IMG/VR virus record: IMGVR_UViG_3300048849_000076
Span: 1 to 64,000 of that record
DNA length: 64,000 bases
Strand: one strand, 5' to 3'
Source: a virus
Shown: piece by piece, positions 1 through 64,000 of the stretch
Position numbering within the stretch: position 1 is the stretch's first letter
Layout: each line of letters opens with the position of its first letter
Program-made: the position numbers and the translations under genes
Notes under the pieces: model-generated
What the model was told of the DNA's origin: nothing
Databases searched by the model: none
The model's input: the letters and a program-made list of their open reading frames with translations, nothing else

Positions 1-1
1 G

Positions 2-316
2 TGCGGCTTCTACCTTCTCGACTGCCATCCATCCGACTACCGCCCCGGCGACGTGATCCTCTGCGCCGTAGATGCTCCGATCGGCAATCACGTCGCAGTC
101 TTCGTCGAGAATGGCCAAGTGCTCCATCATCTTTGGGGCCGGCTGTCAGTCGTCGAACCGTATCGAATGCTTCTCCGCAACACCACGGTCGCTGTGTTTC
201 GCCACAAGGACGTCGTCCTCAACAGTACTGAGACGATGGCTAACCTGCTCGACCTGGTGTCTCCACGCATCAAAAGGAAACTCGATGAACACCTCGGATC
301 TGCTGCCGCTGTATGA
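2..316 (+). CDS. NlpC/P60-like tail-associated peptidase (5'-truncated at window edge)
   Basis: Frame open from base 2 to TGA 314-316. GDVILCAVDAPIGNHVAVFVENGQVLHH resembles the His-bearing C-terminal core of NlpC/P60 peptidases found beside gpI/gpJ homologues. Confidence 0.6.
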   Translation, partial: CGFYLLDCHPSDYRPGDVILCAVDAPIGNHVAVFVENGQVLHHLWGRLSVVEPYRMLLRNTTVAVFRHKDVVLNSTETMANLLDLVSPRIKRKLDEHLGSAAAV

Positions 317-605
317 AGGACCGCACGAGCGGTGTGGCTTCATCCTGAAAACAGGCGAGATCGTCGAGGTGCCGAACATTTGCCCCGAGCCCGAAGGTGG
401 CTTTGATATGCGGGGCGCTGACCTGGTTGTGTTCCCCCAGCTGTCCCAAGCAACCTGGCACACGCATCCTGGGGAAGACTCCAACCTCTCATCGGGTGAC
501 TACCTCACCTTCCTCAACTGGCCCGAGCTCGACCACTACATCATCGGCAACGATGGTGTGACGAAGTTCGTCGTCGAAGACGGAGATGTTCTCGTTGCTT
601 CGTAA
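285..605 (+). CDS. JAB/MPN metalloprotease-domain tail protein (lambda gpK MPN-half-like)
   Basis: ATG 285 with AAGGA 6 nt upstream. Exact JAMM motif HTHPGEDSNLSSGD (HxHx7Sx2D). Confidence 0.8.
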   Translation: MNTSDLLPLYEGPHERCGFILKTGEIVEVPNICPEPEGGFDMRGADLVVFPQLSQATWHTHPGEDSNLSSGDYLTFLNWPELDHYIIGNDGVTKFVVEDGDVLVAS

Positions 606-1149
606 GGTTTACCTCCACGGCTACTTCTCCGCTTTTCACGACGGGCCTATCATGGTCGCCGGCGATACGGTGGCTGAGATCGTCGAGGCCGTCACTCGCC
701 AGCTCAAGGGCTTTCAACCTGATCCCGTCAGGGGCCGTCATCGTATCAAAGTGGTCGACTATGATACGGAAGAGGCGCTTTACGTCGCCCTTGGTCCTGA
801 TGTCGAAGAGATCCACATCGTTCCACAAATGAGCGGCGGCAAGAACGGAGGCTTGATGCAGATCCTCCTTGGTGCCGTTCTCATCGGCGTCGGCCTGTTC
901 TTGGGGGCTGGAACGCTCGTCGGATCGCTCATGATGAAGGTTGGCGCCCTTGCCCTACTTGGGGGACTGACGGCGCTCCTTGCCCCGAAACCTGAAACTG
1001 ACAGGGAGGAGAGGAAGCAAAGCTCCTATCTCGGCGCTCCAAAGAACACAGTGGCCATCGGCACCCGTATCCCGATCCTCTATGGCCGACACCGCGTGTT
1101 TGGCCACTACCTCTCCTTCGACATCAACGCAATCGAGTATAAACCATGA
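586..1149 (+). CDS. tail assembly protein, lambda gpI-like
   Basis: KVYLHGYFSAF N-terminal region, central Gly/Leu-rich hydrophobic segment, C-terminal PILYGRHRVFGHYLS. Position is just upstream of the gpJ-like gene. Confidence 0.75.
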   Translation: MFSLLRKVYLHGYFSAFHDGPIMVAGDTVAEIVEAVTRQLKGFQPDPVRGRHRIKVVDYDTEEALYVALGPDVEEIHIVPQMSGGKNGGLMQILLGAVLIGVGLFLGAGTLVGSLMMKVGALALLGGLTALLAPKPETDREERKQSSYLGAPKNTVAIGTRIPILYGRHRVFGHYLSFDINAIEYKP

Positions 1150-2186
1150 CGCGCCCCTCTGAAGATATGATCAAACAGGCCGTAGGCCAGACTGGCGGCT
1201 TTCGCCCCGCAGCTCGCTACCTTCGCGAACAGGGCTATGACATTGCGGAGTCCACGATCCGCAGCATGAAGAAGCGCTGGGAAGACAGCGACTTTGAGCT
1301 GGTTGAAGAGCCAAAGAAGTCGGTTGACATCGAGGCCCTCGTCGAGCGCCGCATCAACCAGTTTGCTCAGAAGCGGGAGAAGTTCGAACGCGAGAAGCTG
1401 ATCAAGGTCCGCGTCAACCGGGATGGTCCAATCGGCATTGGCTTCTTCGGTGACATGCACCTCGACGACGACGGCACGGACCTAGGCCAGGTTCTCGAGC
1501 ACGTCAATCTATTCGACGGTCGCAATGAAGGTCTCTACGCGGCGAACGTGGGTGACGTCTTCAACAACTGGGCTGGCCGGTTGGCTCGGCTCTATTCGGA
1601 GCAGAGCACGTCAGCTGACGAGGCCCTTGCTTTGGTGGAGTACGTGCTGCAGCGGATCGACTGGCTCTATTACACCGATGGCAATCACGATCTGTGGGGG
1701 CAGGGTGGCGACATCCTGAAACACATCCTGGCCAACCATGCGCTCGTTCATAAGTCGAACAAGGTTCGGCTGCAGCTGCAGCTCCCGAACGGACGAGACG
1801 TGAAGATCTATTCGGTGCATGGTTTCCGCGGGAAGTCGATGTGGTCGGAGTCGTATGGCGCTGCCAAGGCGGCACAGCTCGACGGTGAGCATCACGACAT
1901 CTACGTCGCCGGCCACATCCATACCTCTGGCTATGCCCATGGTATGCGACCATCATCGGCCCAGGTCTGGCACGCTCTTCAAGTCGCGTCCTACAAGAAG
2001 ATCGATCGGTATGCTGAGGAGCTCAACCTCGACGCCAAGGATCTCTACAATTGCCCCGTCGCTCTCATCGATCCCAATGCGACGAACGAGATGAACTTCA
2101 TCCGATTTGAATTTGATCCGGAGGAAGCGGCCGAACGTCTCAAGTGGATGCGGGCTCGCTGGCGGCAAAGTCTCACCGCCCACTGA
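1146..2186 (+). CDS. calcineurin-like metallophosphoesterase embedded in the tail operon
   Basis: Motif series GDMHLDDDG / GDVFNNW / GNHD / GHIH. ATGA start/stop overlap with the gpI-like gene. Confidence 0.8.
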   Translation: MTRPSEDMIKQAVGQTGGFRPAARYLREQGYDIAESTIRSMKKRWEDSDFELVEEPKKSVDIEALVERRINQFAQKREKFEREKLIKVRVNRDGPIGIGFFGDMHLDDDGTDLGQVLEHVNLFDGRNEGLYAANVGDVFNNWAGRLARLYSEQSTSADEALALVEYVLQRIDWLYYTDGNHDLWGQGGDILKHILANHALVHKSNKVRLQLQLPNGRDVKIYSVHGFRGKSMWSESYGAAKAAQLDGEHHDIYVAGHIHTSGYAHGMRPSSAQVWHALQVASYKKIDRYAEELNLDAKDLYNCPVALIDPNATNEMNFIRFEFDPEEAAERLKWMRARWRQSLTAH

Positions 2187-2269
2187 GCTGAAGGACTAAA
2201 TTCCGGAGGGCTGGAAAACATTCCTAGATCTCCCCATATACACTCGAAGCGAAATCGAGTGATCTCTCC

Positions 2270-5200
2270 ATGACAATTCAGGATATCTCCCTTCGGAAAC
2301 TCTCTGGTTCGAAGGGGGCCAAGAAGCCCACCAACACCGCCGACTCTCTCTTTGCTACGGATATTGTTGAGGCGCTTCTTGGGATCTCTGAAGGCCCAAT
2401 CATGGGGCTCGAGGATGGAGGTAAGTCTTACCTTATCGGTGAGACCAACCTTCAAGATCAGTCTGGGCAGAACAACTTTGATAACTTTGAACTGATCAAT
2501 TACAAAGGCAGCGAGGAAGGCGAGGAGATCTACTCCCGCCTCGGCGGCTTTGGTGCTTCCACCAGTGTTGGCACAGAGCTGGCCACCGATGTTGAAGTGA
2601 TCCGCAACGGTCAGCACACCGACATCGATTACCTCGACGTCCGGATGGTGATCAACCAGCTCGTTCGCCAGAATGACAAGGGCACGTTCAACCACACTGG
2701 GAAGTTCAAGGTCGAGTACAAGCGGGTCAGCGAAACCAACTGGCACGCGGTTCGGACGACGACGTCCCTTCCTCCGAAGGTTTCGGAGGCAAGCTTTGAT
2801 ACCTATTACGGTGACGCGGGCGAGAGCGATAAAATCAGCGCTTCCCCTGGTGATCGACCATCATACTGGTCGGAGAGCGAACCGGTCACGACGGCAACCT
2901 CGGGGATCTGGTTCGATAAGACGAGAAACAACCGGCCGCAGATTTTGAAGGAAGGCCAGTGGGTAGACCCGACTGGCCTTTCTCTTTCCAATGGAGTCTG
3001 GTCCTGGGCTGAAGCGTCTTCGTGGGGCAAGGACAAGCGGACGAAGGCGTTCGCAGCTGCATCGAGCGAGGGTGTTAAGTACGAGCAGGGCGATTACTTC
3101 CTCAACACCGGCACTCAGCAAGCTCTTTTCTATAATGGCTCGACATTCATCACCGCGGGCTCGTCGCTTCGCCCAGGTGGCTTTGGCGAAAATGGAACTG
3201 GTGGTTCCATCGAAGTCAAGAATGGTGAGATAGCGATCACGGCCAAGACGACTTCACCGTTCCCAAAGGAGTTCCGTATCCCGGTCCCGAGGGTCGACGA
3301 GCCGTACATGTTGCGGATCACGAAGACGTCGCCGGTTGACACGACGGAGAACTTCTTCTCGATCACATGGGAGAGCTTTCAGGAAGTCACTGCCCAGGCT
3401 TACAAGTTTCCAGCGCTGGCAACCACCCAGCTCATCGCTCGAGCGAGCGAGCAGTTCTCTTCTGTTCCTGACTTCTCGGGCATCTACCTCGGCCGCATCG
3501 TTCGTATCCCGTCGAACTATAATCCTGTCACCCGACTCTACACCGGTGTCTGGGATCTGACCTGGAAGCTCGGCTATACGAACAATCCCGCCTTCGTCAC
3601 CTATGACCTGGTGATGAATGACCGCTACGGGATGAACGCCTACTATCCCATCGTCCTCAACAAGATGGACATCTACGAAGCCGGCGTCTGGTGCGACGTT
3701 CGTACCGCATCTGGCAAGCCCCGCTTCACCTTCAACGGCCTGATCTCTGACCCTCGTGGCGGTCGTGACGCCATCAACTACCTTTGTGGGATCTTCGCCG
3801 GCCGCTTCTTCGACGACGGCAATGGTTCTGGTGTGATCCGCATCGACCGCGACGGCTCGCCGGCAATGACCTTTATGCCCGAGAACGTCGTCGATGGCGT
3901 CTTCACTTACTCGTTCACCGAGATCTCGACCCGCCACAACGACATCACCGTCTCCTTCACCAATGAAAATCTCGGATGGCAGACGGATCGGCGTCGGGTC
4001 CATGATCAGGATCATATCGACCAGTATGGTCGCATCCCGCACAACTTCGACGCTGTAGGCTGCACAGACGAAGAAGAGGCGATCCGCCGCGCCCGTTATC
4101 ATATGATCACCGGCATCACCGAGACGATGATGGTCAACTTCAAGACCAATCGTCAGGGCCTGTACCTGTCGCCCTATGACATGATCCTTGTTGCAGACGA
4201 GGACATGGAGTTCGGCCTCTCCGGTCGCGTCAAGAACGTTTCCGGCCCCCGCACCGTTCAGCTGCGTGATCCTCTGTTTCTTGAGAATGGCTTCGCTTAT
4301 CAGATCAGCTTCACGTTGATCAGCGATGCCACCGACGACTTCATTATCGAGCGCCGCGACCTTACTCCCACCTATGGCGCCCTCACGCAGCTGACGGTGA
4401 CAGAGGATCTTCCGGAGCTTCCGGAGGATGCGGTCTTCACGATCGAGCAGATCAATGGAGACGCAGCTCCGATCGCCTTCCGCGTTCTGAGCCTCAACGA
4501 GATCGATGGTGATCCGGACAACGTCGACATCCAAGCGATCGTTATGAACCGCGCCAAGTGGCTGTACGTCGATGGCTTGGTAGACACCATTGCCGAAACC
4601 TTGCCAAGTTCGATCGGGCAGGGGCGCCGGCCAGACCCCGTTGGCGAGATCCGCGTGGCAGCACAGGAGATCCAGCTCAACGGTCGCAAGGTCTATGACC
4701 TGCAGCTGGAATGGGACGCTAGCCCAACCAAGACGGTCACCTATTATCGGGTAAGGGCTTCACGTAATAACGATGCGATGAACACCATGGGTGAACCTGG
4801 TGTAACCCAGTTCTCGTGGACCGACGTCCCCGCCGGCGAATATCTTTTTGAGATCACGGCAATGGACGCTTTCGGCAACGAGAGCATGCCTCGCCAGATC
4901 GAACACCGCTTCATTGGTGACTATCGCGCCGTAGAGGCCGTCCTTGGTCTGCGGATGATGGACGAGCCATACGAAACTGTCTTTGAAAGCCAGTCACCGC
5001 GGTTTGAATGGGTAAAGAATGCTGCCCCTGACCACGCCGGCTACGTGCTGCAGATCCGCAAGCTCGACGGTGCGGTGGTTCGTGAGGAGCCGCTCGCGGG
5101 CGAGTTCTATCAATATGAGTATGCGAAGAACGTAGCAGACAACGGCGTGGCTCTCCGCAGCTTTACGGTCGCGATCGCGTCGAAGGACCAGTACGGCTTC

Positions 5201-8200
5201 TTGTCGCCGTTCCAGACCTTGACTGTGTCCAACACCGCGCCTGCAGCGCCGAAGTGGGTGTACGCTCAGAACAGTGGCGTCTCGAGCATCATCGTCGACA
5301 CGAATGCTCCGACCGAACGGGATTTCCAGAACGTTATTGTTCACGCCTCAACACAGCAGGGCTTCGTCCCAAGCGAAAGCACGATCGTCTACGAGGGGCC
5401 GAACAACAATATCACGATCGTTATCCCTGGGGCAAAGTACTACCTCCGCGTCGGCTTCAGCGACACGTTCTCCCACGCAGACCTCAACTGGTACGAGGAG
5501 GTTGCGGTAGAGGTGAAGTCGATCGCGGGCGACACCATCGCACCCGAAAAGCCAACGGGCCTGGCCGCGACGTCTATCATTCTCCCCACTGGTGAAGCCG
5601 AAACAACGTGGACTTGGAACCAGGTTCCGGACCTCGACCTCCAGGGATATGTCTTCGAGATCAAGGAAGGTGCTGGAAACTGGCTTGACGCCTTTGCGCC
5701 GAGCAATCAATTCGTTACGAAGTCTCTTCCAGGTGTCCAATTCACCGTCCGCGTCCTTGCCTACGACACCTCTGGTAATAAGTCGGCCTTCTCAGATGAG
5801 TTTACGTACCAGGTTGCTCGGGACACGGTACCGCCTGCTGTTCCTACGGGCCTTGAGGCAACGGGCACGTTCAACGGTGTGTGGCTGGCGTGGAATGCCA
5901 ACGTCGAAGCTGACTTTGCCCATTACGAGCTCTACGAAGCGGATACGGCGACACCTGTTCCGTCTCCCGACGCAGTCGCCACCTTCACAGGTCTGACAGG
6001 GACCACGACGTATCGTGGCAACCTGCCTGCAAGTACCACCAAGAGCTATTTCCTGCGAGCCGTTGACACGTCTGGCAACAAGTCTGCTTGGTCGGCGGTA
6101 TCCACCACCTCAACTCTGTCTCTCGAAGGCACACAGCCTGCGCCTGCCGTTCCAGTAGCGCCTACGCTTTCCAGCGTTCTTGTCGCGCAGAACGACGGTG
6201 GCTTCATTGCTAAAGTCACCGTGTCTTGGCCAGCGGTAGCGAACGCATCCAGCTATCAGGTCGGCGTCATCCGATCAGGAGCATCCGAAACAGTCCTAAC
6301 TGCAGGAACCAACTCCCTTGAGTTCGACGGGCTTCCTGGCGTCACCTATACCGTCCACGTCCGCTCCGTTGGCAACGTAGGGCAGAAGAGTGCTTTCGGC
6401 GCTGCTGCCAGCATTACGCCTACCGGAGACACTGTTGCGCCTGCCGCACCGGTAATCAGCACGGCTCAAGGCGGTTTCAACATCGCTTGGTTGGAATGGT
6501 CCCTGAATACTGAGAACGACTTCGACTATTATGAGGTCTATCAGTCAACCTCCAACGTCGCCCCAGCAGCAGATGCTACGGCTACCTATAAGGTCGGCAG
6601 CACCGCCCTTTCGGTAAACGACATTGCAGGACCGGCTACTGTCTATTTCTGGGTAAGATCGGTTGACACTTCCAAGAACAAGTCAGCTTGGTCGGCAGTG
6701 GCCTCCATCAACGTGCTCTCGCTCTCTGGCACCCAGCCAGCGCCAGCCGTACCGACTACGCTTGCTGCTACGAGTTCTGTGGTAGCCGTTGGCACTGATT
6801 TTGTGGCCAAAGTCAGAGTTACGTGGGTAGCCTCAGCTAACTCTGTTTCTTATGAAGTTGGGATCACTCGCGCAGGTGCAGCCGAGACCCTTCTGCCAGC
6901 CTCTACCAATTCTATCGAGTTCGATGGCGTCCCAGGGGTCGCATACACCATCAACGTCAAGGGCGTGAACAACGTCGGCACCAAGGGCGCCGCGACCGCC
7001 AACATCACACATACGGCAGCGGTCGATACAACCGCCCCAGCCGTACCTACGGGCCTGATAATCACTCCTGGCTTCGAGCATCTTTGGTTGCAGTGGACGC
7101 GAAACGCCGAAAGCGATTTCAGTTATTATGAAATCTACGAGAGCACCACTACGACGGCCCCGGCCGCAGGAGCTGCTGCTTCTTACGTCTCCTCGACAAA
7201 TCAACTAATTCGTCAGGGTCTGGCTGCCGGTGCAGTCATGAACTACTGGCTGCGGTCGGTTGACTTTTCAGGTAACAAATCTGCTTGGTCGGCTCGGGTT
7301 GGTGCAACGGTAGGCGGTTTGCAGACGGCTGATCTGACCGGCATTATCGACGCCACCAGTGTGGCGGCAGGACTGAGCATTCCAGGTGTCGGGGCAGCTC
7401 TTCCAGCTACCCCGTTCACAGCCACTACTCCGAAGACATTTTACCTGACCACGACCAGTGTTCTCTATAAGCAGAAGCTGGATGGGTCAGGATGGATCGC
7501 ACAGAGTGATGCATCGCTGATCGTCGGTAAGATCGTCGCTGGCCAAATCGAGGTCGGTGCTATCGGTGCGGACCAGCTCGCTGCTAACGCTGTCAGGGCC
7601 AAGCATATCCTGATTGGTGATCCCACGAACGTGATTGATCGTGGATGGTCGAAGAGCGATCAGACCGGTTGGCAGTTCCCCAGCACCGTGGGCTTCTACG
7701 AAGAAACTGCCACTGCGTTTAAAGGCCAATTTATTCTGGCTGCGAACGGTCGTGAACACGCCATATCTGACACTTTCGAAGTTACAGGTGGAGAAGGCTG
7801 GTACGTAGAGGCGTACTACAATAACACTGCTACGGAAGGTGCGGTAGTATTCCTGCACACTTGGGCGCCGGGGGGTACAGATACCTTTCAGGCTGCGCCT
7901 ATTGGCACGGTTAAGAACGCTTGGGCCAAGGCAGGCGGTATCCTCACCGTTCCGGCAGGTCACACGAAGGCCAACGTTTACCTCGTCTGTGATCGAGCAG
8001 GCGGCACCACGGGTACGAATACATATTGGACTAAGCCGCTCGCTCGGCGGGCCACAGGCACTATTCTGCTTGAGAACGGTGCGGTCACTGCCGATAAGGT
8101 AACCACTGGCGAACTGATCACGCTGTCGGCTCAGATCAAAAGTGCCACCATCAACAACGCGCATATCATCTCACTCGACGCGGGCAAGATCACCGCGAAC

Positions 8201-11200
8201 ACGGCTCTGCTTGGAAGTGTGACCGTATCCGGCACGGCACTTTCGACGGTTGTCACCAATGCTGCGACAGGTGCCCAAGACCCTGCTACCCGTATCAATG
8301 CTGCTGTCACAAAGATCGACCCCGGCAAGGTTGTAATTTCGGGTGCAAGCACTCTTGCTGATTGGAGGGGTGTGTCCGACACTACCACTATCAACGGGGG
8401 TAAGATCGAAGCGCAGTCCATCAAGACCACATCCATGGTGGTCGGCGGCTTCATGGCCAACATGGTCCCGAACGGGGACTTTGAAGAAGGCATTGTAGGC
8501 TGGAAGATACTTGAAACCGCAGGTTCTGGCATCGGCTTCTATAGCGAAGCCGGCGGTTATAGCGGTGGCTACAAGGTGGTCCTCAACAAAGCCGGAGGCA
8601 CTGGCAGCACAGGTGTAGCCATCAGCACTGTGGGCTTTATCCCCGTTGAAGGGGGAGAGCAGTACGAGCTGGCAGGATATGCTTACACTCCGGGAGGCTC
8701 AGTCAACGGGTTCTATTTCCGTGTCGTCTGGTATGACGGCAACTACGGCTTTCTCAGTTACAATAGTGCAGCAGAGAACGGTTCCACTACGGGTGCATGG
8801 CAGCGTTACAGCGTGCAGCCTACGGCTCCTGCTGGCGCAAGGTTCTGCACTATTACGATCTACAACTGGACCCCTTCGACCCAGCAATACCTTGCTGTCG
8901 ATGCGGTATCCCTCCGCCGGGCCGTTGAAGGTTCTCTGATCGTCAATGGAGCCATCACATCCGATAAGGTCACGACCGGGGAACTTATTACCCTCTCGGC
9001 GCAGATCAAAAATGCCATCATCAATGACGCGCATATTGCCAATCTGTCAGCAGCCAAGCTGACCGCGGGCTCGGCTCTTGCGGGTTCCATCACAGTTTCC
9101 GGGTCGGCGCTCAGCACTGTGGCTTCCAATGCAGCGACCGGAGCGCAAGACCCTGCCACCCGCATCAACGCGGCTGCGACCAAGATCGATCCCGGCAAGG
9201 TCACCATCTCAGGTGCGACCACTCTCGCCAACTGGCGAGGTGTCTCTGACACGACCAAAATCTATGGCGGCTCTATTGAGACCGACACCATTAGTGCGCG
9301 TCAGATTATCCTAACTGACAATGAAAACCTCATTCAGGACAGCCAGTTCGAACAGGGCATCCCATCGGACATTTGGTCCAGCAACTATCCGATCTATAAT
9401 GGAGGAACGCCCGGAGGACCGTCTACTTGGCTTTGGGCCGGTGCCTCCCAAACTGGCAAGCAGTGCCTGGTACTGGACAACGGCACGGACGGTGGGGCTA
9501 ACCTCCAAGTCTGGATACAGACCAGAGACTTCATTCCTGTCACGGCAGGGGATTGGCTCGCTTGGGACATCAGCACCAACACTAACCAGAATGGTCTTTC
9601 CAGTGGCCTGTATTACCGTATCCGTTGGTACACCAAAGATAAAGCAGTAGCGTCTCCCGAACTAACTGACGTGATTGGAAACGGCACGAGCCCGCTTAAT
9701 GTGTGGCAGAAGCAGTCGGGTAAGGTGCAGGTTCCTGCTAACGCGACCTACTGCATGGTTCAGGTTTACCACAACAACAATTCCGGCTCCCGGTATCTGT
9801 TCATCGACCGCATCTCTCTTCGGAAGGCAGAGGGTGCGGAGCTTACTGTCAACGGCTCCATCGTCGCAGCGCACCTGACTACGACTTCTGCTGTCATCAC
9901 TGGCACTGTCCAGATCGCAGACGCTATTGTTTCCAGCGCCAAGATTGTTTCACTCGATGCGGCTAAAATTCAGGCCAGCACAGTTCTTTCGAACACGATC
10001 CGAGTAGCTGGCAGCACTGGCCAAAACTTGGGAGATATCCAGAATTGGGCAACTGATCCTGGCACTCGTATCAATCAGGCGAACACTCGTATTGACCCAG
10101 GTAGGATCATCATCAGCGGTGGCACCTCGCTGTCCGACTGGCGTGGTACGTCCGACACGACCAAGATCAACGGCGGCAATATCGAGACCAACTCGATCCG
10201 CACTCGCTCACTGGTCATCCAGGCGACCGATGCCAACCTCATCACCAACGGTGATTTTGAAGATGGTATGAACGGTTGGGCTGTTGACGGTGTGGGTTCC
10301 GGCAACGCGATGTATTTGGAAGGCTCTGGCTCTTCCGGCACGAACGCACTGACTTTGATGCGGGGGACTAACACCACTTCTAATGGTGTTAACGCAATCA
10401 ACAACTACATCTTCCCGGTCGAAAGCGGGACGGTCTACGAATACACCATGATGGCCCGCTGCGTCTCATCCGCCGGCCTTTACATGCGTGTGCATTGGCA
10501 TGATGGGGCCAAAAATGCGATCAGCCCCAACTACACGGATGTTGTTGCCAACGGCGCAGTACCCAGCAATGATTTCACCCGCGTAGGTGGACAAGTAACC
10601 GCTCCTGCGGGTGCTAAGTTCGCCCGTGTCCAAATCTTCCTATGGACCGCTGCGACTAACAACTATCTAGTTTTTGATGAGGTGCTGTTCCGCAAAGTCC
10701 TGCAAGGCACATCCATTCAGGATGGCGTGATCACTACTTTCAAGATCGCAGCCGGGGCTATCTGGGGCGACCGAATTGCTGGTAATGCAATCACTGGTGT
10801 CCATGTAGCAGCCGGTACTCTCACCGCTGATAAGGCAGCGTTCGGCACCAGTGCCAATCTGATCCCCAACTCCGATTTCGGTTCTGGTATGACGGGTTGG
10901 GCTGCTTGGTTCTCAGGGGGTACTTGGAATGGCCCCAGCCTTCGAACCGATACATATGGCATCGCAACTGGCTCTCTTGAAGTATTACAGTCCGGTGCTC
11001 AGTCAAATGGTCAGTTTGCTGATGTCTTCCCTCGTAACGATAGCACTGGCGTAGCAAACAGGTTTAACGTTTCCGGTGGTGGGCGTTACGAACTATCAGT
11101 CTACGTCTATGGTCACCGAAGCGATTATTGCCGCGCCCACATAGAATGGAGAAACGCCAACGGTGACATTATCACCTATTCTTATTGGGACGGCATAACC

Positions 11201-11986
11201 CACCAGAACGGTTTACCTGATAAGAACATCGGTTCCTACACACGCGTTGGCGGGGTCGCTGTAGCTCCTGCCAATGCGAGGTACGCCCAAATCTTCTTCC
11301 GTTGCATGGGCCACTCCGCTACCTATGGTACGGACAGCTATACATGGTTGGCTCATCCTTATTTCGGGGAATGCCTGCCAAACCAGACTGAACTGTCTAA
11401 CTGGTCGAGCACCGGCCTGACCATCATCACCAGTGGCAACATTGTTACTGGAGCAGTCACTGCTGACAAGATCGGTGCTGGACAAGTCACTGCTGACAAG
11501 ATGAACGTCACGAGCCTGTCGGCAATCTCTGCCACACTCGGATCGGTCAACATCTCCAATGCGGTAATCGGATCTCTCCAGGTCGGCAGCTCAAACATCT
11601 CCCCCGGTGCGGTTACCAACGTCAGCACGGCGACTTCGAGTGAGACCAACGGTATTGGGCCGGGGGATACGTTGCAACGTGTTGCAACGGTTTCGTCTAA
11701 CCCGACTGGAAATCCGTGTATCGTCATCCTGACATTCAAGATTAAGAGCGACGATAACACAAAGACCCCTATGGGAGCGGCATTGATCAAGCGTAACGGT
11801 AACACTCTGCGTACCTATATCACCAAGGCCCCGGTGACCGACGCTGAATATCATACGGTGCATATGATCGATAACAATCCGCCGAGTGGGAACAACACCT
11901 ACTCCTTCGACTACCGCAACAGTAGCGGCGCGACTATTGTCATTGTCAGTGACCCTGAAATTAGCTGCATCGTGTTCAAGAGGTAA
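2270..11986 (+). CDS. giant host-specificity/tail-tip fibre protein (gpJ-like N-terminus, FN3 array, four CBM-like modules)
   Basis: N-terminus GSKGAKKPTNTADSLF..ISEGPIMGL and the YTNNPAFVTYDL block parallel lambda gpJ. An FN3-like array (~4650-7310) is followed by four N(L/M)xPNxDFExGxxGW domains. Single 9717-nt ORF with strong GC3 bias. Confidence 0.95.
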   Translation: MTIQDISLRKLSGSKGAKKPTNTADSLFATDIVEALLGISEGPIMGLEDGGKSYLIGETNLQDQSGQNNFDNFELINYKGSEEGEEIYSRLGGFGASTSVGTELATDVEVIRNGQHTDIDYLDVRMVINQLVRQNDKGTFNHTGKFKVEYKRVSETNWHAVRTTTSLPPKVSEASFDTYYGDAGESDKISASPGDRPSYWSESEPVTTATSGIWFDKTRNNRPQILKEGQWVDPTGLSLSNGVWSWAEASSWGKDKRTKAFAAASSEGVKYEQGDYFLNTGTQQALFYNGSTFITAGSSLRPGGFGENGTGGSIEVKNGEIAITAKTTSPFPKEFRIPVPRVDEPYMLRITKTSPVDTTENFFSITWESFQEVTAQAYKFPALATTQLIARASEQFSSVPDFSGIYLGRIVRIPSNYNPVTRLYTGVWDLTWKLGYTNNPAFVTYDLVMNDRYGMNAYYPIVLNKMDIYEAGVWCDVRTASGKPRFTFNGLISDPRGGRDAINYLCGIFAGRFFDDGNGSGVIRIDRDGSPAMTFMPENVVDGVFTYSFTEISTRHNDITVSFTNENLGWQTDRRRVHDQDHIDQYGRIPHNFDAVGCTDEEEAIRRARYHMITGITETMMVNFKTNRQGLYLSPYDMILVADEDMEFGLSGRVKNVSGPRTVQLRDPLFLENGFAYQISFTLISDATDDFIIERRDLTPTYGALTQLTVTEDLPELPEDAVFTIEQINGDAAPIAFRVLSLNEIDGDPDNVDIQAIVMNRAKWLYVDGLVDTIAETLPSSIGQGRRPDPVGEIRVAAQEIQLNGRKVYDLQLEWDASPTKTVTYYRVRASRNNDAMNTMGEPGVTQFSWTDVPAGEYLFEITAMDAFGNESMPRQIEHRFIGDYRAVEAVLGLRMMDEPYETVFESQSPRFEWVKNAAPDHAGYVLQIRKLDGAVVREEPLAGEFYQYEYAKNVADNGVALRSFTVAIASKDQYGFLSPFQTLTVSNTAPAAPKWVYAQNSGVSSIIVDTNAPTERDFQNVIVHASTQQGFVPSESTIVYEGPNNNITIVIPGAKYYLRVGFSDTFSHADLNWYEEVAVEVKSIAGDTIAPEKPTGLAATSIILPTGEAETTWTWNQVPDLDLQGYVFEIKEGAGNWLDAFAPSNQFVTKSLPGVQFTVRVLAYDTSGNKSAFSDEFTYQVARDTVPPAVPTGLEATGTFNGVWLAWNANVEADFAHYELYEADTATPVPSPDAVATFTGLTGTTTYRGNLPASTTKSYFLRAVDTSGNKSAWSAVSTTSTLSLEGTQPAPAVPVAPTLSSVLVAQNDGGFIAKVTVSWPAVANASSYQVGVIRSGASETVLTAGTNSLEFDGLPGVTYTVHVRSVGNVGQKSAFGAAASITPTGDTVAPAAPVISTAQGGFNIAWLEWSLNTENDFDYYEVYQSTSNVAPAADATATYKVGSTALSVNDIAGPATVYFWVRSVDTSKNKSAWSAVASINVLSLSGTQPAPAVPTTLAATSSVVAVGTDFVAKVRVTWVASANSVSYEVGITRAGAAETLLPASTNSIEFDGVPGVAYTINVKGVNNVGTKGAATANITHTAAVDTTAPAVPTGLIITPGFEHLWLQWTRNAESDFSYYEIYESTTTTAPAAGAAASYVSSTNQLIRQGLAAGAVMNYWLRSVDFSGNKSAWSARVGATVGGLQTADLTGIIDATSVAAGLSIPGVGAALPATPFTATTPKTFYLTTTSVLYKQKLDGSGWIAQSDASLIVGKIVAGQIEVGAIGADQLAANAVRAKHILIGDPTNVIDRGWSKSDQTGWQFPSTVGFYEETATAFKGQFILAANGREHAISDTFEVTGGEGWYVEAYYNNTATEGAVVFLHTWAPGGTDTFQAAPIGTVKNAWAKAGGILTVPAGHTKANVYLVCDRAGGTTGTNTYWTKPLARRATGTILLENGAVTADKVTTGELITLSAQIKSATINNAHIISLDAGKITANTALLGSVTVSGTALSTVVTNAATGAQDPATRINAAVTKIDPGKVVISGASTLADWRGVSDTTTINGGKIEAQSIKTTSMVVGGFMANMVPNGDFEEGIVGWKILETAGSGIGFYSEAGGYSGGYKVVLNKAGGTGSTGVAISTVGFIPVEGGEQYELAGYAYTPGGSVNGFYFRVVWYDGNYGFLSYNSAAENGSTTGAWQRYSVQPTAPAGARFCTITIYNWTPSTQQYLAVDAVSLRRAVEGSLIVNGAITSDKVTTGELITLSAQIKNAIINDAHIANLSAAKLTAGSALAGSITVSGSALSTVASNAATGAQDPATRINAAATKIDPGKVTISGATTLANWRGVSDTTKIYGGSIETDTISARQIILTDNENLIQDSQFEQGIPSDIWSSNYPIYNGGTPGGPSTWLWAGASQTGKQCLVLDNGTDGGANLQVWIQTRDFIPVTAGDWLAWDISTNTNQNGLSSGLYYRIRWYTKDKAVASPELTDVIGNGTSPLNVWQKQSGKVQVPANATYCMVQVYHNNNSGSRYLFIDRISLRKAEGAELTVNGSIVAAHLTTTSAVITGTVQIADAIVSSAKIVSLDAAKIQASTVLSNTIRVAGSTGQNLGDIQNWATDPGTRINQANTRIDPGRIIISGGTSLSDWRGTSDTTKINGGNIETNSIRTRSLVIQATDANLITNGDFEDGMNGWAVDGVGSGNAMYLEGSGSSGTNALTLMRGTNTTSNGVNAINNYIFPVESGTVYEYTMMARCVSSAGLYMRVHWHDGAKNAISPNYTDVVANGAVPSNDFTRVGGQVTAPAGAKFARVQIFLWTAATNNYLVFDEVLFRKVLQGTSIQDGVITTFKIAAGAIWGDRIAGNAITGVHVAAGTLTADKAAFGTSANLIPNSDFGSGMTGWAAWFSGGTWNGPSLRTDTYGIATGSLEVLQSGAQSNGQFADVFPRNDSTGVANRFNVSGGGRYELSVYVYGHRSDYCRAHIEWRNANGDIITYSYWDGITHQNGLPDKNIGSYTRVGGVAVAPANARYAQIFFRCMGHSATYGTDSYTWLAHPYFGECLPNQTELSNWSSTGLTIITSGNIVTGAVTADKIGAGQVTADKMNVTSLSAISATLGSVNISNAVIGSLQVGSSNISPGAVTNVSTATSSETNGIGPGDTLQRVATVSSNPTGNPCIVILTFKIKSDDNTKTPMGAALIKRNGNTLRTYITKAPVTDAEYHTVHMIDNNPPSGNNTYSFDYRNSSGATIVIVSDPEISCIVFKR
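5821..7320 (+). repeat. tandem ~600-nt (double FN3-like) coding repeats inside the gpJ-like gene
   Basis: VD(T/F)S(G/K)NKSAWS recurs at ~6064, ~6661 and ~7258 (597-nt spacing). DT(V/T)xPAxP linkers lie at ~5822, ~6425 and ~7022. Copies have diverged at DNA level. Confidence 0.8.
8072..10700 (+). repeat. three tandem ~290-300-aa modules (linker + CBM/galactose-binding-like domain) inside the gpJ-like gene
   Basis: The block DKVTTGELITLSAQIK.A.IN.AHI...ATGAQDPATRINAA.TKIDPGKV.ISGA.TLA.WRGVSDTT starts at 8072 and 8953. A more diverged copy starts at 9848, and a fourth degenerate module runs to ~11370. Confidence 0.8.
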
Positions 11987-11989
11987 ATC

Positions 11990-12541
11990 ATGATTGACCC
12001 AAGCGACCTGCCTCCCCCCGAGTTTCCTGATGAAGGGGAGGTGCCTGTTGCACCTCCTATTCAACCTGCAACACCTGAACCAGATCCAGAGCCGGTTGTC
12101 TTGCTACCTGACGATGAGCCTGAACCCGTACCGGTCATTCCCGAGTATGAGGCATTTCACTATGTCTTCTACAAGGGCGGCATTATTAGTCAGTCAGGAA
12201 CCTGCTTCCCTGAAGGCATAGACATGCTGAAGGGCGACAATGAGGTTCTGCTGCTGGATCGGCCGCTAAGCGCCGACGAGCAGCGCGAGATCTACGTCCT
12301 GAATGGGGAGCTGACTCCCAAGCTAGAGTTTGCCGTTGAGCCCTCATTCTCAATTCAAATGGGGCAGGAGACGGCTATACCTGTTCCACCAGGAACATCG
12401 GTGACTTTCGAGGGACAGACGATGTCGATTGAGGATGGTCTGCTCGAGCTCGAGGCTGATCATGTGCTGACCTACAACATCACTCTCTCGCATCCTATCT
12501 ATCTTCCACGAACGATAGAGATCTCAGTCCATGAAGCTTAA
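11990..12541 (+). CDS. hypothetical protein (tail-fibre-adjacent)
   Basis: ATG lies 3 nt after the gpJ-like stop. Pro/Glu-rich N-terminus, no family recognised. Confidence 0.6.
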   Translation: MIDPSDLPPPEFPDEGEVPVAPPIQPATPEPDPEPVVLLPDDEPEPVPVIPEYEAFHYVFYKGGIISQSGTCFPEGIDMLKGDNEVLLLDRPLSADEQREIYVLNGELTPKLEFAVEPSFSIQMGQETAIPVPPGTSVTFEGQTMSIEDGLLELEADHVLTYNITLSHPIYLPRTIEISVHEA

Positions 12542-12929
12542 ACTCAGACCACCTTGTGCGACTGAAGACGATGTCAATGTTGAGCGTGATCGACGCCTGG
12601 CAGTTGGTTTTGAGTTTAGAGGAAAACTCTTCCAGGCGAGGGCGCAGGATCAAATCAACATGACCGGTGCTGCCTCCGCAGCGAGTATTGCCATGGCCAA
12701 CGGAGCAACCCCTGGCAACTACCGCTGGTCAGATCCAGATAACGACTTCAAGTGGATCTCGGCAGACAACAGCCAGGTTGTAATGGATGCCCCAACCACC
12801 ATCCAGCTGGGCCTCGCAGCTATCAAGTTTGTCGCTGCACACACCATGGCCGCACGAGCGGTCAAGGATATGATCCTTGCCGGCGACTACGTCGCAGATG
12901 CTTCCTCCAATAGCTACTGGCCATCATGA
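12531..12929 (+). CDS. hypothetical protein, possible tail-fibre assembly/chaperone-like
   Basis: Overlaps the previous stop by 11 nt. The pattern GFEFRGKLFQ...W..ADNSQV loosely recalls DUF4376-type domains (weak, from memory). Confidence 0.55.
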   Translation: MKLKLRPPCATEDDVNVERDRRLAVGFEFRGKLFQARAQDQINMTGAASAASIAMANGATPGNYRWSDPDNDFKWISADNSQVVMDAPTTIQLGLAAIKFVAAHTMAARAVKDMILAGDYVADASSNSYWPS

Positions 12930-13105
12930 GCAAAAAGCGGAACGCCGGCATTATCGCCTATGGGACTGAAGAGGATCGCGAGAAGCTCGCGGTCTTGGCT
13001 GACACCTACAAGATGTCAGGAAGCGAGCTCATCATCAAGATGATCCGCGATCGGTTTAACATGCTGTATGGTGATCAGCAGGCCACGAATGATTCAAAAC
13101 TCTGA
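12926..13105 (+). CDS. ribbon-helix-helix (Arc/CopG-like) small DNA-binding protein
   Basis: 59-aa ORF below the ORF-track cutoff. ATGA overlap with the upstream stop. AGIIAYGTEEDREKLAVLADTYKMSGSELIIKMIRDRF fits a strand-helix-helix layout. Confidence 0.55.
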   Translation: MSKKRNAGIIAYGTEEDREKLAVLADTYKMSGSELIIKMIRDRFNMLYGDQQATNDSKL

Positions 13106-13141
13106 TTGGACCTTGGGCTTCATCTCCGCCAGAGTCTCGGG

Positions 13142-13375
13142 ATGCAAGAGATCTACATCCAGCGCCGAGACAGGACCAAGAACATGGCTCGCTTCTACGC
13201 GATGTCCATCCAACCCAACCTATTCGGTGAAGTGTCCGTTGTGAGATCCTGGGGCCGGATCGGCACCCGCGGCCAGATGATGGTCAACTCATTTGCAAAT
13301 GAGGACCAGGCTCAGGCTCTGCTTCAGGCTCTGATGCGGGAAAAACTCCGCAAGGGTTACGCGAAAGTTCCATAA
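13142..13375 (+). CDS. stand-alone WGR-domain protein
   Basis: ARFYAMSIQPNLFGEVSVVRSWGRIGTRGQ...KGY matches the WGR signature. ATG 13142 is the first ATG in the ORF frame. Confidence 0.8.
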   Translation: MQEIYIQRRDRTKNMARFYAMSIQPNLFGEVSVVRSWGRIGTRGQMMVNSFANEDQAQALLQALMREKLRKGYAKVP

Positions 13376-13482
13376 GATAGATTACCTGATCTTCTGATGC
13401 ACTCTGCTGCTCCGTGCAGCAGACACTCGTGAGCATATGCGTTGTCTAGTTACCATATAATCGGGAACTAGGAGCAACCATC

Positions 13483-13821
13483 TTGACTACAGATCACGCC
13501 ACGAACTCCCGTCTTGAAAACGTCGAACGCTCCGTGAACACCCTGAGCGATCGCGTCGGAGACATTGCAAAGTTCATGGAGCGCCTCGTCACAATTGAGG
13601 AGCGCAACGGCTTCATGACTCAGAAACATGACGAACTCAAGAGCACTCTCAAGGAAGCCATTGCGGCTTTCACGGAGAAGAACGCTGAGCTCGAGAAGAA
13701 GGTCACGGCGATCAAGGAGCGGATGATCGGATTGATGGCGGTTTATTCAGTCATCACCAGCATCGCCGCAGTGGCTGCTCCATACATCCTGAAAGCAATC
13801 CAGGCAGGAGTCGCTCACTAA
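13483..13821 (+). CDS. coiled-coil protein with C-terminal membrane anchor (holin/lysis-regulator candidate)
   Basis: TTG 13483 with AGGAG 8 nt upstream. Heptad-rich helix followed by one TM segment MIGLMAVYSVITSIAAVAAPYIL. Lies directly before the endolysin. Confidence 0.6.
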   Translation: MTTDHATNSRLENVERSVNTLSDRVGDIAKFMERLVTIEERNGFMTQKHDELKSTLKEAIAAFTEKNAELEKKVTAIKERMIGLMAVYSVITSIAAVAAPYILKAIQAGVAH

Positions 13822-14660
13822 TGGTCAAGCGCATCGTTCTCGATCGGGCAGCAATGTTTGCAGCCCTCCGCAAGGATAGTTCCCCGCTATTCAATCGCCG
13901 GCTGGCCCAGTCACATGTCGAAGGCATCGAAGCCATTTTGGACTCGGCTGATCGTCACCAGGTCGCCGACATCGACCACGTCGCCCAGATGCTGGCGCAG
14001 ACCTACCACGAGACCGGCACCTACATGCTCGGCATCAAGGAGACGGTCATGCCGTCGCACAAGGACAAGCGTCCCTCTGATGCGACCGTCATCAAGCGTC
14101 TCGACACTGCCTGGGCAAAGGGCCAGCTGTCCTGGGTATCGACACCATACTGGCGCGATGGAGGCTTTGGCCGTGGACCGATCCAGCTCACACACTGGAG
14201 CAACTACCTCAAGATGGGCACCGCCTTGGGCGTTGACCTTCGGGCCAATCCGGATCTCGCGCTCGACACCAAGGTTGGTGCCGACATCGTCGTCGTCGGC
14301 ATGTCCAAGGGGATGTTCACCGGCAAGAAGCTGAGCGACTACACCTTCCCCGCCTGCTTGTATCTCGAGCCGGCCAAGCATCCGCGCCGCATCGTGAATG
14401 GCAAGGATGGCACAGATGCCGACATCGCCAAGTATCACGTCGCGTTCCGCAACGTGCTGGTGGCCGGCGGCTACAAGGTCACCGACGTGATCGTGGCGGA
14501 GCAGATCTCCGCTGGCTCGATCACCTCCATCGTGGCTGACAAGATCCCGATTGGCTCGATTGTGACCGACCTGGCCGAGGCATCCGTGGAGCTGGTGAAG
14601 CCCGCCTCCAAGTGGAGCGCCGTCATAGATCTCCTGTCCTGGATTTTCAGCAGGAAGTAA
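13821..14660 (+). CDS. endolysin, GH19 (chitinase-like lysozyme) family
   Basis: MLAQTYHETG...IKE acid pair, GRGPIQLTHWSNY and IVNGKDG blocks typical of GH19-type phage lysins. Confidence 0.8.
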   Translation: MVKRIVLDRAAMFAALRKDSSPLFNRRLAQSHVEGIEAILDSADRHQVADIDHVAQMLAQTYHETGTYMLGIKETVMPSHKDKRPSDATVIKRLDTAWAKGQLSWVSTPYWRDGGFGRGPIQLTHWSNYLKMGTALGVDLRANPDLALDTKVGADIVVVGMSKGMFTGKKLSDYTFPACLYLEPAKHPRRIVNGKDGTDADIAKYHVAFRNVLVAGGYKVTDVIVAEQISAGSITSIVADKIPIGSIVTDLAEASVELVKPASKWSAVIDLLSWIFSRK

Positions 14661-14677
14661 CCCAAGAGGATTTGAAC

Positions 14678-14845
14678 ATGGGAAATTTTGAACAAGTCGC
14701 TCGCATTGGCATCCAGCTCGCCGCTGGTGTGCTGATGGGAGATGCCATCGCCAATAGTGCTGAATTTCAGGCGGCTTCTGCCGGCCTCATCAGTATCGCG
14801 ACGTTTGGTTGGTGGTTCTACAAGAACCGCAAAGCAGCGAAGTGA
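14678..14845 (+). CDS. small two-TM membrane protein (holin/antiholin candidate)
   Basis: ATG 14678 with AAGAGGA SD. 55 aa with two hydrophobic helices. Last gene before the terminator. Confidence 0.55.
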   Translation: MGNFEQVARIGIQLAAGVLMGDAIANSAEFQAASAGLISIATFGWWFYKNRKAAK

Positions 14846-14850
14846 AAAAT

Positions 14851-14876
14851 AAGGGCGCCATTGGCGCCCTTTTCAA
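14851..14876 (+). terminator. intrinsic terminator closing the late/lysis operon
   Basis: AAGGGCGCC-ATT-GGCGCCCTT hairpin followed by TTTC. Confidence 0.8.
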
Positions 14877-15452
14877 ATCTAGAAAAACGTTCTTTCAAAG
14901 AAGCCCTGGTTTCCTCACTTGTGGCAGTGCGACCGGCGCAGCAAAATTATTTTGCGCCACCTCTTGCAAAGTCGTCCAATTTAGCAAATCTTTTAAGTGA
15001 TCCTTTGTCGACCGGTGAATGTGCCGGTTTTTGGGTCGAAGAGCCCGTTGCCATGATGGTGGTCGGGTAATAATGGCGCCAACCTAACCTAGCCAAATCG
15101 ACTGGCTTGGCGCCTGATAGACTAAAAGTGTTCTACATAGGCCTTGGGCGAGCTATTCTACCTCGTTCGCCCGTGTCGACCAAAATAGCATCGTGCTGCC
15201 AGTCGCACGTACAAGATGCTTCAGTGTCGGCAATAGGATTTGGATGACGCTTTCAATTTAGCTCGGACCCACGGGTCCGGATCGGAGACCACTATGGACA
15301 AGTTCCGTGGAGGTCGCTCGTTTGCTTCATTGAAAGTGGTTTATCCCTTTCTGGCACTCGCCGCGATCTCTCTTGCGTTTGTGATGTTTACTGACGTGGA
15401 GTCTTACAAGGGTTCCTTGTGGCCTCCATCGATCGAGTTCACTCGGCCGACC

Positions 15453-15480
15453 AAAGAAAAAGCCCCCGAACCGGGGGCTT
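15453..15480 (-). terminator. intrinsic terminator closing the minus-strand nrdJ operon
   Basis: On the minus strand, the hairpin AAGCCCCCG-GTT-CGGGGGCTT is followed by TTTTCTTTGG. Confidence 0.8.
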
Positions 15481-15488
15481 CGAAGACG

Positions 15489-15659
15489 TCAGGTGCTCGC
15501 CTCCCAGATTGTTTCGCGGGTCTCTCGCACAATCCGCTTCTGAGGCGTGGTGTATCGAACCTGGAGCGCCCTCGCCTCAGCGAGAGCCTCCTCGTCGGTA
15601 TCGGCCGGGAGTTGAACCCGACCGTTCTGGTTGATCAGGTAGTAGCGGACATCCCTCAC
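15489..15659 (-). CDS. small hypothetical protein downstream of nrdJ
   Basis: 56-aa ORF below the track cutoff. GTG begins right after the nrdJ TAG, with AAGGAG upstream. High GC3. Ends 9 nt before the terminator. Confidence 0.4.
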   Translation of the reverse strand: MRDVRYYLINQNGRVQLPADTDEEALAEARALQVRYTTPQKRIVRETRETIWEAST

Positions 15660-17927
15660 CTACGCCGCCTTCTCCTTGTTGAAGTCGATCGGGCATGCAC
15701 CACCGGCACAATCGACGTGCTCGCGGTCGACGTCCTCGACCATCGCCTCCTTGATGTTGGCGACAAACTGGTCGTACTCAGCATCCGAGATCGGCTGCTC
15801 TGGCTGATACTCATAGGAGACCGACTTGATCTGCGGCATGACGGACACAGCCCGAACAGTCTTGATGTTTTCGAACATCAGTCGTTCGAACTCCTCGAAG
15901 CCAATGGCTTCAGGATCGTACTTGAGCGTGTAGCTGATCTGGTTGCCGCCCTTCTCACCGAGCCAGAAATGCTCGAGGAGCTGCAGATAGCGGAACTGTT
16001 CAGCCACAGTGGCCTCAGCCGCGGTGACCAGCTTGTCACCCATACCCAGCGTGGTGATGGTCGGAGCAGTCGGGAAACCAACAATCGTGGTGCCGGCGTA
16101 CGAGGTGAGCTTCCGGACAGGATAACCTTTGGCTTCATATTCAGCGACCAATGGATCATCGTTGCGGAACTGGACCCAACGAAGCAGCTTCCGCATGGAC
16201 GGAAGGTGAGCACCCTCAGTCAGGCCGAACAGTTTGCTGGTGGTGCCGGCGGGCTTCATCGTCCGCAAAGTATGTGGTACGACCACCCCGAGCTCAGCCG
16301 AATAGGCTTCAGCTTCATCTTGGACAGCATCAGCAAATCGCTTGATCATGTTCCAGAAGGGCTCGGCCTCCTTGGTGATACTGAGCGGACCCACGTCACC
16401 ATAGGCAATGGCCTGACGGAAGCCGAGCCCAAACCTGGACCACATATACTCGTGCAGGCCAGTCATGCCCACGCCGATACGGTTGGTGCGACGAACTTCC
16501 TTGCGATAGATCGAGTCCATCAGGTTGACGCGGATCAGCGCCCGGGTCGAGACACGGAAAGCTTCCTCGGCGTCATTGTCGTTCGCAGCATGGAATGGCA
16601 CCACGTCAGCGATGACGCAGAAACCACCAAGCAGGAAGAGCGTGATCTCGCCGCAAGGGTTGACGATGTAGTGGTAGGGGTGATCGATAACGCGGCGTGC
16701 GAGCTCGAGCAGAAGCGGCTTCGTCGCCTCATCCACCTGGTAGAGGCTTGAGCCGGCGAAAACCTCAGACAGATACTGTTCGATATCTGCGTCGTCGACC
16801 GGAAGCTTGTCCACATTCAGGAAGCCAGGCTCGCCTGTGCCATCACCATAGTTGTAGTCCATGACCTGCAGCCAGACGGCATAAGCATGCATCTGGAGCG
16901 GAGTCGCGCCTGGGCGCCCACTACGGACGTGTTCGACGGCGTCCCAGAACTCCTTGTCGACGGCAACCGAGTTGTTCGACGACCACAGGAAGGACTCGAA
17001 GTAGCCACCAGTCTCGCGGAGAGCTTCTACCTGCTGCCTGTTCAGACCCAAAAACTCTTCCGGCCGCTTCATCTGGATGAACTCGAGAACCGAGCGATCC
17101 TTCCAGTATTTGACGGCGATGCGAGCTGCACGGCGGGCGCCGCCAACCAGAACACATTCAGCCAGCAGATGGTCGGCGTAAGCAGCAGCGAGCCAGGGCA
17201 TCATACCCGACTGACGGATACGAGCGAGAGCCGTCAGTGCCGACATCAGTGGACCAGGTCCAGAGGCTGGTCGGTTCTGCATGCCCTTGATTGGCTCACC
17301 GAAACCACGGACGTTGCGGAAGTCCAGCAGCACGACGGTGTCATGATCTTCACCATGGAAAGCCATCTGCTCGATGAGCTCGACGGCCTTCGCCCAGCCT
17401 TCACGGCTGTCAGCAACCTGATGGTGGACGATCTTCTTGCCAGCATAGAAGTGCTTGGCGGCACGGGCCGTCATGTAGTTCTGGATGCGGCCTGACAGGA
17501 CGTCGGGGTGGTTGTTGTTGATGACGCAGACGACGTTTGGCATCTTGTTAGCCCAGTCGACGACCATCAAGTTGTCGGAATAATCACCGCCGACGCCAGA
17601 TCCGGACAGCAGCAGCTTCTTATTCAGGAAGCGGAGCAGTGCCGTGGAGCAGTTTGTGAAAACTTCCTGCGGACGGAACGGCTGGTTCTCATCACCGTGC
17701 TGCAGATGACGGCCAGACATGAGCGTGGATGCTTGCTCGAGGTGATGTTTGAGGACATCATACTCGTGCTCCTCATATTCCGGCCCACGCGGATCAAGCA
17801 GAGCGTTGCCAAGGGCGACACGTTCAGCCACGTCGCCCCAGGTTTCGCTCTGACCGCGGGCCAGCTTACGGTTGATGGTACGGTCGGCCACAGCGGTGCC
17901 CATACCGGGAAAATATTCGCGGATCAT
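15660..17927 (-). CDS. nrdJ: class II (adenosylcobalamin-dependent) ribonucleotide reductase
   Basis: About 755 aa from ATG 17927 (AAGGAA SD). NPCGEI active-site Cys motif. Single-chain architecture with no nrdB partner nearby. Confidence 0.9.
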   Translation of the reverse strand: MIREYFPGMGTAVADRTINRKLARGQSETWGDVAERVALGNALLDPRGPEYEEHEYDVLKHHLEQASTLMSGRHLQHGDENQPFRPQEVFTNCSTALLRFLNKKLLLSGSGVGGDYSDNLMVVDWANKMPNVVCVINNNHPDVLSGRIQNYMTARAAKHFYAGKKIVHHQVADSREGWAKAVELIEQMAFHGEDHDTVVLLDFRNVRGFGEPIKGMQNRPASGPGPLMSALTALARIRQSGMMPWLAAAYADHLLAECVLVGGARRAARIAVKYWKDRSVLEFIQMKRPEEFLGLNRQQVEALRETGGYFESFLWSSNNSVAVDKEFWDAVEHVRSGRPGATPLQMHAYAVWLQVMDYNYGDGTGEPGFLNVDKLPVDDADIEQYLSEVFAGSSLYQVDEATKPLLLELARRVIDHPYHYIVNPCGEITLFLLGGFCVIADVVPFHAANDNDAEEAFRVSTRALIRVNLMDSIYRKEVRRTNRIGVGMTGLHEYMWSRFGLGFRQAIAYGDVGPLSITKEAEPFWNMIKRFADAVQDEAEAYSAELGVVVPHTLRTMKPAGTTSKLFGLTEGAHLPSMRKLLRWVQFRNDDPLVAEYEAKGYPVRKLTSYAGTTIVGFPTAPTITTLGMGDKLVTAAEATVAEQFRYLQLLEHFWLGEKGGNQISYTLKYDPEAIGFEEFERLMFENIKTVRAVSVMPQIKSVSYEYQPEQPISDAEYDQFVANIKEAMVEDVDREHVDCAGGACPIDFNKEKAA

Positions 17928-18019
17928 TGTAATTCCTTGGATATGCAGGGGAGTTCTTAGGTGGTGAGCCCCACCCATGGAGACCATGGTGGGGCTGCTG
18001 CGGGGTGCTGCAGAACGGA

Positions 18020-18262
18020 TCAGGCTCCGCTAAGGAAAGGCCTGAAACCCTGCTGGACGCACTCGAAACGCCAGCTGTTCAGCTGCTCTGGGTCGAGACC
18101 CTTCGCCTTCATCTTGGCGATGATCTCAGGGTTCTGCCGCATCAGGTTGACCTTCAGCGTCTGCTCGGCAGCTCGCCGCTTGCACTCGTCCATGTCGTAA
18201 GGGAGCGGACCCCAGGTGGCGCCAATGAACTGGCCGACGTAGAGAATGAGCCAGAGTTTCAA
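18020..18262 (-). CDS. hypothetical protein
   Basis: ATGA overlap with the MazG-like stop. 80 aa with a hydrophobic N-terminus. Confidence 0.6.
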   Translation of the reverse strand: MKLWLILYVGQFIGATWGPLPYDMDECKRRAAEQTLKVNLMRQNPEIIAKMKAKGLDPEQLNSWRFECVQQGFRPFLSGA

Positions 18263-18834
18263 TGGACCGTCTCCTGCGTTCCGAGGGCACCTGTGGACGA
18301 CATCGGCAGCTTGCGGTGTGCAGAGAACTGCAGGACATTTGCCTCTCCTTCCAGATCCCGGTTCACCGCAGCGTCCGTGGTGAACTTGTCCGGATAGCGC
18401 TTGGCCAGCTTGGCGATGTTCGCCGTGAATACCTCGTCGAAGGTGATGCCATAGTGGCGGAACAGCAGCGCCATGTACCAGAGGGTGTCGCCTGCTTCGT
18501 CGATAACCTTGAGCCGCTTCTGCTCCTCGGACAGGTTATCGTCGAAGACAGCCTCAGTGATCTCGCTCACCTCCCCTTCCATGCCAAGCACGGCATGGAT
18601 CACGTCTACAGGGTCCATGTATGGGAGGCCGAAGTCGTTGCGAGCTTCGCCCGTGTAGCTGCCCAGGCGGTCGGTTTTGTTGTAGAAGAGACCACGCTTG
18701 CAGCCATCAATCAGCTGAGCGGTCTGCTTGCGTCCGGCGAGCAGGATGCCGAGGAAGAGCGGGTTGACGTTCTCAGGGAAGAACACGTCAGCGCACGAGC
18801 GGTCGAACTGGGTCTGATAAGTCTTAGCGTCCAT
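18259..18834 (-). CDS. MazG-like all-alpha nucleoside triphosphate pyrophosphohydrolase
   Basis: EAGDTLWYMALL and NIAKLAKRYP blocks typical of the MazG/NTP-PPase fold. Confidence 0.7.
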   Translation of the reverse strand: MDAKTYQTQFDRSCADVFFPENVNPLFLGILLAGRKQTAQLIDGCKRGLFYNKTDRLGSYTGEARNDFGLPYMDPVDVIHAVLGMEGEVSEITEAVFDDNLSEEQKRLKVIDEAGDTLWYMALLFRHYGITFDEVFTANIAKLAKRYPDKFTTDAAVNRDLEGEANVLQFSAHRKLPMSSTGALGTQETVH

Positions 18835-18845
18835 AGTGGAGATCC

Positions 18846-19499
18846 TTAGTGACGGGTCAGCTTCGCGAAGCTCGAGACGAGCTCAGCGCGATGGAATGAT
18901 GGAAAGCGAAAGGGCAGCTTGACCCAGTCGTCCGTGGTGATGTCGGGTTCAGGTTCCGGCGCGGGTGCTGCAGCTGGCTCGGACTCGTCGTCCTTCTGGA
19001 TCTCGACCCAGCGAGCCAGTTCCCAGGCGGCTTCACGGAGGGTGTCCATGTTGCCCCCGTCGCGGAAGCGAAGCAGAGCATCGAGCACTCGGATCAGGCT
19101 CGGATACGTCGGCTGCTCCTGCATCGGAGGTGCGAAGAACACGCGATGACGGTCATCATCGCCATTGGCCGTGTGATGGAACTCGAGCAGGAACGCGATA
19201 TTGCAGCCAAGGTGGCCGGCTTCCGACAGGTTGGACTCCGGGTCAACGCGCCGTCCGTCGATCATGTAGATCAGATGCCGCAGGGCGCTGTTCAGGACGG
19301 ACGACCAGGAGCCACCCTTTCGCCAGTTGTGGGCGGAATACTTCTCGGCGCCGAAGGCCAATACCTGGCCAACCTGCCAGATCAGCTTGGTCGGAACAGG
19401 AATGCTGTTCTCGAACGCCTGGTTGAAGATGGCCTCGAAGAAGGTCGAGGGCACGAGTGAAAGCGGGGCCTTCCCCGCGTTGTAACGAAGCATGGCCAT
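18846..19499 (-). CDS. dATP/dGTP diphosphohydrolase-like (DUF5664-type) protein
   Basis: GAEKYSAHNWRKG and DPESNLSEAGHLGCNIAFLLEF match my recollection of the DUF5664 N-terminal domain. Confidence 0.65.
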   Translation of the reverse strand: MAMLRYNAGKAPLSLVPSTFFEAIFNQAFENSIPVPTKLIWQVGQVLAFGAEKYSAHNWRKGGSWSSVLNSALRHLIYMIDGRRVDPESNLSEAGHLGCNIAFLLEFHHTANGDDDRHRVFFAPPMQEQPTYPSLIRVLDALLRFRDGGNMDTLREAAWELARWVEIQKDDESEPAAAPAPEPEPDITTDDWVKLPFRFPSFHRAELVSSFAKLTRH

Positions 19500-20014
19500 T
19501 AGATCAGTCCCAGGAATTTGAAGGCGTTGAGGAGCTTGGTTTCCGCGGTCTTCCAGTCCCAGCCCTCGATCTTGATGCCGAGAGGGGTCGCGCCTTCAAG
19601 GATGAAGGGCTCGTCGAACAGCTGGGCCATTTCGTCGGCGCAGATGTTGAAGTCGTAGCTCGCGATCGCGGCCATGTTCTCCCATGGCTCGTCGAACTGG
19701 CGGAAGATCCACTGCTGGACCGTCTTCTCGAAGTCGACGTATTCCGGCAGGCGCTGCTTGAACGGACGCGGAAGATCGTTCGTCAGACCTTCATTGAGGT
19801 CGTGCAGAGCTACGGCCCGCTTCAGCGGAAACGGGACAGCGTTGATCAGGTGAACCGTGTGCTCCGCGACGGAGTAGAAGCGGTTGCACTGGCCGGTGTA
19901 CCGGCAGAGTTTGGCCAAGGGCTTGATGAGAGTGACGGGGTCAATCTGCACCGAGTCCAGGTTGAAGGGGTCGACCAGCGCCCCTGAGTTGATCAGGATA
20001 GCACTGGACATCAT
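19499..20014 (-). CDS. HD-domain phosphohydrolase (5'-deoxynucleotidase/dNTPase-like)
   Basis: SVAEH...ALHDLNEGLTNDLP gives the H..HD..E..D metal-ligand series. ATGA overlap with the upstream gene at 20014/20011. Confidence 0.7.
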   Translation of the reverse strand: MMSSAILINSGALVDPFNLDSVQIDPVTLIKPLAKLCRYTGQCNRFYSVAEHTVHLINAVPFPLKRAVALHDLNEGLTNDLPRPFKQRLPEYVDFEKTVQQWIFRQFDEPWENMAAIASYDFNICADEMAQLFDEPFILEGATPLGIKIEGWDWKTAETKLLNAFKFLGLI

Positions 20015-20424
20015 GCGAAGTCCGTGAGGGAGGAGAAGAACCGACGCTTTTGGGTCGGATGCAGACGAGGGATCAGGTACTGGACGACCCAACCGTTATC
20101 CGAGGTCTGGAACATTTCGTGGGTGCCGGCGTCGAACTTCTGACGAGCGTCAGCGATAGCCGCGGCGAACTGTGAAGACCATGAGCCACCTTGGCGCTTG
20201 ACGGCAATCACATTGTGTTCGAAGCCTGGGCGACCCAAGGCAGAAATGTTTTCCGGAACAGGTCCGGTGGCAGGATGAACGCCAGTAGCCCGAGCCTGGG
20301 AGGCAAAGCGCTGCTGGCGTTCCTTCAGTGCATGGTAGTTGAGGCCAAGGGCGTGGGCAACCTTTGAGATGTTGCCATGTGTGCGCTTGAGTTCTTCCTC
20401 AATCAGCGTGGATAAGTTGCTCAA
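20011..20424 (-). CDS. Fis-type helix-turn-helix protein
   Basis: N-terminal GNISKVAHALGLNYHALKERQ resembles HTH_8/Fis-type motifs. Confidence 0.55.
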   Translation of the reverse strand: MSNLSTLIEEELKRTHGNISKVAHALGLNYHALKERQQRFASQARATGVHPATGPVPENISALGRPGFEHNVIAVKRQGGSWSSQFAAAIADARQKFDAGTHEMFQTSDNGWVVQYLIPRLHPTQKRRFFSSLTDFA

Positions 20425-22456
20425 TGTTTTCTCCTACAGCGATGTAATAATCCGCTGCAGGGAACTTATGAGACACGAGCAGAAGCTGCGAGATCCTACC
20501 TTTGAGAGTATAGAGTACTTCGGAGGTTTTCGAGGCTCTGTCTTTATCCATGGAGGCGTCTATCTCATCACCCATGAAGAGCGAGAAGACATTGTTAGTC
20601 AGAACCTGACCCAGAGCCAGGCGGAGCGCGAGATTTGCTACTGCACCGCCCGAGCCTGAGAGGGTGTCAATCTCCTGGTTATCGACCAAGATGTTGAACT
20701 CCTCATCGACCGAGATGTTCTGACGCTGCCCGCCGGTCATCGCGGCGATCAGTTGGCTTGCTACGCGGTTCAGGCTCGGAACCAGGTGCTGCTTGATCTT
20801 CAGGCGCAGGATCTTCAGGGCATCCTTCACCTTGTTCCAGTCGTCGGCGTCCACGCGGTAGCCAGCGACCTTGATGAGACCTTCATTGTATCGACCAAAC
20901 GCCACGGAATAGGCGAGCATCTGGTTCTCGTAGAGGTTCGCTTCCCTGATCCTGCGAACCAGGTCGTCATAACCCACCAGCTGCGTCTGCAGGAGGTCGA
21001 GCTGGATCTGCTTGTCATCCCGCTCGACGAGCCAAGCCTCGTACTCCGCTACCTTGTCGGCATAGACGCCCATCTGTGCCTCATAAGCCTGCACCTCACG
21101 GAGCATCGTGACATAATCGGTAGTGTCGACCACGATCGCTGCGATCTGAGCCTGAAGCTCGGCCCGACGTGCCCTGCCCTCGAGTCCGTGGCGGTGACGG
21201 ATACGGTCCTGAACCGTCCACTGGTAATCGACAGGCTCGGTCGGAGCATCGGCATGCTTTGCCCATTCCTCCTCGCTCCAACCATCCAGCAGACGCTGTT
21301 GGCGATCGAGCTCGGCCTCAGTGGTCGAAGGCTTGTCCTCGAGAAGGACATTGTCTGTGGCAAACCGGAGGATCTCCTCGGCCAGGGTATCGACCACCTC
21401 CCCCGCAACCGGCCACTGGTGGCTGCAGCTGGGGCAGATGTGTTCACCCTTGGACAGTAGGTCGTTGCGCTGCTTGACCATGTGCTGGTACCGGCCCCAG
21501 TTTTGGTGGGCCTGCCAAGCCTTGCGGATGGTGGTGATCTGCTCCTGGTTCAGATCGGGAGGTGGAGTCTGACTCAGGAACTTCTTCCGAGCCAGGTACC
21601 GCTCATTCTCGGCCTGGCGCCGCTCATCCTCCTCGATCTCCTCGAGCGTAACGTTTGCGGCCGGTGGGATGCGATCAAGCTCGTTCTGTAGCGTCTGGAG
21701 CTTGATCCGTGTTTCCGTCTGGGCATCGATCAGACTCTGCAGGGTCGCAGCGTCAAAGGTGTGCTTCCTGACCGGCTCTTCGGGCTTTGGCTTTACGTTC
21801 GCCAGCCAGCCACGCAGCTGGTCGGCCTGGGACCGAACCTGATCCAGAGCCTGCTTCTGCTCCTCGAGGTTACCCGAGTTCTCGTAGCCGTCCGGTTCCT
21901 TTGGTTCGACCGGTTCGTGAAGATTGGCAGAGAGATCATCAGCTGCCCGCTTCAGAGCCAGAGCCTCATCACCGGCGAACTTCGCCAGGTCGTCGAGGAC
22001 CGAGACACCAATCACACTGTCGACCGCACGCTGGCGTTCCGCCGGCCTCATCTCACCCAGCTTCAGCAGCTGGTTCTGGTTCGCGACACAGGTCATGTCG
22101 AAGACGGCCATGCCGAAACCCAGCTCGGCCGGGATCTTCTGGTTTACCGGTGTTGTGCCAACAGCGACCGGGGCGCCGTCCTTGTAGAGCGTGGCCTTGT
22201 TTGCCGTCCGCTCGACGAGATAATCCGATCCCTTCATGACCCAGCTCAGCGATGCCTTCAGGCCACTGTAGCTGTCGGCCTTGCCTCGCAGAGCGGCCGA
22301 TCCAAACAGGCAGAAGCGGATCATCTCGAGGATCATCGACTTGCCGCTTTCGTTCGGACCCACAATAGCACCGAAGCCGCCCTGAAACAGGACGGCTTCG
22401 GAAAGGGTGCGACCGGTCTTGGTGAAGGTGACCGAGTAATCAAGTTGCTTCAGCAT
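20399..22456 (-). CDS. SbcC/Rad50-like recombination ATPase
   Basis: Walker A GPNESGKSM, long coiled-coil middle with CPSC zinc hook, signature LSGSGGAVANLALRL, Walker B LFMGDEIDA. Confidence 0.9.
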   Translation of the reverse strand: MLKQLDYSVTFTKTGRTLSEAVLFQGGFGAIVGPNESGKSMILEMIRFCLFGSAALRGKADSYSGLKASLSWVMKGSDYLVERTANKATLYKDGAPVAVGTTPVNQKIPAELGFGMAVFDMTCVANQNQLLKLGEMRPAERQRAVDSVIGVSVLDDLAKFAGDEALALKRAADDLSANLHEPVEPKEPDGYENSGNLEEQKQALDQVRSQADQLRGWLANVKPKPEEPVRKHTFDAATLQSLIDAQTETRIKLQTLQNELDRIPPAANVTLEEIEEDERRQAENERYLARKKFLSQTPPPDLNQEQITTIRKAWQAHQNWGRYQHMVKQRNDLLSKGEHICPSCSHQWPVAGEVVDTLAEEILRFATDNVLLEDKPSTTEAELDRQQRLLDGWSEEEWAKHADAPTEPVDYQWTVQDRIRHRHGLEGRARRAELQAQIAAIVVDTTDYVTMLREVQAYEAQMGVYADKVAEYEAWLVERDDKQIQLDLLQTQLVGYDDLVRRIREANLYENQMLAYSVAFGRYNEGLIKVAGYRVDADDWNKVKDALKILRLKIKQHLVPSLNRVASQLIAAMTGGQRQNISVDEEFNILVDNQEIDTLSGSGGAVANLALRLALGQVLTNNVFSLFMGDEIDASMDKDRASKTSEVLYTLKGRISQLLLVSHKFPAADYYIAVGENIEQLIHAD

Positions 22457-22700
22457 AGTGGTTCCAATCTGTGAGAAGGCCGGCAGCGACCGCTTTCCCA
22501 GCAGCACTGCGAAGATGGGGGAGGAATGCAGGCTGCACCGTGATGCGCCGCAGCTGGTCGAAGTCGGCCAGGGATTTATCCAGAGCCGTCTTCAGCGCTC
22601 GAATGAGCGTGGCCTCGTTGTGATTAAGGTCAGGAGTGGTGAGCCAGGTGTCGAGCACCCAGTGGTATTCCGCTTCCGTGCGGTCCAGATCCTTAAACAC
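22440..22700 (-). CDS. possible small ORF between the SbcD-like and SbcC-like genes
   Basis: GTG 22700 overlaps the SbcD-like stop. 86 codons fill the otherwise empty gap. GC3-rich in the first half. No ATG, weak SD. Confidence 0.3.
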   Translation of the reverse strand: MFKDLDRTEAEYHWVLDTWLTTPDLNHNEATLIRALKTALDKSLADFDQLRRITVQPAFLPHLRSAAGKAVAAGLLTDWNHYAEAT

Positions 22701-23622
22701 CGGCTGCGGCCCGCTTTGCCTGATACTGTCCCAGAACAGCTTCAGTCCGCTCAGCAGAGACTCCAGCTTCCGCAAAGGCCTCTGCAAAGAGCTTGTCCAT
22801 ATCGAAGTCACCAAGGGTAACCTGCTCGAGCTGGCCATCATCGGTGGTCTTCTCCTGTTTGTAGGTGATCTGGAGGCAGTCGATGTCGCCATCGAAGTGG
22901 CCGAGGATGCGGACGCACTTGTTCCGCAGGTCGCCAGCGGTCGGAATGTCTTCCGGATGAAGCGTGATGTAGAGGCTATCGTCAGGCTCCTCGCCGTGGG
23001 CATAGGGCTGCAGCGAGCCTACGATGACTACCTCAGTGCCATCACGGGTAAACCGATCACGCTTGTGGACGTGGCCAGTGTAGATCCGATCGAAATCAAG
23101 CTTGGTCGGGACCATGTTGTGGTCGCCAAACTCGGTATCGAAGTGTCCGAACAGGATCTTCGCGTTGGAGGCTGCGAGCTTCTCCTTGGCGTCCCAGAGT
23201 GGGTGCCAAGGGTAGAGGACGAGGCCACTGACCTCCATCATGTCCTTCACGATGGTGATATTCTCGACGTCGGCCACCAGGGCTGCGAAGACGTCGAACG
23301 CTGATCGACGCTCGAGATCTCGGGTCCAATCGTGGTTGCCCTTGAGGATGAAGAACTGGCAGCGGTGGGTCATTGCCGCTTTGCGGTAGGCATCCGCGAC
23401 ATTCAAGATCAGATCGAAGGACACGATCCATTTGTCAAAAAGGTCGCCAAGGCAGATGTGCAGATCACAATCAGCTGCACGATCAAGAGCCCTCTGAAAA
23501 TCCTGCCAAACAAGGCGCTCCCGTTCTCCCCGGCGATGGAGAGGAGTCCCGTTAAGAAAAGAACGACCCAGATGAGGGTCTCCAAGTGCGAAGATCCGCA
23601 GACCATTTTCAATGATTTCCAT
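22693..23622 (-). CDS. SbcD/Mre11-like nuclease
   Basis: Phosphoesterase motifs GDPHLG, GDLFD, GNHD, GHFD and GHVH. Confidence 0.9.
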   Translation of the reverse strand: MEIIENGLRIFALGDPHLGRSFLNGTPLHRRGERERLVWQDFQRALDRAADCDLHICLGDLFDKWIVSFDLILNVADAYRKAAMTHRCQFFILKGNHDWTRDLERRSAFDVFAALVADVENITIVKDMMEVSGLVLYPWHPLWDAKEKLAASNAKILFGHFDTEFGDHNMVPTKLDFDRIYTGHVHKRDRFTRDGTEVVIVGSLQPYAHGEEPDDSLYITLHPEDIPTAGDLRNKCVRILGHFDGDIDCLQITYKQEKTTDDGQLEQVTLGDFDMDKLFAEAFAEAGVSAERTEAVLGQYQAKRAAAGV

Positions 23623-24178
23623 ACTTGTCCATTGCCTCGAATACCTGGTTGATCTGGTTCAGCACGTCGAACAGCGCGTTGTGGGCATCGCCACCGAGGG
23701 ATGCGACGTAGTGGCTTTCGACGGTTGGATCTTTGGCGAGGCCGCGAATGAATGAGTTCATGTCCACGGCCCAGCGGTAGTGGAAGGGGTTCTCGAGATC
23801 GTACTGGCGCAGGTAGCTGGCGACGAAGTTGAAGTCGAACGTGACCGGCTTTGCCCAGAAGCGAACCGGACCCGGGTTCTGGAAGCCAACCCATTCGATG
23901 AAGGCCTTCATGACCACCTGGGGATCTTCCGCACGCTGCTGGATCTGATTGTAGACCTTCGGGCGCTTGCCCCAGAAATTGGTGCGGCAGCTCTCCTCGA
24001 AATACCGGTTCTTCGGCATCCGCAGGCAACGATCGAACATCTCGGGATAGGGTTGGACCGAGCGGGTGTTGAGATCGAACCGAACAGCCGACAGCTGGAT
24101 CATGGCGTTACTGTCAGGATCAGTGCCGGTCGTTTCGCAGTCGACCATTATGTCAAGGAAATGTGGGGTGGCTTCCAT
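23609..24178 (-). CDS. DEDDh 3'-5' exonuclease
   Basis: ATG 24178 with GGAG SD. MVDCETTG (Exo I) and HNALFD (Exo III) motifs. Confidence 0.8.
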   Translation of the reverse strand: MEATPHFLDIMVDCETTGTDPDSNAMIQLSAVRFDLNTRSVQPYPEMFDRCLRMPKNRYFEESCRTNFWGKRPKVYNQIQQRAEDPQVVMKAFIEWVGFQNPGPVRFWAKPVTFDFNFVASYLRQYDLENPFHYRWAVDMNSFIRGLAKDPTVESHYVASLGGDAHNALFDVLNQINQVFEAMDKYGNH

Positions 24179-24606
24179 TTGAGTGTCTCCAATTCGGACC
24201 ATGTGATTGAGGAGCGCCCAGCATCCTTCACGGCCTGGATCACCGCATAGGGAATGCGGTACCAAGTGTTGTTCGTGAGGCTGTGGACGAAAACGAGATA
24301 GCCGCCGCCCGCGGCGAGAACCTGCGGGGCAGCGGCTTGCTGGCCCTTCTTCAGAAGGGCGAAGGGGAAGGATGTCTTCTCCTGAGTGGACTTCACTTCG
24401 GCATAGAATGTCTCGCCGCCGAAGGTGACGATGTAGTCCGAAGGGGTGGCACGGGTCATGCCGATTTTGCCAACGCGGCCATATGTTTCGGCCGCATCAG
24501 CGATGCGATAGCAAAAGGCTCGTTTCCCGAGCACTTGCCAGACATTCTCGAAGAATGTTTCAGAGGGTTTTCCGGTGTTCTTTGCCATGAGTGTTACATG
24601 GCTCAA
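24148..24606 (-). CDS. PD-(D/E)XK nuclease, possible Holliday-junction resolvase
   Basis: PSDYIV...FYAEVKS fits D...ExK. Recombination-gene neighbourhood. Confidence 0.55.
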   Translation of the reverse strand: MSHVTLMAKNTGKPSETFFENVWQVLGKRAFCYRIADAAETYGRVGKIGMTRATPSDYIVTFGGETFYAEVKSTQEKTSFPFALLKKGQQAAAPQVLAAGGGYLVFVHSLTNNTWYRIPYAVIQAVKDAGRSSITWSELETLKWKPPHISLT

Positions 24607-24638
24607 ACACCTGAGTGTTTTCTAGGTCCGAAAGCTGA

Positions 24639-24653
24639 GAGTATAGGTTACTT
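24639..24653. promoter_or_regulatory. 15-bp palindromic motif copy (degenerate)
   Basis: GAGTATAGGTTACTT in the 46-bp gap between thyA and the nuclease gene. 13/15 identical to the copy at 57439. Confidence 0.4.
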
Positions 24654-25629
24654 AGACTGAAACATCGGCCTTGATGGCAGGGTGGGGCCAGTAGTCATTG
24701 ACCATAACATCTGCCGGTTCAAATTCGAAGATCGACTTCTGGCCGGCCCTCGTCAGATCCAGGCTTGGCAATGCCTTAGGCTCGCGAGTCAGCTGCTCCT
24801 TCGCCTGCTCAACATGGTTCGCGTAGAGGTGCAGATCCCCGAACGTGTGGACGAAGTCGCCAACTTCGAGACCACACTCGCGAGCCACGAGGTGGGTCAG
24901 CAAAGCATATGATGCGAGGTTATATGGGACGCCCAAAAACCAATCTGCGCTCCTCTGGTAGAGTTGGCAGCTGAGCTTGCCGTTGGCGACATGGAACTGG
25001 AACATCGTGTGGCACGGCGGGAGAGCCATGTCTTCGATTTCGGCGGGGTTCCAGGCTGAGATGATGTGCCGGCGACCATGGGGGTCTTTCTTGATCGCAT
25101 TGATCACGTTGAGCAGCTGGTCGATTGCTTTCCAACCTTCATGGTTGTCGAAGAACTCCCAGGAACGCCACTGCTTGCCATAGACTGGTCCCAGGTCGCC
25201 GCTGGTGTCGGCCCACTCGTCCCAGATGGTGACGCCGTGGTCGTTCAGGAACTTGATGTTCGTATCGCCAGCAATGAACCACAGGAGCTCGACAAGGATG
25301 CCCTTGAAGTGAACCTTCTTCGTGGTCAGCAGCGGGAAACCATCTGCCAGATTGAAGCGGAGCTGCTCCCCGAACAAACCGTAGGTTCCACCATTGCGGC
25401 CGTCTCGGTAGACCCCATCCTTCAGCAGGCGAGCCAGCACTTTCAGGTACTGGTGGTCGGCCATGTTGCCGACCAGGCGCAGGTTCTTCTCGTTGTAGAT
25501 GTGTAGGGCACCGCGATCGTCCTCGACGACGATACGTGGTTGGCCATCCTGTTTCAGAAAGACGGAGTCGATGACACCGTCAAATTCATAGTCGCCGGTC
25601 ACCTTGGTAACGAGGTCGCCTTTTTTCAT
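24652..25629 (-). CDS. thyA: thymidylate synthase with ~55-aa N-terminal extension
   Basis: The core from [10 protein letters not shown] aligns with E. coli ThyA blocks ([54 protein letters not shown]). ATG 25629 forms an ATGA overlap with the upstream stop. Confidence 0.93.
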
Positions 25630-25886
25630 ATGCAGTGTTTCCTTATGCAGTTGATCATATCCATGACGAAGTTGATGTCGGACGGAACCCCGGTCCCATC
25701 CTGAAATTTGCGATAGCGAGGCCAGAAATGTTCGTTCAGCTCGTCGGCGCAAGCCTTGGCCTGGCGCTGGCCTTTGAACTCCCAGTTCTCCCGCTGACCG
25801 GCAATCTTCGTGCCGTTGATGGTGCGGCCCTTGCGAAGGCAGAGCCGCCACTTTCCATCAGTTTCTTGTCGGGCGCCGAAGGCCAT
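25626..25886 (-). CDS. hypothetical protein
   Basis: 86-aa ORF in the operon. Its stop overlaps the thyA start. Confidence 0.6.
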
Positions 25887-26049
25887 TCTTCCCCTCCTCG
25901 AGGATGATCGAGTTAGCGATGATGGTTTTGCACTCGATCCTGTTCAAGAAGCAGGAGACAACGAATTCGTTGATCTCCTTCACGTCCGGCGACCACTCAA
26001 GGATCGCTGCAACCAGTTGGCGGTCGTAGTTCTCAGCTCCAGGGGTCAT
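25858..26049 (-). CDS. hypothetical protein
   Basis: ATGA overlap with the ligase stop. Confidence 0.5.
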   Translation of the reverse strand: MTPGAENYDRQLVAAILEWSPDVKEINEFVVSCFLNRIECKTIIANSIILEEGKNGLRRPTRN

Positions 26050-27122
26050 GCGTCGGGCCTATCGAAGTCGATCGCGATCGGGAAGCGCGGGACGCCATCT
26101 GGAGTCAGCTCGAAGAACTGGATCGTGGCGATCTTCACGTCACGGGTGAGCAGCTCCTTGCAGAAGCCCTGGTTGCCTTTGACGCCAGCGCCGAACTCGC
26201 GTCCGTCAGGTAAGGTGCAGACGGCCCGCTTCCCATAGCCGGCCCAGTTGCCGACACCTTCTTCGATCCGAGCGATCGGGAACTCCTGCGTCTGGAACTC
26301 CTTGAACTTCATCAAGGCCTTGGACCGCTTCTGGTGATATGGCTCATTGGCCTTACGAACCATTGCGCCCTCATACCCCCGCCGGATGCAGGCTTCGAAG
26401 AAGCTACGGACTTCCTGATGGCTGCTCACGGTGGCTGTGGGGACTACATGGATCGACCAGCCGAAGTCGACCATGCGATTGTGAAGATCCACATTACGAT
26501 CGAGCGCCGTTACGGCCAGGTTGTCACCATAAACCAAATCATAAACGTGAAACTCGATATCACGAGCAGCACGTTGAAGCTGTGCCGCATCAGGCTTCTG
26601 CTTCCGAATGATCGATGCCAATTCGTTGAAGTTGTCCTTGAGGTCATGATTGTAGAGCTCGCCATCCAGGATCGCATTCGGGAAGTTGCGGAAGAACGTC
26701 GCCAGTTGCTCGCTGATGTGCGGGCAGGAGGTGATAGGCTCACCCTTTCTGGACCGCAGACCGTCGACAGTTGCGATGCAGCGGATGCCATCTAGCTTGG
26801 CTTGAACCAAGTCACCCTCTTCCACCGACGCCGCGTCATACTTTTCCGCCAGCATTGGCGCGAAATACTTCGCTGTGGCCGTGCCCTCGATTGTGAGGTG
26901 GTAGTCCCGCTTCAGCTTTTTCTTCATCTCGGCATCAGCTTCGAAGATTGCCTGCTCCTCAGCGGTTGGCTGGCTCGCCGGCACACATTTGGTCGGCGCA
27001 CTGGTGACCTTGTTGCCGTCCTGCAGGCCGGCGATGGTCCACCAGCTGTCGCCTTCGACGACATACTGCCAGGTGCGGATCTTGCCCTTCGAGTCGAGCT
27101 TGTAGATTTCGGTTGATTTCAC
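26046..27122 (-). CDS. ATP-dependent DNA ligase
   Basis: Adenylation motif AKLDGIRC, with later EGAMVR and MKFK motifs. Confidence 0.9.
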   Translation of the reverse strand: MKSTEIYKLDSKGKIRTWQYVVEGDSWWTIAGLQDGNKVTSAPTKCVPASQPTAEEQAIFEADAEMKKKLKRDYHLTIEGTATAKYFAPMLAEKYDAASVEEGDLVQAKLDGIRCIATVDGLRSRKGEPITSCPHISEQLATFFRNFPNAILDGELYNHDLKDNFNELASIIRKQKPDAAQLQRAARDIEFHVYDLVYGDNLAVTALDRNVDLHNRMVDFGWSIHVVPTATVSSHQEVRSFFEACIRRGYEGAMVRKANEPYHQKRSKALMKFKEFQTQEFPIARIEEGVGNWAGYGKRAVCTLPDGREFGAGVKGNQGFCKELLTRDVKIATIQFFELTPDGVPRFPIAIDFDRPDA

Positions 27123-27622
27123 GATTGGATCTCCAGTCTGATTTTGATGTTCTTGATGTCTTCGTCATAGGGGCCGTCATCAAGCAGATGATCCAGCTCC
27201 GCGAGACGCGAGATGGCATGGCTCTCCTCGCGCCGACGTCCGTTGAGGAGGTTGAACCGAACTCGGGCGATGAACTTCGGCTTCTCGAGATCGAAGGGAG
27301 GATCAGGTTCCGGCTCAGGTGCTCGGGACATTGCCTCAAGTACCTCTGGCTCGAGCCTCGGCCGCACGGTTAGCTTCTCTGTGAGCGTCCGGAGCCAGTG
27401 GGTACGCCGGCACTGATTGTTTCCGCCTTCCAGGTACTCAACGATCGACTCCATGGCGCCGCGGTCGAGCTGCAGAGTCAGTTGCTCCGAAATGTAGACG
27501 ACACTGAACTGGTCGTACTGCTGGAACTGGTGGACGGATCGGAACGATTGCAGGATTGCAATGAGTTGGTCGGCGGTAAGCGGACCATTCACGGGTGTAG
27601 CTACGAGAATGTGAGCTCGCAT
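27119..27622 (-). CDS. hypothetical protein
   Basis: ATG 27622 with AAGGA SD, downstream of the polymerase stop. ATGA overlap with the ligase start. Confidence 0.6.
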   Translation of the reverse strand: MRAHILVATPVNGPLTADQLIAILQSFRSVHQFQQYDQFSVVYISEQLTLQLDRGAMESIVEYLEGGNNQCRRTHWLRTLTEKLTVRPRLEPEVLEAMSRAPEPEPDPPFDLEKPKFIARVRFNLLNGRRREESHAISRLAELDHLLDDGPYDEDIKNIKIRLEIQS

Positions 27623-27665
27623 GACATGTCCTTGGATTGTTGAGGGGAAAGGAAAGTCTCGCCGC

Positions 27666-30398
27666 TTACGCGGCGAGTTTCTGCTGGTGGAAGAGGTAGT
27701 CGACGACGCCACGGATCTCATCGTCGGTCGCACGACCGTTGACGTTCCCAACGCCAACTTCCTTCGGCAGCTCGAAGAGTTCGACCTGGCCGGTGAGCAC
27801 ACCCTTCTTCGGGTTGTAGGGCTCGAAGGTCAGGCCGATTGACGGGCTGGCGTCGAGCTTGCAGTGCTTGAACATGTCCGGATGGTCGATCATGCACTCA
27901 CGGATCAGGCGCACAGCCTCGACGGCGATGCTCTTGTGAGCCGAGAAGACGAGCTCGTCGTGGACTGGCATAAGGAAGCGGAACATCCGGTGATCCCAAC
28001 CGCGTGCCTTCGCCTCCTTGAGGATCCGAAGCACCGTCCGTTTCGCGAGCGTGGCGCAGCTGCCTTGAATGTAGGCATTGACCAGCTGGTTATTCGCACG
28101 GGTCTGGATCTTGCGGATAATGTAATCCCAGACGGCATTGTACCGCATGGCCACATCGTCCGTGCCGTCGTTGGGCAGTTTGAACTTGTCACCGAAGTAT
28201 TCGGCCCACATAGCCGTCGCCTCGAAACGAACACGGCGATGATGATCGGGCAAGGTGACGAAGCCGTTCCGCTTCCCTTCCTCGATCAGGTTGACACGCC
28301 ACAACTCGGCTACCGAAAACCGCTCGCGATAGCGCTTGGTCGCTTCGCCAGTCTTGTCGGTGTTCCAGCCCATCCGCTCACCGATGGTGCCCAGGAAGCC
28401 CGAGTACCAATAGTTGAAGTTGGCACCCTTCCCGACTTCGGTACGCCAGTATTTTGTGGCGTCACCAATCATCAGGGGCTGGCCCTTCAGGTTGGTCGAC
28501 AGTCGGCTGTAATTAGCCATGTCCTGGCCGAAGTTGTCTTTGTAATCGTCCCAGTTCGAGAAAGCCTTCAGCGCCTTGAACTTGGCTTCGTCCATACCAG
28601 GCACGTCGACGGCGAGAATGGCCGAGGCAGCACCTGAATGCAGATCCTCGTGTGGGATCTGGCCGAATGCCTTGATGAACTCCGGATCACCGGAGAACTC
28701 ACCGATCTCGACGAGCTCGACAGCCGACCAGTCGCACGAGATCATGACGTGGTCATCGTTGTCGGCCTGGAAGAAACCACGGACGTAGGTGGACTCGCCA
28801 CGCTTCGCCAGCTGCATCGGGTTCGGGCTCGACGCGCCCATGCGGCGCGTGGCCAGCATGGAAGAGACAACCGGATAGAGACAACCAGTCTCAGGGTCCA
28901 TCAGCTGGGTGTATGGCGTCAGATAGAGCTTCATGCGCTGTTCGACGCCTGAGATCTCGTTGAGGCCCCTGATAACCTTCTGGTGGAGCTCGTTGCTCAG
29001 GCGATCGAGCAGCTTACCGCGTGCGGGGCCGTCGCTCTGGACCTTACCCTGTGACCGGATCACCTTCTGCTGCAGCAGATCGTACATGAGGACGCGAACA
29101 GGCATGTAGTGGCTGAGGTTCGGGCCGTTGCTCTCCCGCTCACCCTTCTCGATCGCCCATGCGTTGGATACGGGACCACGGACCTGCTGGCACTGAGCGA
29201 AGACGATGTGTTCCGGCTGGTGAGGATAAAGACCATCCTCATCCTGCTCTGCTTCCTCGATTACGTCGTCGCTATTGGCCCATACCTCGATCTGGCGGCG
29301 ATACTTGACGTGACCATCCTTGTACCACTTCTCAGTCATCAGGCCTTCGTGGGGCTCGGTCGGGAACGGCAGCAGTTCCTTGATCGTTGCCTTCAGGCCA
29401 CGCAGGGTGTGGGCTATGCCGATCCGCTCAGCATCACGCTGAGAGTAGATGTTCTCGGTCTTCACCCGCATGCCTTCGTCCCAGATATTGGAGAAGACGT
29501 GGATCATCGGGTTTTCTTGCTCGAAGAAGGTACCGATCACGTTCGGATTGGTTTGGGCCATGAAGTCGAGCAAGCGACGGAACAGGCGAACGGCCCAGTA
29601 GGCGTCCTCCGCACCGTAGGCTGACGTCTCGGCGCCCGTGAGCTGGCCCATGTGAGCCCTGCCCCCCAGCACTTCCTTGAAGGTGGTCATCTGATAGTCG
29701 AAGAACGACTTGACTAGACCTTTCAGACCGTAGCCGTAGGCGATCTCCTTGACGAAGCCATTGTAAGAATGACCGGCCGTGCTTTCTTTGGCGATGATCT
29801 TGCCGACAACTTCCTCGAGATCCGGCGGCATGGTCCGGCTGGTCGGGTCGTAGGTCATAGCCAGCTTCAGCAGCGCGGTCCGGAGATCCGCGATACCACC
29901 CTGCCCTGCAGCCAAGAACTTCTGGATGTTGTATTCGTCAGGACCGAAGGCCGATACGGCCATCTGCATGGTGCAGATCACTTCATCGAGCTCGAGGTCG
30001 TAGCAGTTCTTGAACGAGGTCAATTCGTATGGGGCGTTGTGGGCGATCCAGAACGCGCCTTTCGGCTTGGCATCGATCAGCTTGCGGGCCTGCTCCCAAG
30101 GCAGACGGTTATGGACGTCGGCGTGGTTCAGGTTCACGTAGTAGGCAGCGTCATGGTTCTCGGGGTAGAGCGAGAAGCCAGTCATCACTGTGCGCTTCAT
30201 GTCGAACACCAGCTTGGTGTTCTCGGCTTTCGTACCATCTGGCTTGTATTTGCAGAGGGCGTTCAGGCCTGCGTGACGGTTGCTGTCCTGAGTTTCGACA
30301 TCGATGCCTGTAAAGGCGGCTTCCTTTACCGCATGCATGACGGTGAAGGCATGTTGTTCGAAGTTGGTCCCGTCGACCAGGATTGTAGGAATTTTCAT
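27666..30398 (-). CDS. family A DNA polymerase with 3'-5' exonuclease domain
   Basis: Motif A CDWSAVELVE, motif B KGANFNYWYSG, motif C PVHDELVF. N-terminal GIDVETQ exo motif. Confidence 0.93.
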   Translation of the reverse strand: MKIPTILVDGTNFEQHAFTVMHAVKEAAFTGIDVETQDSNRHAGLNALCKYKPDGTKAENTKLVFDMKRTVMTGFSLYPENHDAAYYVNLNHADVHNRLPWEQARKLIDAKPKGAFWIAHNAPYELTSFKNCYDLELDEVICTMQMAVSAFGPDEYNIQKFLAAGQGGIADLRTALLKLAMTYDPTSRTMPPDLEEVVGKIIAKESTAGHSYNGFVKEIAYGYGLKGLVKSFFDYQMTTFKEVLGGRAHMGQLTGAETSAYGAEDAYWAVRLFRRLLDFMAQTNPNVIGTFFEQENPMIHVFSNIWDEGMRVKTENIYSQRDAERIGIAHTLRGLKATIKELLPFPTEPHEGLMTEKWYKDGHVKYRRQIEVWANSDDVIEEAEQDEDGLYPHQPEHIVFAQCQQVRGPVSNAWAIEKGERESNGPNLSHYMPVRVLMYDLLQQKVIRSQGKVQSDGPARGKLLDRLSNELHQKVIRGLNEISGVEQRMKLYLTPYTQLMDPETGCLYPVVSSMLATRRMGASSPNPMQLAKRGESTYVRGFFQADNDDHVMISCDWSAVELVEIGEFSGDPEFIKAFGQIPHEDLHSGAASAILAVDVPGMDEAKFKALKAFSNWDDYKDNFGQDMANYSRLSTNLKGQPLMIGDATKYWRTEVGKGANFNYWYSGFLGTIGERMGWNTDKTGEATKRYRERFSVAELWRVNLIEEGKRNGFVTLPDHHRRVRFEATAMWAEYFGDKFKLPNDGTDDVAMRYNAVWDYIIRKIQTRANNQLVNAYIQGSCATLAKRTVLRILKEAKARGWDHRMFRFLMPVHDELVFSAHKSIAVEAVRLIRECMIDHPDMFKHCKLDASPSIGLTFEPYNPKKGVLTGQVELFELPKEVGVGNVNGRATDDEIRGVVDYLFHQQKLAA

Positions 30399-31123
30399 TG
30401 GAAGTATTCCTTCAGGTAAGCGTCGGCCGCTCCGTAGTTCGGCACGCCCGGGATGATGGTCAGCTCGGTCGTTGGGATCGGGTAGAAGGAGATGATCTCG
30501 TGGAGAGCGCGGATCAGCTCGACGGTCGGCTTGATTGCCTTCGGCAGACCAATGTCGATGATCTCGCCGTGCTGGAGAGCATGGTCGACGAGCCGCTGCA
30601 GATCCTTCAGGTCAGCAGTCTCCCAGGTCTTGGGACCAAAGAGGGGGATGCCACCGATTTTGTCGGAGGAGTCCCCGACCCAGATTTTGTACAGAAGCGT
30701 GAGCTCGGGTGAGACTTTGCCAGTGGCCGTGGTCGTTACGAGCTCTGGAAACTCGCCCTTGATCTGCAGGAAGTCAGCGTCCGTGCTCTCGATGTGGACC
30801 TTGTGTCCCTTCGAGGCAAAGTCGCGAGCGAGAGCGGCAATGACGTCGTCGCCCTCGTAGTCGTTGTGGAAGACCTGGACGACATTGCAGAACTTCAGCA
30901 CCGCGATGAGGTGGTTGAAGAAGAGGCTTACGTCCTTGTCCAAGGGGCCGCGGTTCGTCTTGTACTTTGGATAGACGTTGCGGCGCCGCTGCGAACCCTT
31001 CTCGCCATCCCAAACAACGATCGTCTGCTGACGTGGCTGGTGGTAGGAGTTGAGGATGGAGCGGGCATCACTACCTACCGACACAAGCCGGCGGAAAAAG
31101 TTGTTGCCGTCGATGATGATCAT
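30395..31123 (-). CDS. 5'-3' exonuclease / flap endonuclease
   Basis: MIIIDGNNFFRR, YKTNR and YEGDDVIAAL PIN-like FEN motifs. ATGA overlap with the polymerase start. Confidence 0.88.
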   Translation of the reverse strand: MIIIDGNNFFRRLVSVGSDARSILNSYHQPRQQTIVVWDGEKGSQRRRNVYPKYKTNRGPLDKDVSLFFNHLIAVLKFCNVVQVFHNDYEGDDVIAALARDFASKGHKVHIESTDADFLQIKGEFPELVTTTATGKVSPELTLLYKIWVGDSSDKIGGIPLFGPKTWETADLKDLQRLVDHALQHGEIIDIGLPKAIKPTVELIRALHEIISFYPIPTTELTIIPGVPNYGAADAYLKEYFQ

Positions 31124-31129
31124 GGAAAT

Positions 31130-31152
31130 GAAAAGGGCGGCTCGCGCCGCCC
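31130..31152 (-). terminator. intra-operon intrinsic terminator/attenuator after the SSB-like gene
   Basis: On the minus strand, GGGCGGC-GCGA-GCCGCCC is followed by TTTTCATTTCC. Sits 7 nt upstream of the FEN start. Confidence 0.7.
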
Positions 31153-31162
31153 CTTCTCCTTC

Positions 31163-31873
31163 TTAGTGGACAGTGTCGAAGAACGGGACGACATCCACTT
31201 CCTCGGCCTTGAGGAAGGTCGGGACGCCCCAGTCGTTGACGCCGGCCTTCTGCTTGGTCTCGTAGCCGAGCGTCAGCTTGACGATCGCAGTCTTCGGATC
31301 GATCTCCTTACGGGCCAGTTCCTTGACGAAGGTCTGGAACTGCTTCCAGCCGGTTGTCGAGAGGGTCAGGCCAACACGCTCGCCAGCTTCAGCGGCGTTC
31401 TTGCCCTTCTCCTTGGACTCGACGGCGGATGCGAGGGTCGCGGGGATTTCAGCCGAGCGATACTCGTAAGCCTTCGGGTCGATCTGCTGAGCCCGACGCA
31501 TGGTTTCAACCCAGGCGCCGCCCTGTGCATCAAGCACGCGGTCGTAGGTACGGTGGTAAACCGCCTTGCCATTCTGCTGGTACTTGATCTGGAAGCTGTA
31601 GGCGATTTCGGACATGTCGATGAAGACCTCGATTTCGTCGAGGGGCTTCGTCTTGTCACCGATGGTCAGTCCGAACGGCGTGACCTTCAGCCAATGGTCG
31701 ACGGAAACGCCGCCACCCATCATGTCGTCCAGGCCGAGCGGAGCACCGGCCGAAACCGGTGCGCCAACTGCCGTACCGGCATTGGCCTGAGTTGCCAGGG
31801 CACCCTGAACGTTTGCGAGTTCGGCTGCGCCGGCCTGTGCTGCTGCGATTGCTGCTGCGATAGAGTCAGACAT
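31163..31873 (-). CDS. putative ssDNA-binding protein (T7 gp2.5-like size and tail)
   Basis: 236 aa with an Ala-rich N-terminus and an acidic/aromatic C-terminus EEVDVVPFFDTVH. Sits between the helicase and FEN/polymerase. Assignment is tentative. Confidence 0.4.
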   Translation of the reverse strand: MSDSIAAAIAAAQAGAAELANVQGALATQANAGTAVGAPVSAGAPLGLDDMMGGGVSVDHWLKVTPFGLTIGDKTKPLDEIEVFIDMSEIAYSFQIKYQQNGKAVYHRTYDRVLDAQGGAWVETMRRAQQIDPKAYEYRSAEIPATLASAVESKEKGKNAAEAGERVGLTLSTTGWKQFQTFVKELARKEIDPKTAIVKLTLGYETKQKAGVNDWGVPTFLKAEEVDVVPFFDTVH

Positions 31874-31980
31874 AGATACTGTTCCTTGATACAGAGATTT
31901 CGTTTCCCGTTGCGAGTTCTTTCGCTTCGGTGATTGCTATGTGGCACGAGTCTTTTTGAGATTTAAGGTCTGATCAGCGT

Positions 31981-31995
31981 GAGTAATCTGTACTC
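31981..31995. promoter_or_regulatory. 15-bp palindromic motif copy
   Basis: GAGTAATCTGTACTC at the SNF2 stop, about 108 nt upstream of the SSB-like start. Confidence 0.5.
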
Positions 31996-33421
31996 ACGCA
32001 GCAAGTTTGTAATCTTGCTCATATCCTGAGAGTTGCAGGATAGGACGGCTGGGATCTACCTTGTTGGCGTCGAGGCTCTTCCGGTAGATGATGCCGCAGA
32101 TATGCTGATCGAGAGAGTCGTTGTATTCCAGGGTCGTGAGCCTCAGAGGCGTCGACCGCTTTCCGCGGATCGCTCGCTGACGGGCCTGAACGAATGTCGC
32201 GTCCGAGAAGCCGAGCGCGATGAAGATTTCATGATCAACCTCCTTTTCTCCGCAGAATTGCCAGTTGTATCCGAACGATGCGGTTTGCTCGGTGGCGAGG
32301 ATGACTTGAATGCGGCCGGCGATGAAATCCTCGTCGACAGCGTCACGCTGTTTGCGTGACTGTTGCCCGTTGATGAGCCCGAACTTGAAGTGCATCGACT
32401 TCAAGATCTCAGCGATGCGTTCCTGCTGGGGGATCAGCGGCGTGAAGATGATGAGTGGCTTTTCATTGAGCCAGTGCTCCTCAAGGTGGACTTTGAGGCG
32501 CTCCTCCTTCTCGGTCGGTTCGCCCTTCATGATGTCGATGAACTGGCCCGGGAACCGGAGATCTGGGAAGTTGCTCGGATGCTCCATGAGCTGACGGGCG
32601 CGAGTGAAGGCGACTCCAGGCAGTGTGCCGTCGAGGAAGAACTGCTCCAGCTCGAGGATCGCGTCGTCACGGAAGGTGTCGTAGTAGCGCCGCTGCAGCG
32701 GCGTCATATCCACCATCTCAGGGATATGAACGACCTCCTGCTCACCATGGACGCTTGCGAACGTGCGTCGGATGGCATGCCGGCCGAAGATCTTGGCCAG
32801 CTTGTCGTGGTTCTTCCAACCCTCGATTTTTCCGTCGAAGCCGAAGACACCGTGGTGGTTGAGAAAGCCCTGCTCGCTCATGTAATAGCGAGGCTGGATG
32901 ATGCGGATCGCTGGATAGGCTGAAGAGAGCTTGCCGTCGATGAGAGTGCCGGTCATCCCAAGGAAGTGGGTCATCCGTCCGATGTCGAACATTCGAAAGA
33001 GCGCTAGGCTGTTCTGACTATCAGCGGATTTGTAACCCATATGCAGTTCGTCAATATGAACAGCTTTGACGTGAGCTGGCAGTTGCTTCCAACTGAGAGT
33101 GAACCGGCGGAAGCCCATTAGATAGACCTTGGCACCGCTCTCGAGTTGCTTCTTTACTTGAGCGGGAGTGCCGTCGACGATAACGACATCCTCGTCTTTG
33201 AAGTTGGTGAACCGAAGGATCTCTTTTTTGTTCTTCTTCAGGAGAGATTTCGGTTGCGGCCAAACTGTCCCGATGCCATGCTCGGACCACAGGTACCATT
33301 GCATTACCACAACAGATGGTGTTTTGCCGGTTCCTGCGTCCGAGAGGTTTAGGCATTTTTGGTTAGCCATATAGAAGGCAAGGTCCGCAATTTGATAATC
33401 GCGGAGAGACGCATTAGTCAT
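31994..33421 (-). CDS. SNF2/DEAD-like superfamily 2 helicase
   Basis: DYQ...DAGTGKT (motif I), DELH (motif II), C-terminal helicase motifs. Starts at ATG 33421, or alternatively GTG 33433. Confidence 0.85.
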   Translation of the reverse strand: MTNASLRDYQIADLAFYMANQKCLNLSDAGTGKTPSVVVMQWYLWSEHGIGTVWPQPKSLLKKNKKEILRFTNFKDEDVVIVDGTPAQVKKQLESGAKVYLMGFRRFTLSWKQLPAHVKAVHIDELHMGYKSADSQNSLALFRMFDIGRMTHFLGMTGTLIDGKLSSAYPAIRIIQPRYYMSEQGFLNHHGVFGFDGKIEGWKNHDKLAKIFGRHAIRRTFASVHGEQEVVHIPEMVDMTPLQRRYYDTFRDDAILELEQFFLDGTLPGVAFTRARQLMEHPSNFPDLRFPGQFIDIMKGEPTEKEERLKVHLEEHWLNEKPLIIFTPLIPQQERIAEILKSMHFKFGLINGQQSRKQRDAVDEDFIAGRIQVILATEQTASFGYNWQFCGEKEVDHEIFIALGFSDATFVQARQRAIRGKRSTPLRLTTLEYNDSLDQHICGIIYRKSLDANKVDPSRPILQLSGYEQDYKLAA

Positions 33422-33434
33422 GGAGGTACCCACT

Positions 33435-33782
33435 ATGGATTTGGCAGAGATCGACGCAAAGATCGCGGAGTTGGAAGCGCTGAAGGCGAAGGCCCTGGCT
33501 GCTGAGAAAGAGAAGGAAGATCAGTCTCGATATGACGAGGCTGTCATTCTGTTTCCGGAATTGATCGCGATCGTCCGCAGACTGCACGAGATCGGTTACC
33601 TGCCGCCACGCTTGGCGAAGGTGTTGACCGATGAGACCGGGAAGGTGAACCCGGGGATGTATCTGAAACGTCCCCGGGCTGTCATCAGGCAGCATGACGT
33701 AGCGAGCGAAGATGAGCAGCCCACTCACGAGCCTCATGCCGCTCCTCGGAAGCGAGCTGCTCGTAGTCAGGCATCAGCTTAA
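33435..33782 (+). CDS. hypothetical coiled-coil protein on the opposite strand
   Basis: ATG 33435 with GGAGG 8 nt upstream. GC3-rich. The only credible ORF filling 33434-33684. Its 3' end overlaps the convergent gene by 98 nt. Confidence 0.55.
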   Translation: MDLAEIDAKIAELEALKAKALAAEKEKEDQSRYDEAVILFPELIAIVRRLHEIGYLPPRLAKVLTDETGKVNPGMYLKRPRAVIRQHDVASEDEQPTHEPHAAPRKRAARSQASA

Positions 33783-34002
33783 TCCACAGCGGCGCTGTGT
33801 CGTCGTATGACCCTTGGTACTCCCGAGCCAGCTCCGGAGTGATGTCCGCGACATGCAGGGTTGCGGGATCGAACATCAGGATGCGTACGGTATCGAACCC
33901 CTCAGACGCCTTGATGATCTTGGCCGTCTGGGCCGCAGCCGGAATGCAAGGGTCGATGATCTCAAAGCGATCACGCTCGAGAACCTCAAAGAGTATTCTC
34001 AT
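33685..34002 (-). CDS. hypothetical protein
   Basis: ATG 34002 with GGAG SD, following the bidirectional terminator. Confidence 0.6.
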   Translation of the reverse strand: MRILFEVLERDRFEIIDPCIPAAAQTAKIIKASEGFDTVRILMFDPATLHVADITPELAREYQGSYDDTAPLWIKLMPDYEQLASEERHEAREWAAHLRSLRHAA

Positions 34003-34135
34003 GGTCAGCTCCATTGATAAGGAAAAAGCTCGTTTAACGTCCGAGCTAGACGGCCAGGTCTTCGTCGAGGGAAAGGTTAACCTCAACTTCCTGACGGCGG
34101 GTGTTGGTAACGCCACCGCCCGCTGAGCGTTGGGA

Positions 34136-34171
34136 AACAAAAAAGGCCGGTAGAAATCTACCGGCCTTTTC
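34136..34171. terminator. bidirectional intrinsic terminator
   Basis: AAAAAA-GGCCGGTAG-AAAT-CTACCGGCC-TTTT. Confidence 0.8.
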
Positions 34172-34337
34172 TCGGAGGTTTTAGCTCCAGTTCTGGTTTG
34201 TCTTCGGGCAATGCCTCGATCCTTTTTCCGAGATCTATGACCTCGTTGTAGCGCTCCTGATCCCAGCGGCCCTTCTCATTGATCGAGGCCAAGAGTTTGT
34301 CGCGCCGGATGATGAGTGTTTGACGTTCTGTGCTCAT
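34158..34337 (-). CDS. small hypothetical protein (59 aa), possibly leaderless
   Basis: ORF below the track cutoff. TTGCAA-N19-TATCAT lies 5 nt before the ATG. The stop lies inside the terminator hairpin. Confidence 0.35.
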   Translation of the reverse strand: MSTERQTLIIRRDKLLASINEKGRWDQERYNEVIDLGKRIEALPEDKPELELKPPRKGR

Positions 34338-34416
34338 GAGACATGATATGGGATTTCAGCCCCAGGTTTGCAACTCCTGCAGTTGAAGGTTACGTTTACT
34401 TGCCTCAGCCGTCCAG

Positions 34417-34462
34417 AAACAACGAAGCCGGCGACGTATGTCGGCCGGCTCTATCGTTTTGC
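34417..34462. terminator. terminator-like hairpin downstream of the regulator gene
   Basis: AGCCGGCGAC-GTAT-GTCGGCCGGCT (one bulge) with T-rich runs on both sides. Confidence 0.5.
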
Positions 34463-34557
34463 ATTTCAGGAGGAGAGTTCCCCGGAGTAACATATCCTGT
34501 TGCCAGTCTGGTGCTCGTCGGAACTCACTCACGATGCTGAAGTAGGTCTGGTACGTC

Positions 34558-34989
34558 CTAATTACGGACATTCGGCCTCCCATATAAATTGCTGTCGAAG
34601 GTTTGCATCAAGGTGTCGATAGACTGTTTCGTCACCTCGGAGATCGTGATCAACTGGCTAAGGCTGAAGTCATGCTGCCCAACTTCCATCCGTGCCAGGA
34701 CGATAGGGCTGACGCCAAGCTTCTCTGCGAACGCCCTCGATCCAGTCGCGCCTCGTGCCATGTTCAGGCGAATACCAATGGCGTGGTGCTGACGGGATAT
34801 AGGTAGGGAGTTTTCGCGGCGCTTCGGTCCCTTTTGTGTGGGCGTGTAATTCCGGACGATCTTGCTACGCTGGAAAAGCTTGCGGATGGTCTGATCTGAA
34901 CGCTTGTACTTATGGGCAATTTCGGCCACAGACATGGTGCTGTGCTCGAGATCATGAAGCGCACTGGTATGCCAACTGGGTGTAGTCAT
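34558..34989 (-). CDS. helix-turn-helix transcriptional regulator (two HTH-like segments)
   Basis: MSVAEIAHKYKRSDQTIRKLF, plus the XRE-like AFAEKLGVSPIVLARMEVGQHDFSLSQLITISEV. Monocistronic, flanked by long non-coding regions. Confidence 0.7.
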   Translation of the reverse strand: MTTPSWHTSALHDLEHSTMSVAEIAHKYKRSDQTIRKLFQRSKIVRNYTPTQKGPKRRENSLPISRQHHAIGIRLNMARGATGSRAFAEKLGVSPIVLARMEVGQHDFSLSQLITISEVTKQSIDTLMQTFDSNLYGRPNVRN

Positions 34990-35290
34990 CGTTTCTTCCT
35001 ATCCCCGCCTTACGGGGACCAATGCGTTGAAGGGATCATCTCATGCTCAATTACGTGGTAGGAAGATAGTCCTACACCTGGGTTGGTGGCAAGAGCGGCC
35101 ACAGGTTTATTTTCCCAGAGTGGGAGCAGTCCACGTTATCCACAGGTGGACGACGCGAATAGCACCAGCTCTAGCGATTAAGCTGTCAATGGTAATAGGG
35201 GCAATGGCCCGTCAGGCCCGCATAAACACTCGGTTAAGATGTTTTAACGGTTCCGACAATGACTCAAAAATCAATCACAAGAACTTTTAC

Positions 35291-35518
35291 TCAATTTAGA
35301 GCCTTGTGATACCGATCCACTATGTGGTTGTAAGTTATAGGGCTTTCGTAGCCGGCGCTCAGCAGCAAGCTGCAGAGCCGCTCCATCTTCTCGATCGTAG
35401 GAGCACAAGCTACCAGATCATCGTCCTCATAATGGAGGTCGAGTTCGCTGGCGAGCTCATTGATCACGTCCGTGATGGCAACTGCTAATTCTGGGGATAT
35501 CATTGTGGTCGTCATCAT
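35291..35518 (-). CDS. hypothetical acidic protein
   Basis: ATGA overlap with the upstream stop. 75 aa. Confidence 0.6.
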   Translation of the reverse strand: MMTTTMISPELAVAITDVINELASELDLHYEDDDLVACAPTIEKMERLCSLLLSAGYESPITYNHIVDRYHKALN

Positions 35519-36270
35519 TCGGGGTTGGCTCCTTTCAGTATGGACCCAGCGACCGTAGCCGTCTGGGAAACCTGTTTTTTCTTGGTTCCGTGAGCAGGAA
35601 AGCCAATGATAGCTCCTCGCTCACCTGGTCGCGCACAGGCCCCGCACTGCAGGCAATTCGTTTCAGTGTATGTCGCTGGGCAGACCGCGATACGGCGACC
35701 GCCAGGCGTATGCTTCGGCAGCTCGTTCAGCCGAGCCCGATATTCGGTTTTCGTTTCGTCCTTCCCTTTGCCATAACTATCCGGAAGGACAACTACAACA
35801 TTAAGGCCGTGATGTGCCAGCTCGTCAGCGTGACTGACATTGTTGGCGGATAGATTAACTGAGAAACCGAGGTCTCGAGCGAGCTTGAGTGTTTCAATGT
35901 TCTCATCGGTCGGCGGCTTATGAGTGAACGCTATTACTGGCCTACCTCGGTTGGCCTTTGCAAGCCTCAACATTTGCTCGCGATCGATTTCGTCACCGTC
36001 ACCAGGCAAATCTCCTGCTTGACCGTAACGCCACATCTGCCGCTTTGGCAACTGCTCAACATCCTTCACAAAAGTTTGGAAGTCTCCCCCGACTTCCCCT
36101 CTGTCGACCTTACCCCAGAAGATCGACATTGGACCGTATTCCGCATAGCAACCACCACTTCCTTTTAACGGGCAAGAGTCAGGGCAGGTGGACCTTGCCG
36201 ACGTGGATGCCGGCATTGGTCCAAGCTTCTGATTACGGCTGATTTTTGTGAGACTGTAGAACATGGGCAC
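35515..36270 (-). CDS. Cys-cluster conserved phage protein (GP88-like?)
   Basis: GGAGGG SD. CPDSCPLKGSGGCY near the N-terminus and CPATYTETNCLQCGAC near the C-terminus. Family name is from memory only. Confidence 0.6.
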   Translation of the reverse strand: MPMFYSLTKISRNQKLGPMPASTSARSTCPDSCPLKGSGGCYAEYGPMSIFWGKVDRGEVGGDFQTFVKDVEQLPKRQMWRYGQAGDLPGDGDEIDREQMLRLAKANRGRPVIAFTHKPPTDENIETLKLARDLGFSVNLSANNVSHADELAHHGLNVVVVLPDSYGKGKDETKTEYRARLNELPKHTPGGRRIAVCPATYTETNCLQCGACARPGERGAIIGFPAHGTKKKQVSQTATVAGSILKGANPE

Positions 36271-36282
36271 TGCCCTCCAGGC

Positions 36283-36310
36283 AATAAAAAACCCGCCTCA
36301 GCGGGCGGGT
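36283..36310 (-). terminator. intrinsic terminator
   Basis: On the minus strand, ACCCGCC-CGCTGA-GGCGGGT is followed by TTTTTTATT. Confidence 0.8.
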
Positions 36311-36489
36311 TGATTGAGGAAGGCTCTGAGCCCTCGGTAGGTGTGAAAGCGCCTAAGTCGGCCGGTCGCTTTGTCCTTGTGGACCCAAGCGTCCCAGCCA
36401 TATCGAAGTGGAAGGCGCATACGAAAAAGGTCCCTCACAGGGACCATCTCTTGTGTGCCAGGTGCTACGACAAAGATCATTCGCGGCAC
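36298..36489 (-). CDS. hypothetical protein
   Basis: 63-aa ORF ending inside the terminator hairpin. Confidence 0.5.
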   Translation of the reverse strand: MPRMIFVVAPGTQEMVPVRDLFRMRLPLRYGWDAWVHKDKATGRLRRFHTYRGLRAFLNQPAR

Positions 36490-36773
36490 AGCTCGTGCAT
36501 GATCGGATTGTCGGAATAATCAGCGACGACATCCTCGTCATTCCCATGGACTAGCCATAGGTCACCGACAAAGACTCCCGCTTGACGGAACCGAAGTTGA
36601 GTCAGGTCTGTCTGAGCTACGTCTGACGCAATGGTGTCGTAGTCTGTGCTGCGTTTCACAGGCCACTCCTCACCATCAAATACGGAAACCTGATAATTAG
36701 CACGCAAAGCTCTTTCGATAATCTTTCGAACAATGTCTTGCTCGATCTTCGGCATATGACTCGGGAACCCCAT
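36477..36773 (-). CDS. hypothetical protein
   Basis: 98-aa ORF starting 3 nt after the PAPS-reductase-like stop. Confidence 0.6.
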   Translation of the reverse strand: MGFPSHMPKIEQDIVRKIIERALRANYQVSVFDGEEWPVKRSTDYDTIASDVAQTDLTQLRFRQAGVFVGDLWLVHGNDEDVVADYSDNPIMHELCRE

Positions 36774-36776
36774 GGT

Positions 36777-37517
36777 TCATGCTCCTGTGATTTGTTGAAG
36801 AGTCATCGGTACCCCCCGCCGCGGCATCATCATCGTGCGACCTATGCGGTTCTCGATCTCTGAGTATCTGGCGAGAAGGTGAGGGTTGTGTTTGGCGGCG
36901 ATCTTGAGATCACTGTCGCTCGACATGATACAGAAGACACAGGATAGCCTGGTCATACCGAGGGAATATGCAGGGTGCGGCGTCTGGCCAGCGCTGCGGA
37001 TCTCCTCCCAAACTTGGTCGAGGGTCAGATGCTGGATCGGCAACCAGTCGTACCAAAGCCGGCCGGCGAGGCTGTTACCCTTGCTGAACTTGAGCGACTG
37101 CTTCTTGGCTCGGTTCGGACTCTCCTCCGACCGGAGCCCCATACAGTTGACGACCAACCCCTTGAAGCGAGAATTTGCCCTCAAGTATCGGCGGATTTCA
37201 CGCTCGATTGGGCCACGTTTGAGGTCGCTGGTGCATTGTCGCTGCTGTGGCGACGGGAACATGCCCCTGTGCTCGACCATTTCGAGGAAGGTCTTGTTTT
37301 CGTTCTTGCAGATGATGAGCGGGAGATCCCCGATCGTTGATTTTATGTGATCGACAACACCTGGCCACTCGACCTCACCCAAATTAGCGTGGATCACGAC
37401 GAGCTGGTCGGCTGGGATAATACGGCGCAGGACAGAAGTCATCGCCTGACTATCCTTGCCGCCGCTGTGGTTGATGACGAAGAGGGCTCCGCGATCGACA
37501 AGCTCGCTAGGTGTCAT
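36777..37517 (-). CDS. PAPS reductase-like PP-loop ATP pyrophosphatase family protein
   Basis: ATG 37517. PP-loop FVINHSGGKDSQAM. C-terminal LSCVFC pair. Confidence 0.8.
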   Translation of the reverse strand: MTPSELVDRGALFVINHSGGKDSQAMTSVLRRIIPADQLVVIHANLGEVEWPGVVDHIKSTIGDLPLIICKNENKTFLEMVEHRGMFPSPQQRQCTSDLKRGPIEREIRRYLRANSRFKGLVVNCMGLRSEESPNRAKKQSLKFSKGNSLAGRLWYDWLPIQHLTLDQVWEEIRSAGQTPHPAYSLGMTRLSCVFCIMSSDSDLKIAAKHNPHLLARYSEIENRIGRTMMMPRRGVPMTLQQITGA

Positions 37518-37701
37518 TGAGGAACCTCTTTGCGATCGCGATCGTCCACTCGTTCTCGATGGTGGGTACTGAGGCGATGGCCCGTTCGATCTCGAGCACA
37601 CCACTCCGATCGCCATGCAGCCGGCGGGCAGCTGCGGCCTGATGAAGCTCGGCCACAAAGGCCGAGCTGTTATGTTCGTAAGCACGTTGGGTCAGCGTCA
37701 T
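37507..37701 (-). CDS. hypothetical protein
   Basis: ATG 37701. Overlaps the next start by 11 nt. Confidence 0.5.
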   Translation of the reverse strand: MTLTQRAYEHNSSAFVAELHQAAAARRLHGDRSGVLEIERAIASVPTIENEWTIAIAKRFLNDT

Positions 37702-38029
37702 AGCTAAATCCTGGTGATGAGACGTGGATGGTGGTGTAGGCACCCGAGCCGCCGAGCCTGTAACCGCTCACGGATTGTGGTTCAGAGGGTGCCCACGTTT
37801 TGAAAGTGACGTCATCGATCGTCAGTCCCATCGGGACGCGATCCGAGCGAGCAATGCGGCCGAGGAGACCGGACTCGCGGACCCGCTTCTTGTGGAGGCG
37901 AGCCTCGACGTCCTTGATCTGGTCCTCGAGTTCGGACAGACGACGGCGCAGATTGATGGACTGGTCTTCCAGTGAGAGGGTCACGGTTGGAAATCCCTCC
38001 ATTCTGGCCATTGGGTGCAGCCGGTCCAA
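37670..38029 (-). CDS. hypothetical protein
   Basis: 119-aa ORF with a coiled-coil segment. Start uncertain (M1/M7/M10). Confidence 0.55.
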   Translation of the reverse strand: MDRLHPMARMEGFPTVTLSLEDQSINLRRRLSELEDQIKDVEARLHKKRVRESGLLGRIARSDRVPMGLTIDDVTFKTWAPSEPQSVSGYRLGGSGAYTTIHVSSPGFSYDADPTCLRT

Positions 38030-38343
38030 TCACCCTCGTTCCAGCAGCGGAGGAACTCGATCCCCTCCCGAGTGTGAAGGGCGAACTGGATCGCGTGGAC
38101 AGGATCGAGGAGCCGGTGTTTGCGGCGCTCGAGCTGCATCTTGTTGAGGAAATATGCAGGGTCCGTCTCGAGGAGCACGACACACAGGGCGTCGAAGACG
38201 GCCTTGAACTTGAGCTTTTCGAGATCTGACACGCGGTCATGCATGTCCATTGCCTGCTCCGTCAGGCTCATAGCCCGACGTTCATCCCGATCTCCGTTGT
38301 CGTCGGAGTTTTCTAGGGCTTCCTTGATTACGTCGTGGATCAT
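37981..38343 (-). CDS. hypothetical protein
   Basis: 120-aa ORF, first gene after the terminator at 38353-38382. Confidence 0.6.
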   Translation of the reverse strand: MIHDVIKEALENSDDNGDRDERRAMSLTEQAMDMHDRVSDLEKLKFKAVFDALCVVLLETDPAYFLNKMQLERRKHRLLDPVHAIQFALHTREGIEFLRCWNEGDWTGCTQWPEWRDFQP

Positions 38344-38352
38344 CGATCCTCC

Positions 38353-38382
38353 AGAAAAGAAAAACCCCGCTCGAGGCGGGGT
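38353..38382 (-). terminator. intrinsic terminator after the GapR-like gene
   Basis: On the minus strand, ACCCCGC-CTCGA-GCGGGGT is followed by TTTTTCTTTTC. Confidence 0.8.
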
Positions 38383-38389
38383 GTTGGGG

Positions 38390-38653
38390 TTATTCAGACG
38401 CTGGCCCCTCGATCATGCCGAGGGCCTGGAGGTAGGTGTCGAGGATCAGATCCTCCTCCATCCGCTCCTGGTCGTCCTTCTTGCGGAGAGCGATCACCTT
38501 CTTCATGATCTTGGTGTCGTAACCCATCCCCTTGGCCTCGCCGTAGACATCCTTGATGTCATCAGCGATCGTCTTCTTTTCCTCCTCGAGACGCTCAATG
38601 CGTTCGATGTAGGCGCGGAGTTGGTCACGAGCTACGCTGTGTGCATCAGACAT
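38390..38653 (-). CDS. GapR-like (DUF2312/UPF0335) nucleoid-associated protein
   Basis: ATG 38653 with [46 protein letters not shown] closely parallels the Caulobacter GapR family. Confidence 0.85.
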
Positions 38654-38919
38654 GTTACTGTTTCCTTGTTTCGGATGATGGTGTTGCCGTAGAAGTCGGA
38701 GGTCAGCTCGCAGATCTTTCCACGGCGGTGCTTGCAGCTCGCGCAAGTCCTGCCTTGCGAGAGGTAATAGTCGGTGAGACATTTGCTGGCGGCAGCTTTA
38801 CGGAGGTTCCGGCGAGCTTTACTGGTTCGCCGGCTGGCTAGAAGCCCCGGCCAGTAAAGTTCGCAGAGCATCACCTCCTGCTCGAGGGTGAAGCCATTGG
38901 TCAGAGGTGGTGTTGTCAT
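38632..38919 (-). CDS. hypothetical Cys-containing basic protein
   Basis: ATG 38919. [12 protein letters not shown] segment. Overlaps the GapR-like start by 22 nt. Confidence 0.5.
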
Positions 38920-39112
38920 GAAGAAGCCCTTCGTCATCAACGAGACTAAGTTGGATGGTGTCCCTGACGACGTTAGGCAGGCATGCATGACGCTAATCGC
39001 GTGGGCGATTAACAGTGACAGCATCGTCTCAAACATCCAGCTTCGTGACCTAGTCCATGAGGGGTTGCCCCTTGGTGACTACGAAGTGTCGGTCAAGAAG
39101 CTTCTGGACTAG
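38918..39112 (+). CDS. hypothetical protein on the opposite strand
   Basis: ATG 38918 with GAGGTGG SD. 64 aa with a globular-looking sequence. Its stop overlaps the convergent gene's stop (CTAG). Confidence 0.5.
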   Translation: MKKPFVINETKLDGVPDDVRQACMTLIAWAINSDSIVSNIQLRDLVHEGLPLGDYEVSVKKLLD

Positions 39113-39453
39113 CTGATGATCGCACCACCACAGTCAGAGCAGACGTCTGATCCGTCATTGTCGGTGCTACCGCAGTTTTCACAGCACGCATCCTTGATCC
39201 CAGCGTCTTCGTTGCTGACCCAGGTCCAACTCATGACGAAGGCGCCATCCTCGCCGCGGGAAACGACGGCGTCCGGATCAACTTCGAGCTCATCGCTTGT
39301 GAGAACGGCGCTGCGGAAAAGCTCGTCACAAGGATCTGGTCCCTCGTAAAACTTCTCCTGCAGCTGCAGGGCGCCAGCCCTGTTGTTTGCGATGGAGTAG
39401 CTGAGTGCGTCTCGCACGATCTCCAGCTCTTTTTGATTAAGCTGAAACCACAT
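39109..39453 (-). CDS. hypothetical protein with C-terminal CxxC..CxxC zinc ribbon
   Basis: CCENCGS...CSDCGG at the C-terminus. Confidence 0.6.
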   Translation of the reverse strand: MWFQLNQKELEIVRDALSYSIANNRAGALQLQEKFYEGPDPCDELFRSAVLTSDELEVDPDAVVSRGEDGAFVMSWTWVSNEDAGIKDACCENCGSTDNDGSDVCSDCGGAIIS

Positions 39454-39812
39454 CAGGCCACCAGACCGATCTTCGTCTCGGTGCTCGGCTCGAGCTCGAT
39501 GGCCGGGACCGTTCCACGCTTGCCGTGGTCGAACTGGACCCAGACGTCGATATCGTGCATGGCCAGGACTGTGCCGCGGACTGGGTGGCGCCGATCCATT
39601 CCATCGGACTTGTTGTGCTTCTTCTGCACCCGTTCGCCAGGGGCGAAATATGGCTGCACCATCGTGACCGCCTTCGGGTCGACGAAGATGCTGGTGTAGT
39701 GCCCCTCTGGCAGCACGTAGACGTTGGCATCTTTCTTTTCAGGATCGAAGTTGTCGCTCTGGACAACGGCCTTGACGGTGACGACGTCACCCTTGCGATA
39801 TTTCTGGGTCAT
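39453..39812 (-). CDS. hypothetical protein (tandem SH3/KOW-like repeats?)
   Basis: 119 aa. KGDVVTVKAVV and RGTVLAMHDIDVWVQF suggest two small beta-barrel repeats. Confidence 0.6.
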   Translation of the reverse strand: MTQKYRKGDVVTVKAVVQSDNFDPEKKDANVYVLPEGHYTSIFVDPKAVTMVQPYFAPGERVQKKHNKSDGMDRRHPVRGTVLAMHDIDVWVQFDHGKRGTVPAIELEPSTETKIGLVA

Positions 39813-39884
39813 GGACTCTTTCCTTTCGACTCGACAAACGGGATCGATGGCGCTACTTCCGTTTTCGAACGAAAGGAGAACATC

Positions 39885-40181
39885 GTGCGTTTGTCAGATA
39901 GTTTTGATGTTTGGTGGGAAGGTCTCAGCGAGGCCACCAAGTCTCGGATCGACAAGGCTACGGCTCGCCACGCCTACGTCGCTGGCTTCCGCCGGTACAC
40001 GGCTCCTGAACTGAAGAAGTTCAAGCTCTATGCTGGCCGGCGGAAGGTGACTGTTTCTGCGAGGACGCTGGAGGACGCGAAAGCGAAAGCCATCACTGTG
40101 CTCAATCAGCGGGCTGCAGCGGCTGGGCTCAATCCTCCGAAAGCGGGCTGGAAACTGAAACCGGCTCAGGAACTGGTGTGA
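39885..40181 (+). CDS. hypothetical basic protein on the opposite strand
   Basis: GTG 39885 with AAGGAG 6 nt upstream. No minus-strand ORF covers 39813-40128. Its 3' end overlaps the convergent gene by 53 nt. Confidence 0.5.
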   Translation: MRLSDSFDVWWEGLSEATKSRIDKATARHAYVAGFRRYTAPELKKFKLYAGRRKVTVSARTLEDAKAKAITVLNQRAAAAGLNPPKAGWKLKPAQELV

Positions 40182-40350
40182 CTTCCATCGACATGTCAGC
40201 CGTGCTGAGGGTCTCCCACTGGAGTGGATCCTCGCCTACGGCTCGAAGACCCTCGACGTAGTCAATAGGTGCCACCCCCTGCGGGACGTCGACCACTGCA
40301 TGGCCGACTTCCGTAACCAAGCGTTTTTGCTGGACCTCAAACTTCGGCAT
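40129..40350 (-). CDS. hypothetical protein
   Basis: 73-aa ORF. Its start overlaps the upstream stop by 14 nt. Confidence 0.5.
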   Translation of the reverse strand: MPKFEVQQKRLVTEVGHAVVDVPQGVAPIDYVEGLRAVGEDPLQWETLSTADMSMEVTPVPEPVSVSSPLSED

Positions 40351-40672
40351 CAGCTACCGCCTGTTTTGCAATCGCCGCCACTTCCTCAGCAACCTCGGGC
40401 GGCGTGCCCTGCGGTGCATTGATCGACGCGAGCGATCCTCGCACGAGCCAGGGTTGGAACGGCGTGATCTTCGCACCATCGGGAAGCTTCAATCGCTCTT
40501 TGATCTGGGCCATCACTGCCTGGATCGCTTCGATGCTTTCCAGGGCGGTAATTCCGCTCAGCAGGATGTGTCCCTGATCCCAAGATCCATCTTCTGTGGA
40601 CCACATGAAAGGCACATAGAGGAGCTGCGAGTTCTCCGCTGGTGTACCTGGTTTGCTTAGTTTCTTTGGCAT
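40337..40672 (-). CDS. hypothetical protein
   Basis: ATG 40672 with AGGAG SD. Confidence 0.6.
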   Translation of the reverse strand: MPKKLSKPGTPAENSQLLYVPFMWSTEDGSWDQGHILLSGITALESIEAIQAVMAQIKERLKLPDGAKITPFQPWLVRGSLASINAPQGTPPEVAEEVAAIAKQAVADAEV

Positions 40673-40680
40673 GTTTTCTC

Positions 40681-41157
40681 CTATTGCAGTTCTTCGATAG
40701 CGACGGGGGTGAAGTTCGTCTGCTCGACGCAGACATTGCGGTGGAAGGCTTCCGGCGAAGCCTCCTGATGGATGTGTCCGTGGACGTTCATCCAGCAGCC
40801 GTTCCGGAGCTGATCCCGACGCATCGGGACATGGGTTGCAATGAAACCCTGCTCCGCGAAGACGCGCCACATGTAGATCCGCTGAAACAGCCGAGCATCT
40901 GCCAGCTCGAGGATGTCATCGTGGTTGCCAGCGACCAGCCGGATGGTGCCATTCAGCCGCTTCCGGACGCGCTTTGCGTCCTTCGTTGTCCAGGCAAAGT
41001 CACCAAGGTGGTAGACGCGATCCTGCGGTGTGACGACCTTGTTCCACTGGTCGATCATGAACTCGTCCATAGCCTCGACGGACGAGAACTGGGGGCGGCA
41101 GTGTTCCATTATTCCACGATGCCCAAAGTGGGTGTCGCTGATGAAGAAGGTATTCAT
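40681..41157 (-). CDS. metallophosphoesterase (small Ser/Thr phosphatase/YfcE-like)
   Basis: ATG 41157 with AGGAG SD. Motifs ISDTHFGH, HLGDF, GNHD and HGHIH. Confidence 0.85.
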   Translation of the reverse strand: MNTFFISDTHFGHRGIMEHCRPQFSSVEAMDEFMIDQWNKVVTPQDRVYHLGDFAWTTKDAKRVRKRLNGTIRLVAGNHDDILELADARLFQRIYMWRVFAEQGFIATHVPMRRDQLRNGCWMNVHGHIHQEASPEAFHRNVCVEQTNFTPVAIEELQ

Positions 41158-41183
41158 GATATCTCCTGGGTTTATGAAACGGC

Positions 41184-41197
41184 TCCCCCGCGGGGGA
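41184..41197. repeat. TCCCCCGCGGGGGA palindrome copy 1
   Basis: Exact 14-mer inside the extended hairpin GGCTCCCCCGCGGGGGAAGGAGCC, between the TerB-like and phosphoesterase genes. Confidence 0.8.
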
Positions 41198-41225
41198 AGG
41201 AGCCGAAACAAAAGCCCACCGATGA

Positions 41226-41681
41226 TTAGAACTCGAATTTCGAGGTATCGACGTTGAGGCGGGTTGCCAGCTTCTTGAGCACGTCAGCTTCAGCCGGCTC
41301 GAGCTCGCCGTCCGAGTGAGCGATGTCGAGGGCGATCATGTAGGCGTCTTCAGCCATCTGCGGCCCATCGGCGCGACCCTTGACGTCATCGAGTTCACGA
41401 GCGAGCAGCTGGCGACCCGAGAAGTCCTTGGCACGCTTGAACATCGTCTCGGCGGTCTGCTCGATCACCTGGGTGGAGTAGAGCTTCGACAGCTGCGGGT
41501 GGTTCACGATGACCGATACGACCTTACGGCGCTCGCTCTCTTCGATGTCACCATCTGCGGCGGCGACGAGTGCAGCTGCGGCAAGAACAGCTTCCAAGAA
41601 GTCCTTGTTCTGGCTGTACTCAGCCTTTACTTCCTTGGATGCTGCGCCGAATGCTTTCTTTACTGATTTAAATCCAAACAT
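41226..41681 (-). CDS. TerB-domain (tellurite-resistance-like) protein
   Basis: ATG 41681 with AGGAG SD. AAAALVAAADGDIEESERRKV and IALDIAHSDGELEPAE repeat the TerB DGxhxxxE pattern. Confidence 0.7.
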   Translation of the reverse strand: MFGFKSVKKAFGAASKEVKAEYSQNKDFLEAVLAAAALVAAADGDIEESERRKVVSVIVNHPQLSKLYSTQVIEQTAETMFKRAKDFSGRQLLARELDDVKGRADGPQMAEDAYMIALDIAHSDGELEPAEADVLKKLATRLNVDTSKFEF

Positions 41682-41709
41682 GAATATCTCCTGATGTTGT
41701 TTGGTTGAT

Positions 41710-41823
41710 TTAGATGGAGGCAGGGAAGCGGCGCTCGAAGCGCCGGCCGATCCAGAAGGCACCGGCGATGCTTGCAATGAAGCCGCAGAGTTCTGGTAGA
41801 TTATTGAAGACAGCGATCATCAT
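41710..41823 (-). CDS. possible 37-aa membrane peptide
   Basis: MMIAVFNNLPELCGFIASIAGAFWIGRRF. Weak SD. Below the ORF-track cutoff. Confidence 0.25.
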   Translation of the reverse strand: MMIAVFNNLPELCGFIASIAGAFWIGRRFERRFPASI

Positions 41824-41906
41824 CGCGAGTGACCCTTTCTGGTAGTTGAGCAACAGGCTCCATCAGTGGCTTCCTCATAGGGAAGCCACTCGCAGAGACG
41901 GTTGGT

Positions 41907-42773
41907 TCAGGAACCGAAGTTGGCGAGGATGTTGGTGCGAGCTTTCATGACTGATCGGATGAAGGTCTTCAGCTGGGCCTGGTCGTTAAGCGTGTCCTTG
42001 TTCACGTAGACCTTGGCGAGCCAGGTGAGGGTGTCCTTACCGTCGAACCAGCCCTGCAAGCTCTTCTTGTAGGTGCCGCTCGGGATCTCGGAGTAGGCAT
42101 AGAGTGGCTTGCCCTGCGAGTCCGGCGCGTCGTCGAAGTCACGGTCATTGACGCCGACCAAAGCCAGATTATCGCCATAGAACTCGTCGGCCGAGCGGAT
42201 GGTCGAGTTACCCAACGCCGCCGGGAAGAGACCGCATGTCGTCTGATCGTTGGCGATAGATGAGAGAGCGATGTCGCCACTTTCATCTGTGGGGCGAACG
42301 CCGGCATAGTCCGAGTCTTCTGCGATGAGGTTCTGCCAGATCAGCCAGGCGCCCGAGCCGCTGCCACCGAGGGCAATCGAGTATTTCTTCGCGTTGCTCT
42401 CGAGATCACCAATGTCGTCGACACCAGAGTTCTTACCACACAAAGCGTGGAGGTATTCACGGTGCAGATCCGCGATCGGCAGGAACTTGGAGGCGCTTGC
42501 CGGCTCGACGCGCTTCAGATAAGCCAGCCCATCTGGTTGGCCGATGAAGGCATCGCACTTGCCCTGCAGCGAGAGCTGGATGTTGCCCCAGGTGCCGCCT
42601 GTGTCCTTGACGACCTGAACATCAAGACCGGCGCCCTTGGCTTCGGCTTTGATCATGTCGCCTGCTTGGGCATAAGGATCGGATGCTGCTCCGGTGCAAA
42701 GCGTCAGCGCTGCTGCAGGGCTGGAAAAAAGGCATGCGAGGGCGAGAGCCGCCCCGATAAAGAGCTTTTTCAT
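41907..42773 (-). CDS. secreted periplasmic solute-binding protein, TAXI/NMT1-like
   Basis: Signal peptide MKKLFIGAALALACLFSSPAAA. GGTWGNIQL, GQPDG, GGSGSGAW and YSEIPSGTYK follow the TAXI-type TRAP receptor pattern. Confidence 0.65.
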   Translation of the reverse strand: MKKLFIGAALALACLFSSPAAALTLCTGAASDPYAQAGDMIKAEAKGAGLDVQVVKDTGGTWGNIQLSLQGKCDAFIGQPDGLAYLKRVEPASASKFLPIADLHREYLHALCGKNSGVDDIGDLESNAKKYSIALGGSGSGAWLIWQNLIAEDSDYAGVRPTDESGDIALSSIANDQTTCGLFPAALGNSTIRSADEFYGDNLALVGVNDRDFDDAPDSQGKPLYAYSEIPSGTYKKSLQGWFDGKDTLTWLAKVYVNKDTLNDQAQLKTFIRSVMKARTNILANFGS

Positions 42774-42843
42774 GTGGTTTCCTTGGTTGTTGGTGAGGAG
42801 AAGATATTCGCGGATCTGAGATCGCGGAATGGTAGTTCTTCCG

Positions 42844-42858
42844 GACTACAGTGTACTC
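42844..42858. promoter_or_regulatory. 15-bp palindromic motif copy
   Basis: GACTACAGTGTACTC, 71 nt upstream of the binding-protein start. Shares the 17-nt GGACTACAGTGTACT with the copy at 43954. Confidence 0.55.
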
Positions 42859-43135
42859 AGTGAGTTTGGACCGTAGCCAAGATCGTGGCGTATTCTTCCG
42901 GCGCGAACTGGTGGAGGAAGGCGAGAGCCTTCATATGCGGGATGCTGCCGGCCGTGGCTTGGTTCCAGACCAGTTTCCATGCAGCTTCATCGTCGGAGAG
43001 CTTGGCTTCTTCGTCGAGCCGCTGAAGCTGCAGATCCTCGGTTAGGTGCCACCCTTCCAGATGGAAGATCGCAACCTCATCAGTCGTGAACATCCTGGTC
43101 GGGTGATCGAAAAGGCAGAAGATATTATTCGTCAT
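42857..43135 (-). CDS. hypothetical protein
   Basis: ATG 43135. Overlaps the upstream stop by 11 nt. Confidence 0.55.
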   Translation of the reverse strand: MTNNIFCLFDHPTRMFTTDEVAIFHLEGWHLTEDLQLQRLDEEAKLSDDEAAWKLVWNQATAGSIPHMKALAFLHQFAPEEYATILATVQTH

Positions 43136-43361
43136 CTTCCACCTTGTTGAGCTGGTCGAAGGTCCACTCATCGCCGCTTTCGCAAACGAACAGGATCTTC
43201 CCATTTTTCGTTTGGGTTTCCTGAGTATCCCAGTGAACGTCAGTGTCCCCTGTATAGTCAGGCATCCCATCGTCACTGATGCCATCGATATTCGCGGTGC
43301 AGAGCACCATCTCGGCCGTACCGATGATGAGCTCGCCATTGGGTGCTCGGTATCTAGACAT
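43125..43361 (-). CDS. hypothetical protein
   Basis: 78-aa ORF. Its start overlaps the upstream stop by 8 nt. Confidence 0.6.
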   Translation of the reverse strand: MSRYRAPNGELIIGTAEMVLCTANIDGISDDGMPDYTGDTDVHWDTQETQTKNGKILFVCESGDEWTFDQLNKVEDDE

Positions 43362-43704
43362 CGGCCAGATCCTCCTTCGTGATGTAGCGGCCGACGCGGT
43401 AGTTGCCGCGGTCGTCCTTGGTGATGAACAGGTTCTCGTTTAAGAGCTCGTCGCGGATCTCGTTCAAGACGCGGACTGCTTGGACCGCCTTACCGATGGT
43501 GCTTTCACGCCGTCGCTGCTTCCGCAGCTCGCGTAGCACTGGCTTCACCTCCTCGATCGCTCTCCATCCCCTGATCAAACCACCCAGCGACCGCCAATCT
43601 TCTTTGGTCATGTTCAGGAATCGAACCTCGGTGATGTCGTGGTGCTTGAGTAGGTTGGAGGTCTTGATGTCCAGCTCGAGCTGATCGATGAAGTTAACCG
43701 ACAT
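43354..43704 (-). CDS. helix-hairpin-helix protein resembling the RNA polymerase alpha C-terminal domain
   Basis: IDQLELDIKTSNLLKHHDITEVRFL aligns by eye with alpha-CTD [25 protein letters not shown]. Confidence 0.5.
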   Translation of the reverse strand: MSVNFIDQLELDIKTSNLLKHHDITEVRFLNMTKEDWRSLGGLIRGWRAIEEVKPVLRELRKQRRRESTIGKAVQAVRVLNEIRDELLNENLFITKDDRGNYRVGRYITKEDLADV

Positions 43705-43915
43705 GGGGTGCCCTCCCCGAGCCATTGCAGACGCTGCAATCGATCACGTCGATGTTGCCGTTCCCCATATAAATCTGCTCGAGGCCGGCTCCATTGCAGG
43801 CTTCACACTTGCAGTCGCAGGGGATCAGGATCGGCTCGCCCCATGGATAGGTACCGCCGCTATCTGCCATGCCTGTGTCGTCGCATTTGGGGCAAGTGGT
43901 CATGGTCTGGGTCAT
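43694..43915 (-). CDS. DnaJ-type CxxCxGxG zinc-finger protein
   Basis: CPKCDDTG, CEACNGAG and CSVCNGSG repeats in 73 aa. Confidence 0.65.
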   Translation of the reverse strand: MTQTMTTCPKCDDTGMADSGGTYPWGEPILIPCDCKCEACNGAGLEQIYMGNGNIDVIDCSVCNGSGRAPHVG

Positions 43916-43953
43916 GCCCGATCCCTCCGAGGAGAGGAATTATCTTTCGGCGG

Positions 43954-43968
43954 GACTACAGTGTACTG
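43954..43968. promoter_or_regulatory. 15-bp palindromic motif copy
   Basis: GACTACAGTGTACTG, 39 nt upstream of the zinc-finger gene start. Confidence 0.55.
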
Positions 43969-43970
43969 AG

Positions 43971-44177
43971 TCATCGGTGCCTCACCATGGTGTAGGCCGG
44001 TGTTGTCGGCTCGACCACTTGATACGAAGTCGAGAGGTCGTTCGGTGCCAGGTAGGCAACGACGATCGCGCCGCTGAGATAGAACTCGCCCTTCTTCGGC
44101 GGGCGAAATCCAAGCTGGCGATAGTGGTATTTGCCGTCTGTCCGACCCTCGAAGGTCACGGCTGATGGAAGAGGCAT
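43971..44177 (-). CDS. hypothetical protein
   Basis: ATG 44177. Only the last 68 codons of the 204-aa track ORF look protein-like. Confidence 0.45.
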   Translation of the reverse strand: MPLPSAVTFEGRTDGKYHYRQLGFRPPKKGEFYLSGAIVVAYLAPNDLSTSYQVVEPTTPAYTMVRHR

Positions 44178-44216
44178 GATCTTGACTCTTACGGTTGTGA
44201 GAACGAAATAGGAACG

Positions 44217-44504
44217 ATGAAGCATCGTCGAGGCATCACTCTCGGTCGCCCAGGGCGAGACGAGGTTCTGTACCTGGGTCCGGTTCAAGACCCAGCTCAC
44301 ACGACGTTTGCTGATATTCAGGAGTGGTATGCGCTTGGAGCTCACTGCCCAAAGTGCGAGCGAGAGAGCTGGCTGGTCCGCTGGGATCTCAGTCAGAAGT
44401 GGGGACCGAGCACCTATCTCAGCTCGCTGGCCCCTCGCCTTCGCTGCCTCGCGTGTGGCAACCGCGATGGTAACAGGTGGATCATCGGCCAGCTTCCGAG
44501 ATGA
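44217..44504 (+). CDS. zinc-ribbon protein on the opposite strand
   Basis: CPKC...CLAC pair. Fills a gap with no credible minus-strand ORF. Its 3' end overlaps the convergent gene by 23 nt. Confidence 0.5.
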   Translation: MKHRRGITLGRPGRDEVLYLGPVQDPAHTTFADIQEWYALGAHCPKCERESWLVRWDLSQKWGPSTYLSSLAPRLRCLACGNRDGNRWIIGQLPR

Positions 44505-44646
44505 GTTCGACACTCTCGCGATGGAGCCAGCTGGTGCCCTCGATCCACACGATAGTGCCGTCGCGAGAGGTGCCCTCGACGACACCAGTCTTCTTCTGGC
44601 CGTAGTGCATGTAGGTGACCTTTGATCCGACCATGATTTGGCTCAT
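44482..44646 (-). CDS. small SH3/KOW-like protein
   Basis: ATG 44646 in an ATGA overlap with the upstream stop. 54 aa. Confidence 0.5.
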   Translation of the reverse strand: MSQIMVGSKVTYMHYGQKKTGVVEGTSRDGTIVWIEGTSWLHRESVELISEAGR

Positions 44647-45440
44647 GGTAGAAGCACCTCCTCCCAAGACACGTCCTCGCTCTCCTCGATCGCGTCTTGC
44701 GCTTCTTGGAGTTCAGTATCGTCAGCCAGTTCGAAATCCCCTTCCGCCAGGCACTCGTTGTAGTAGTCGATCAACTCGACCCGCAGGCTTTCCTCGTTCT
44801 CATGGGTCGAGAACCTGGCGCCGGCTGAGGTGCGGATGTGGCAGACGATGATGGATTTGCTACCCACCGCCGTCGTTTGGGGTGATGGGCCTGGGAGCGG
44901 AGAATGCTTTGGCTTCGCCGCCTGCTTCGCACGGATCTGCTCAACCTTCGTCCAGATGCGGACAAGCTCCGTTTCTGCCGCATCGTGCATGTCGAGATCG
45001 TTGGCGAGGCAGAGCGCGGCGAGCGTGACCATCACGCCGCCGACCTCCTGGTGAGGTTCGCCCACCGCTCGGCCGTAGACATAATCAACGAGCTGGTGAG
45101 CCTCCTGTGCTGTGCAGCCGGTGGACTGGACAAGCTCAAGGGCTTCCTCAAGGAAGCGGTGGTTCCGCTCCTCGCGGTCGCCCGAAATCATCGCGCCGAA
45201 GCAGGCCATCATCCACGGCTGAACGCGGGCCTGAAAAGGCTCCACATGTGACTCGGGTGATGGGGTGGCCGTCGCCTCCGTCAGGTCGATCCTCACGAAG
45301 TCAGCCTCGTCATCTTTGATGACGTCGTAGACGGTGGCTGTCGTGTCGGGTTTTCTGACCAGACGATGTGCCTCGGCTGCAGCTTCCTGATGGGAGTCGG
45401 CTTCGACGTCGATTTCCCAGACTACATGATATCCGGTCAT
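44643..45440 (-). CDS. MazG-like NTP pyrophosphohydrolase domain protein with extra N- and C-terminal regions
   Basis: ERNHRFLEEALELVQS...EVGGVMVTLAALCLANDLD resembles the all-alpha NTP-PPase core. Acidic C-terminal ~70 aa. ATGA overlaps at both ends. Confidence 0.55.
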   Translation of the reverse strand: MTGYHVVWEIDVEADSHQEAAAEAHRLVRKPDTTATVYDVIKDDEADFVRIDLTEATATPSPESHVEPFQARVQPWMMACFGAMISGDREERNHRFLEEALELVQSTGCTAQEAHQLVDYVYGRAVGEPHQEVGGVMVTLAALCLANDLDMHDAAETELVRIWTKVEQIRAKQAAKPKHSPLPGPSPQTTAVGSKSIIVCHIRTSAGARFSTHENEESLRVELIDYYNECLAEGDFELADDTELQEAQDAIEESEDVSWEEVLLP

Positions 45441-45865
45441 GCTTCTTTCCTCGGTGTTATCCATTGGTCAAAGGTCCGCTGTGCGTCCTCGCCTTTGGCT
45501 GGTTTGTCTCGGTGTCTGATGCCGGTGAAGAGGTACGCGAGGCACCAGTCGCAATCCTCTTCGAGGAGGATGAACTTGATGACGTGGCGCGTTGCTGCGA
45601 TCGAGTAGCGCCCTCCCCGCCTCCGGTACGGATGGCTGAAGAGCGACTTCCGGCCCCACTTGAACAGCTCGGCCTCTTCCAGGTTGACATACGGGCTGAT
45701 CGCGACCAGCTCCTCATCGGTGAGGCAGGCGACGTCGATCACGAAGCCACCATGTCCGGAGCAGGAAAAGTAGAAGGCCCCTGGTCGGGTGGTGCGATAG
45801 GAGTGCGTTTCTCCCCTGCCCCAGACCGCTTCCGCGATCGAGCGGGCTTGGCTGTGCGTCAGCAT
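45437..45865 (-). CDS. hypothetical protein
   Basis: ATG 45865 with GGAGAG SD, directly after the terminator. Confidence 0.6.
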   Translation of the reverse strand: MLTHSQARSIAEAVWGRGETHSYRTTRPGAFYFSCSGHGGFVIDVACLTDEELVAISPYVNLEEAELFKWGRKSLFSHPYRRRGGRYSIAATRHVIKFILLEEDCDWCLAYLFTGIRHRDKPAKGEDAQRTFDQWITPRKEA

Positions 45866-45875
45866 AGGTCTCTCC

Positions 45876-45907
45876 AAAACAAAAAAGCCCCGGCGGTTGC
45901 CGAGGCT
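45876..45907 (-). terminator. intrinsic terminator
   Basis: On the minus strand, GCCTCGGC-AACC-GCCGGGGC is followed by TTTTTTGTTTT. Confidence 0.75.
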
Positions 45908-45980
45908 TGTGGAAGGGATTATATTGCTGGAGCAAGGAGGAGGCCTAAGCCCCCTCCCCGCTCTTAGGTTACGAACTGGA

Positions 45981-46016
45981 CCCGCACACTAGCCTGCCAG
46001 CCTGTGCGGGTTTTTC
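45981..46016 (+). terminator. plus-strand intrinsic terminator with no obvious upstream gene
   Basis: CCCGCACA-N14-TGTGCGGG followed by TTTTT. Confidence 0.6.
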
Positions 46017-46229
46017 GTATCGAAAGAGTGATGCTAATGGGTATGAACCACATAGCGTCAACTCCAGTTGGACGGCGAGGCCTTCGCCTGGCCAGGGTGG
46101 CCATCATCCCCGGTATGTCTGGCAGGACACGTCTGCTTCCGCCGCCAATTTGATTCGTTTAGCACATTTTGCGACTCGACTCTGCGTTGTCTCAAGAGTA
46201 GAACGGAACGAGAACAAACGGAGGCAAGG

Positions 46230-46550
46230 ATGTCTAGTGTATTTATGATCATGCCACCCAACGAGCTCAACGACGAGGCCGTCTTGAAGCGAGAGCAGTT
46301 CGAAGCCCACCTCGCAACCGAGTTTCCCGGCTACAAGTTCGAAGTCGTGGATCTGCGTATGCTGCGGCCAGTTGGTCACGGTCAAAAGGTCATGTTTGGC
46401 GACGGCTCGCAGTTCACCGTCATGCCAATGATGGGATCGACCGGTGAGGGCAAGCGCACCTTCGAAATGCCAGACCGCGAGTTGATCGCAGAGATCATGC
46501 GTGCCTGCCACAAGTTCGATTTTCAGAACTCGAAGCGGTACGTGGCCTAG
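46230..46550 (+). CDS. hypothetical protein on the opposite strand
   Basis: ATG 46230 with GGAGG 6 nt upstream. 106 aa. Its stop overlaps the convergent ParG-like stop (CTAG). Confidence 0.6.
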   Translation: MSSVFMIMPPNELNDEAVLKREQFEAHLATEFPGYKFEVVDLRMLRPVGHGQKVMFGDGSQFTVMPMMGSTGEGKRTFEMPDRELIAEIMRACHKFDFQNSKRYVA

Positions 46551-46846
46551 ATCTTCGCCTTCTTCATCAAAGCCTCGAGCCCCTCCCCGTAGGAATAGCC
46601 GTGCTCGTTGCAGAACTCCTTGAAGCGGTTCGTCATCTCGAGCGGGCCGCGGACATAGAGCGTGTCTTGGATTTGGTTCTTCTTCCGGATCTTTTCGACA
46701 CGGACCAGTGGTTCGCGGCTGACGAACCCTGCCCTATCGGCCGCACGGTCGTTGTCGACCACGTCCACCACCGGCTTCGGCTTGAAGTCGCTGAGATCGA
46801 GTTTCTTCTTCGTCGGGGCGCCAAAGCCCAAGTCGTCGTCGCTCAT
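46547..46846 (-). CDS. ParG-like partition/centromere-binding protein (C-terminal RHH)
   Basis: ATGA overlap with the parA stop. C-terminal [34 protein letters not shown] fits an RHH fold. Confidence 0.5.
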
Positions 46847-47508
46847 GCGGCCCTCAATACTTCTGCGATCTCAGCTGTGAGGGTCGCTGCGTTGTCGATT
46901 GCCTGCTGCAGGCCGTTCACTTCCTTCGGGTCCAGCTCGTAGAGGCTGAGCCGTCTCAGGAACATGGCATTGTACGCCTGCCTCATGTGGAGATGGGTAT
47001 TCAGGACCGGCATCTCGTTCTTGAACATCTGTTCCGATATCTGCCGCTCAACCCTCGTGGTGAATGGTGGCGGACTGGTCCGGTTGAAGACCAGGGTAAA
47101 ATTCAGCTTTCGGCCAGTGTCCTCTTCGCTCTCGCGGACAAGGTTCACAGCTCGCGCTGCCTGCTTGGCTTCGAGTGCCGAGCCGCCGAGTGGGATCAGG
47201 GTCAGATCCGATCGCATGATCGCACGGGACGCCATCCGGCTCGCGGTACCTTCGAGGTCGATGAAGACGAAAGAGGATCGAGCCGACTCCTGGGCGATCA
47301 AATCGCGGATGTTGCTCTCGGTCACGTCGCTCACGACGTTCATCTCAAGCTTGCTCTTCCCTCCGCGCCAGTCAGTGATCGGCTTGTTCGGGTCGGCGTC
47401 GATGATGGAGACGCTGGCACCCTCGTGGGCAAGGATCGTGGCCAAAGCCATGATTGTCGTGGACTTCCCTGCCCCACCTTTGGGGTTCGCGGCACAGATG
47501 ACCGGCAT
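46843..47508 (-). CDS. parA: ParA/Soj-family partition ATPase (small, type Ib-like)
   Basis: Deviant Walker [11 protein letters not shown], then IDADPN. 221 aa with no N-terminal HTH. Confidence 0.9.
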
Positions 47509-47517
47509 GATAGCCTC

Positions 47518-47612
47518 CTGATTGATTGCCTTCTGATTGCAGGCTAGCGGGCAAGAGTTAATGCTTCCTGAATGCTAGCTTGCAATCAGACTGATTGCAA
47601 TCAGCTTGCAGG
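47518..47612. repeat. cluster of CTGATTGCA(A/G) boxes upstream of parA (centromere/operator candidate)
   Basis: CTGATTGCA in direct or inverted orientation at 47533, 47581, 47591 and 47596, including the perfect palindrome CTGATTGCAATCAG. GCTAGC palindromes are also present. Confidence 0.7.
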
Positions 47613-47843
47613 CCAGTTCTGCCTGTCACCATAGTTGTTGACCAGCAGCCATTCGGCCTTCGCTGCCTCTTCACGAGTTTTAAAGGTCGGCCGTTGTTCG
47701 AAAGGTCGAGGGTCGCAGACGATGCGCCATTTACGGTCGTCATAGTTCCGACTGACACATCCAACGGCGCCCGATGGATACCGGACGTTGTTGACATACC
47801 AGCCACCGTGACGCCACGGTGAATAGTCGAAGTACTCAGGCAT
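47601..47843 (-). CDS. hypothetical protein
   Basis: 80-aa Trp/Tyr-rich ORF flanked by the two repeat clusters. Confidence 0.6.
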   Translation of the reverse strand: MPEYFDYSPWRHGGWYVNNVRYPSGAVGCVSRNYDDRKWRIVCDPRPFEQRPTFKTREEAAKAEWLLVNNYGDRQNWPAS

Positions 47844-47851
47844 GCTATCTC

Positions 47852-47886
47852 CTAGCTTGCAAGCAGCTTGATTGCAGGGTGATTGC
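47852..47886. repeat. second cluster of the same boxes
   Basis: CTAGCTTGCAA and TGATTGCAGG are repeated exactly from the parA-proximal cluster. GCTTGCAAGC palindrome. Confidence 0.65.
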
Positions 47887-47888
47887 TT

Positions 47889-48284
47889 TCACGCGAACAT
47901 GTATGGCACATGCCCCCTCAACTGCAGTTCAGAGTCTGCCGGAAGACCATGTTTGACCAGGTGGTGGATGCGTTTCGCGGCACCCGCAGGCGTATCGTCG
48001 ATGTAGCTCCAAGCCCCGGCGAAACACCATCTCCACGCATCACCTCGTGACGTCGGCCTCAAGCCGAACACCCGTTCCACGTAGAGGAGCCAGTTGTGAT
48101 CGTTCTCGATCGGAAAGCCTGCTGCTGGTCCATGGCCGGCGGCACAGGCTATGGTTCCGCATTCATGGGCACCGATCAGCAGCGGCTCGCCGTATTCGTC
48201 GATCGCGAAGTCCCTCATGCTGAAGCGGGGAGGGGGGACGCCCTCCAAGTAGTTCGCAAGTATAGCCAAGTTTTCAACGTTCAT
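47889..48284 (-). CDS. hypothetical protein
   Basis: 131-aa ORF. Its start overlaps the upstream stop by 11 nt. Confidence 0.65.
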   Translation of the reverse strand: MNVENLAILANYLEGVPPPRFSMRDFAIDEYGEPLLIGAHECGTIACAAGHGPAAGFPIENDHNWLLYVERVFGLRPTSRGDAWRWCFAGAWSYIDDTPAGAAKRIHHLVKHGLPADSELQLRGHVPYMFA

Positions 48285-48552
48285 TAATGTTCGCCTTTAT
48301 TGCGTCGGTATCCGTCCAGTGGAACTGGAGGGTCTTACCGTTGAGCCAAACGTGAATGGTTTCTCCGACCAGCCAGATTGATGTGCCTGCAAATGCTATC
48401 TGCAGCTGGTAGACCTCGTCGCAGATGCAGGTCTGGATCGGGTCGAGATCCCTATGGTCGATGCGATCGGCGCCAAACTTGATGACGCCGATCTTGCTGA
48501 TGCTAAGCTGCTTGGAGCTGAACACCGAGATTTGCCTCCAGCTCTTCGACAA
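48274..48552 (-). CDS. hypothetical protein
   Basis: 92-aa ORF. The 50-nt overlap with the upstream gene makes the start uncertain. Confidence 0.5.
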   Translation of the reverse strand: MSKSWRQISVFSSKQLSISKIGVIKFGADRIDHRDLDPIQTCICDEVYQLQIAFAGTSIWLVGETIHVWLNGKTLQFHWTDTDAIKANINER

Positions 48553-49390
48553 AGTCCTGAACCGAGAAGCCTGCAGCTTCGATCATTGATGCGGCAAGGT
48601 CAGGGTATTCCCAGCATAGATCCACGAGTGTAGCGTCTCGGCTGACGTGAGCCACCGGCCCCTCGACTGCCATCGGGTCACGCTCGATGACGAGGTTGGA
48701 CCAATCGACCTGGAGGAGGGCCTGGCGGAGAGCGATCAGGAATGTGACGTCCTGTTCCTCTCGGGGAGAGTGGGCGTGGCTGTAGCCGACCGAGATGTTT
48801 GTGCATTCGGGCACGAGGTCAGCGTACTCGGCTGTGTCGGTATAGATGCCATGGCTGCAGGGCTCGAATGTGTCTCCCAGTTCCTTCGACAGAGACCTGG
48901 CGAAAGCGTCCGATGCAGTGCGTTGACCGAACTGATGGGTGATCACGTCCGAGTAGCCAGCCCGATCGAATGCAATGGCCGCATCAATTCCGGCGAAGAA
49001 CAGTGGCTCTTTGGTAGCCTTAGCTCGCGAGCCGATCCCGCCACGCTCTTCACCATAGTGGATGATGTAGACGCCTTCGATCCCCGCCTTGATCATCTCG
49101 AGCATCAGCCAGATGCCAGCGGTATCATCACCACCCAGGCAGCTGGAGCCGCTGGTCTGGGTGAGGATGCCATCCTTCAGAATAAGATCCTGCCTGCCCT
49201 CTTCATCGTGGACGGTGTCCATGTGGCTGGAGAACAAGATCCGAGGTGCCCGCCCGAGGGTCAGGATCAGGTTCTGGTGATCGTCGCGCTTGAAGCCAGC
49301 CGGCATCAGGAATTTGTCGACAAATTCCTGTTCGGTCTTGCTACCCATGGGGCGGCAATAGGAGAAGAGTTCCATGATGTCGTTGATCAT
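48503..49390 (-). CDS. clan MH (M28/M20-like) zinc metallopeptidase
   Basis: SSHMDTVH, GGDDTAGIW and HYGEERGG follow the H-D...D...EE metal-ligand order. Confidence 0.7.
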   Translation of the reverse strand: MINDIMELFSYCRPMGSKTEQEFVDKFLMPAGFKRDDHQNLILTLGRAPRILFSSHMDTVHDEEGRQDLILKDGILTQTSGSSCLGGDDTAGIWLMLEMIKAGIEGVYIIHYGEERGGIGSRAKATKEPLFFAGIDAAIAFDRAGYSDVITHQFGQRTASDAFARSLSKELGDTFEPCSHGIYTDTAEYADLVPECTNISVGYSHAHSPREEQDVTFLIALRQALLQVDWSNLVIERDPMAVEGPVAHVSRDATLVDLCWEYPDLAASMIEAAGFSVQDFVEELEANLGVQLQAA

Positions 49391-50907
49391 TATGCTGCCT
49401 CATGAAGGGGGAGGGGGAGTTGGTTCGGGTCGATCTGTTCGGGATCACCGACAATCAGACCGCGATCGAGGAGCCATTTGTTGAATGACGCCTCGTTCTC
49501 GAAGGTACCCATGTGGATAGAGTTGCCGTTGGTGAGCTTGACCTGGAAATTTATTTCCAGCGTCCATTTCCCAACATGCTCACAGAAGAAGCCATTCTTC
49601 CCTGCGTAGCTGAGGGCTATGCTGTCGCCCTCATAGGTATCGATCTGCGGCGTGTCATCGACGTGGTGCCAGACTTCAGACTGATCGCAATAGAACCAAT
49701 CATCCGAGCTCTCGACGAAGTCCTTCGAGAAGGAGCCTCGTGAGTCACTCTCGTCCGACAGCTCGGCCCGTTCCTCGTCCTTGTAGGACTCATGATAGCC
49801 TTCGCAATAGAAGTAGTTGTTGCCGTAGCAGTGGTCGCAGACATCCCGATCGCAGCTCGAGATGTAGTTGCGTTCGTCTTCGTCCATGGATGCATTACAG
49901 TCGTCGCAGTTATACTGTGGTTCCTGCGTGCTGAGCCCATTGGTGTTTGAAGTTTCGAGCTCGCCACCACGACCAATCACGATGTAATCACCCATGTCAT
50001 CAGCGGAGTCTGCGATGTCTAGGTAGGGCATGACGAGCTTGTCGTAATACTCAATGCGCTGCAGTCGGGCACCAGAGAACGAGCCCCTGGTGTAACCCAT
50101 CTCCTCGAGTGCAGCTCGTAGCCTCGACGTATCACCATATGGTGTCGCGTAGATCTTACGCTCTGGCCAAACAACCGCTCGGGCCGAGGGGTCGTCCGTC
50201 TTACCCAGATATGCCACGCCAAGATCCGGTCCAGCATAGACGCGGGAAGGGTGAGGTGAGGAGTAGCGGCCAGCCATGCAGGAGCTGGGTCCGTTCACAT
50301 AGATGTCCTCGATCTCGTCGGCATCCTGCGTGATCTTCGCCTTCGACAAGTCATATTCGTTCGACCAGTCCAGTGCGAGCTCGTGGATCTGAGTCTCAGT
50401 GAGGACGTCCGAGAAGAACTTCGTCAGGAAGCGCCCGGGTTTAATGGGTGTCCGAATGTTCCGCGCCCGCTTCTCAGCATTCTGGAAGTACGCGATGAGA
50501 CCTGGCTGAGTTTCTGATGGACGCGGCAGCAGCTCGGCCCAGCGTAACATGTTCTCGTTGAACCACGGTTTGCCCACCCATGGGTTGTTCTCCAAGGACG
50601 CCCGAACCTCATCGTAGAAGAAATCGTAGGCATCGAGCTTACCGCCAGTTCGGAAGATGTGGACATGCTGGCAGTAGCTGTAGAAGTGCGTCAGCTCCTT
50701 GAGGCTCAAGAGGAGTGCTCGGTCAGCTATCACACGGCCTTCGCTCGTCAACAATAACATGTTGAAGTAGACGTTGGTGGTGCCAGCAAGAGGCAGCGGG
50801 TCGAGCCCTTTAGTATTCGCGGTTGAGGTGATGAGATCCGACCAGCGGGTAATATCAGCAGGCAGCACGAAGCCACCCGCCGGTTTCACGGCGGTTGCAA
50901 CAACCAT
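49390..50907 (-). CDS. large hypothetical protein with Cys/acidic-rich segment
   Basis: 505 aa. YNCDDCNASMDEDERNYISSCDRDVCDHCYGNNYFYCEGYH cluster. No family recognised. Confidence 0.7.
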   Translation of the reverse strand: MVVATAVKPAGGFVLPADITRWSDLITSTANTKGLDPLPLAGTTNVYFNMLLLTSEGRVIADRALLLSLKELTHFYSYCQHVHIFRTGGKLDAYDFFYDEVRASLENNPWVGKPWFNENMLRWAELLPRPSETQPGLIAYFQNAEKRARNIRTPIKPGRFLTKFFSDVLTETQIHELALDWSNEYDLSKAKITQDADEIEDIYVNGPSSCMAGRYSSPHPSRVYAGPDLGVAYLGKTDDPSARAVVWPERKIYATPYGDTSRLRAALEEMGYTRGSFSGARLQRIEYYDKLVMPYLDIADSADDMGDYIVIGRGGELETSNTNGLSTQEPQYNCDDCNASMDEDERNYISSCDRDVCDHCYGNNYFYCEGYHESYKDEERAELSDESDSRGSFSKDFVESSDDWFYCDQSEVWHHVDDTPQIDTYEGDSIALSYAGKNGFFCEHVGKWTLEINFQVKLTNGNSIHMGTFENEASFNKWLLDRGLIVGDPEQIDPNQLPLPLHEAA

Positions 50908-50923
50908 AGTGGTGCGTCCTTGG

Positions 50924-51244
50924 TTAGAAGAGGGTGAGTTGGTAGACCGCCTGGAAATGTTGGCGCATCTGCTCGACGTCTTCGTCCCGCCGATATGGCG
51001 TGGACACGATGACGAAGGAGGGTGTCAGAACCTCGATATCGACGAGGTCCGGATACATTCCGGCGGTCATGTAGACGGCCGGCATGTTTGTCTTAGTCCG
51101 GAAGTTGATGATGACCTCGGGGCGCCCGTTGCGGACACGGTACGAAATCATCTTGGTGTTGAAGAGGGATTGCTGACGGTGAGTGTGGGCAATCAGTTCC
51201 GGATCTGGGTTGCCAAAGACCGTGCCATCACTCGTGATCTGCAT
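50924..51244 (-). CDS. hypothetical protein
   Basis: 106-aa ORF in the operon. Confidence 0.6.
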   Translation of the reverse strand: MQITSDGTVFGNPDPELIAHTHRQQSLFNTKMISYRVRNGRPEVIINFRTKTNMPAVYMTAGMYPDLVDIEVLTPSFVIVSTPYRRDEDVEQMRQHFQAVYQLTLF

Positions 51245-51307
51245 CTGGGATCAGATCATCGATTTCGAAGTCGTCGAACTCGGGGTCGACTATGGTTCGT
51301 TCTTCCA

Positions 51308-51565
51308 TCAGATCCTCACATTGAGGATCGTGTCGAGCCGATCGAGGTTCATGGCATCCTGATCGGGCGTGTAACAGCCTCGATCGTAGGCACCCATGAC
51401 CCAGTGTGGGATGCTGGTGCCCAGTGGTGGTGTGCCCTTGATTTGCCCGCCGATCCCGCGGCTGTGATCCATGAACAGGGTCGAGTTCTGGTTCTCGAGA
51501 ACGAGCACCGTGATGACCTGGCCGAGCGCTGTGTAGAGCCGGCCGGTGTTAAACGTGATCTTCAT
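51308..51565 (-). CDS. hypothetical protein
   Basis: 85-aa ORF. ATGA overlap with the upstream stop. Confidence 0.6.
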   Translation of the reverse strand: MKITFNTGRLYTALGQVITVLVLENQNSTLFMDHSRGIGGQIKGTPPLGTSIPHWVMGAYDRGCYTPDQDAMNLDRLDTILNVRI

Positions 51566-51732
51566 GGTGAAACATCTTCTCCTGTTTGGTCAGAGATCTT
51601 GGTCAAGATCACGTCGAGTTCTGCGGCCTCCGCATTTTGCTCATCTGAGCCACCCGCGTCGTTCTGATCTCGGACGTTGAGGATGCAGCCGATGACCAAG
51701 CGGATTTCACGTTCAGTCAGAATGATCTTCAT
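51562..51732 (-). CDS. hypothetical protein
   Basis: ATG 51732 in an ATGA overlap with the upstream stop. 56 aa. Confidence 0.5.
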   Translation of the reverse strand: MKIILTEREIRLVIGCILNVRDQNDAGGSDEQNAEAAELDVILTKISDQTGEDVSP

Positions 51733-52100
51733 CGGCTGGTAAATCCTGTGATGTTGACCCGTTCCTGGGTCAGTTCGAAGAGATAACCAAAGTGGCCGCG
51801 GCACTTGCCAACCCAAGTCTCGAATTTGGCCTTGTTCTCGGGCTTCTCGAGAGCGCCATGGAGTGTCAGCATCATCTGCGCCGACACCTTGTCGATCAGC
51901 AGAGGTTGGAAGTCCTTGTGGTCGCCGTTGAACTCGAAGCTGCCGGTGGATTTGAACCGGCCTTCGTCGCCCCAGACGAACGAGGTTGCGTTGCCCTCGG
52001 CCACCTTCTGAAGTGCTTCGAAGCTGGCGAGCGTGACGTTCTTCCAAGTGCCACCCTTTGCGATGTCCCCGTCGAAATCAGCATCGTTGATCTGGGTCAT
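51729..52100 (-). CDS. hypothetical protein
   Basis: 123 aa. ATGA overlap with the upstream stop. Confidence 0.65.
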   Translation of the reverse strand: MTQINDADFDGDIAKGGTWKNVTLASFEALQKVAEGNATSFVWGDEGRFKSTGSFEFNGDHKDFQPLLIDKVSAQMMLTLHGALEKPENKAKFETWVGKCRGHFGYLFELTQERVNITGFTSR

Positions 52101-52357
52101 GTGGCCTCCGGATCGTAAACCTGGACCGTGCTGAGGACGATCTTGTCGTCTTCCGGTCCAATGATGGATGCTGACAGGTTGCCGGTGCGGAACCTGATAA
52201 TGTCGTTAGAAAGTTCGGCCGCGACGTCATCGATCACGGCTCCGATGCGGACTCGCTTTTCGTCATCGTCGAGGGCATCCCATTCCTCCTGATCAATCCA
52301 GAAGGCGACCCCTGCGGTGACGTCGACGTCGATTGAGATTTCAATTTGATGGGACAA
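52097..52357 (-). CDS. hypothetical acidic protein
   Basis: 86-aa ORF in the operon. Confidence 0.6.
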   Translation of the reverse strand: MSHQIEISIDVDVTAGVAFWIDQEEWDALDDDEKRVRIGAVIDDVAAELSNDIIRFRTGNLSASIIGPEDDKIVLSTVQVYDPEAT

Positions 52358-52658
52358 GGCTCTCCTCCCGAATGTGGATCAGCATCACGCCTGGGGAGAC
52401 GGTGCAGTCCGTGTAGCCGCAGAAGAAGCGATCACCGACCTTGAGGAAGGTCGCAGCGATGTTATCGGTGAGCCTCTCGATCATGCGGAAGCCGCCGACG
52501 CAGTAGGCGGGAGGGAGCATTTCGAGGAACTCGTCGTAGATCGCTTCGTCGATCTGCCACCAATTGCCGAGCGCCTGGACGGGCGTCTGGTACTGGTTCA
52601 GGTTCGCGAAGTGCTGGCTGCGATTGCCAGCTGCTGATTTGAGCTGCTGCATGATCAA
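52341..52658 (-). CDS. hypothetical protein
   Basis: 105 aa. ATGA overlap with the upstream stop. Confidence 0.6.
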   Translation of the reverse strand: MIMQQLKSAAGNRSQHFANLNQYQTPVQALGNWWQIDEAIYDEFLEMLPPAYCVGGFRMIERLTDNIAATFLKVGDRFFCGYTDCTVSPGVMLIHIREESLVPSN

Positions 52659-52891
52659 CCCCTTGCGCCATTGATCACGAGATCCCGGCAGTCGTGGACC
52701 AGCTTCACCGCAGCGGAGAATTGCTCGGCCGACATTGGCAAGCGCGTCCCGTTCAGGATGATAACCGGCTCAGGTGTGTCACCGCAGATGGCGAGCTGCT
52801 GGCTGATCGGGTCAGGTGAGGGGCTCGGGGGCGAGAACTCGATACAGGCGCAGGCGATGATGCCGGTTCGGATGAGTGAGGTCTTGTTCAC
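52655..52891 (-). CDS. hypothetical protein (start uncertain)
   Basis: The track ORF begins at TTG 53002. GTG 52891 is a more conservative start. Confidence 0.4.
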   Translation of the reverse strand: MNKTSLIRTGIIACACIEFSPPSPSPDPISQQLAICGDTPEPVIILNGTRLPMSAEQFSAAVKLVHDCRDLVINGARG

Positions 52892-53060
52892 GATGCAGCT
52901 TTCTTTTGCTGAGCGTCGAGGGCTCGGTTGATCTTGAGCTGGCGCTCCACTTCCATGGGCGACATCACGCCCCAGAACCGAGCTGCCATCGGTGAGCCGC
53001 AAGGTCCGGTGTACTGAGCGTCAGTTCGCGGACCCTGCGAGGTTTGGGTGATGACGACCT

Positions 53061-53369
53061 TCAACGAGATTTCCTCCGCGCCAACCGCTGAGCCTTACGC
53101 TTCGCATGTCGGTTGGGATCAGCCGGCCCTCGTGGGTTGGGCGTCTCTCGCCGGAGGCCATCGAATGAGTACCGGCTGGGTTCGGGATAGAACCTCAACG
53201 GTTCATGTTCGAGGAACCGACGCGGGTCGGGATAGAGATCCAGCTCCGGGGTCCGAAGAGCATCGGCCGACACCAGATCGACTCGATGACCTGCCGCCAT
53301 GATTGCGGCAGCAGCCAAACCAAGGCTGTGCCCGCCACTGAGAATCGCGATGCGTGGTTTCTTGTCCAT
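53061..53369 (-). CDS. hypothetical protein with basic C-terminus
   Basis: ATG 53369 shares one base with the upstream TAA. Confidence 0.55.
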   Translation of the reverse strand: MDKKPRIAILSGGHSLGLAAAAIMAAGHRVDLVSADALRTPELDLYPDPRRFLEHEPLRFYPEPSRYSFDGLRRETPNPRGPADPNRHAKRKAQRLARRKSR

Positions 53370-53698
53370 TACGCTGTCACCTCGGGCTTCAGAAGCTTGT
53401 CCTGTTCGAAGACGTCTCGAGTGCAAATCGAGAAGTCGCCGTAGTATTTGGCCTGGTGGATGATCAGACCCTCGGTGGTCTCGAAATGACCTTCGATGAA
53501 GCCCTCATAGGCAGTGGCCTTGGTGTCATCGGGGAAGATCGCTCGATAGGCACTCTCCTCCATCGAGAACTTGAGGTCGCTGCAGTAGGTCATGTGCAGG
53601 TACTTGAACGGTCCCAGCACGCCACCATCGAAGCCCCAGTCGTCGAGCTCTTCGTCGACTGTGTTTCTGCCATGAAAGAGATGTAGGTAGACGGTCAT
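53369..53698 (-). CDS. hypothetical protein
   Basis: ATG 53698 in an ATGA overlap with the upstream stop. Confidence 0.6.
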   Translation of the reverse strand: MTVYLHLFHGRNTVDEELDDWGFDGGVLGPFKYLHMTYCSDLKFSMEESAYRAIFPDDTKATAYEGFIEGHFETTEGLIIHQAKYYGDFSICTRDVFEQDKLLKPEVTA

Positions 53699-54024
53699 GC
53701 TGCGAGCTCCTTTGCTCGGTCCCACATCGCCATGACTTCAGCGTGGGTATGGGTGTCGTTGAATGTTGCGATGAGGAAGCTCTCACCCATCCGCTCTTTG
53801 ACGGCCTGGCCAAGAGCGTGCTTTACGGCCCGCTGAAGATCGTCATCAACGCGGGCGGTGATGCGATAGAAGGCACCATAGGAGCAGAAGCAGACAGCCT
53901 CATCGCCAAAGCCATTGGTCTCAAAACCATTCTTGTCTCGAGCGTTGACGCCCTGGGTCCAGTGGGCCGGATCGCGGATCAGATCCTGGGCTCGCGTCAG
54001 CAATTCAAGTACGGAGGATGTCAT
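53695..54024 (-). CDS. hypothetical protein
   Basis: 109-aa ORF in the operon. Confidence 0.65.
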   Translation of the reverse strand: MTSSVLELLTRAQDLIRDPAHWTQGVNARDKNGFETNGFGDEAVCFCSYGAFYRITARVDDDLQRAVKHALGQAVKERMGESFLIATFNDTHTHAEVMAMWDRAKELAA

Positions 54025-54196
54025 TGATCTCTCTCAGGATGTCGCGGGGGAAGGTGTTCTCGACTGCCTTGCAAGGCTCGAGGTTCTCGACTGACGCTCC
54101 GCACAGTGGGCACGGGTTCGGCGTCTCTTCGTGGCAGGGGCACTTCGACTGAGCCCAGTGCTTGATCTTGCTGAGCAGTTTCTGCTCACGAGACAC
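54005..54196 (-). CDS. small Cys-rich protein
   Basis: CPCHEETPNPCPLCG segment. 63 aa. Confidence 0.5.
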   Translation of the reverse strand: MSREQKLLSKIKHWAQSKCPCHEETPNPCPLCGASVENLEPCKAVENTFPRDILREINDILRT

Positions 54197-54395
54197 TTGT
54201 CACCGCGACTGTGAACTCCTGATCGATCCCGTCGTCCTTGCCCCAGACACCGTCGAGGTAGCCGACGATCGTGATTGGGATGCGAAGGTTCTCGGGGCAG
54301 GGGCCGGCCTCGCGGGGGAGGGCCGCGAAGTGCTTGGCAAGCTTCGAGCGGTCGCCTTCGATACTGATGATTGCAAATTCGGAAGTCAGACGCAT
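54186..54395 (-). CDS. hypothetical protein
   Basis: 69-aa ORF in the operon. Confidence 0.5.
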   Translation of the reverse strand: MRLTSEFAIISIEGDRSKLAKHFAALPREAGPCPENLRIPITIVGYLDGVWGKDDGIDQEFTVAVTSVS

Positions 54396-54427
54396 GGTAT
54401 CAGCCTATGGTTGTGTAGATTGGTAAA

Positions 54428-54742
54428 TTAAGAGACGAGGTCGCCGTAGTTTTGCCCGCACTGCAGGATGGCGCCGGTTCTCTCGTCGAACCACACCTCG
54501 AGCAGGCGGATCTGGCGCTGGCTCGTCTTGTGGGTCCACTCGACCTGGGCGATGATCTTGTCGTGTAGGATCACGACCGGCTCGCCGTACTGGCTGAAAT
54601 CGATCCCGAACCCGTCGAAGTGTTTGCGGGCCTCGCGAACGAGACGAGCGTGGCATCGGTTCGACAGCTTGTGGGTACTGGTGCGGGTGCCCCAGTTCCA
54701 ATGACGGTCGTAGCCCTGATATGTGTTCTGGACCTCAATCAC
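54428..54742 (-). CDS. hypothetical protein
   Basis: 104-aa ORF in the operon. Confidence 0.6.
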   Translation of the reverse strand: MIEVQNTYQGYDRHWNWGTRTSTHKLSNRCHARLVREARKHFDGFGIDFSQYGEPVVILHDKIIAQVEWTHKTSQRQIRLLEVWFDERTGAILQCGQNYGDLVS

Positions 54743-55073
54743 GACCGAGCTTCCTCAGTACCCAACTGCGGAGCCGGTGCAGATCCTCGACGGGAAAATC
54801 TTCATAGGCTTCGAACACCGCCCCACCTCCGTATGCGTCGGTGATCATGCCGTCCTCGTAGAAGGCGAAGAACTCAGTCAGCTTATAGCCGCCACGGAGT
54901 TTGAATGGTGTGTTGTCGCCTGGGCGCCAGACCTTCCATGCTCGGCTCGGTCCCAAGATGCCCTGCTTTGGATCGAGAGCCTTGCGGTAGCCGCTGTCAT
55001 AAAGCAGGGGTCGGATGAGGCGCTTGATCTCACGGATCAGCTTGCGCTTCATTTTCATGAAGTCGTTGGACAT
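54735..55073 (-). CDS. hypothetical protein (first gene after the 55.1-55.5 kb non-coding hub)
   Basis: 112-aa ORF. Confidence 0.6.
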   Translation of the reverse strand: MSNDFMKMKRKLIREIKRLIRPLLYDSGYRKALDPKQGILGPSRAWKVWRPGDNTPFKLRGGYKLTEFFAFYEDGMITDAYGGGAVFEAYEDFPVEDLHRLRSWVLRKLGRD

Positions 55074-55300
55074 GGTTCAGCTCCATATGGATCGCAAATC
55101 GAGGATCTGGATCGCGGATCAGGTTCGGATGTGGACTGTTTGACTCAGGGCGAGTCACCAGCGCGGTTTGTGAGGTTGGTTGGTCTGTCATCCCCTGTAG
55201 GGGAGAAGGGCCGCTGGTGGGCCGCTGTGACGATCTTCACCACAATGGTGGTTTGATTTCGCTGAGAAATCGGGACCGGTCGAGCTCTCTAGAACATTTT

Positions 55301-55315
55301 CAGTACACTATACTC
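55301..55315. promoter_or_regulatory. 15-bp palindromic motif copy (inverted orientation)
   Basis: CAGTACACTATACTC is the exact reverse complement of the copy at 55400. Confidence 0.6.
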
Positions 55316-55399
55316 TCTTTTTCTTCTTTAGGGGAAAGTAGAAGAAAAATAAGAAGTATAACCAAAAACGGTCCAAATCCGACACATTCAGGCTCAACC

Positions 55400-55414
55400 G
55401 AGTATAGTGTACTG
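55400..55414. promoter_or_regulatory. 15-bp palindromic motif copy
   Basis: GAGTATAGTGTACTG. Confidence 0.6.
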
Positions 55415-55436
55415 GCCCCTCCACCCCCACTGGTAC

Positions 55437-55472
55437 GAACCCGAACCCGAACCCGAACCCGAACCCGAACCC
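55437..55472. repeat. perfect hexanucleotide tandem repeat (GAACCC)x6
   Basis: Six uninterrupted units read directly. Begins 8 nt beyond the stop of the minus-strand gene at 55480. Confidence 0.95.
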
Positions 55473-55479
55473 GATCCTG

Positions 55480-55653
55480 TCACAGAGCTGCTAGCCTGCG
55501 ATCCCGCCCCTTGCGAACACGAGGCTTGAACTTCGTCACCTCATGATACGAGATGCCTTGCCTCGCGAGCCACGCATGGGCATCGCGAAAATTCCAGGCC
55601 ATCAAGGAGCCGAGCATCCGACCCTTGGCATCGAGATAAAAATACTCTGTCAT
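55480..55653 (-). CDS. small basic hypothetical protein (57 aa)
   Basis: Below the ORF-track cutoff. ATGA overlap with the upstream stop at 55653/55650. Confidence 0.55.
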   Translation of the reverse strand: MTEYFYLDAKGRMLGSLMAWNFRDAHAWLARQGISYHEVTKFKPRVRKGRDRRLAAL

Positions 55654-55862
55654 ACCGGCGACACCTTGGCCGTGATCCAGATGAAGGCAGCAATGGCCAC
55701 CGCCACCCCGACGATCCCGATCATCGCCAGCTCAAGAGCCTTCTGGCTCTTCATGTAGCGGACGCCTCGATCGAAACCCTCGCGGTAGTCCTTCGAGCCA
55801 AGCGCTCGCTGCTTCCCATGCACGGCGTCCGAATAGCCGTGCTCGAATGTGTTCCAGAACAT
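55650..55862 (-). CDS. hypothetical protein with C-terminal TM helix
   Basis: LELAMIGIVGVAVAIAAFIWI hydrophobic segment. Confidence 0.6.
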   Translation of the reverse strand: MFWNTFEHGYSDAVHGKQRALGSKDYREGFDRGVRYMKSQKALELAMIGIVGVAVAIAAFIWITAKVSPV

Positions 55863-55864
55863 GG

Positions 55865-56272
55865 TCAGTGTGCCCTCCTGTAATAAAGATCCTTCTCGGC
55901 GCCACCCAGCTGGTGAGCCGCGAGCCGCACCTGGTCGACGATCCAGGGCAGCGAACCGCGAACCCGAGCGAAGATGTGACCCGTGGTCCGGTCGATGATG
56001 AGCCAGAGCGGCGCATCATGGGTCTCGTTGAACAGCGTCAGGCTCGATCGATTTGGCCGTGGCTCGGGTTCGCGGTTCCGGATCGGCTTAGGTGCCTCAT
56101 GGGGCTTGCGATCCACGAACTGCTCGGTCTGCAGCTCACCGCGGCTCATGGCTCGTGAACCATGCGACATATATTCGGCCTCGACCCGATCCTGGGTCGC
56201 GAAGCTGAACTTGCGGCCGGCTGGAATTTGGGGGCGGGTTTTGTATTTCGGATTGGTTGTTTCGAGGATCAT
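55865..56272 (-). CDS. hypothetical protein
   Basis: ATG 56272, the first ATG after the 24-bp palindrome. Weak SD. Confidence 0.5.
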   Translation of the reverse strand: MILETTNPKYKTRPQIPAGRKFSFATQDRVEAEYMSHGSRAMSRGELQTEQFVDRKPHEAPKPIRNREPEPRPNRSSLTLFNETHDAPLWLIIDRTTGHIFARVRGSLPWIVDQVRLAAHQLGGAEKDLYYRRAH

Positions 56273-56337
56273 GTTCGAAATCCCGGTTTTCGCGGTTTTA
56301 GAGGAAGGTTTCGCGCGTCTAGGTTGTAGACGGAGGT

Positions 56338-56361
56338 AAGGCTCCCCCGCGGGGGAGCCTT
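56338..56361. repeat. perfect 24-bp palindrome containing TCCCCCGCGGGGGA (copy 2)
   Basis: AAGGCTCCCCCGCGGGGGAGCCTT lies between two minus-strand genes. No U-tract on either side. Confidence 0.85.
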
Positions 56362-56366
56362 GGGTC

Positions 56367-57095
56367 TTAGGAGGCGAGGGCCATCGGTTCGGCTGCGGTG
56401 GTGGCATTGACCACCATGGCCGTGAGTTGCTCTTGAACCATGGCCATGTCCTCGACACTCAACCGAGTGACGATGTGGGCGAGCACCTGCATCATGTCGT
56501 CGCGACTCGCATCGGCAAGCGCCCCGATTGCGGCCTCTGCCGGCGTGCGTTCCGGCTTGGCGGAAGCGGCGTCTTGCGCCTTGGCTTCTGCATCCTTTGC
56601 GGACTCTGCATCGGCTTCCAGCTTGGCAGCGGTGGCTTGCGCCTCTTGTGCTGCATCGGCTTCGTCGTTGGCCTTCTTTGCGGCAATCTCTTCAAGAGAC
56701 ATGCCGGCAAGCGGCCCATAGGCGTTCTTGCCGCCAACATCGATCACGCTCATATGGGCGTTGATCATCAGGATCACGGTATCCAAGGCTTCATCAATGG
56801 CCATGGCGCGAATGTCGTCCCATGAGCGATTGCCCATGAAGAGGGGATTGTGTCGCGCCTTTTCGGCCAGCGACCACATGTTGTCGAAATTCTTGGATGA
56901 TTTGACATCCTTGCCGAACACTGCCGTGGACATGTTCTTCTTGCTGACGCCCTTGGCCATAGCCAGCATGGACAGGCCCATATACCGCTTCCAAGCCGCC
57001 TTTTCGGCGTTGCCTTGTGCGTCAATGTCCATGGCCGCGATACGATCAGCAACCGTCTTGACCGCGTATCCGAGCACCTTAGTTTCCGTTGTCAT
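56367..57095 (-). CDS. hypothetical Ala/Lys/Asp-rich early protein
   Basis: ATG 57095. The upstream part of the track ORF consists only of the GC palindromes. Confidence 0.6.
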   Translation of the reverse strand: MTTETKVLGYAVKTVADRIAAMDIDAQGNAEKAAWKRYMGLSMLAMAKGVSKKNMSTAVFGKDVKSSKNFDNMWSLAEKARHNPLFMGNRSWDDIRAMAIDEALDTVILMINAHMSVIDVGGKNAYGPLAGMSLEEIAAKKANDEADAAQEAQATAAKLEADAESAKDAEAKAQDAASAKPERTPAEAAIGALADASRDDMMQVLAHIVTRLSVEDMAMVQEQLTAMVVNATTAAEPMALAS

Positions 57096-57114
57096 TTCCG
57101 TTTCCCTTTCCGTT

Positions 57115-57153
57115 TCCCCCGCGGGGGAGAGTTGAACCATCCCCCGCGGGGGA
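57115..57153. repeat. two tandem TCCCCCGCGGGGGA palindromes (copies 3 and 4) in a 5' leader
   Basis: Exact 14-mers at 57115-57128 and 57140-57153. They are followed on the minus strand by the direct repeat GGAAACGGAAA before the ATG. Confidence 0.85.
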
Positions 57154-57438
57154 GACCAGAGAGAGGACACACCTCTCCCGGCAGGCCGCGAGCCTTTGGC
57201 CCGCTTCCCTCGTCGATCTCTCGATCAACTGTGATTACTCTATTGTTCCAACACCTGGATTGGAACCGAAGGGTACCACCTAATTATCTGATAGAATTGA
57301 GCTATTTGGCCTTAATGGGGTCAGACAAACTCTGGGAAATTTTTGAGTTTTCCGACTGCTATCATAGGCCTCCGAGCCGCGTTTCGATGACCTAAAGATA
57401 CTTGCACCACGGTTCTGAGCGCCACCCCTGAAGTGCGT

Positions 57439-57453
57439 GAGTATAGTGTACTT
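57439..57453. promoter_or_regulatory. 15-bp palindromic motif copy overlapping a TTGCAA hexamer
   Basis: GAGTATAGTGTACTT. TTGCAA at 57452-57457 is followed 18 nt later by CATAAA. Lies 68 nt upstream of plus-strand ATG 57521. Confidence 0.55.
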
Positions 57454-57520
57454 GCAAAATGCAGTCCGTTTAGCGCATAAAGCCCCTCAAACCTGAGCGT
57501 GTGCACCGAGACTCCCATAT

Positions 57521-58066
57521 ATGATACCGGATTTAGAGGTCTTTGGACCCTGCGCCCCAGCTGGCAGAGATATCGAGCCATTAGAACTTCGATACAAACC
57601 AAACTCGCGGCAAGAACTCGACGACGCAGGCATCGCAGGTCTGAAGAGCTATCTTGAAAGTGCCAACCTGCTCGAAATCACACGCGTTCTGAACCAGAAA
57701 ATGGTGATCCTGTGGGTCATGGACATCAAGGGAATTATCCACTTCGCTTTTGAAGAGATCGTTCACGCATCCAACGGCGAGTACCTTATGCCCTATGTAC
57801 GGGAGAATTACGCGGTAGAACAGTTGAAGGACGATATCGAAAAAGGTGTAGTCGGTCGTCTAGGTCATCCTTCTCTTTTGGAAGGGAATAGAGAGGCTAG
57901 GATCGGTGGAGAAATTGTCCTCAGATTGGAAGACGGTGACGAGACACTATGGAAGATCAACCGGCGTTCGGGGAGGTATGGGCAAAGGCCTCATCAGACG
58001 GATGAACATTTGAAGGCTGTTCATTCACTTTTGACCTACAAAGGGCTATATTTGGGTCTTGAATAG
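57521..58066 (+). CDS. hypothetical protein, gene 1 of the low-GC plus-strand island
   Basis: 181-aa ORF. Third codon positions are visibly A/T-richer than in neighbours. C-terminal core GRLGHPSLLEGNREARIGGEI..WKINRRSGRYG. No family recognised. Confidence 0.7.
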   Translation: MIPDLEVFGPCAPAGRDIEPLELRYKPNSRQELDDAGIAGLKSYLESANLLEITRVLNQKMVILWVMDIKGIIHFAFEEIVHASNGEYLMPYVRENYAVEQLKDDIEKGVVGRLGHPSLLEGNREARIGGEIVLRLEDGDETLWKINRRSGRYGQRPHQTDEHLKAVHSLLTYKGLYLGLE

Positions 58067-58094
58067 CGGTTTGATCCCGCAGAAGGTATCAAAG

Positions 58095-58754
58095 ATGAAC
58101 CTGGCCAACACTTCGCCAAAGCAGCTTAGAAGGCTTTCTGCCTCGATTGCTGAGAGCGATGAGACGCTCGCAGAGTTCCTAAGTTCACTACAAAGCACGC
58201 TCCTAGCCTTCCCGCTCGACAAGGGCGCGTTCCGCGACGAGCTTTTCATGTTGGGCGCCGACTTGTTTAACGCGGGAGTCTTGGCTGCGGCGGGCGAAGC
58301 GCGCATCGCACACGTTCTCGCAGCGGTCCCGGCTCCAACTGTGGAAGTGTTCCTAGAAGGAGTCGATGAGACCTTCGCCAAATCGGTACGTCGAGAGATC
58401 AACATCACTTCTCATACCGCTGAGAAGCTCGCACCTTCGGCTGTCGGGTCAATGTACAGGTATTTCGGCGACATCGCACTTCAGGGAGTGGGTGTAAAAT
58501 GGGCCGATTTACTTTCGGGTCGAGATCAAGAGGTGGACCACTTCTTACCAAAAGCTATGTACCCGCTATTCCCTTGGACCGGCTCGAGAGGTTTACGAAA
58601 GCATTACACCCGCCTCAACAAGGAGCAATTGAACCTGTTGATTGAAGATCTCAACACTGGTGGGGTCACCTCATTGAGCCCAGAGCTTCAAGAAAAGCTT
58701 CAGAGCCTAGGCATCCTTACTCTCATCTCCTCTGCCGGAAGATTCTCAAGATAA
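58095..58754 (+). CDS. hypothetical protein, gene 2 of the island (HNH-like DHFxPK segment)
   Basis: ATG 58095 with GAAGG SD, 28 nt after the gene 1 stop. Helical Ala/Leu-rich N-terminal half. QEVDHFLPKAMYPLFPW segment. Confidence 0.7.
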   Translation: MNLANTSPKQLRRLSASIAESDETLAEFLSSLQSTLLAFPLDKGAFRDELFMLGADLFNAGVLAAAGEARIAHVLAAVPAPTVEVFLEGVDETFAKSVRREINITSHTAEKLAPSAVGSMYRYFGDIALQGVGVKWADLLSGRDQEVDHFLPKAMYPLFPWTGSRGLRKHYTRLNKEQLNLLIEDLNTGGVTSLSPELQEKLQSLGILTLISSAGRFSR

Positions 58755-58778
58755 AGGCGCCTCAAGGGCGCCTTTTGA
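58754..58778 (+). terminator. intrinsic terminator 1 of the island
   Basis: AAGGCGCC-TCAAG-GGCGCCTT followed by TT. Confidence 0.75.
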
Positions 58779-58785
58779 TGATCGG

Positions 58786-58809
58786 AACGGCACCTGGAGG
58801 CCGTTTTTT
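58786..58809 (+). terminator. intrinsic terminator 2 of the island
   Basis: AACGGC-N8-GCCGTT followed by TTTT. Confidence 0.7.
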
Positions 58810-58823
58810 GACGATGCGGATGA

Positions 58824-58952
58824 CTACAGAACCGCGATGCTGATGTGCGTAAACAGCCACCAAAGCCCCCAGATTGTGCCTCCAATTGACGCCAGAGCCC
58901 CAATCGCGGCCCAGATCATGAGAAAATAGAGCAGATTTCCAAGTCTAGTCAT
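58824..58952 (-). CDS. possible 42-aa two-TM peptide
   Basis: MTRLGNLLYFLMIWAAIGALASIGGTIWGLWWLFTHISIAVL. Starts 1 nt after the preceding stop. Confidence 0.3.
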   Translation of the reverse strand: MTRLGNLLYFLMIWAAIGALASIGGTIWGLWWLFTHISIAVL

Positions 58953-58953
58953 G

Positions 58954-59025
58954 TCAGTTGATCCAAAAGGGGATTGAGAAGAACGCGACGAAAACCGCGA
59001 TGATGACGAAGTCCTTCCAGCTCAT
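58954..59025 (-). CDS. possible 23-aa TM peptide
   Basis: MSWKDFVIIAVFVAFFSIPFWIN. ATGA overlap with the primase-helicase stop. Confidence 0.3.
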   Translation of the reverse strand: MSWKDFVIIAVFVAFFSIPFWIN

Positions 59026-61430
59026 GCGCCGACGCCCAGGTAGAAGAGTTCGTTGCCCTGCCGGATGTCGATCTGGAACGGCATGCTGCCACTCAGCTCC
59101 TTCATCAGCTTCGTGAATTTCGTGATGTTGGCGCGGTTGGACGAACCGGTCGCCAGCATGAATTGCCAGTAGTGAGTATGCAGCTCGGCCAGCGAGATCG
59201 ACTGCTCGGCGCCCCACTTCAGAACCGTGCCAGGCGACGTCAGGAAGTGACGGACGGTGTTGTTGTCCGCTGCCATTGCGTCGATCAGAGCCAGGCACGA
59301 CGTCGGGACCGTGAACTTGCCCATGTCCATCAGCCGCTTGTAACCCTGGACCGCCCAGGCGACGATTGCCTCCCGCTCGTGCTCGAGGATCTGGCTGTCG
59401 AGATCGATAATCCGCTTCGACGGATCGACGCGATTGTTGAACTCGAGGATCAGCCAGCGACGATTGAAGCCTTCCGAACTGTCGCGCGTCTTTGGCAGGA
59501 AGTTCGAATTGAACCAGTGAGCCGCTTCCGGCTCAAAGCTGAACGGCTGGGCATTCTTGAACTGCACCGTGAGCTCTTCGCCCGAGATGATCTTCTTGAA
59601 GATATCGCCTGGGATGGGCCGGGACTCCGACAGCTCGCCTGCGAAGTTGATGACCTTGCCGAACATCTCGGCCGGCAGGAACTTATCGCCCCAGTCGGTC
59701 GGCGCGATCGACGAGCTCGAGCCGTAAGGCACCAGACCCTTCATGATCGACTGGAGGACGGACTTGCCGGAACCAGCCTGGCCGAACAGCAGGAACGCCA
59801 TCTCGAAGAACGGCGCCTTACCCATCAGGGAGACGCCGATCGCCTCCTGCAGGGCCAACAGCTTGTCACCATAGTCTGCGTCCGAAGCCCAGCAATCGTT
59901 CAGGAAGGCATCAAACATCGGCATGTGGCCGGCCTTCTCGGGTGTGTACCGGTAGGGCAGGGTATAGGTCATGCCGTAGTCTTCGGCGTGGGCGACCAGC
60001 TCGAGGTTCTCGGTCAGATAGCCATTGGCAAAGTTCACGCCCTTGACGTACGAGTTCCGGAGCGGAGCTGCAGCGAGCGCCTTCATCACCTTCAGAATGC
60101 CGGTGTGGTCACCCTGGCGGCGACCTGCAGGATAGGAGCCGTAATTCTCAGCGATGATCTTCAGCAGCTCAGCTTCCTGGCACTGAACCCAGGCGGCGCC
60201 CCGCCACTGCCAGAACTTCGAGGCGTCATAGCGGACGTCGCCATAGACCTTCAGGAAGTTGAGGCAGGCTTCGGCCAGCTCGGCGTGCGTCTCACCCGTG
60301 ATATCGCCGCGGCGAAGGGTCAGCAGCTGCTTCTTCAGGTCAGTCAGCGACAGAACATTGGTCTGCTGGTTGGCGATGAACTTCAGGACCATCGCTTCCT
60401 CGAGCGGTCCCATTGTCGGATTGGCGCGGACGATCCGGTCCAGAGCGACATTCACGGCATTCATCCGGCCTTCCGACCGCGGATCTGGGTGACGCTCTAC
60501 CTCAGCCGCAAGATAATCGAGGATCATCTGGACGGACCACGTCTTGTCGTCTTCCGTGAAGGAGAGGCCGAGTTTATCGAGATCTTCCTCGCTGAGACCT
60601 TCGTCCCAACCCAGCGGCAGAGCCTTGCGAGCCTCCGACGTCACATCGCGGACGAGAAACTCGACGACCTTCGCCTGAGCCTTGTCGACAGAGAGTGGAT
60701 CCCCGACAACCTTCTCGACGAAGTTGTCGACCCAGGCCTTCATCTCACCGAGAACCTGGAGCAGCGAACGCTCGCCGCGAAGCACAGCCCGGGCCAGGAG
60801 GCCCGCCATCCATACCATTGTCGCGTCACGAGCACCGGCTGGCACGTAGCTGGCACTCTTGTTGCCACCACCGGTGGACACCGCAATGCCGGCCTCGCGG
60901 AGGGCGCTCTTCAGTACCCGTTCGAAATCCATCGGCAGGGGAGGGGCGTTCTTGGCGATCTCCCAGAGGTTACCATTCGCCGTATAGGGCAGCTTGGTGT
61001 CCGGATGGATCGAGGGCGGCAGCACGAACTGGGTGCCCTTCGACAGGATTTCGCAGATCATCGAGCCGTCTTCGGCCTTGATACGAGCCGTCCGCTCGCC
61101 CGACCAACGGTAGACCTGGACTCGACCCTTGCGGCCGACGCGGTGCCACGGGCTCGGCGGCAGGATGCGGTCGAGAACCTGCAGGACAACCGGATCTTCG
61201 GAGTCGATGTCGATTGCGACGAGGCCGGCGCTCGGGCCCATCGGCAGACCGATGTTTCCGGATGCGAAGGCATTCAGCCAGCCCTGCTGCTCTTCCTTGG
61301 TCGGGAAGGCGTCGGAATACGTTTGCCAGCGAGGGATCGCGGGGCGCTTATTTTCGTAGATCAGCGGGATCGCGGGAAGGCCAGCGTCCCAATACAACTG
61401 AGCATGGCTTGCGAAGATGTTACTGACCAT
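59022..61430 (-). CDS. bifunctional prim-pol primase / SF3 (P4/D5-type) helicase
   Basis: N-terminal prim-pol block GLVAIDIDSEDP. C-terminal Walker A FGQAGSGKSVLQS with a D5/P4-like context. 802 aa. Confidence 0.88.
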   Translation of the reverse strand: MVSNIFASHAQLYWDAGLPAIPLIYENKRPAIPRWQTYSDAFPTKEEQQGWLNAFASGNIGLPMGPSAGLVAIDIDSEDPVVLQVLDRILPPSPWHRVGRKGRVQVYRWSGERTARIKAEDGSMICEILSKGTQFVLPPSIHPDTKLPYTANGNLWEIAKNAPPLPMDFERVLKSALREAGIAVSTGGGNKSASYVPAGARDATMVWMAGLLARAVLRGERSLLQVLGEMKAWVDNFVEKVVGDPLSVDKAQAKVVEFLVRDVTSEARKALPLGWDEGLSEEDLDKLGLSFTEDDKTWSVQMILDYLAAEVERHPDPRSEGRMNAVNVALDRIVRANPTMGPLEEAMVLKFIANQQTNVLSLTDLKKQLLTLRRGDITGETHAELAEACLNFLKVYGDVRYDASKFWQWRGAAWVQCQEAELLKIIAENYGSYPAGRRQGDHTGILKVMKALAAAPLRNSYVKGVNFANGYLTENLELVAHAEDYGMTYTLPYRYTPEKAGHMPMFDAFLNDCWASDADYGDKLLALQEAIGVSLMGKAPFFEMAFLLFGQAGSGKSVLQSIMKGLVPYGSSSSIAPTDWGDKFLPAEMFGKVINFAGELSESRPIPGDIFKKIISGEELTVQFKNAQPFSFEPEAAHWFNSNFLPKTRDSSEGFNRRWLILEFNNRVDPSKRIIDLDSQILEHEREAIVAWAVQGYKRLMDMGKFTVPTSCLALIDAMAADNNTVRHFLTSPGTVLKWGAEQSISLAELHTHYWQFMLATGSSNRANITKFTKLMKELSGSMPFQIDIRQGNELFYLGVGA

Positions 61431-61890
61431 TGCTGAGCACTCCGTCGATACGCTTCATGAAGTCCGTGATCTGATCCTTGCTGAGGACTTCATCCATGAA
61501 CTGGATGACGATCGACCGAAACTCGTTGATCTGCTTGAGGTTTGCCGCCCGCTCGAGGTTGTTGAGGAGCTTCTCGACCAAGGACGTTTTGGTCTTGAAG
61601 TACTGAAGCTTCTCGGAGGTATCGCCGGCACCAAGCCCCTGGCCGTAGGCCTCGAGGTCATTGATGATCTTCTGGATCTGAATGTTGATCGCGACGACCT
61701 CGTCACCCTCGAAGAGATCAGGCACTTCGGCGCTGACTGCGACCTGCTGAGTGAAGAAGTCCTTCACGGTCTGCGGATAGGGGCACTTCGGGTTGTTGAG
61801 GAAGTCTTTGTTTTCCGCGATGTTGCGGAACACTCGGGTAATCAGGAGGATCTGGTCCTCCGAGATGTTCGGAAAATATGTGGATTGCAT
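61420..61890 (-). CDS. hypothetical protein (first gene of the replication operon)
   Basis: 156-aa ORF. Overlaps the primase start by 11 nt. Confidence 0.65.
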   Translation of the reverse strand: MQSTYFPNISEDQILLITRVFRNIAENKDFLNNPKCPYPQTVKDFFTQQVAVSAEVPDLFEGDEVVAINIQIQKIINDLEAYGQGLGAGDTSEKLQYFKTKTSLVEKLLNNLERAANLKQINEFRSIVIQFMDEVLSKDQITDFMKRIDGVLSNGQ

Positions 61891-61958
61891 GGTAGCTCCG
61901 TGACTGTCGGAGACCGATGTAGAAAATGAGTGGTCATTTGGCTACATCCGACAGTTCT

Positions 61959-61973
61959 GAGTACCCTGTACTC
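61959..61973. promoter_or_regulatory. 15-bp palindromic motif copy (most symmetric)
   Basis: GAGTACCCTGTACTC (GAGTAC-N3-GTACTC) in the divergent region between 61890 (minus start) and 62021 (terL start). Confidence 0.6.
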
Positions 61974-62020
61974 TCGGCGCAATTTGCAAATCTCTGGCGC
62001 GATCACCATATAAACTCTCA

Positions 62021-63790
62021 ATGTACCGTAACGACTATCTGACCGATTTTCGCTCACAACTGCGCCAGCGATTTGCGGAAGACTCGGTCAATATGTCTCA
62101 GTCGGAGTGGATCGAAAGAAATACCCACCTCCGCAAGAAGCAGTTTAGCTTCGACGGGTACGAGTTTCAGCGCCAGATCGTCGACGACATGCACCCCGAT
62201 ATGTATGTTATCAAGTGCTCCCAGATCGGTCTCACCGAAGTCCAGCTCCGCAAATTCGCGGCTTTCCTAACCCGCACGACAGCGATCAACGCGATCTTCT
62301 CCCTACCCACTGACGTGATGTTCAAGCGCGTATCGCAGACCCGTTTCGGGCCGCTGATCGACGGCGAGCAGGTCTTCAACATGACCAACGGCGCCAGCAA
62401 GCCAGTACGGTCAGTCGGCCTCTACCAGATCAACCAGTCCTTCGGGTTCTTCACCGGGGGTAAAGAGTCGGACGCGACCTCTATTAACGCGGACGCTCTG
62501 TTTCAGGACGAAATTGACCTGGCTGATCAGGAGATGCTGGCTCTATACCAGTCACGTCTTCAGGGTTCGGACTACAAAATCACGCAGTCATTCTCGACCC
62601 CGACCTTCGAAGGTTTCGGCGTCCACAAGGGCTTCCTGGCCTCTGATCAGCACGAATACATGCTGAAGTGTGAAGCCTGCAACCACTACAACATCCCATA
62701 TTTCAACCCGAAATTCGTGTGCCTTCCAGGCCTGTCCGGAGATATCAATGACCTGTCAGAAATCGACTCAGAACTTGCTGACAAGCTGGACCTTGGAGCC
62801 GCCTACATTCGCTGTGAACATTGTGGCAAGCGTCTTAACACCGCTGATCCTTCGCTGCGGCATTGGGTGCCTCGCTATCCTGGGCGCCGCACTCGTGGTT
62901 ACCGCGTAAGTCCATTCTGCGTCCATAGGATCGCCAAACCCAGCTACATCGTCGACCAGCTGGTCAAGTACAAAGCCAAGGACGCGATCCGCCGCTTTTA
63001 CAACACCGTGCTGGGAGAGGCTTACAACGACGCCAGCGCCCGCCTCAGCGAGGTCGACATCCTCGCCGTCATGAGAGGCGAGGGGAAGGTTGAGATCTCC
63101 AACGAGCCGGTGTTCTTAGGTATCGACGTCGGCCTGACATGTCACATTGTCCTGGCGCACATGGGGCAGGGGTATCCGATCGTCTTCGACTTCCGCCAGG
63201 TGACGGCTGATGTCCTCGTCGATGAGGTCAATGCGATCCTCTCGACCTACAATGTCATCGGCGGTTGCATGGACCGCAACCCTTACACACCTCTTGCGAA
63301 CGAGATCCGCGACCTGTCAGCGGGCCGCATCCTGCCGGTGGAATATGCCTCGTCGACAGGTGCCGCACCTGTTCAGATGATGAACGACGAACTCGACCAG
63401 CTCAGCCACGTTCGTGGCAACCGCACGACGATGATTGACACCGTGGCCGGCGCCATCCGCAAGCGCAAGGTGTCCATGTACGGCTACGGTCGGATGCAGC
63501 GCCTGATCCTCGATCACCTGCAGGACATGGTCCGAATGGAGCACGAGGTCAACGAGAAGACGAAGGAAGAGATCCCGGCCCGCTGGCAGAAGCTGACCGG
63601 CAATGACCACTTCTTCCACGCCCTCGCTTATCTGTTCTTCGCCATGCGGGTGAACACGACCATCGACTTCCACCAGGAAGATCCGCGTACCCAATTCACC
63701 CATTCAAACATCATCATTCCGATGGGAAATGCAGCAAGGCTTGGCGTGAACCGCAAGCATCGCAGCCCCATATCTCTCGGACGAATTTAG
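62021..63790 (+). CDS. terL: terminase large subunit, GpA family
   Basis: KCSQIGLTE Walker-A-like block, QDEIDL Walker B, CEACNHY...CEHCGK zinc ribbon. 589 aa. Confidence 0.88.
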   Translation: MYRNDYLTDFRSQLRQRFAEDSVNMSQSEWIERNTHLRKKQFSFDGYEFQRQIVDDMHPDMYVIKCSQIGLTEVQLRKFAAFLTRTTAINAIFSLPTDVMFKRVSQTRFGPLIDGEQVFNMTNGASKPVRSVGLYQINQSFGFFTGGKESDATSINADALFQDEIDLADQEMLALYQSRLQGSDYKITQSFSTPTFEGFGVHKGFLASDQHEYMLKCEACNHYNIPYFNPKFVCLPGLSGDINDLSEIDSELADKLDLGAAYIRCEHCGKRLNTADPSLRHWVPRYPGRRTRGYRVSPFCVHRIAKPSYIVDQLVKYKAKDAIRRFYNTVLGEAYNDASARLSEVDILAVMRGEGKVEISNEPVFLGIDVGLTCHIVLAHMGQGYPIVFDFRQVTADVLVDEVNAILSTYNVIGGCMDRNPYTPLANEIRDLSAGRILPVEYASSTGAAPVQMMNDELDQLSHVRGNRTTMIDTVAGAIRKRKVSMYGYGRMQRLILDHLQDMVRMEHEVNEKTKEEIPARWQKLTGNDHFFHALAYLFFAMRVNTTIDFHQEDPRTQFTHSNIIIPMGNAARLGVNRKHRSPISLGRI

Positions 63791-63800
63791 GGACACCCAC

Positions 63801-64000
63801 ATGGCCGGTTTGGGCAGCGCAATCCTCAACATCATCGCCCCGAAATCCAAAGCCAAGAGTGGTGGTATCTCTGCGACGGGTACGTACACCCCGCAGCAGT
63901 CGCAGAACATCCTTACCGCGCCCCAGTATCAAGACCATCTGACGGACATCTTCTCGTCCCGTGCGTCAGACGATGCCCGCACCCTGATGGTGCAGCTCTT
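63801..64000 (+). CDS. late structural protein, possibly portal or head-tail joining (3'-truncated by window edge)
   Basis: ATG 63801 with AGGGA SD, 10 nt after the terL stop. Open to the window end. Function is inferred from position only. Confidence 0.5.
   Translation, partial: MAGLGSAILNIIAPKSKAKSGGISATGTYTPQQSQNILTAPQYQDHLTDIFSSRASDDARTLMVQL

Follow-up and report, generated by a model that had tools for sequence, protein, structure and literature searches.

Dispersed binding sites for prophage repressors are well documented in temperate phages. The C1 operators of phage P1 are scattered over its plasmid-prophage genome, where many separate lytic operons are controlled through them; they are asymmetric 17-mers which overlap promoters. 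The late promoters of P2, 186 and P4 carry a dyad near -55 (TGT-N12-ACA) and are activated by the Ogr/Delta zinc-finger proteins. Cluster A mycobacteriophages possess stoperators, asymmetric 13-bp sites that are oriented with transcription, number 20-30 per genome, lie mostly away from promoters and are read by a monomeric repressor (PMC6550527, PMC9283540). The E. coli SlmA site, GTGAGTACTCAC, has 12 bp and no spacer and is read by a TetR-family protein of gamma-proteobacteria (PMC3020112), and Thermus phage P23-45 has unusual polymerases with promoter motifs of their own (PMC10770324).

The DNA analysed here (the window) comprises 64 kb of the ~82-kb genome of a Rhizobiaceae siphovirus that is distantly related to Caulobacter phage Seuss. 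It contains nine copies of a 15-bp palindrome with the consensus GAGTAC-A(G/C)T-GTACTC; on the gene strand the motif reads nAGTACACTATACTC. Eight copies had been listed in a preliminary description, and their coordinates and sequences were all found to be correct; the ninth, GAGTATAGAGTACTT at 20506-20520, fits the same degenerate pattern. This pattern gave 11 strand-matches at 9 places, compared to 0.07 expected from shuffles, but the count is circular as the pattern was built from the sites themselves, and less circular tests were therefore added. The symmetric 8-base core AGTA-N5-TACT was matched 7 times (0.14 expected) and GAGTA-N5-TACTC, with at most one mismatch, 9 times (0.79 expected). 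A matrix scan of both strands of the window set the nine sites cleanly apart from non-sites, with scores of 17.9-26 against around 10 for the next best. It is clear that the recurrence of the motif is real and far above chance. The copies at 55301 and 55400 are, as had been claimed, identical in opposite orientation, being exact reverse complements 84 nt apart, and the 57439 copy does match them at 14/15 positions; the 42844 and 43954 copies, said to share 17 nt, share 15 contiguous nt, GGACTACAGTGTACT.

By the gene calls, the eight listed copies are intergenic in a window that is ~85% coding and ~15% non-coding. The earlier statement that every copy is intergenic thus holds for these eight but fails for the full set, because the 20506 copy lies within the 3' end of an SbcC-like ORF, with 81 nt between it and the next gene downstream, which encodes an HTH_8 protein. 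The arms of this copy are made up of two rare codons, GTA (8.8% of Val) and ACT (16% of Thr), both of which are kept in the window and in the related phages rel, L105, L106 and L107, whereas the intervening residues vary. All nine copies have a gene start downstream, and the distances to minus-strand start codons, given previously as 33-108 nt, were measured as 32/50, 107, 70 and 38 nt, in agreement. Most sites directly precede predicted promoters of replication, recombination and packaging genes, and in four of the listed cases the copy overlaps or adjoins the stop codon of the preceding gene.

The motif is retained at orthologous positions in related phages from Rhizobium, Ensifer and metagenomes (L093; rel, from Rhizobium sp. 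Leaf383; L105; L106, from Ensifer; L107, from R. ruizarguesonis; and L110, from R. arsenicireducens) while the flanks have diverged; these relatives are of common ancestry and so are not independent observations. In the L111/L112 lineage no copy of the standard motif was found, and GAGTTC-N3-GAACTC is present at 3/3 orthologous sites examined, with the same change in both half-sites each time. Such a concerted, symmetric switch is what would be expected if a dimeric reader changes its specificity. The reader could instead be a regulator of the Rhizobiaceae host whose site the phage exploits for gene timing; the motif-bearing phages all come from Rhizobium or Ensifer, and no phage-encoded binder emerged among the candidates (see below). 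This is improbable, however, since a reader carried along by the phage accounts more simply for the switch in a close lineage; moreover, no known rhizobial regulator with such a site was found in the literature.

The spacing between the motif and downstream elements is conserved. The copy GAGTATAGGTTACTT at 24639-24653 lies between thyA, whose stop codon overlaps it, and the resolvase gene; its ortholog is present in rel, L105, L107 and L110, has the variant form in L111 and is decayed in L106. The predicted core promoter of the resolvase operon (24595-24624, minus strand) consists of TAGAAA (24624-24619), 18 nt and CATGTA (24600-24595), followed after 6 nt by the ATG at 24588, where no Shine-Dalgarno sequence is found. 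The motif centre is 57-59 nt from this ATG in seven phages despite divergent spacers; the -35-like hexamer, which is TTGAGA in L105, L107, L110 and L111, begins 14 nt past the motif, and conserved -10-like blocks follow. The copy GAGTAATCTGTACTC (31981-31995), located where the SNF2 helicase gene has its stop codon, is kept in L105, has degenerated in rel and occurs as the variant in L112. Downstream of it is a predicted minus-strand promoter (31937-31966; TTAAAT, 18 nt, (CC)ACATAG); the offset is again 14 nt, and a tgCCA[CA]ATA[GA] block is conserved, in the window, rel, L105 and L112. The copy GACTACAGTGTACTC at 42844-42858, whose left arm has an uncompensated G-to-C change and whose ortholog in rel is GCCTACAGTGTACTC, is followed by TTCCGC-17-TATCTT, a Shine-Dalgarno sequence and the ATG at 42773. 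Its partner in the shared 15 nt, GACTACAGTGTACTG at 43954-43968, is upstream of a 73-aa zinc-finger ORF. Rel lacks it, and the orthologous gene there shows translational coupling to the gene before it; this copy is probably a recent duplicate.

The fully symmetric copy GAGTACCCTGTACTC (61959-61973) lies between two divergent genes; L093 has GAGTACTCTGTACTC here and rel retains the left arm only. To its right is the predicted plus-strand terL promoter (61984-62014), with TTGCAA, 19 nt, TATAAA and then 6 nt to the ATG at 62021. The block CACCATATAAACTCTCAATG is conserved in the window, L093 and rel, and in three phages the motif centre is 55-56 nt from the ATG. The terL mRNA may be leaderless, because its start has no Shine-Dalgarno sequence. 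To the left is a predicted minus-strand promoter for the 61420-61890/primase operon (61916-61944; TAGCCA, 17 nt, TACATC, then a 25-nt leader with GGAG). The copy GAGTATAGTGTACTT at 57439-57453, kept in L093 and with the form GAGTACAGTGTACCC in rel, is also in a divergent region; on the minus strand it is followed after 14 nt by TGGCGC, 18 nt and TATCTT, while on the plus strand it overlaps a -35-like TTGCAA (57452-57457; then 18 nt, CATAAA), as had been described.

Most sites therefore lie outside the predicted promoters, 14 nt (10-11 at terL) upstream of a -35/-10-like pair, which would place the centre of the dyad near -55 to -57. The promoter elements are predictions that match the consensus weakly. 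The similarity to TTGACA at the 14-nt offset, summed over the nine sites, was matched by 45/20,000 random sets, the offset having been picked post hoc. The plus-strand side of 57439 does not conform to this architecture, and neither does the inverted pair formed by CAGTACACTATACTC (55301-55315; kept with changes in L093, one arm only in rel) and GAGTATAGTGTACTG (55400-55414), after which no promoter-like pattern was found in either direction. An A/T-rich inverted repeat, TTTTTCTTCT/AGAAGAAAAA (55318-55349), is situated between the two copies and (CGAACC)x6.5 (55436-55474) alongside; the 55318-55474 region may be a replication origin.

From the position of the dyad and the weakness of the core promoters, our leading, though tentative, explanation is that the dyad is a candidate site for a phage-encoded homodimeric transcription factor that mainly activates weak host-polymerase promoters. 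A two-fold symmetric, sequence-specific factor, most likely encoded by the phage, would bind the 15-bp dyad, of which each promoter has one at a constant, short spacing on the upstream side of its -35, and would bring in RNA polymerase or stabilise it; the single 61959 site would serve two divergent promoters. The replication, recombination, nucleotide-metabolism and terminase operons would be off by default and would be switched on together after infection or induction. The motif would then be a viral control element of an ordinary type, though a genuine one.

The same protein-bound dyad could alternatively belong to a set of repressor operators that silence lytic operons, in lysogeny or late in infection, either by interference with polymerase or its upstream contacts or by an elongation block from upstream. 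Consistent with this, the family has integrated and integrase-carrying members, the window has a ParA-like gene, the sites are dispersed at operon boundaries with four abutting a stop codon, the lineage-specific variants resemble the immunity groups of Cluster A mycobacteriophages (PMC6550527), and a motif-like site precedes the Cro/CI-type gene by 83 nt in the integrated copy from R. arsenicireducens. However, the sites are upstream of the predicted -35 at a conserved spacing and do not overlap the -35, -10 or +1, there would be little to repress because the predicted core promoters are weak, and variation in the Cro/CI-type protein does not follow that of the motif, nor does its own gene have a copy beside it in the window. 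A dyad centred near -55 to -57 is no less fitting for an activator than for a classical operator, and it is also compatible with repression; activation appears somewhat more likely, and repression an appreciable but unlikely alternative.

The motif could itself be the promoter of a phage polymerase or sigma factor. Its core, ...ACACTATA..., resembles T7/SP6-type promoters, P23-45 with its unusual polymerases is a distant relative (PMC10770324), and canonical sigma-70 sites are no commoner than chance. Yet a search of the proteins of the 64-kb window yielded neither a phage RNA polymerase nor a sigma factor; an unassigned 505-aa ORF lacks a DxDxD signature and does not match solved polymerases, and the 3238-aa ORF is a tail-tip protein, not an N4-type virion polymerase. 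Furthermore, conservation is symmetric, the orientation of the sites is independent of gene direction (arm deviations 5 versus 8), and reading of one strand would not require the lineage switch to be symmetric, so that a promoter function of this kind is very improbable.

The 6-3-6 geometry would also permit a hairpin in RNA or in extruded DNA, that is, a terminator, a processing or stability element, a lambda boxB-like antitermination signal or an N4-type promoter, and the A5/T11 to T5/A11 change of the variant lineage preserves pairing. The flanks of the 31981 copy lengthen the stem to 9 bp, and this longer, stable stem (-13.8 kcal/mol, z = -3.2) is the sole significant fold of the nine; the thy-resolvase copies of L105 and L107 top longer, stable, terminator-like stems followed by a T-run. 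At the other 8/9 sites folding is no better than in shuffled controls (z from -1.0 to +1.5), the window's copies are not followed by a T-run, the N4-type virion polymerase is absent, and the stem sequence is conserved rather than covarying site by site. Several copies have uncompensated mid-stem mismatches (GACTAC...GTACTC, GCCTAC...GTACTC, ...GTACCC); such asymmetry is normal for weak protein half-sites but bad for a stem. Because of these mismatches and the unremarkable folding of 8/9 sites, a hairpin or terminator role is quite improbable. The proposal in the preliminary description of a symmetric dimeric protein rather than a sigma-70 promoter is thus favoured by the conservation, the uncompensated mismatches and the concerted half-site switch, and a hairpin or chance is likewise less fitting.

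The three binders that had been proposed gained no comparative support. The 137-aa product of 20011-20424 (minus strand) has an N-terminal Fis-type HTH (Pfam HTH_8, 24.5 bits against a cut-off of 22), which in a structure model (pLDDT 85) superposes on Fis, and a conserved alpha/beta domain; its HTH segment is identical in L110, with the standard motif, and L111, with the variant, and it is now less likely to be the reader. The 143-aa Cro/CI-type HTH_3 protein of 34558-34989 (minus strand; 24.3 bits against a cut-off of 23) is probably an immunity-region regulator, with orthologs that adjoin an integrase or a prophage end; its helices differ from phage to phage where the motif is shared, its gene in the window has no nearby motif copy, and the corresponding region of relatives contains different palindromes. 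The 59-aa product of 12926-13105 (plus strand), previously called a ribbon-helix-helix protein, had no match, to that fold or any other, in Pfam and PHROG searches, and its putative DNA-reading strand GIIAYG does not differ in the variant lineage or even in Seuss, a phage without the motif.

A fourth candidate, added here, likewise gained no comparative support. It is a possible plasmid-type partition module (46547-47508, minus strand), in which a gene for a ParA-like ATPase (46843-47508) is overlapped by a 99-aa ORF that weakly matches ribbon-helix-helix proteins; the part of rel that was covered yielded no such module. With such a pair the sites could be the dispersed centromere-like sites of a plasmid prophage, and relatives do occur as ~80-kb separate contigs in isolate assemblies. 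But no site lies at the par operon or upstream of parA, the motif is kept in the integrated prophage and the integrase-bearing lineage, and the fixed spacing to promoter-like elements would be left unexplained; this is the least probable of the explanations considered.

Among known systems, Seuss, the nearest annotated relative, has a 15-bp palindrome of its own, TTTACCT-N-AGGTAAA, in 7 copies (5 unique), one of which adjoins short tandem repeats as does the 55400 copy. It differs in sequence and position, however, as it contains the Shine-Dalgarno sequence and is located 1-16 nt before start codons, and it is probably a translation-level element. The SlmA site shares the half-site letters GAGTA/TACTC, and the 31981 copy reads GTGAGTA...TACTCAC, but the SlmA site serves a different function and this is a resemblance only (PMC3020112). 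The L5/Bxb1 type of Cluster A phage is similar in having one short motif in many copies, mostly in short intergenic gaps, a consensus that differs between lineages, and integrase or par alternating for prophage inheritance (PMC6550527, PMC9283540); in contrast to stoperators, the sites described here are symmetric 15-bp dyads, nine in 64 kb, most of which are tied to predicted promoters at a fixed distance. A set of scattered sites read by one regulator would recall the P1 regulon, but no homolog of C1 was detected in the window. Lambdoid CI/Cro operators are also palindromes, of 14-17 bp, read by dimeric HTH proteins whose specificity shifts between immunity groups, but they cluster at the immunity region and overlap promoters, whereas the present sites are dispersed and upstream of the -35, and the Cro/CI-type gene of the window has no adjoining copy. 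A member of the Ogr/Delta family was not found; the sole match of the 73-aa zinc-finger ORF (43694-43915) is a weak one to a DnaJ-type motif. The P2/186/P4 late promoters nevertheless offer a partial likeness, with a partial dyad at a similar position (-55), just ahead of the -35 in weak promoters, and a joint switch-on, although the sequence differs and the regulon here would include replication genes and not only late genes.

The 15-bp palindrome GAGTAC-N3-GTACTC was reported in the preliminary description from eight intergenic sites (24639, 31981, 42844, 43954, 55301, 55400, 57439 and 61959), and at all eight the sequences are as they were given there. The degenerate pattern written for these copies picks out these eight and a ninth, at 20506-20520, as compared with 0.07 matches in shuffled sequence; that pattern was derived from the sites themselves, and two less circular tests were added. 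The symmetric core AGTA-N5-TACT occurs 7 times in the window against 0.14 expected, and at up to one mismatch there are 9 matches to GAGTA-N5-TACTC where 0.79 are expected. In a position-weight scan of both strands the nine sites score 17.9-26 and everything else about 10 or less, and a search of the window for half-sites and recurrent intergenic words gave no hidden copies. An exact 14-mer scan of viral contigs returned single matches only, at chance level, and the literature searched holds no description of the motif.

On a codon-model gene map, whose gene calls are our own and in which coding sequence makes up about 85% of the window, all nine copies lie upstream of gene starts and eight lie in non-coding DNA. 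The claim that every copy is intergenic thus stands for the eight and fails for the ninth (20506), which is within the last 40 codons of an SbcC-like ORF with the next gene 81 nt on. Four copies abut the stop codons of upstream genes, and most have promoter-like elements at a constant distance. The near-invariant positions are AGTA at 2-5 and TACT at 11-14; over about 30 sites from 8 phages one arm has 5 deviations and the other 8, and the central bases split 6 versus 3 by orientation, which is no significant bias. The motif therefore has two-fold symmetry, with both half-sites conserved, across the regulatory regions of several operons. It would be a phage regulon site of a known kind, either an operator or an activator site.

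Such symmetry could also be that of a hairpin, a function to which we give a low probability. When the transcribed strand was folded as RNA with its flanks, the 31981 copy alone exceeded its shuffled controls in stability (z = -3.2); z was -1.0 to +1.5 for all eight remaining copies. The arm sequence is conserved without independent site-by-site covariation, and mid-arm changes are left uncompensated (GACTAC...GTACTC at 42844 and 43954; GCCTAC...GTACTC and ...GTACCC in the relative from Rhizobium sp. Leaf383). No T-run follows the motif at any of the window's copies. The case for a hairpin comes from two motif-bearing relatives, L105 and L107 (the latter from R. ruizarguesonis), where the thymidylate synthase-resolvase copy caps a longer G+C-rich stem with a T-run behind it; in our reading, a terminator has formed here around a palindrome that was already present. 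By stem stability and T-run these two copies alone fit an intrinsic terminator, and the motif as a whole was rejected as one.

The preliminary description had proposed conservation in related phages as a check, and orthologous positions are indeed kept in the near-identical strain L093, the Leaf383 relative, L105, L106 (Ensifer), L107 and L110 (R. arsenicireducens), relatives that are covered by partial genomes and share ancestry, so that they do not count as independent observations. In L093 4/4 sites of the covered region are kept, with changes that raise the symmetry of some. The Leaf383 relative keeps the orthologs of 20506, 24639, 42844 and 57439, has one-armed versions at 55301, 55400 and 61959, and is degenerate at 31981. 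Two copies, one before the HTH_8 gene and one between the genes for thymidylate synthase and resolvase, are kept in L105, L106, L107 and L110, and the non-coding sequence around the retained copies has diverged. Within SbcC, the residues between the arms vary (Y to G or H, L to M), and the arms themselves are GTA and ACT codons, used here for 8.8% of Val and 16% of Thr residues and kept in five phages; over the same stretch, only 23/57 same-residue positions have identical codons in three phages. The motif is absent from the genome of Caulobacter phage Seuss and from the low-G+C distant relatives L108 and L109. In these same codons near the SbcC 3' end, L108 and L109 9900-9914 carry other 6-3-6 palindromes (TGCAAATTCTTTGCA; TTCACTAACAATGAA), offset by 5 nt from the window's site, which do not recur in the 18-20 kb searched; this is only a hint of co-evolution.

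A further lineage, L111/L112, has changed the motif itself. At 3/3 orthologous sites GAGTAC...GTACTC has become GAGTTC...GAACTC: GAGTTCCAGGAACTC after the helicase gene, GAGTTCTAGGAACTG between thyA and the resolvase gene, and CAGTTCTTAGAACTC upstream of the HTH_8 gene, with no standard copy in the L111/L112 sequence available. At every site A5 to T is paired with T11 to A, so that both half-sites are altered, which is the expected outcome of a specificity change in a symmetric sequence-specific reader; the switch argues that the reader of the motif would travel with the phage. It offers a clean natural experiment in which a regulator and its entire set of sites would have changed specificity together.

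Four candidate binders, three of them named in the preliminary description, were compared across the phages, and the comparison supports none. The HTH_8 protein (20011-20424, minus strand; 137 aa) carries an HTH of the Fis type (Pfam 24.5 bits, cut-off 22), and its confident model (pLDDT 85) shows this HTH superposing on Fis and, besides it, a small alpha/beta domain; a fold search gave no significant whole-protein match, only the HTH resembling Fis, and a weak similarity to Lrp/AsnC-type regulators. A site lies upstream of its gene in every lineage. Its HTH segment differs among phages with the same motif and is the same in L110, with the standard motif, and L111, with the variant, which makes it a less likely reader, though still a possible one, since Cluster A phage repressors whose HTH domains are identical may have distinct site motifs. 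In the Cro/CI-type protein (34558-34989, minus strand) both HTH-like segments vary among motif-sharing phages, and the window has no site close to its gene; the gene of relatives adjoins other palindromes, ACCCACATGTGGGT and GTGACA boxes, and the protein more plausibly reads these than the motif. The 59-aa product of 12926-13105 (plus strand) has no family match, and its putative strand GIIAYG is the same in the variant lineage and in Seuss. The fourth is a 99-aa ParA-associated protein, whose own operon is without a site.

Two other features of these regions were seen. The 8-mer AAACACTC, or its complement, was found in four places, all of them non-coding (24613, 34314, 35224 and 35887), three of them around the Cro/CI-type gene and the copy at 24600-24620 within the palindrome AAACAC-CTGA-GTGTTT; these may be a second set of operators. 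The plus-strand gene 33420-33782 lies inside the minus-strand array, an opposite orientation kept in relatives L112 and L113, and its product, with a coiled-coil N-terminus, a basic ...GKxNPGMYxKRPR tail and no family match, may be a small DNA-binding protein.

The motif itself was rejected as a sigma-70-type promoter: no flank positions at the sigma-70 (-35) spacing around it are strongly conserved, and consensus scans, in which sigma-70 sites were no commoner than chance, were uninformative. A promoter for a phage RNA polymerase of the T7/SP6, N4 or P23-45 type was likewise rejected, since neither an RNA polymerase nor a sigma factor is found among the proteins scanned in the 64-kb window. 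The unusually long 3238-aa ORF (2270-11986, plus strand) is not an N4-type virion polymerase; it is a tail-tip J-like protein with CBM_4_9 carbohydrate-binding and GH85 C-terminal-like domains. A 505-aa ORF of no assigned function was ruled out as a P23-45-type polymerase, being without DxDxD and without a match to solved structures.

When the sites are aligned by the end of the motif, a shared pattern is seen toward the downstream gene: 14 nt, a -35-like hexamer, 17-18 nt and a -10-like block, all of these promoter elements being predictions. The hexamer begins with T (TTGAGA in four relatives; TAGAAA, TTAAAT, TAGCCA, TTCCGC and TCGCAG in the window). Predicted -10-like blocks are kept among orthologs, as CCATGTA/CCATCTA/CCATAAA at the resolvase gene and CCA[CA]ATA[GA] after the helicase gene; others are TACATC and TATCTT. 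Upstream of terL (62021, plus strand) the arrangement is a gap of 10-11 nt, TTGCAA, 19 nt and TATAAA. The distance from motif centre to ATG is 57-59 nt at the resolvase gene in seven phages, with very different spacers, and 55-56 nt at terL in three. Similarity to TTGACA summed at the 14-nt offset was equalled by 45/20,000 random sets in what was a post hoc test. The symmetric site at 61959 lies between two divergent arrangements of motif and promoter-like elements, and the 55301/55400 pair fits none of the promoter-like arrangements.

Neither terL nor the resolvase gene has a Shine-Dalgarno sequence, and at both a conserved -10-like hexamer stops about 6 nt short of the ATG (terL 62009-62023, CCATATAAACTCTCA-ATG; resolvase 24586-24600, CCATGTAACACTC-ATG), which suggests that their mRNAs are leaderless. 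Further inverted repeats were noted: one of 9 bp, ACTGTCGGA/TCCGACAGT, has inner arms GATGTAG/CTACATC and extends across the predicted leftward promoter next to the 61959 site (61903-61955), and two G+C-rich palindromes TCCCCCGCGGGGGAG, 23 nt apart, lie upstream of the 56367-57170 gene (57112-57156).

The 55301/55400 pair may have another purpose or be part of a replication origin, since an A/T-rich inverted repeat (TTTTTCTTCT/AGAAGAAAAA, 55318-55349) lies between its two members and it adjoins a perfect (CGAACC)x6.5 array (55436-55474), within a non-coding region of about 400 bp. The elements at 55318-55474 are a candidate replication origin or genome-end region. At the syntenic place in Seuss, (GGCTGGC)n adjoins that phage's own palindrome, a perfect 15-bp TTTACCT-N-AGGTAAA present in 7 copies (717, 1515, 68938, 76122, 82486 and terminal-repeat duplicates). 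Each takes in the Shine-Dalgarno sequence of a minus-strand gene, 1-16 nt ahead of its start codon, which suggests a translational control hairpin or an operator; since it sits on ribosome-binding sites, and Seuss lacks the motif, it was rejected as the same element. The non-coding block 57170-57400 is strongly conserved in the window, L093 and the Leaf383 relative and has no Rfam match. It includes a 14-codon minus-strand ORF, MIAVGKLKNFPEFV, at about 57378-57334, with a GGAGG ribosome-binding site; in the Leaf383 relative its changes are synonymous and conservative. This block may encode a leader peptide, or form a structured 5' part of the transcript beginning near 57439. Two plus-strand ORFs of 181 and 231 aa (57521-58754) have low third-position G+C (0.52-0.59), poor codon-model scores and no family matches, and the Leaf383 relative is without a counterpart; by their look they are an island of recent acquisition.

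The genome that carries the motif has a long minus-strand array encoding ribonucleotide reductase, SbcCD, thymidylate synthase, ligase, a family A DNA polymerase, an SNF2 helicase and a primase-helicase. Seuss, in which the gene order is the same, has the nearest DNA polymerase (49.5% identity); those of Achromobacter JWF, Xylophilus Lumi and Acinetobacter siphophages are more distant. A DNA-level search of 50,697 annotated phage records with 20 kb of the window gave no match, exact-protein look-ups of the window TerL and of a 99%-identical HTH_8 homolog returned no record, and a cultured, annotated close relative appears to be absent. Rfam and tRNA scans gave nothing. Two window proteins have homologs 99-100% identical on an 82,442-bp JGI contig, so that the window would be about 64 of 82 kb. 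Contigs of 80-83 kb from Rhizobium sp. Leaf383, Ensifer sp. ENS04 and R. ruizarguesonis carry further homologs. About 80 relatives were detected, and the phage family occurs widely in assemblies of Rhizobium, Ensifer and Mesorhizobium. The R. arsenicireducens element is integrated in a 4.3-Mb contig, where host genes begin just past the Cro/CI-type ORF, and a tyrosine integrase occupies the spot next to the Cro/CI-type gene in another lineage (L112 7289-8281). The window has a ParA-like ATPase with the overlapping 99-aa ORF (46547-47508), the latter a weak ribbon-helix-helix match. This is thus a phage family of Rhizobiaceae that is temperate or at least partly temperate. Clues to lifestyle are the ParA module, the integrase or integration in relatives (L112 7289-8281; L113, about 1-8300) and several whole contigs of about 80 kb; integration and plasmid-like maintenance may alternate within the family.

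In the mechanism that we propose, a symmetric dimer would be bound directly upstream of the -35 of weak promoters, its centre near -55 to -57. That position is classical upstream-activator geometry, from which we infer, as the preferred reading, that the replication, recombination, nucleotide-metabolism and terminase operons are activated together. The main rival is repression from these dyads, which gains credibility from the temperate lifestyle and from the dispersed, lineage-specific repressor sites known in Cluster A mycobacteriophages (PMC6550527), although the sites there lack symmetry, follow one orientation, are bound by a monomer and mostly lie away from promoters. To return to activation, it is possible, if rather doubtful, that the dyad and its putative reader, a new type of regulator acting as an activator near -57, are a genome-wide switch specific to this uncharacterised family of temperate Rhizobiaceae phages of about 80 kb, some perhaps plasmid prophages, which turns leaderless and leadered lytic operons on together and whose half-site diversification between lineages, GAGTAC versus GAGTTC, defines regulatory or immunity groups. 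If true, it would be the symmetric counterpart, in Alphaproteobacteria, of the repressor/stoperator system of mycobacteriophages. The motif is real and conserved and can help in dissecting a phage family that has not been studied, but is unsurprising in principle; for phage biology generally it is an element of an expected kind and brings no new principle. It provides a ready-made map of the family's transcription units and a simple handle for finding the master regulator, with the natural GAGTTC variant as a specificity control.

Likeness to the LexA boxes of Xanthomonas, cyanobacteria and Gram-positives, to NrdR boxes and to the ACTC boxes of ParG was dismissed, since these differ from the motif in spacing or symmetry centre. 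A plasmid centromere of the parS/parC type was rejected because no motif lies within 2.5 kb of parA and the motif is kept in integrated relatives. By the features tested, the motif falls outside the stoperator, intrinsic-terminator, sigma-70-promoter, phage-polymerase-promoter and centromere classes. Mycobacteriophage stoperators are asymmetric 13-bp sites in one orientation to transcription (PMC6550527), whereas the window's site is symmetric and without orientation bias. No match to the Ogr/Delta family, the activators of P2 late promoters, was found among the proteins scanned; a class I-like upstream activator site, as at those promoters, would have a fixed position before the -35 of weak promoters, and in the window the spacing of the dyads to the putative -35 elements is conserved.

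Follow-up and report, generated by a model that had tools for sequence, protein, structure and literature searches.

A strictly paired, mobile two-gene cassette in a phage genome as a candidate conflict module

Rosmer (RmrT/RmrA) and ShosTA are compact two-gene operons that are carried on mobile DNA and in defence islands, and each combines one conserved, enzyme-like partner with one that evolves faster. We describe here a pair of adjacent genes, g1 and g2, that resembles them in all of these respects. The pair lies in what we call the window, the whole 64-kb stretch of viral DNA that was analysed, and at one bacterial locus (L007) its homologues directly adjoin RmrTA. The antitoxins of Rosmer and ShosTA have peptidase/HTH or DprA-like domains, which g2 lacks; neither g1 nor g2 has a sequence or fold relation to the components of these systems, and both the toxicity of g1 and its neutralisation are putative. 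CapRel(SJ46), a prophage-carried system, combines a RelA/SpoT-type toxSAS domain and a variable C-terminal sensor in one polypeptide. The likeness would be a conserved effector combined with a diversifying C-terminal region that decides the trigger, though here two proteins are involved and neither has detectable homology to CapRel. Classical phage morons and exclusion cassettes include lambda rexAB and P2 old/tin/fun. Like these, the pair is an insert with terminators of its own, transcribed separately from or in opposition to the operons around it; its GC content is below that of the phage, and it recurs in unrelated phages. The proteins of those cassettes are unrelated to g1 and g2, and exclusion by g1-g2 is putative.

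For autoregulation, type II antitoxins mostly rely on a DNA-binding domain (HTH, RHH, AbrB or Phd/YefM). Pfam detected no such domain in any of 17 g2 proteins, which is a counterpoint to a toxin-antitoxin reading. A polymorphic toxin consists of a secretion or trafficking N-terminal domain and a variable C-terminal toxin, with an immunity gene downstream. Neither a trafficking domain nor a C-terminal toxin domain was detected by Pfam in the 17 g2 proteins, many of which have a variable tail that is short or basic, or none at all, and no conserved gene follows g2, which in the window is succeeded directly by terminators. In TAC systems, HigBA, MqsRA or HicAB is accompanied by a SecB-like chaperone, and the chaperone link serves phage sensing (bioRxiv 10.1101/2024.02.24.581848). 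The parallel is an antitoxin-like partner whose C-terminal extension is tied to a chaperone, here GroES fused to the N-terminal domain of two g2 homologues. Unlike TAC systems, the pair lacks a third gene encoding a chaperone, and its putative toxin belongs to an unrelated family; GroES takes the place of the SecB-like element and is confined to 2/17 loci, the window not among them. Literature searches on GroES-fused antitoxins and defence modules, and on Rhizobium phage RHph_X66, which also carries the pair, turned up no account of this family.

Organisation and control of the locus

An initial annotation, made from the letters alone, had proposed a low-GC unit of two plus-strand genes at this position, and both are borne out by the ORF list and the sequence (Table 1). 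As proposed, g2 has its own Shine-Dalgarno sequence (AGAAGG, 8 nt from the ATG) after a 28-nt spacer; an alternative TTG start at 58059, which would give a longer form, is not kept among homologues. To assess composition, we compared 57521-58754 with all other 1,234-nt segments, which gave a GC of 0.513 against 0.570 +/- 0.020 (z = -2.87), the lowest of any such segment in the 64-kb stretch. The departure is greater in g1 (z = -3.2, GC3 = 0.52) than in g2 (z only -1.4, GC3 = 0.60), and typical genes in the window have a GC3 of 0.65-0.85. The pair thus departs clearly from its flanks, third codon positions included, as the initial annotation had judged by eye. It is plausible that g1-g2 is the only multi-gene plus-strand unit within the minus-strand block; the other plus-strand ORFs there are without family matches and are overlapped by minus-strand ORFs that start with ATG and form chains. 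Deposited phages gave no megablast match to the locus, and an Rfam scan of the region gave sub-threshold noise only. An N4-like phage had been guessed from a 3,238-aa ORF, which we rejected, as this ORF is J-like, a central tail fibre, and the primase leads to the siphoviruses Seuss and JWF.

Table 1. Coordinates of the g1-g2 pair and of its control elements in the window
Feature	Position	Strand	Description	Basis
Control region	57171-57520	+	separates g1-g2 from the leftward early operon (p267); strong conservation among related phages	
Operator-like motif GAGTATAGTGTACTTG	57439-57454	+	14-16-nt imperfect palindrome GAGTAY-N3-GTACTY, phage-wide; abuts -35 hexamer	
Putative sigma-70-type promoter of g1-g2	57452-57481	+	TTGCAA (57452-57457), 18-nt spacer, CATAAA (57476-57481)	
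g1	57521-58066	+	181 aa; alpha+beta protein, conserved core of the module; putative effector enzyme	ORF, family alignment, AF2 model
g2	58095-58754	+	219 aa	ORF from ATG common to homologues
g2 N-terminal domain	58095-58418	+	about 105-108 aa, seven short helices; conserved partner of g1	
g2 C-terminal half	58419-58754	+	hypervariable; contains DHFLPK; includes stop codon	
Terminator hairpin 1	~58753-58776	+	stem begins within g2 stop codon; runs into U tract	RNA fold, sequence
Terminator hairpin 2	~58785-58809	+	followed by U6	RNA fold, sequence

The 350 nt upstream of g1 are AT-rich, as had been noted (GC = 0.506, z = -2.1), and they are not featureless. They are strongly conserved in related phages, with a mean column identity of 74% and long near-invariant blocks in a four-way alignment, and positions 57285-57395 are ~95% identical to a Neorhizobium locus whose g1 is only 59% identical. 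The operator-like 16-mer occurs five times in the window at <=3 mismatches (0.13 expected), its 14-mer core eight times at <=2 mismatches, and the motif is conserved at the same positions in L001, L003 and L004. The copy that the initial annotation had seen at a TTGCAA hexamer does abut it. The hexamers and spacing of this putative promoter are kept in L004 and L001; a strict consensus promoter scanner made no call there. At the other end of the unit, both hairpins of the proposed tandem intrinsic terminators fold, each running into a U tract, and a simple terminator scanner missed them because some of the U residues are taken up into their stems. Both strands of the first hairpin are rich in U, so that it may also end transcription of the minus-strand operon converging on it.

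The g1 and g2 families

We found g2 directly downstream of every g1 homologue with readable context, amounting to 17/17 independent loci with spacings from a 4-nt overlap (-4) to +30 nt. The conserved pairing on which the initial annotation depended is therefore present wherever it could be examined, and two small co-directional adjacent genes inherited together, the arrangement of type II toxin-antitoxin pairs, recur at 17/17 loci. The two may be fused in P0084, where hhalign placed the g2 N-domain against residues 210-276 with a weak E = 0.005; this could be an assembly or frameshift artefact. Locus scans of genomes and metagenomes each used a single narrow peptide pattern, with 5 loci each, and viral-contig scans with A3, P0135 and P0010 found no further loci.

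The g1 family comprises 488 clusters at 50% identity (E<=1e-3), almost all labelled "hypothetical," and is better conserved than g2. Across 76 diverse members, G9, G115, H116, G130, S150 and R152 are invariant and E78, E79, R127, E131, W65 and W144 nearly so; judged from the alignment, the invariant polar residues look enzyme-like. AF2 modelled g1 with high confidence (pLDDT 91.9, pTM 0.88). As the initial annotation had found by inspection, g1 could not be placed in a known family: profile searches of Pfam, NCBIfam, PHROG and PADLOC, in which the 76 diverse members were each scanned too, and a search against PDB sequences gave no match, while Foldseek of the model returned noise from PDB (best E = 0.23, TM < 0.25) and, from BFVD, unnamed proteins at best (E = 0.019, TM 0.35). 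None of these searches placed g1 in any known toxin superfamily. Because its fold matches nothing, no chemistry can be assigned to g1. We considered an RNase T1/barnase-like protein (from an H-E-R-H spacing), and also a RES, ADP-ribosyltransferase, 2H phosphoesterase or HEPN (Rx4-6H) protein, but claim none of these, as no profile or fold match supported them.

The partner g2 is modular. Its N-terminal domain was found in 17/17 homologues and is modelled with pLDDT ~80-92; it has no relative in Pfam or PDB, and Foldseek of the g2 or N-domain model found only generic or designed helical bundles. Mean column identity over the 17 g2 homologues is only 24%, and the position of the C-terminal half is occupied elsewhere by GroES, by a Lys/Arg-rich tail or by nothing. 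A complete Cpn10 domain (PF00166, best E = 2.9e-36) is fused to the N-domain at two bacterial loci, L008 and L009, with no groEL alongside; g2 of the window has no match to PF00166. The divergence is also visible between close relatives. Compared with the near-identical phage L004, the C-terminal half of g2 is 36.9% identical whereas flanking genes, including primase, terminase and neighbours, are 98-99.9% identical, and nucleotide identity falls to 43-64% exactly across 58400-58750, with sharp boundaries. Such localised divergence reads as the signature of an arms race, as far as sequence comparison can indicate.

Distribution and genomic neighbourhood

To determine where the pair resides, we examined the contexts of its homologues. 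At least 5 backbones belonging to phages, prophages or satellites carry it as an insert, with the pair frequently on the opposite strand. They are the Seuss-like clade to which the window belongs, a podovirus-like prophage where capsid and lysis genes flank the pair, another prophage where it separates portal from terminase genes, RHph_X66, and a capsid/protease satellite-like element. Insertion as an autonomous unit into such unrelated backbones lends further support to the suggested defence, exclusion or toxin-immunity role. In RHph_X66 it adjoins NAMPT and NMNAT/NUDIX NAD-salvage genes. Several homologues lie in lytic-type phage genomes beside counter-defence-like genes, which counts against a defence role in that it would fit anti-defence just as well. 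Beyond phages, carriers include a megaplasmid, an ICE-like region and chromosomal islets; tblastn of plasmids hit Tistrella pTM3 only, and in Roseibium, Hoeflea and a Rhizobiales isolate the pair forms a bare two-gene islet among housekeeping genes, with no mobile-element context. The GC of the pair is below that of its flanks in 15/16 other loci.

The initial annotation had called the locus a horizontally acquired island. Mobility and anomalous GC agree with this, but the acquisition was not recent: the pair is syntenic in the phage clade, its place between early operon and primase being kept in four related phages, and both its promoter and a copy of the phage-wide operator-like motif belong to a control region that these phages conserve. 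We therefore regard it as an old, domesticated acquisition. By the same token, the synteny in the clade and expression from such a control region mean that the pair could serve the phage's own programme.

Five bacterial loci, a small sample, show recurrent adjacency to known defence genes. In L006 the pair sits between the Lamassu genes LmuA, LmuB and LmuC and the genes for a DpdF-like helicase and Dsr1; L007 has RmrT and RmrA (Rosmer), L009 DruD and DruE (Druantia), L023 a type III methyltransferase (type III R-M) and L020 a PDC-S47-like gene. These neighbours support the earlier suggestion of a defence, exclusion or toxin-immunity module. Searching the component models of PADLOC-DB v2.0.0 gave no significant match (g1, best E = 0.052; g2, best E = 0.0084 over a short motif); as PADLOC v2.0.0 holds no related model, a defence role is guilt by association over a modest number of loci. 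On the three points that could have told against the initial annotation, we found a composition distinct from the flanks, no homology of either protein to phage housekeeping functions or known families, and pairing that is conserved elsewhere.

Possible roles of the pair

Our preferred reading, which we hold to be about as likely as not, is that the two genes make up a self-contained conflict module of the toxin-antitoxin/abortive-infection type that moves horizontally and is carried here as a phage moron. Its role would most likely be the exclusion of competing phages or mobile elements, or manipulation of the infected cell. As the pair is mobile, always paired and found next to known anti-phage systems in bacteria, it ranks as a good candidate for a defence or exclusion system that has not been described before. 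In this scheme, g1 would be the conserved effector, a toxic or enzymatic protein of a previously undescribed fold whose active site may be built from the invariant loops GH116P, R127-I-G-G-E131 and S150-G-R152-Y-G. The helical N-domain of g2 would bind g1 and either hold it in check, neutralising it, or direct it. The fast-evolving, exchangeable C-terminal half would be the specificity part, acting as trigger sensor or bait: the captured GroES domain in some bacteria would dock on GroEL, and the Lys/Arg-rich tail may take this part in many other loci.

An unlikely alternative, though the one that fares best, is a counter-defence or host-takeover function, in which the g1 enzyme would modify or destroy a host component or immune signal and g2 would target it, its variable C-terminus tracking host targets such as GroEL, nucleic acids or defence proteins. 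This would fit the early-type control region that drives the pair beside the early operon, the hypervariability of g2, and the GroES fusion, which could hijack GroEL. NAD-salvage genes are typical counter-defence cargo, so the neighbours of the pair in RHph_X66 point the same way. As a corollary, bacterial copies should lie on prophages or mobile elements that also bear defence genes; three of the bacterial loci are instead the bare islets, and the five chromosomal loci above lie within or beside bona fide defence systems. Moreover, a decayed phage fragment in Neorhizobium retains an intact g1-g2 next to a primase reduced to a 73-aa remnant, suggesting a benefit to the cell.

Still less probable is a purely selfish addiction cassette that acts by post-segregational killing, has no conflict role and kills carriers that lose it. 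The tight two-gene operon, the conserved partner, the low GC and the scatter over phages, megaplasmid, ICE-like region and chromosomal islets are all consistent with such a cassette. It would leave unexplained the local hypervariability and domain swapping of the g2 C-terminal half and the repeated adjacency to defence systems, and it would be of little obvious value to lytic-looking phages.

The initial annotation had likened g2 to HNH nucleases. On this reading g2 would be a nuclease effector with a degenerate His-Me finger (HNH, PtuB-like), and g1 its regulator or immunity protein, which we hold to be very improbable. The segment QEVDHFLPKAMYPLFPW resembles the E.DHF.PK..P...W of PtuB-type HNH proteins of PtuAB (Septu)/TIGR02646, with the DHF.PK..P...W-like part at g2 aa 146-161 and DHFLPK at 146-151. 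The motif is kept in L004, and there are weak matches to PADLOC PDC-M01B (E = 0.0084 over 18 residues only) and to a PHROG HNH family (E = 0.21). No HNH profile in Pfam or NCBIfam matched g2 at E<=1, nor did any PDB sequence. His-Me fingers have a beta-beta-alpha-metal fold in which the catalytic His terminates strand 1 and an Asn/His follows further down, frequently with CxxC pairs on either side. In g2, the segment lacks Cys ligands, as the initial annotation had itself noted, and any downstream Asn/His context; residues 108-167, modelled from a three-sequence alignment, have pLDDT < 50 (24-44), with coil at D146-H147 and no confident beta-beta-alpha element at the motif, and there is no ATPase partner as in PtuAB. 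DHF.PK is found only in the window and L004, in the hypervariable half of 2/17 g2 homologues, which means that it cannot account for the activity that the module conserves. The likeness is present in the letters and without statistical support.

A phage regulatory or housekeeping pair, such as a clade-specific transcription or replication accessory factor, might account for the fixed place between early operon and primase in four related phages and for the common control region with its phage-wide motif, yet we judge it highly doubtful given the anomalous GC, the presence of the pair in unrelated phage types and non-phage bacterial loci, and the absence of g1 from the nearest deposited relatives (tblastn hit only the unrelated RHph_X66, and not Seuss, JWF or other primase relatives).

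Returning to the conflict module, a bolder form of this reading, which we put forward tentatively and think unlikely as a whole, is that g1 is an enzyme with both a new fold and a new chemistry and founds a widespread, unrecognised defence or exclusion family, with g2 as a modular adaptor that swaps and captures C-terminal bait or sensor domains. Captured host GroES would then link the system to GroEL, phage interference with this host hub would release the effector, and bacteria and phages alike would use the cassette against competitors.

If confirmed, g1-g2 would be a new, fairly widespread two-gene conflict system of bacteria and phages (488 clusters at 50% identity) with an effector fold that has no structural precedent. 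Its design would be unusual in that a conserved adaptor domain is joined to a C-terminal half exchanged at a high rate, with the host co-chaperonin GroES among the captured parts. The window and L004, which are near-isogenic, differ almost only in the C-terminal half of g2 and part of p267, making the two phages a natural experiment for mapping specificity. The pair would also provide a handle on exclusion and competition in the poorly studied phages of rhizobia and other alphaproteobacteria.

Composition and control region of the g1-g2 unit

The initial annotation's two ORFs, g1 and g2, are present as described, and g2 starts at an ATG that is common to all homologues and preceded by AGAAGG. 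Both proposed terminators were also recovered, as hairpins after the g2 stop. The claim of A/T richness held for the pair and for g1, but not for g2 alone. Across 1,234-nt windows of the 64 kb, the GC content of g1 plus g2 was 0.513 compared with a mean of 0.570 (sd 0.020, z = -2.87), and all other windows of this size were higher. The signal came mostly from g1 (z = -3.2, GC3 0.52 versus 0.65-0.85 in typical genes); g2 by itself was unremarkable (z = -1.4). Pair GC was below flank GC in 15/16 other loci, by up to 0.146, and the low-GC bias thus travels together with the module. The remaining low-GC extremes of the window may be additional accessory genes or morons.

The AT-rich, non-coding stretch of ~350 nt upstream of g1 is not the anonymous spacer it had seemed: four related phage-type loci align over it with long, nearly invariant blocks. 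One non-coding block shared ~95% identity with the Neorhizobium vignae locus (L003/L010), more than did the g1 protein (59%) or the neighbouring proteins there (57-59%); candidates for its nature are a small RNA, a leader and a DNA element involved in regulation. A possible 26-codon ORF in this block (MGSDKLWEIFEFSDCYHRPPSRVSMT) varies at its 3' end, which is unconserved in the homologous loci L001 or L003. The repeated motif noted earlier is real, with five copies of GAGTATAGTGTACTTG in the window versus 0.13 expected; its 14-mer core has 8 copies at <=2 mismatches and also occurs at equivalent sites in related phages. In its 14-nt form, this phage-wide motif is an imperfect palindrome, GAGTAY-N3-GTACTY, which probably serves a phage regulator as its operator or belongs to a phage-specific promoter. 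The copy at g1 directly adjoins TTGCAA, the first hexamer of a TTGCAA-18 nt-CATAAA arrangement that is kept in L001 and in the near-identical phage L004; here we infer a promoter of the sigma-70 type, beside which a phage regulator would have its operator. Given the conserved control region and the phage-wide operator-like motif, the cassette would have its own promoter and terminators, yet be wired into the phage programme in its expression.

Several smaller features were observed nearby. The motif copies at 55302 and 55400 face one another, and the length of the (CGAACC) repeat is unlike that in L004 (17 alignment gaps within that 100-nt bin). The minus-strand operon left of g1 opens with p267, a 267-aa ORF for which we found no family match. 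Its leader carries two copies of CTCCCCCGCGGGGGA, each self-complementary and able to pair with the other into one long hairpin, and a TTTCCGTTTCCC tandem repeat comes after them. L001 and L004 keep these copies, as does L003, which has three, and the changes at their centres are compensatory (CG to TG/CA and CA/TG). The true p267 start is probably the ATG near 57098 (MTTETKVLGY), rather than the listed GTG.

Coordinates of features in and around the g1-g2 cassette
Feature	Position	Strand	Remarks
g1	57521-58066	plus	181 aa
g2	58095-58754	plus	219 aa
Terminator hairpin 1	58753-58775	plus	RNA fold; leads into U tract
Terminator hairpin 2	58785-58806	plus	RNA fold; leads into U tract
Conserved upstream block	57285-57395		non-coding
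Possible 26-codon ORF	57317-57397		ATG to TAA
GAGTAY-N3-GTACTY copies	20506, 24639, 42844, 43954, 55302(-), 55400, 57439, 61960(-)	(-) where marked	<=2 mismatches
(CGAACC) x 6.5	55436-55474		perfect hexanucleotide tandem repeat; intergenic/early region, between two facing operator-like motifs
p267	56367-57170	minus
CTCCCCCGCGGGGGA, two copies	57100-57165	minus	p267 leader
42-aa hydrophobic ORF (MTRLGNLLYFLMIWAAIGALASIGGTIWGLWWLFTHISIAVL)	58824-58952	minus	ends primase operon, convergent with g2
Primase	59022-61430	minus	41-44% identity to Caulobacter phage Seuss and Achromobacter phage JWF primases
Large terminase	62021-63790
Other lowest-GC stretches	34300-36970, 10940-13520		GC 0.515-0.528; GC3 0.48-0.55 in ORFs at 35027-36773

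The g1 and g2 proteins

Searches of Pfam, PHROG, NCBIfam and PADLOC returned no family match for g1, and 76 diverse members of its family yielded zero relevant matches in Pfam. An exhaustive profile search gathered 488 clusters at the 50% identity level (E <= 1e-3; 260 at E <= 1e-10), nearly all of them stand-alone proteins of 170-190 aa; sampled members were metagenomic "hypothetical proteins". Across the 76 members, G9, G115, H116, G130, S150 and R152 are invariant and E22, P27, W65, E78, E79, P117, R127, E131, W144, G151 and G154 nearly so. The conserved residues make the motifs LW..., A-x-E-E, K-L-G-H-P-S-L, A-R-I-G-G-E and S-G-R-Y-G, a pattern that appears typical of an enzyme. The AlphaFold2 model is a confident alpha+beta fold (pLDDT 91.9, pTM 0.88), for which Foldseek found no credible match in the PDB (best E = 0.23, TM below 0.25) or BFVD (best E = 0.019, TM 0.35, unnamed); the family profile matched no PDB sequence at E <= 10.

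The g2 protein is modular. Its N-terminal domain (g2N, ~105 aa) is common to 17/17 g2 proteins from independent loci, with L3, F28, L36, D42, G44, D48, G54 and G61 invariant among eight closer homologues; it is modelled as seven short helices (pLDDT 80-92) that resembled only generic helical bundles in fold comparison. Beyond approximately residue 108, the C-terminal half (g2C) is unrelated from lineage to lineage: a DHFLPK-containing region in the window and L004, a complete Cpn10/GroES domain in L009 (E = 2.9e-36), a half-degenerate one in L008, Lys/Arg-rich tails in many other homologues, and essentially no tail in L018 and L023.

The proposed HNH-like identity of g2 was not supported by profile searches, by PDB sequences or by conservation in the family. 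No HNH profile in Pfam or NCBIfam matched at E <= 1, PADLOC PDC-M01B matched over 18 residues only (E = 0.008), PHROG HNH matched at E = 0.21, and no PDB sequence matched; pLDDT is below 50 throughout the DHFLPK motif, which is limited to 2/17 homologues.

L004 is nearly the same phage as the window, with amino acid identities of 99.9% for primase, 99.8% for terminase, 98.7% for p156, 98.6% for p70, 98.2% for p197, 97.6% for p42 and 95.6% for g1, then 88.9% for g2N, 82% for p267 and 36.9% for g2C. In the nucleotide comparison, identity is down to 43-64% over exactly 58400-58750 and back to 97% at 58800. Edges this sharp point to an exchange of cassettes or to intense diversifying selection acting on g2C, which we would call an arms-race signature. 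A second sharp trough (56600-57100, 68-82% nucleotide identity) covers the N-terminal half of p267. It sits across the shared control region from g2C, and the variation of the two might be linked.

Pairing and genomic settings

The identical g1 and g2 proteins were traced to a single 82,442-nt JGI contig, the ~82-kb phage contig of which the window is most. No closely related deposited phage was found. The primase and terminase, together with a 3,238-aa ORF identified as the central tail-fibre protein, therefore point to a Seuss-like siphovirus of an alphaproteobacterium. The hydrophobic ORF downstream of g2 is conserved, with a 42-44-aa counterpart in L001 and L004.

Pairing held at all loci with readable g1 context, where g2 trails g1 by -4 to +30 nt; P0084, a protein of metagenomic origin, resembles a fusion of g1 and g2, with weak profile support (E = 0.005). 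At least five lineages of phage-type backbones bear the pair. In the window's clade (L001/L002, L004/L005), it occupies the same site, between p267 and a small membrane ORF plus primase. Neorhizobium vignae CCBAU 05176 (L003/L010, contig end) carries a decayed phage fragment from this clade that keeps early genes and p267, together with the control region and an intact g1-g2, along with only the last 73 codons of the primase. In a podovirus-like prophage the pair lies on the opposite strand, with capsid genes on one side and lysis genes on the other; it lies between portal and terminase genes in another prophage, and it also occurs in a capsid/protease/Ea47 satellite-like element found in >100 sequencing runs. 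By tblastn, g1 matched only the 120-kb Rhizobium phage RHph_X66; the nearest deposited relatives of the window's own phage are without the pair. In RHph_X66 the pair opposes its neighbours and adjoins NAMPT and NMNAT/NUDIX. These NAD-salvage neighbours, like the early expression of the pair, favour the main rival explanation, a counter-defence or host-takeover role.

The bacterial loci count against such a role, both those in defence islands and those in chromosomal islets. The pair is flanked by LmuA, LmuB, LmuC and a DpdF-like helicase plus Dsr1 in R. leguminosarum; it adjoins RmrT and RmrA in A. tumefaciens, a type III methyltransferase on Tistrella pTM3, a PDC-S47-like gene in L020, and DruD and DruE in L009. 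In Roseibium, Hoeflea and a Rhizobiales isolate it is a bare two-gene islet amid housekeeping genes, and an ICE-like region also carries it. The gene order in L009 (6814-20549, GCA_900469875.1) is an unassigned 406-aa gene, the pair, a 909-aa gene (no PADLOC match), DruD and DruE. A type I Druantia operon would have its upstream genes at approximately the site that the pair takes up there; the pair may have inserted into a Druantia system or represent a variant of one.

A candidate defence or exclusion system

The g1-g2 cassette is a unit that runs from promoter to terminator, foreign in composition and with its two genes in strict pairing. It hops among phages that are unrelated to one another, satellites, a megaplasmid and defence islands on chromosomes. 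Of the two partners, one is conserved and resembles an enzyme, and the other appears to join a conserved docking domain to a hypervariable, swappable tail. Together, these features give the cassette the make-up of a toxin-antitoxin-like defence/exclusion system, a general class to which we consider the chances even that it belongs. The mechanistic details are less certain than the class: g1 would be the putative effector, g2N its putative binder or neutraliser, and g2C the putative determinant of specificity, as a sensor of the trigger or as bait. Coupling to GroEL in some alleles is suggested by the GroES fusions. Through this chaperone link, the GroES-fused alleles are conceptually close to toxin-antitoxin-chaperone systems, which sense phage through such a link (bioRxiv 10.1101/2024.02.24.581848).

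Neither g1 nor g2 has a family in the libraries searched (latest NCBIfam release 20.0, June 2026; PADLOC to 2023), and a literature search found no description of the g1-g2 family. Relative to these libraries and this literature, both the components and the way the adaptor is built are unfamiliar, but the kind of system is a familiar one.
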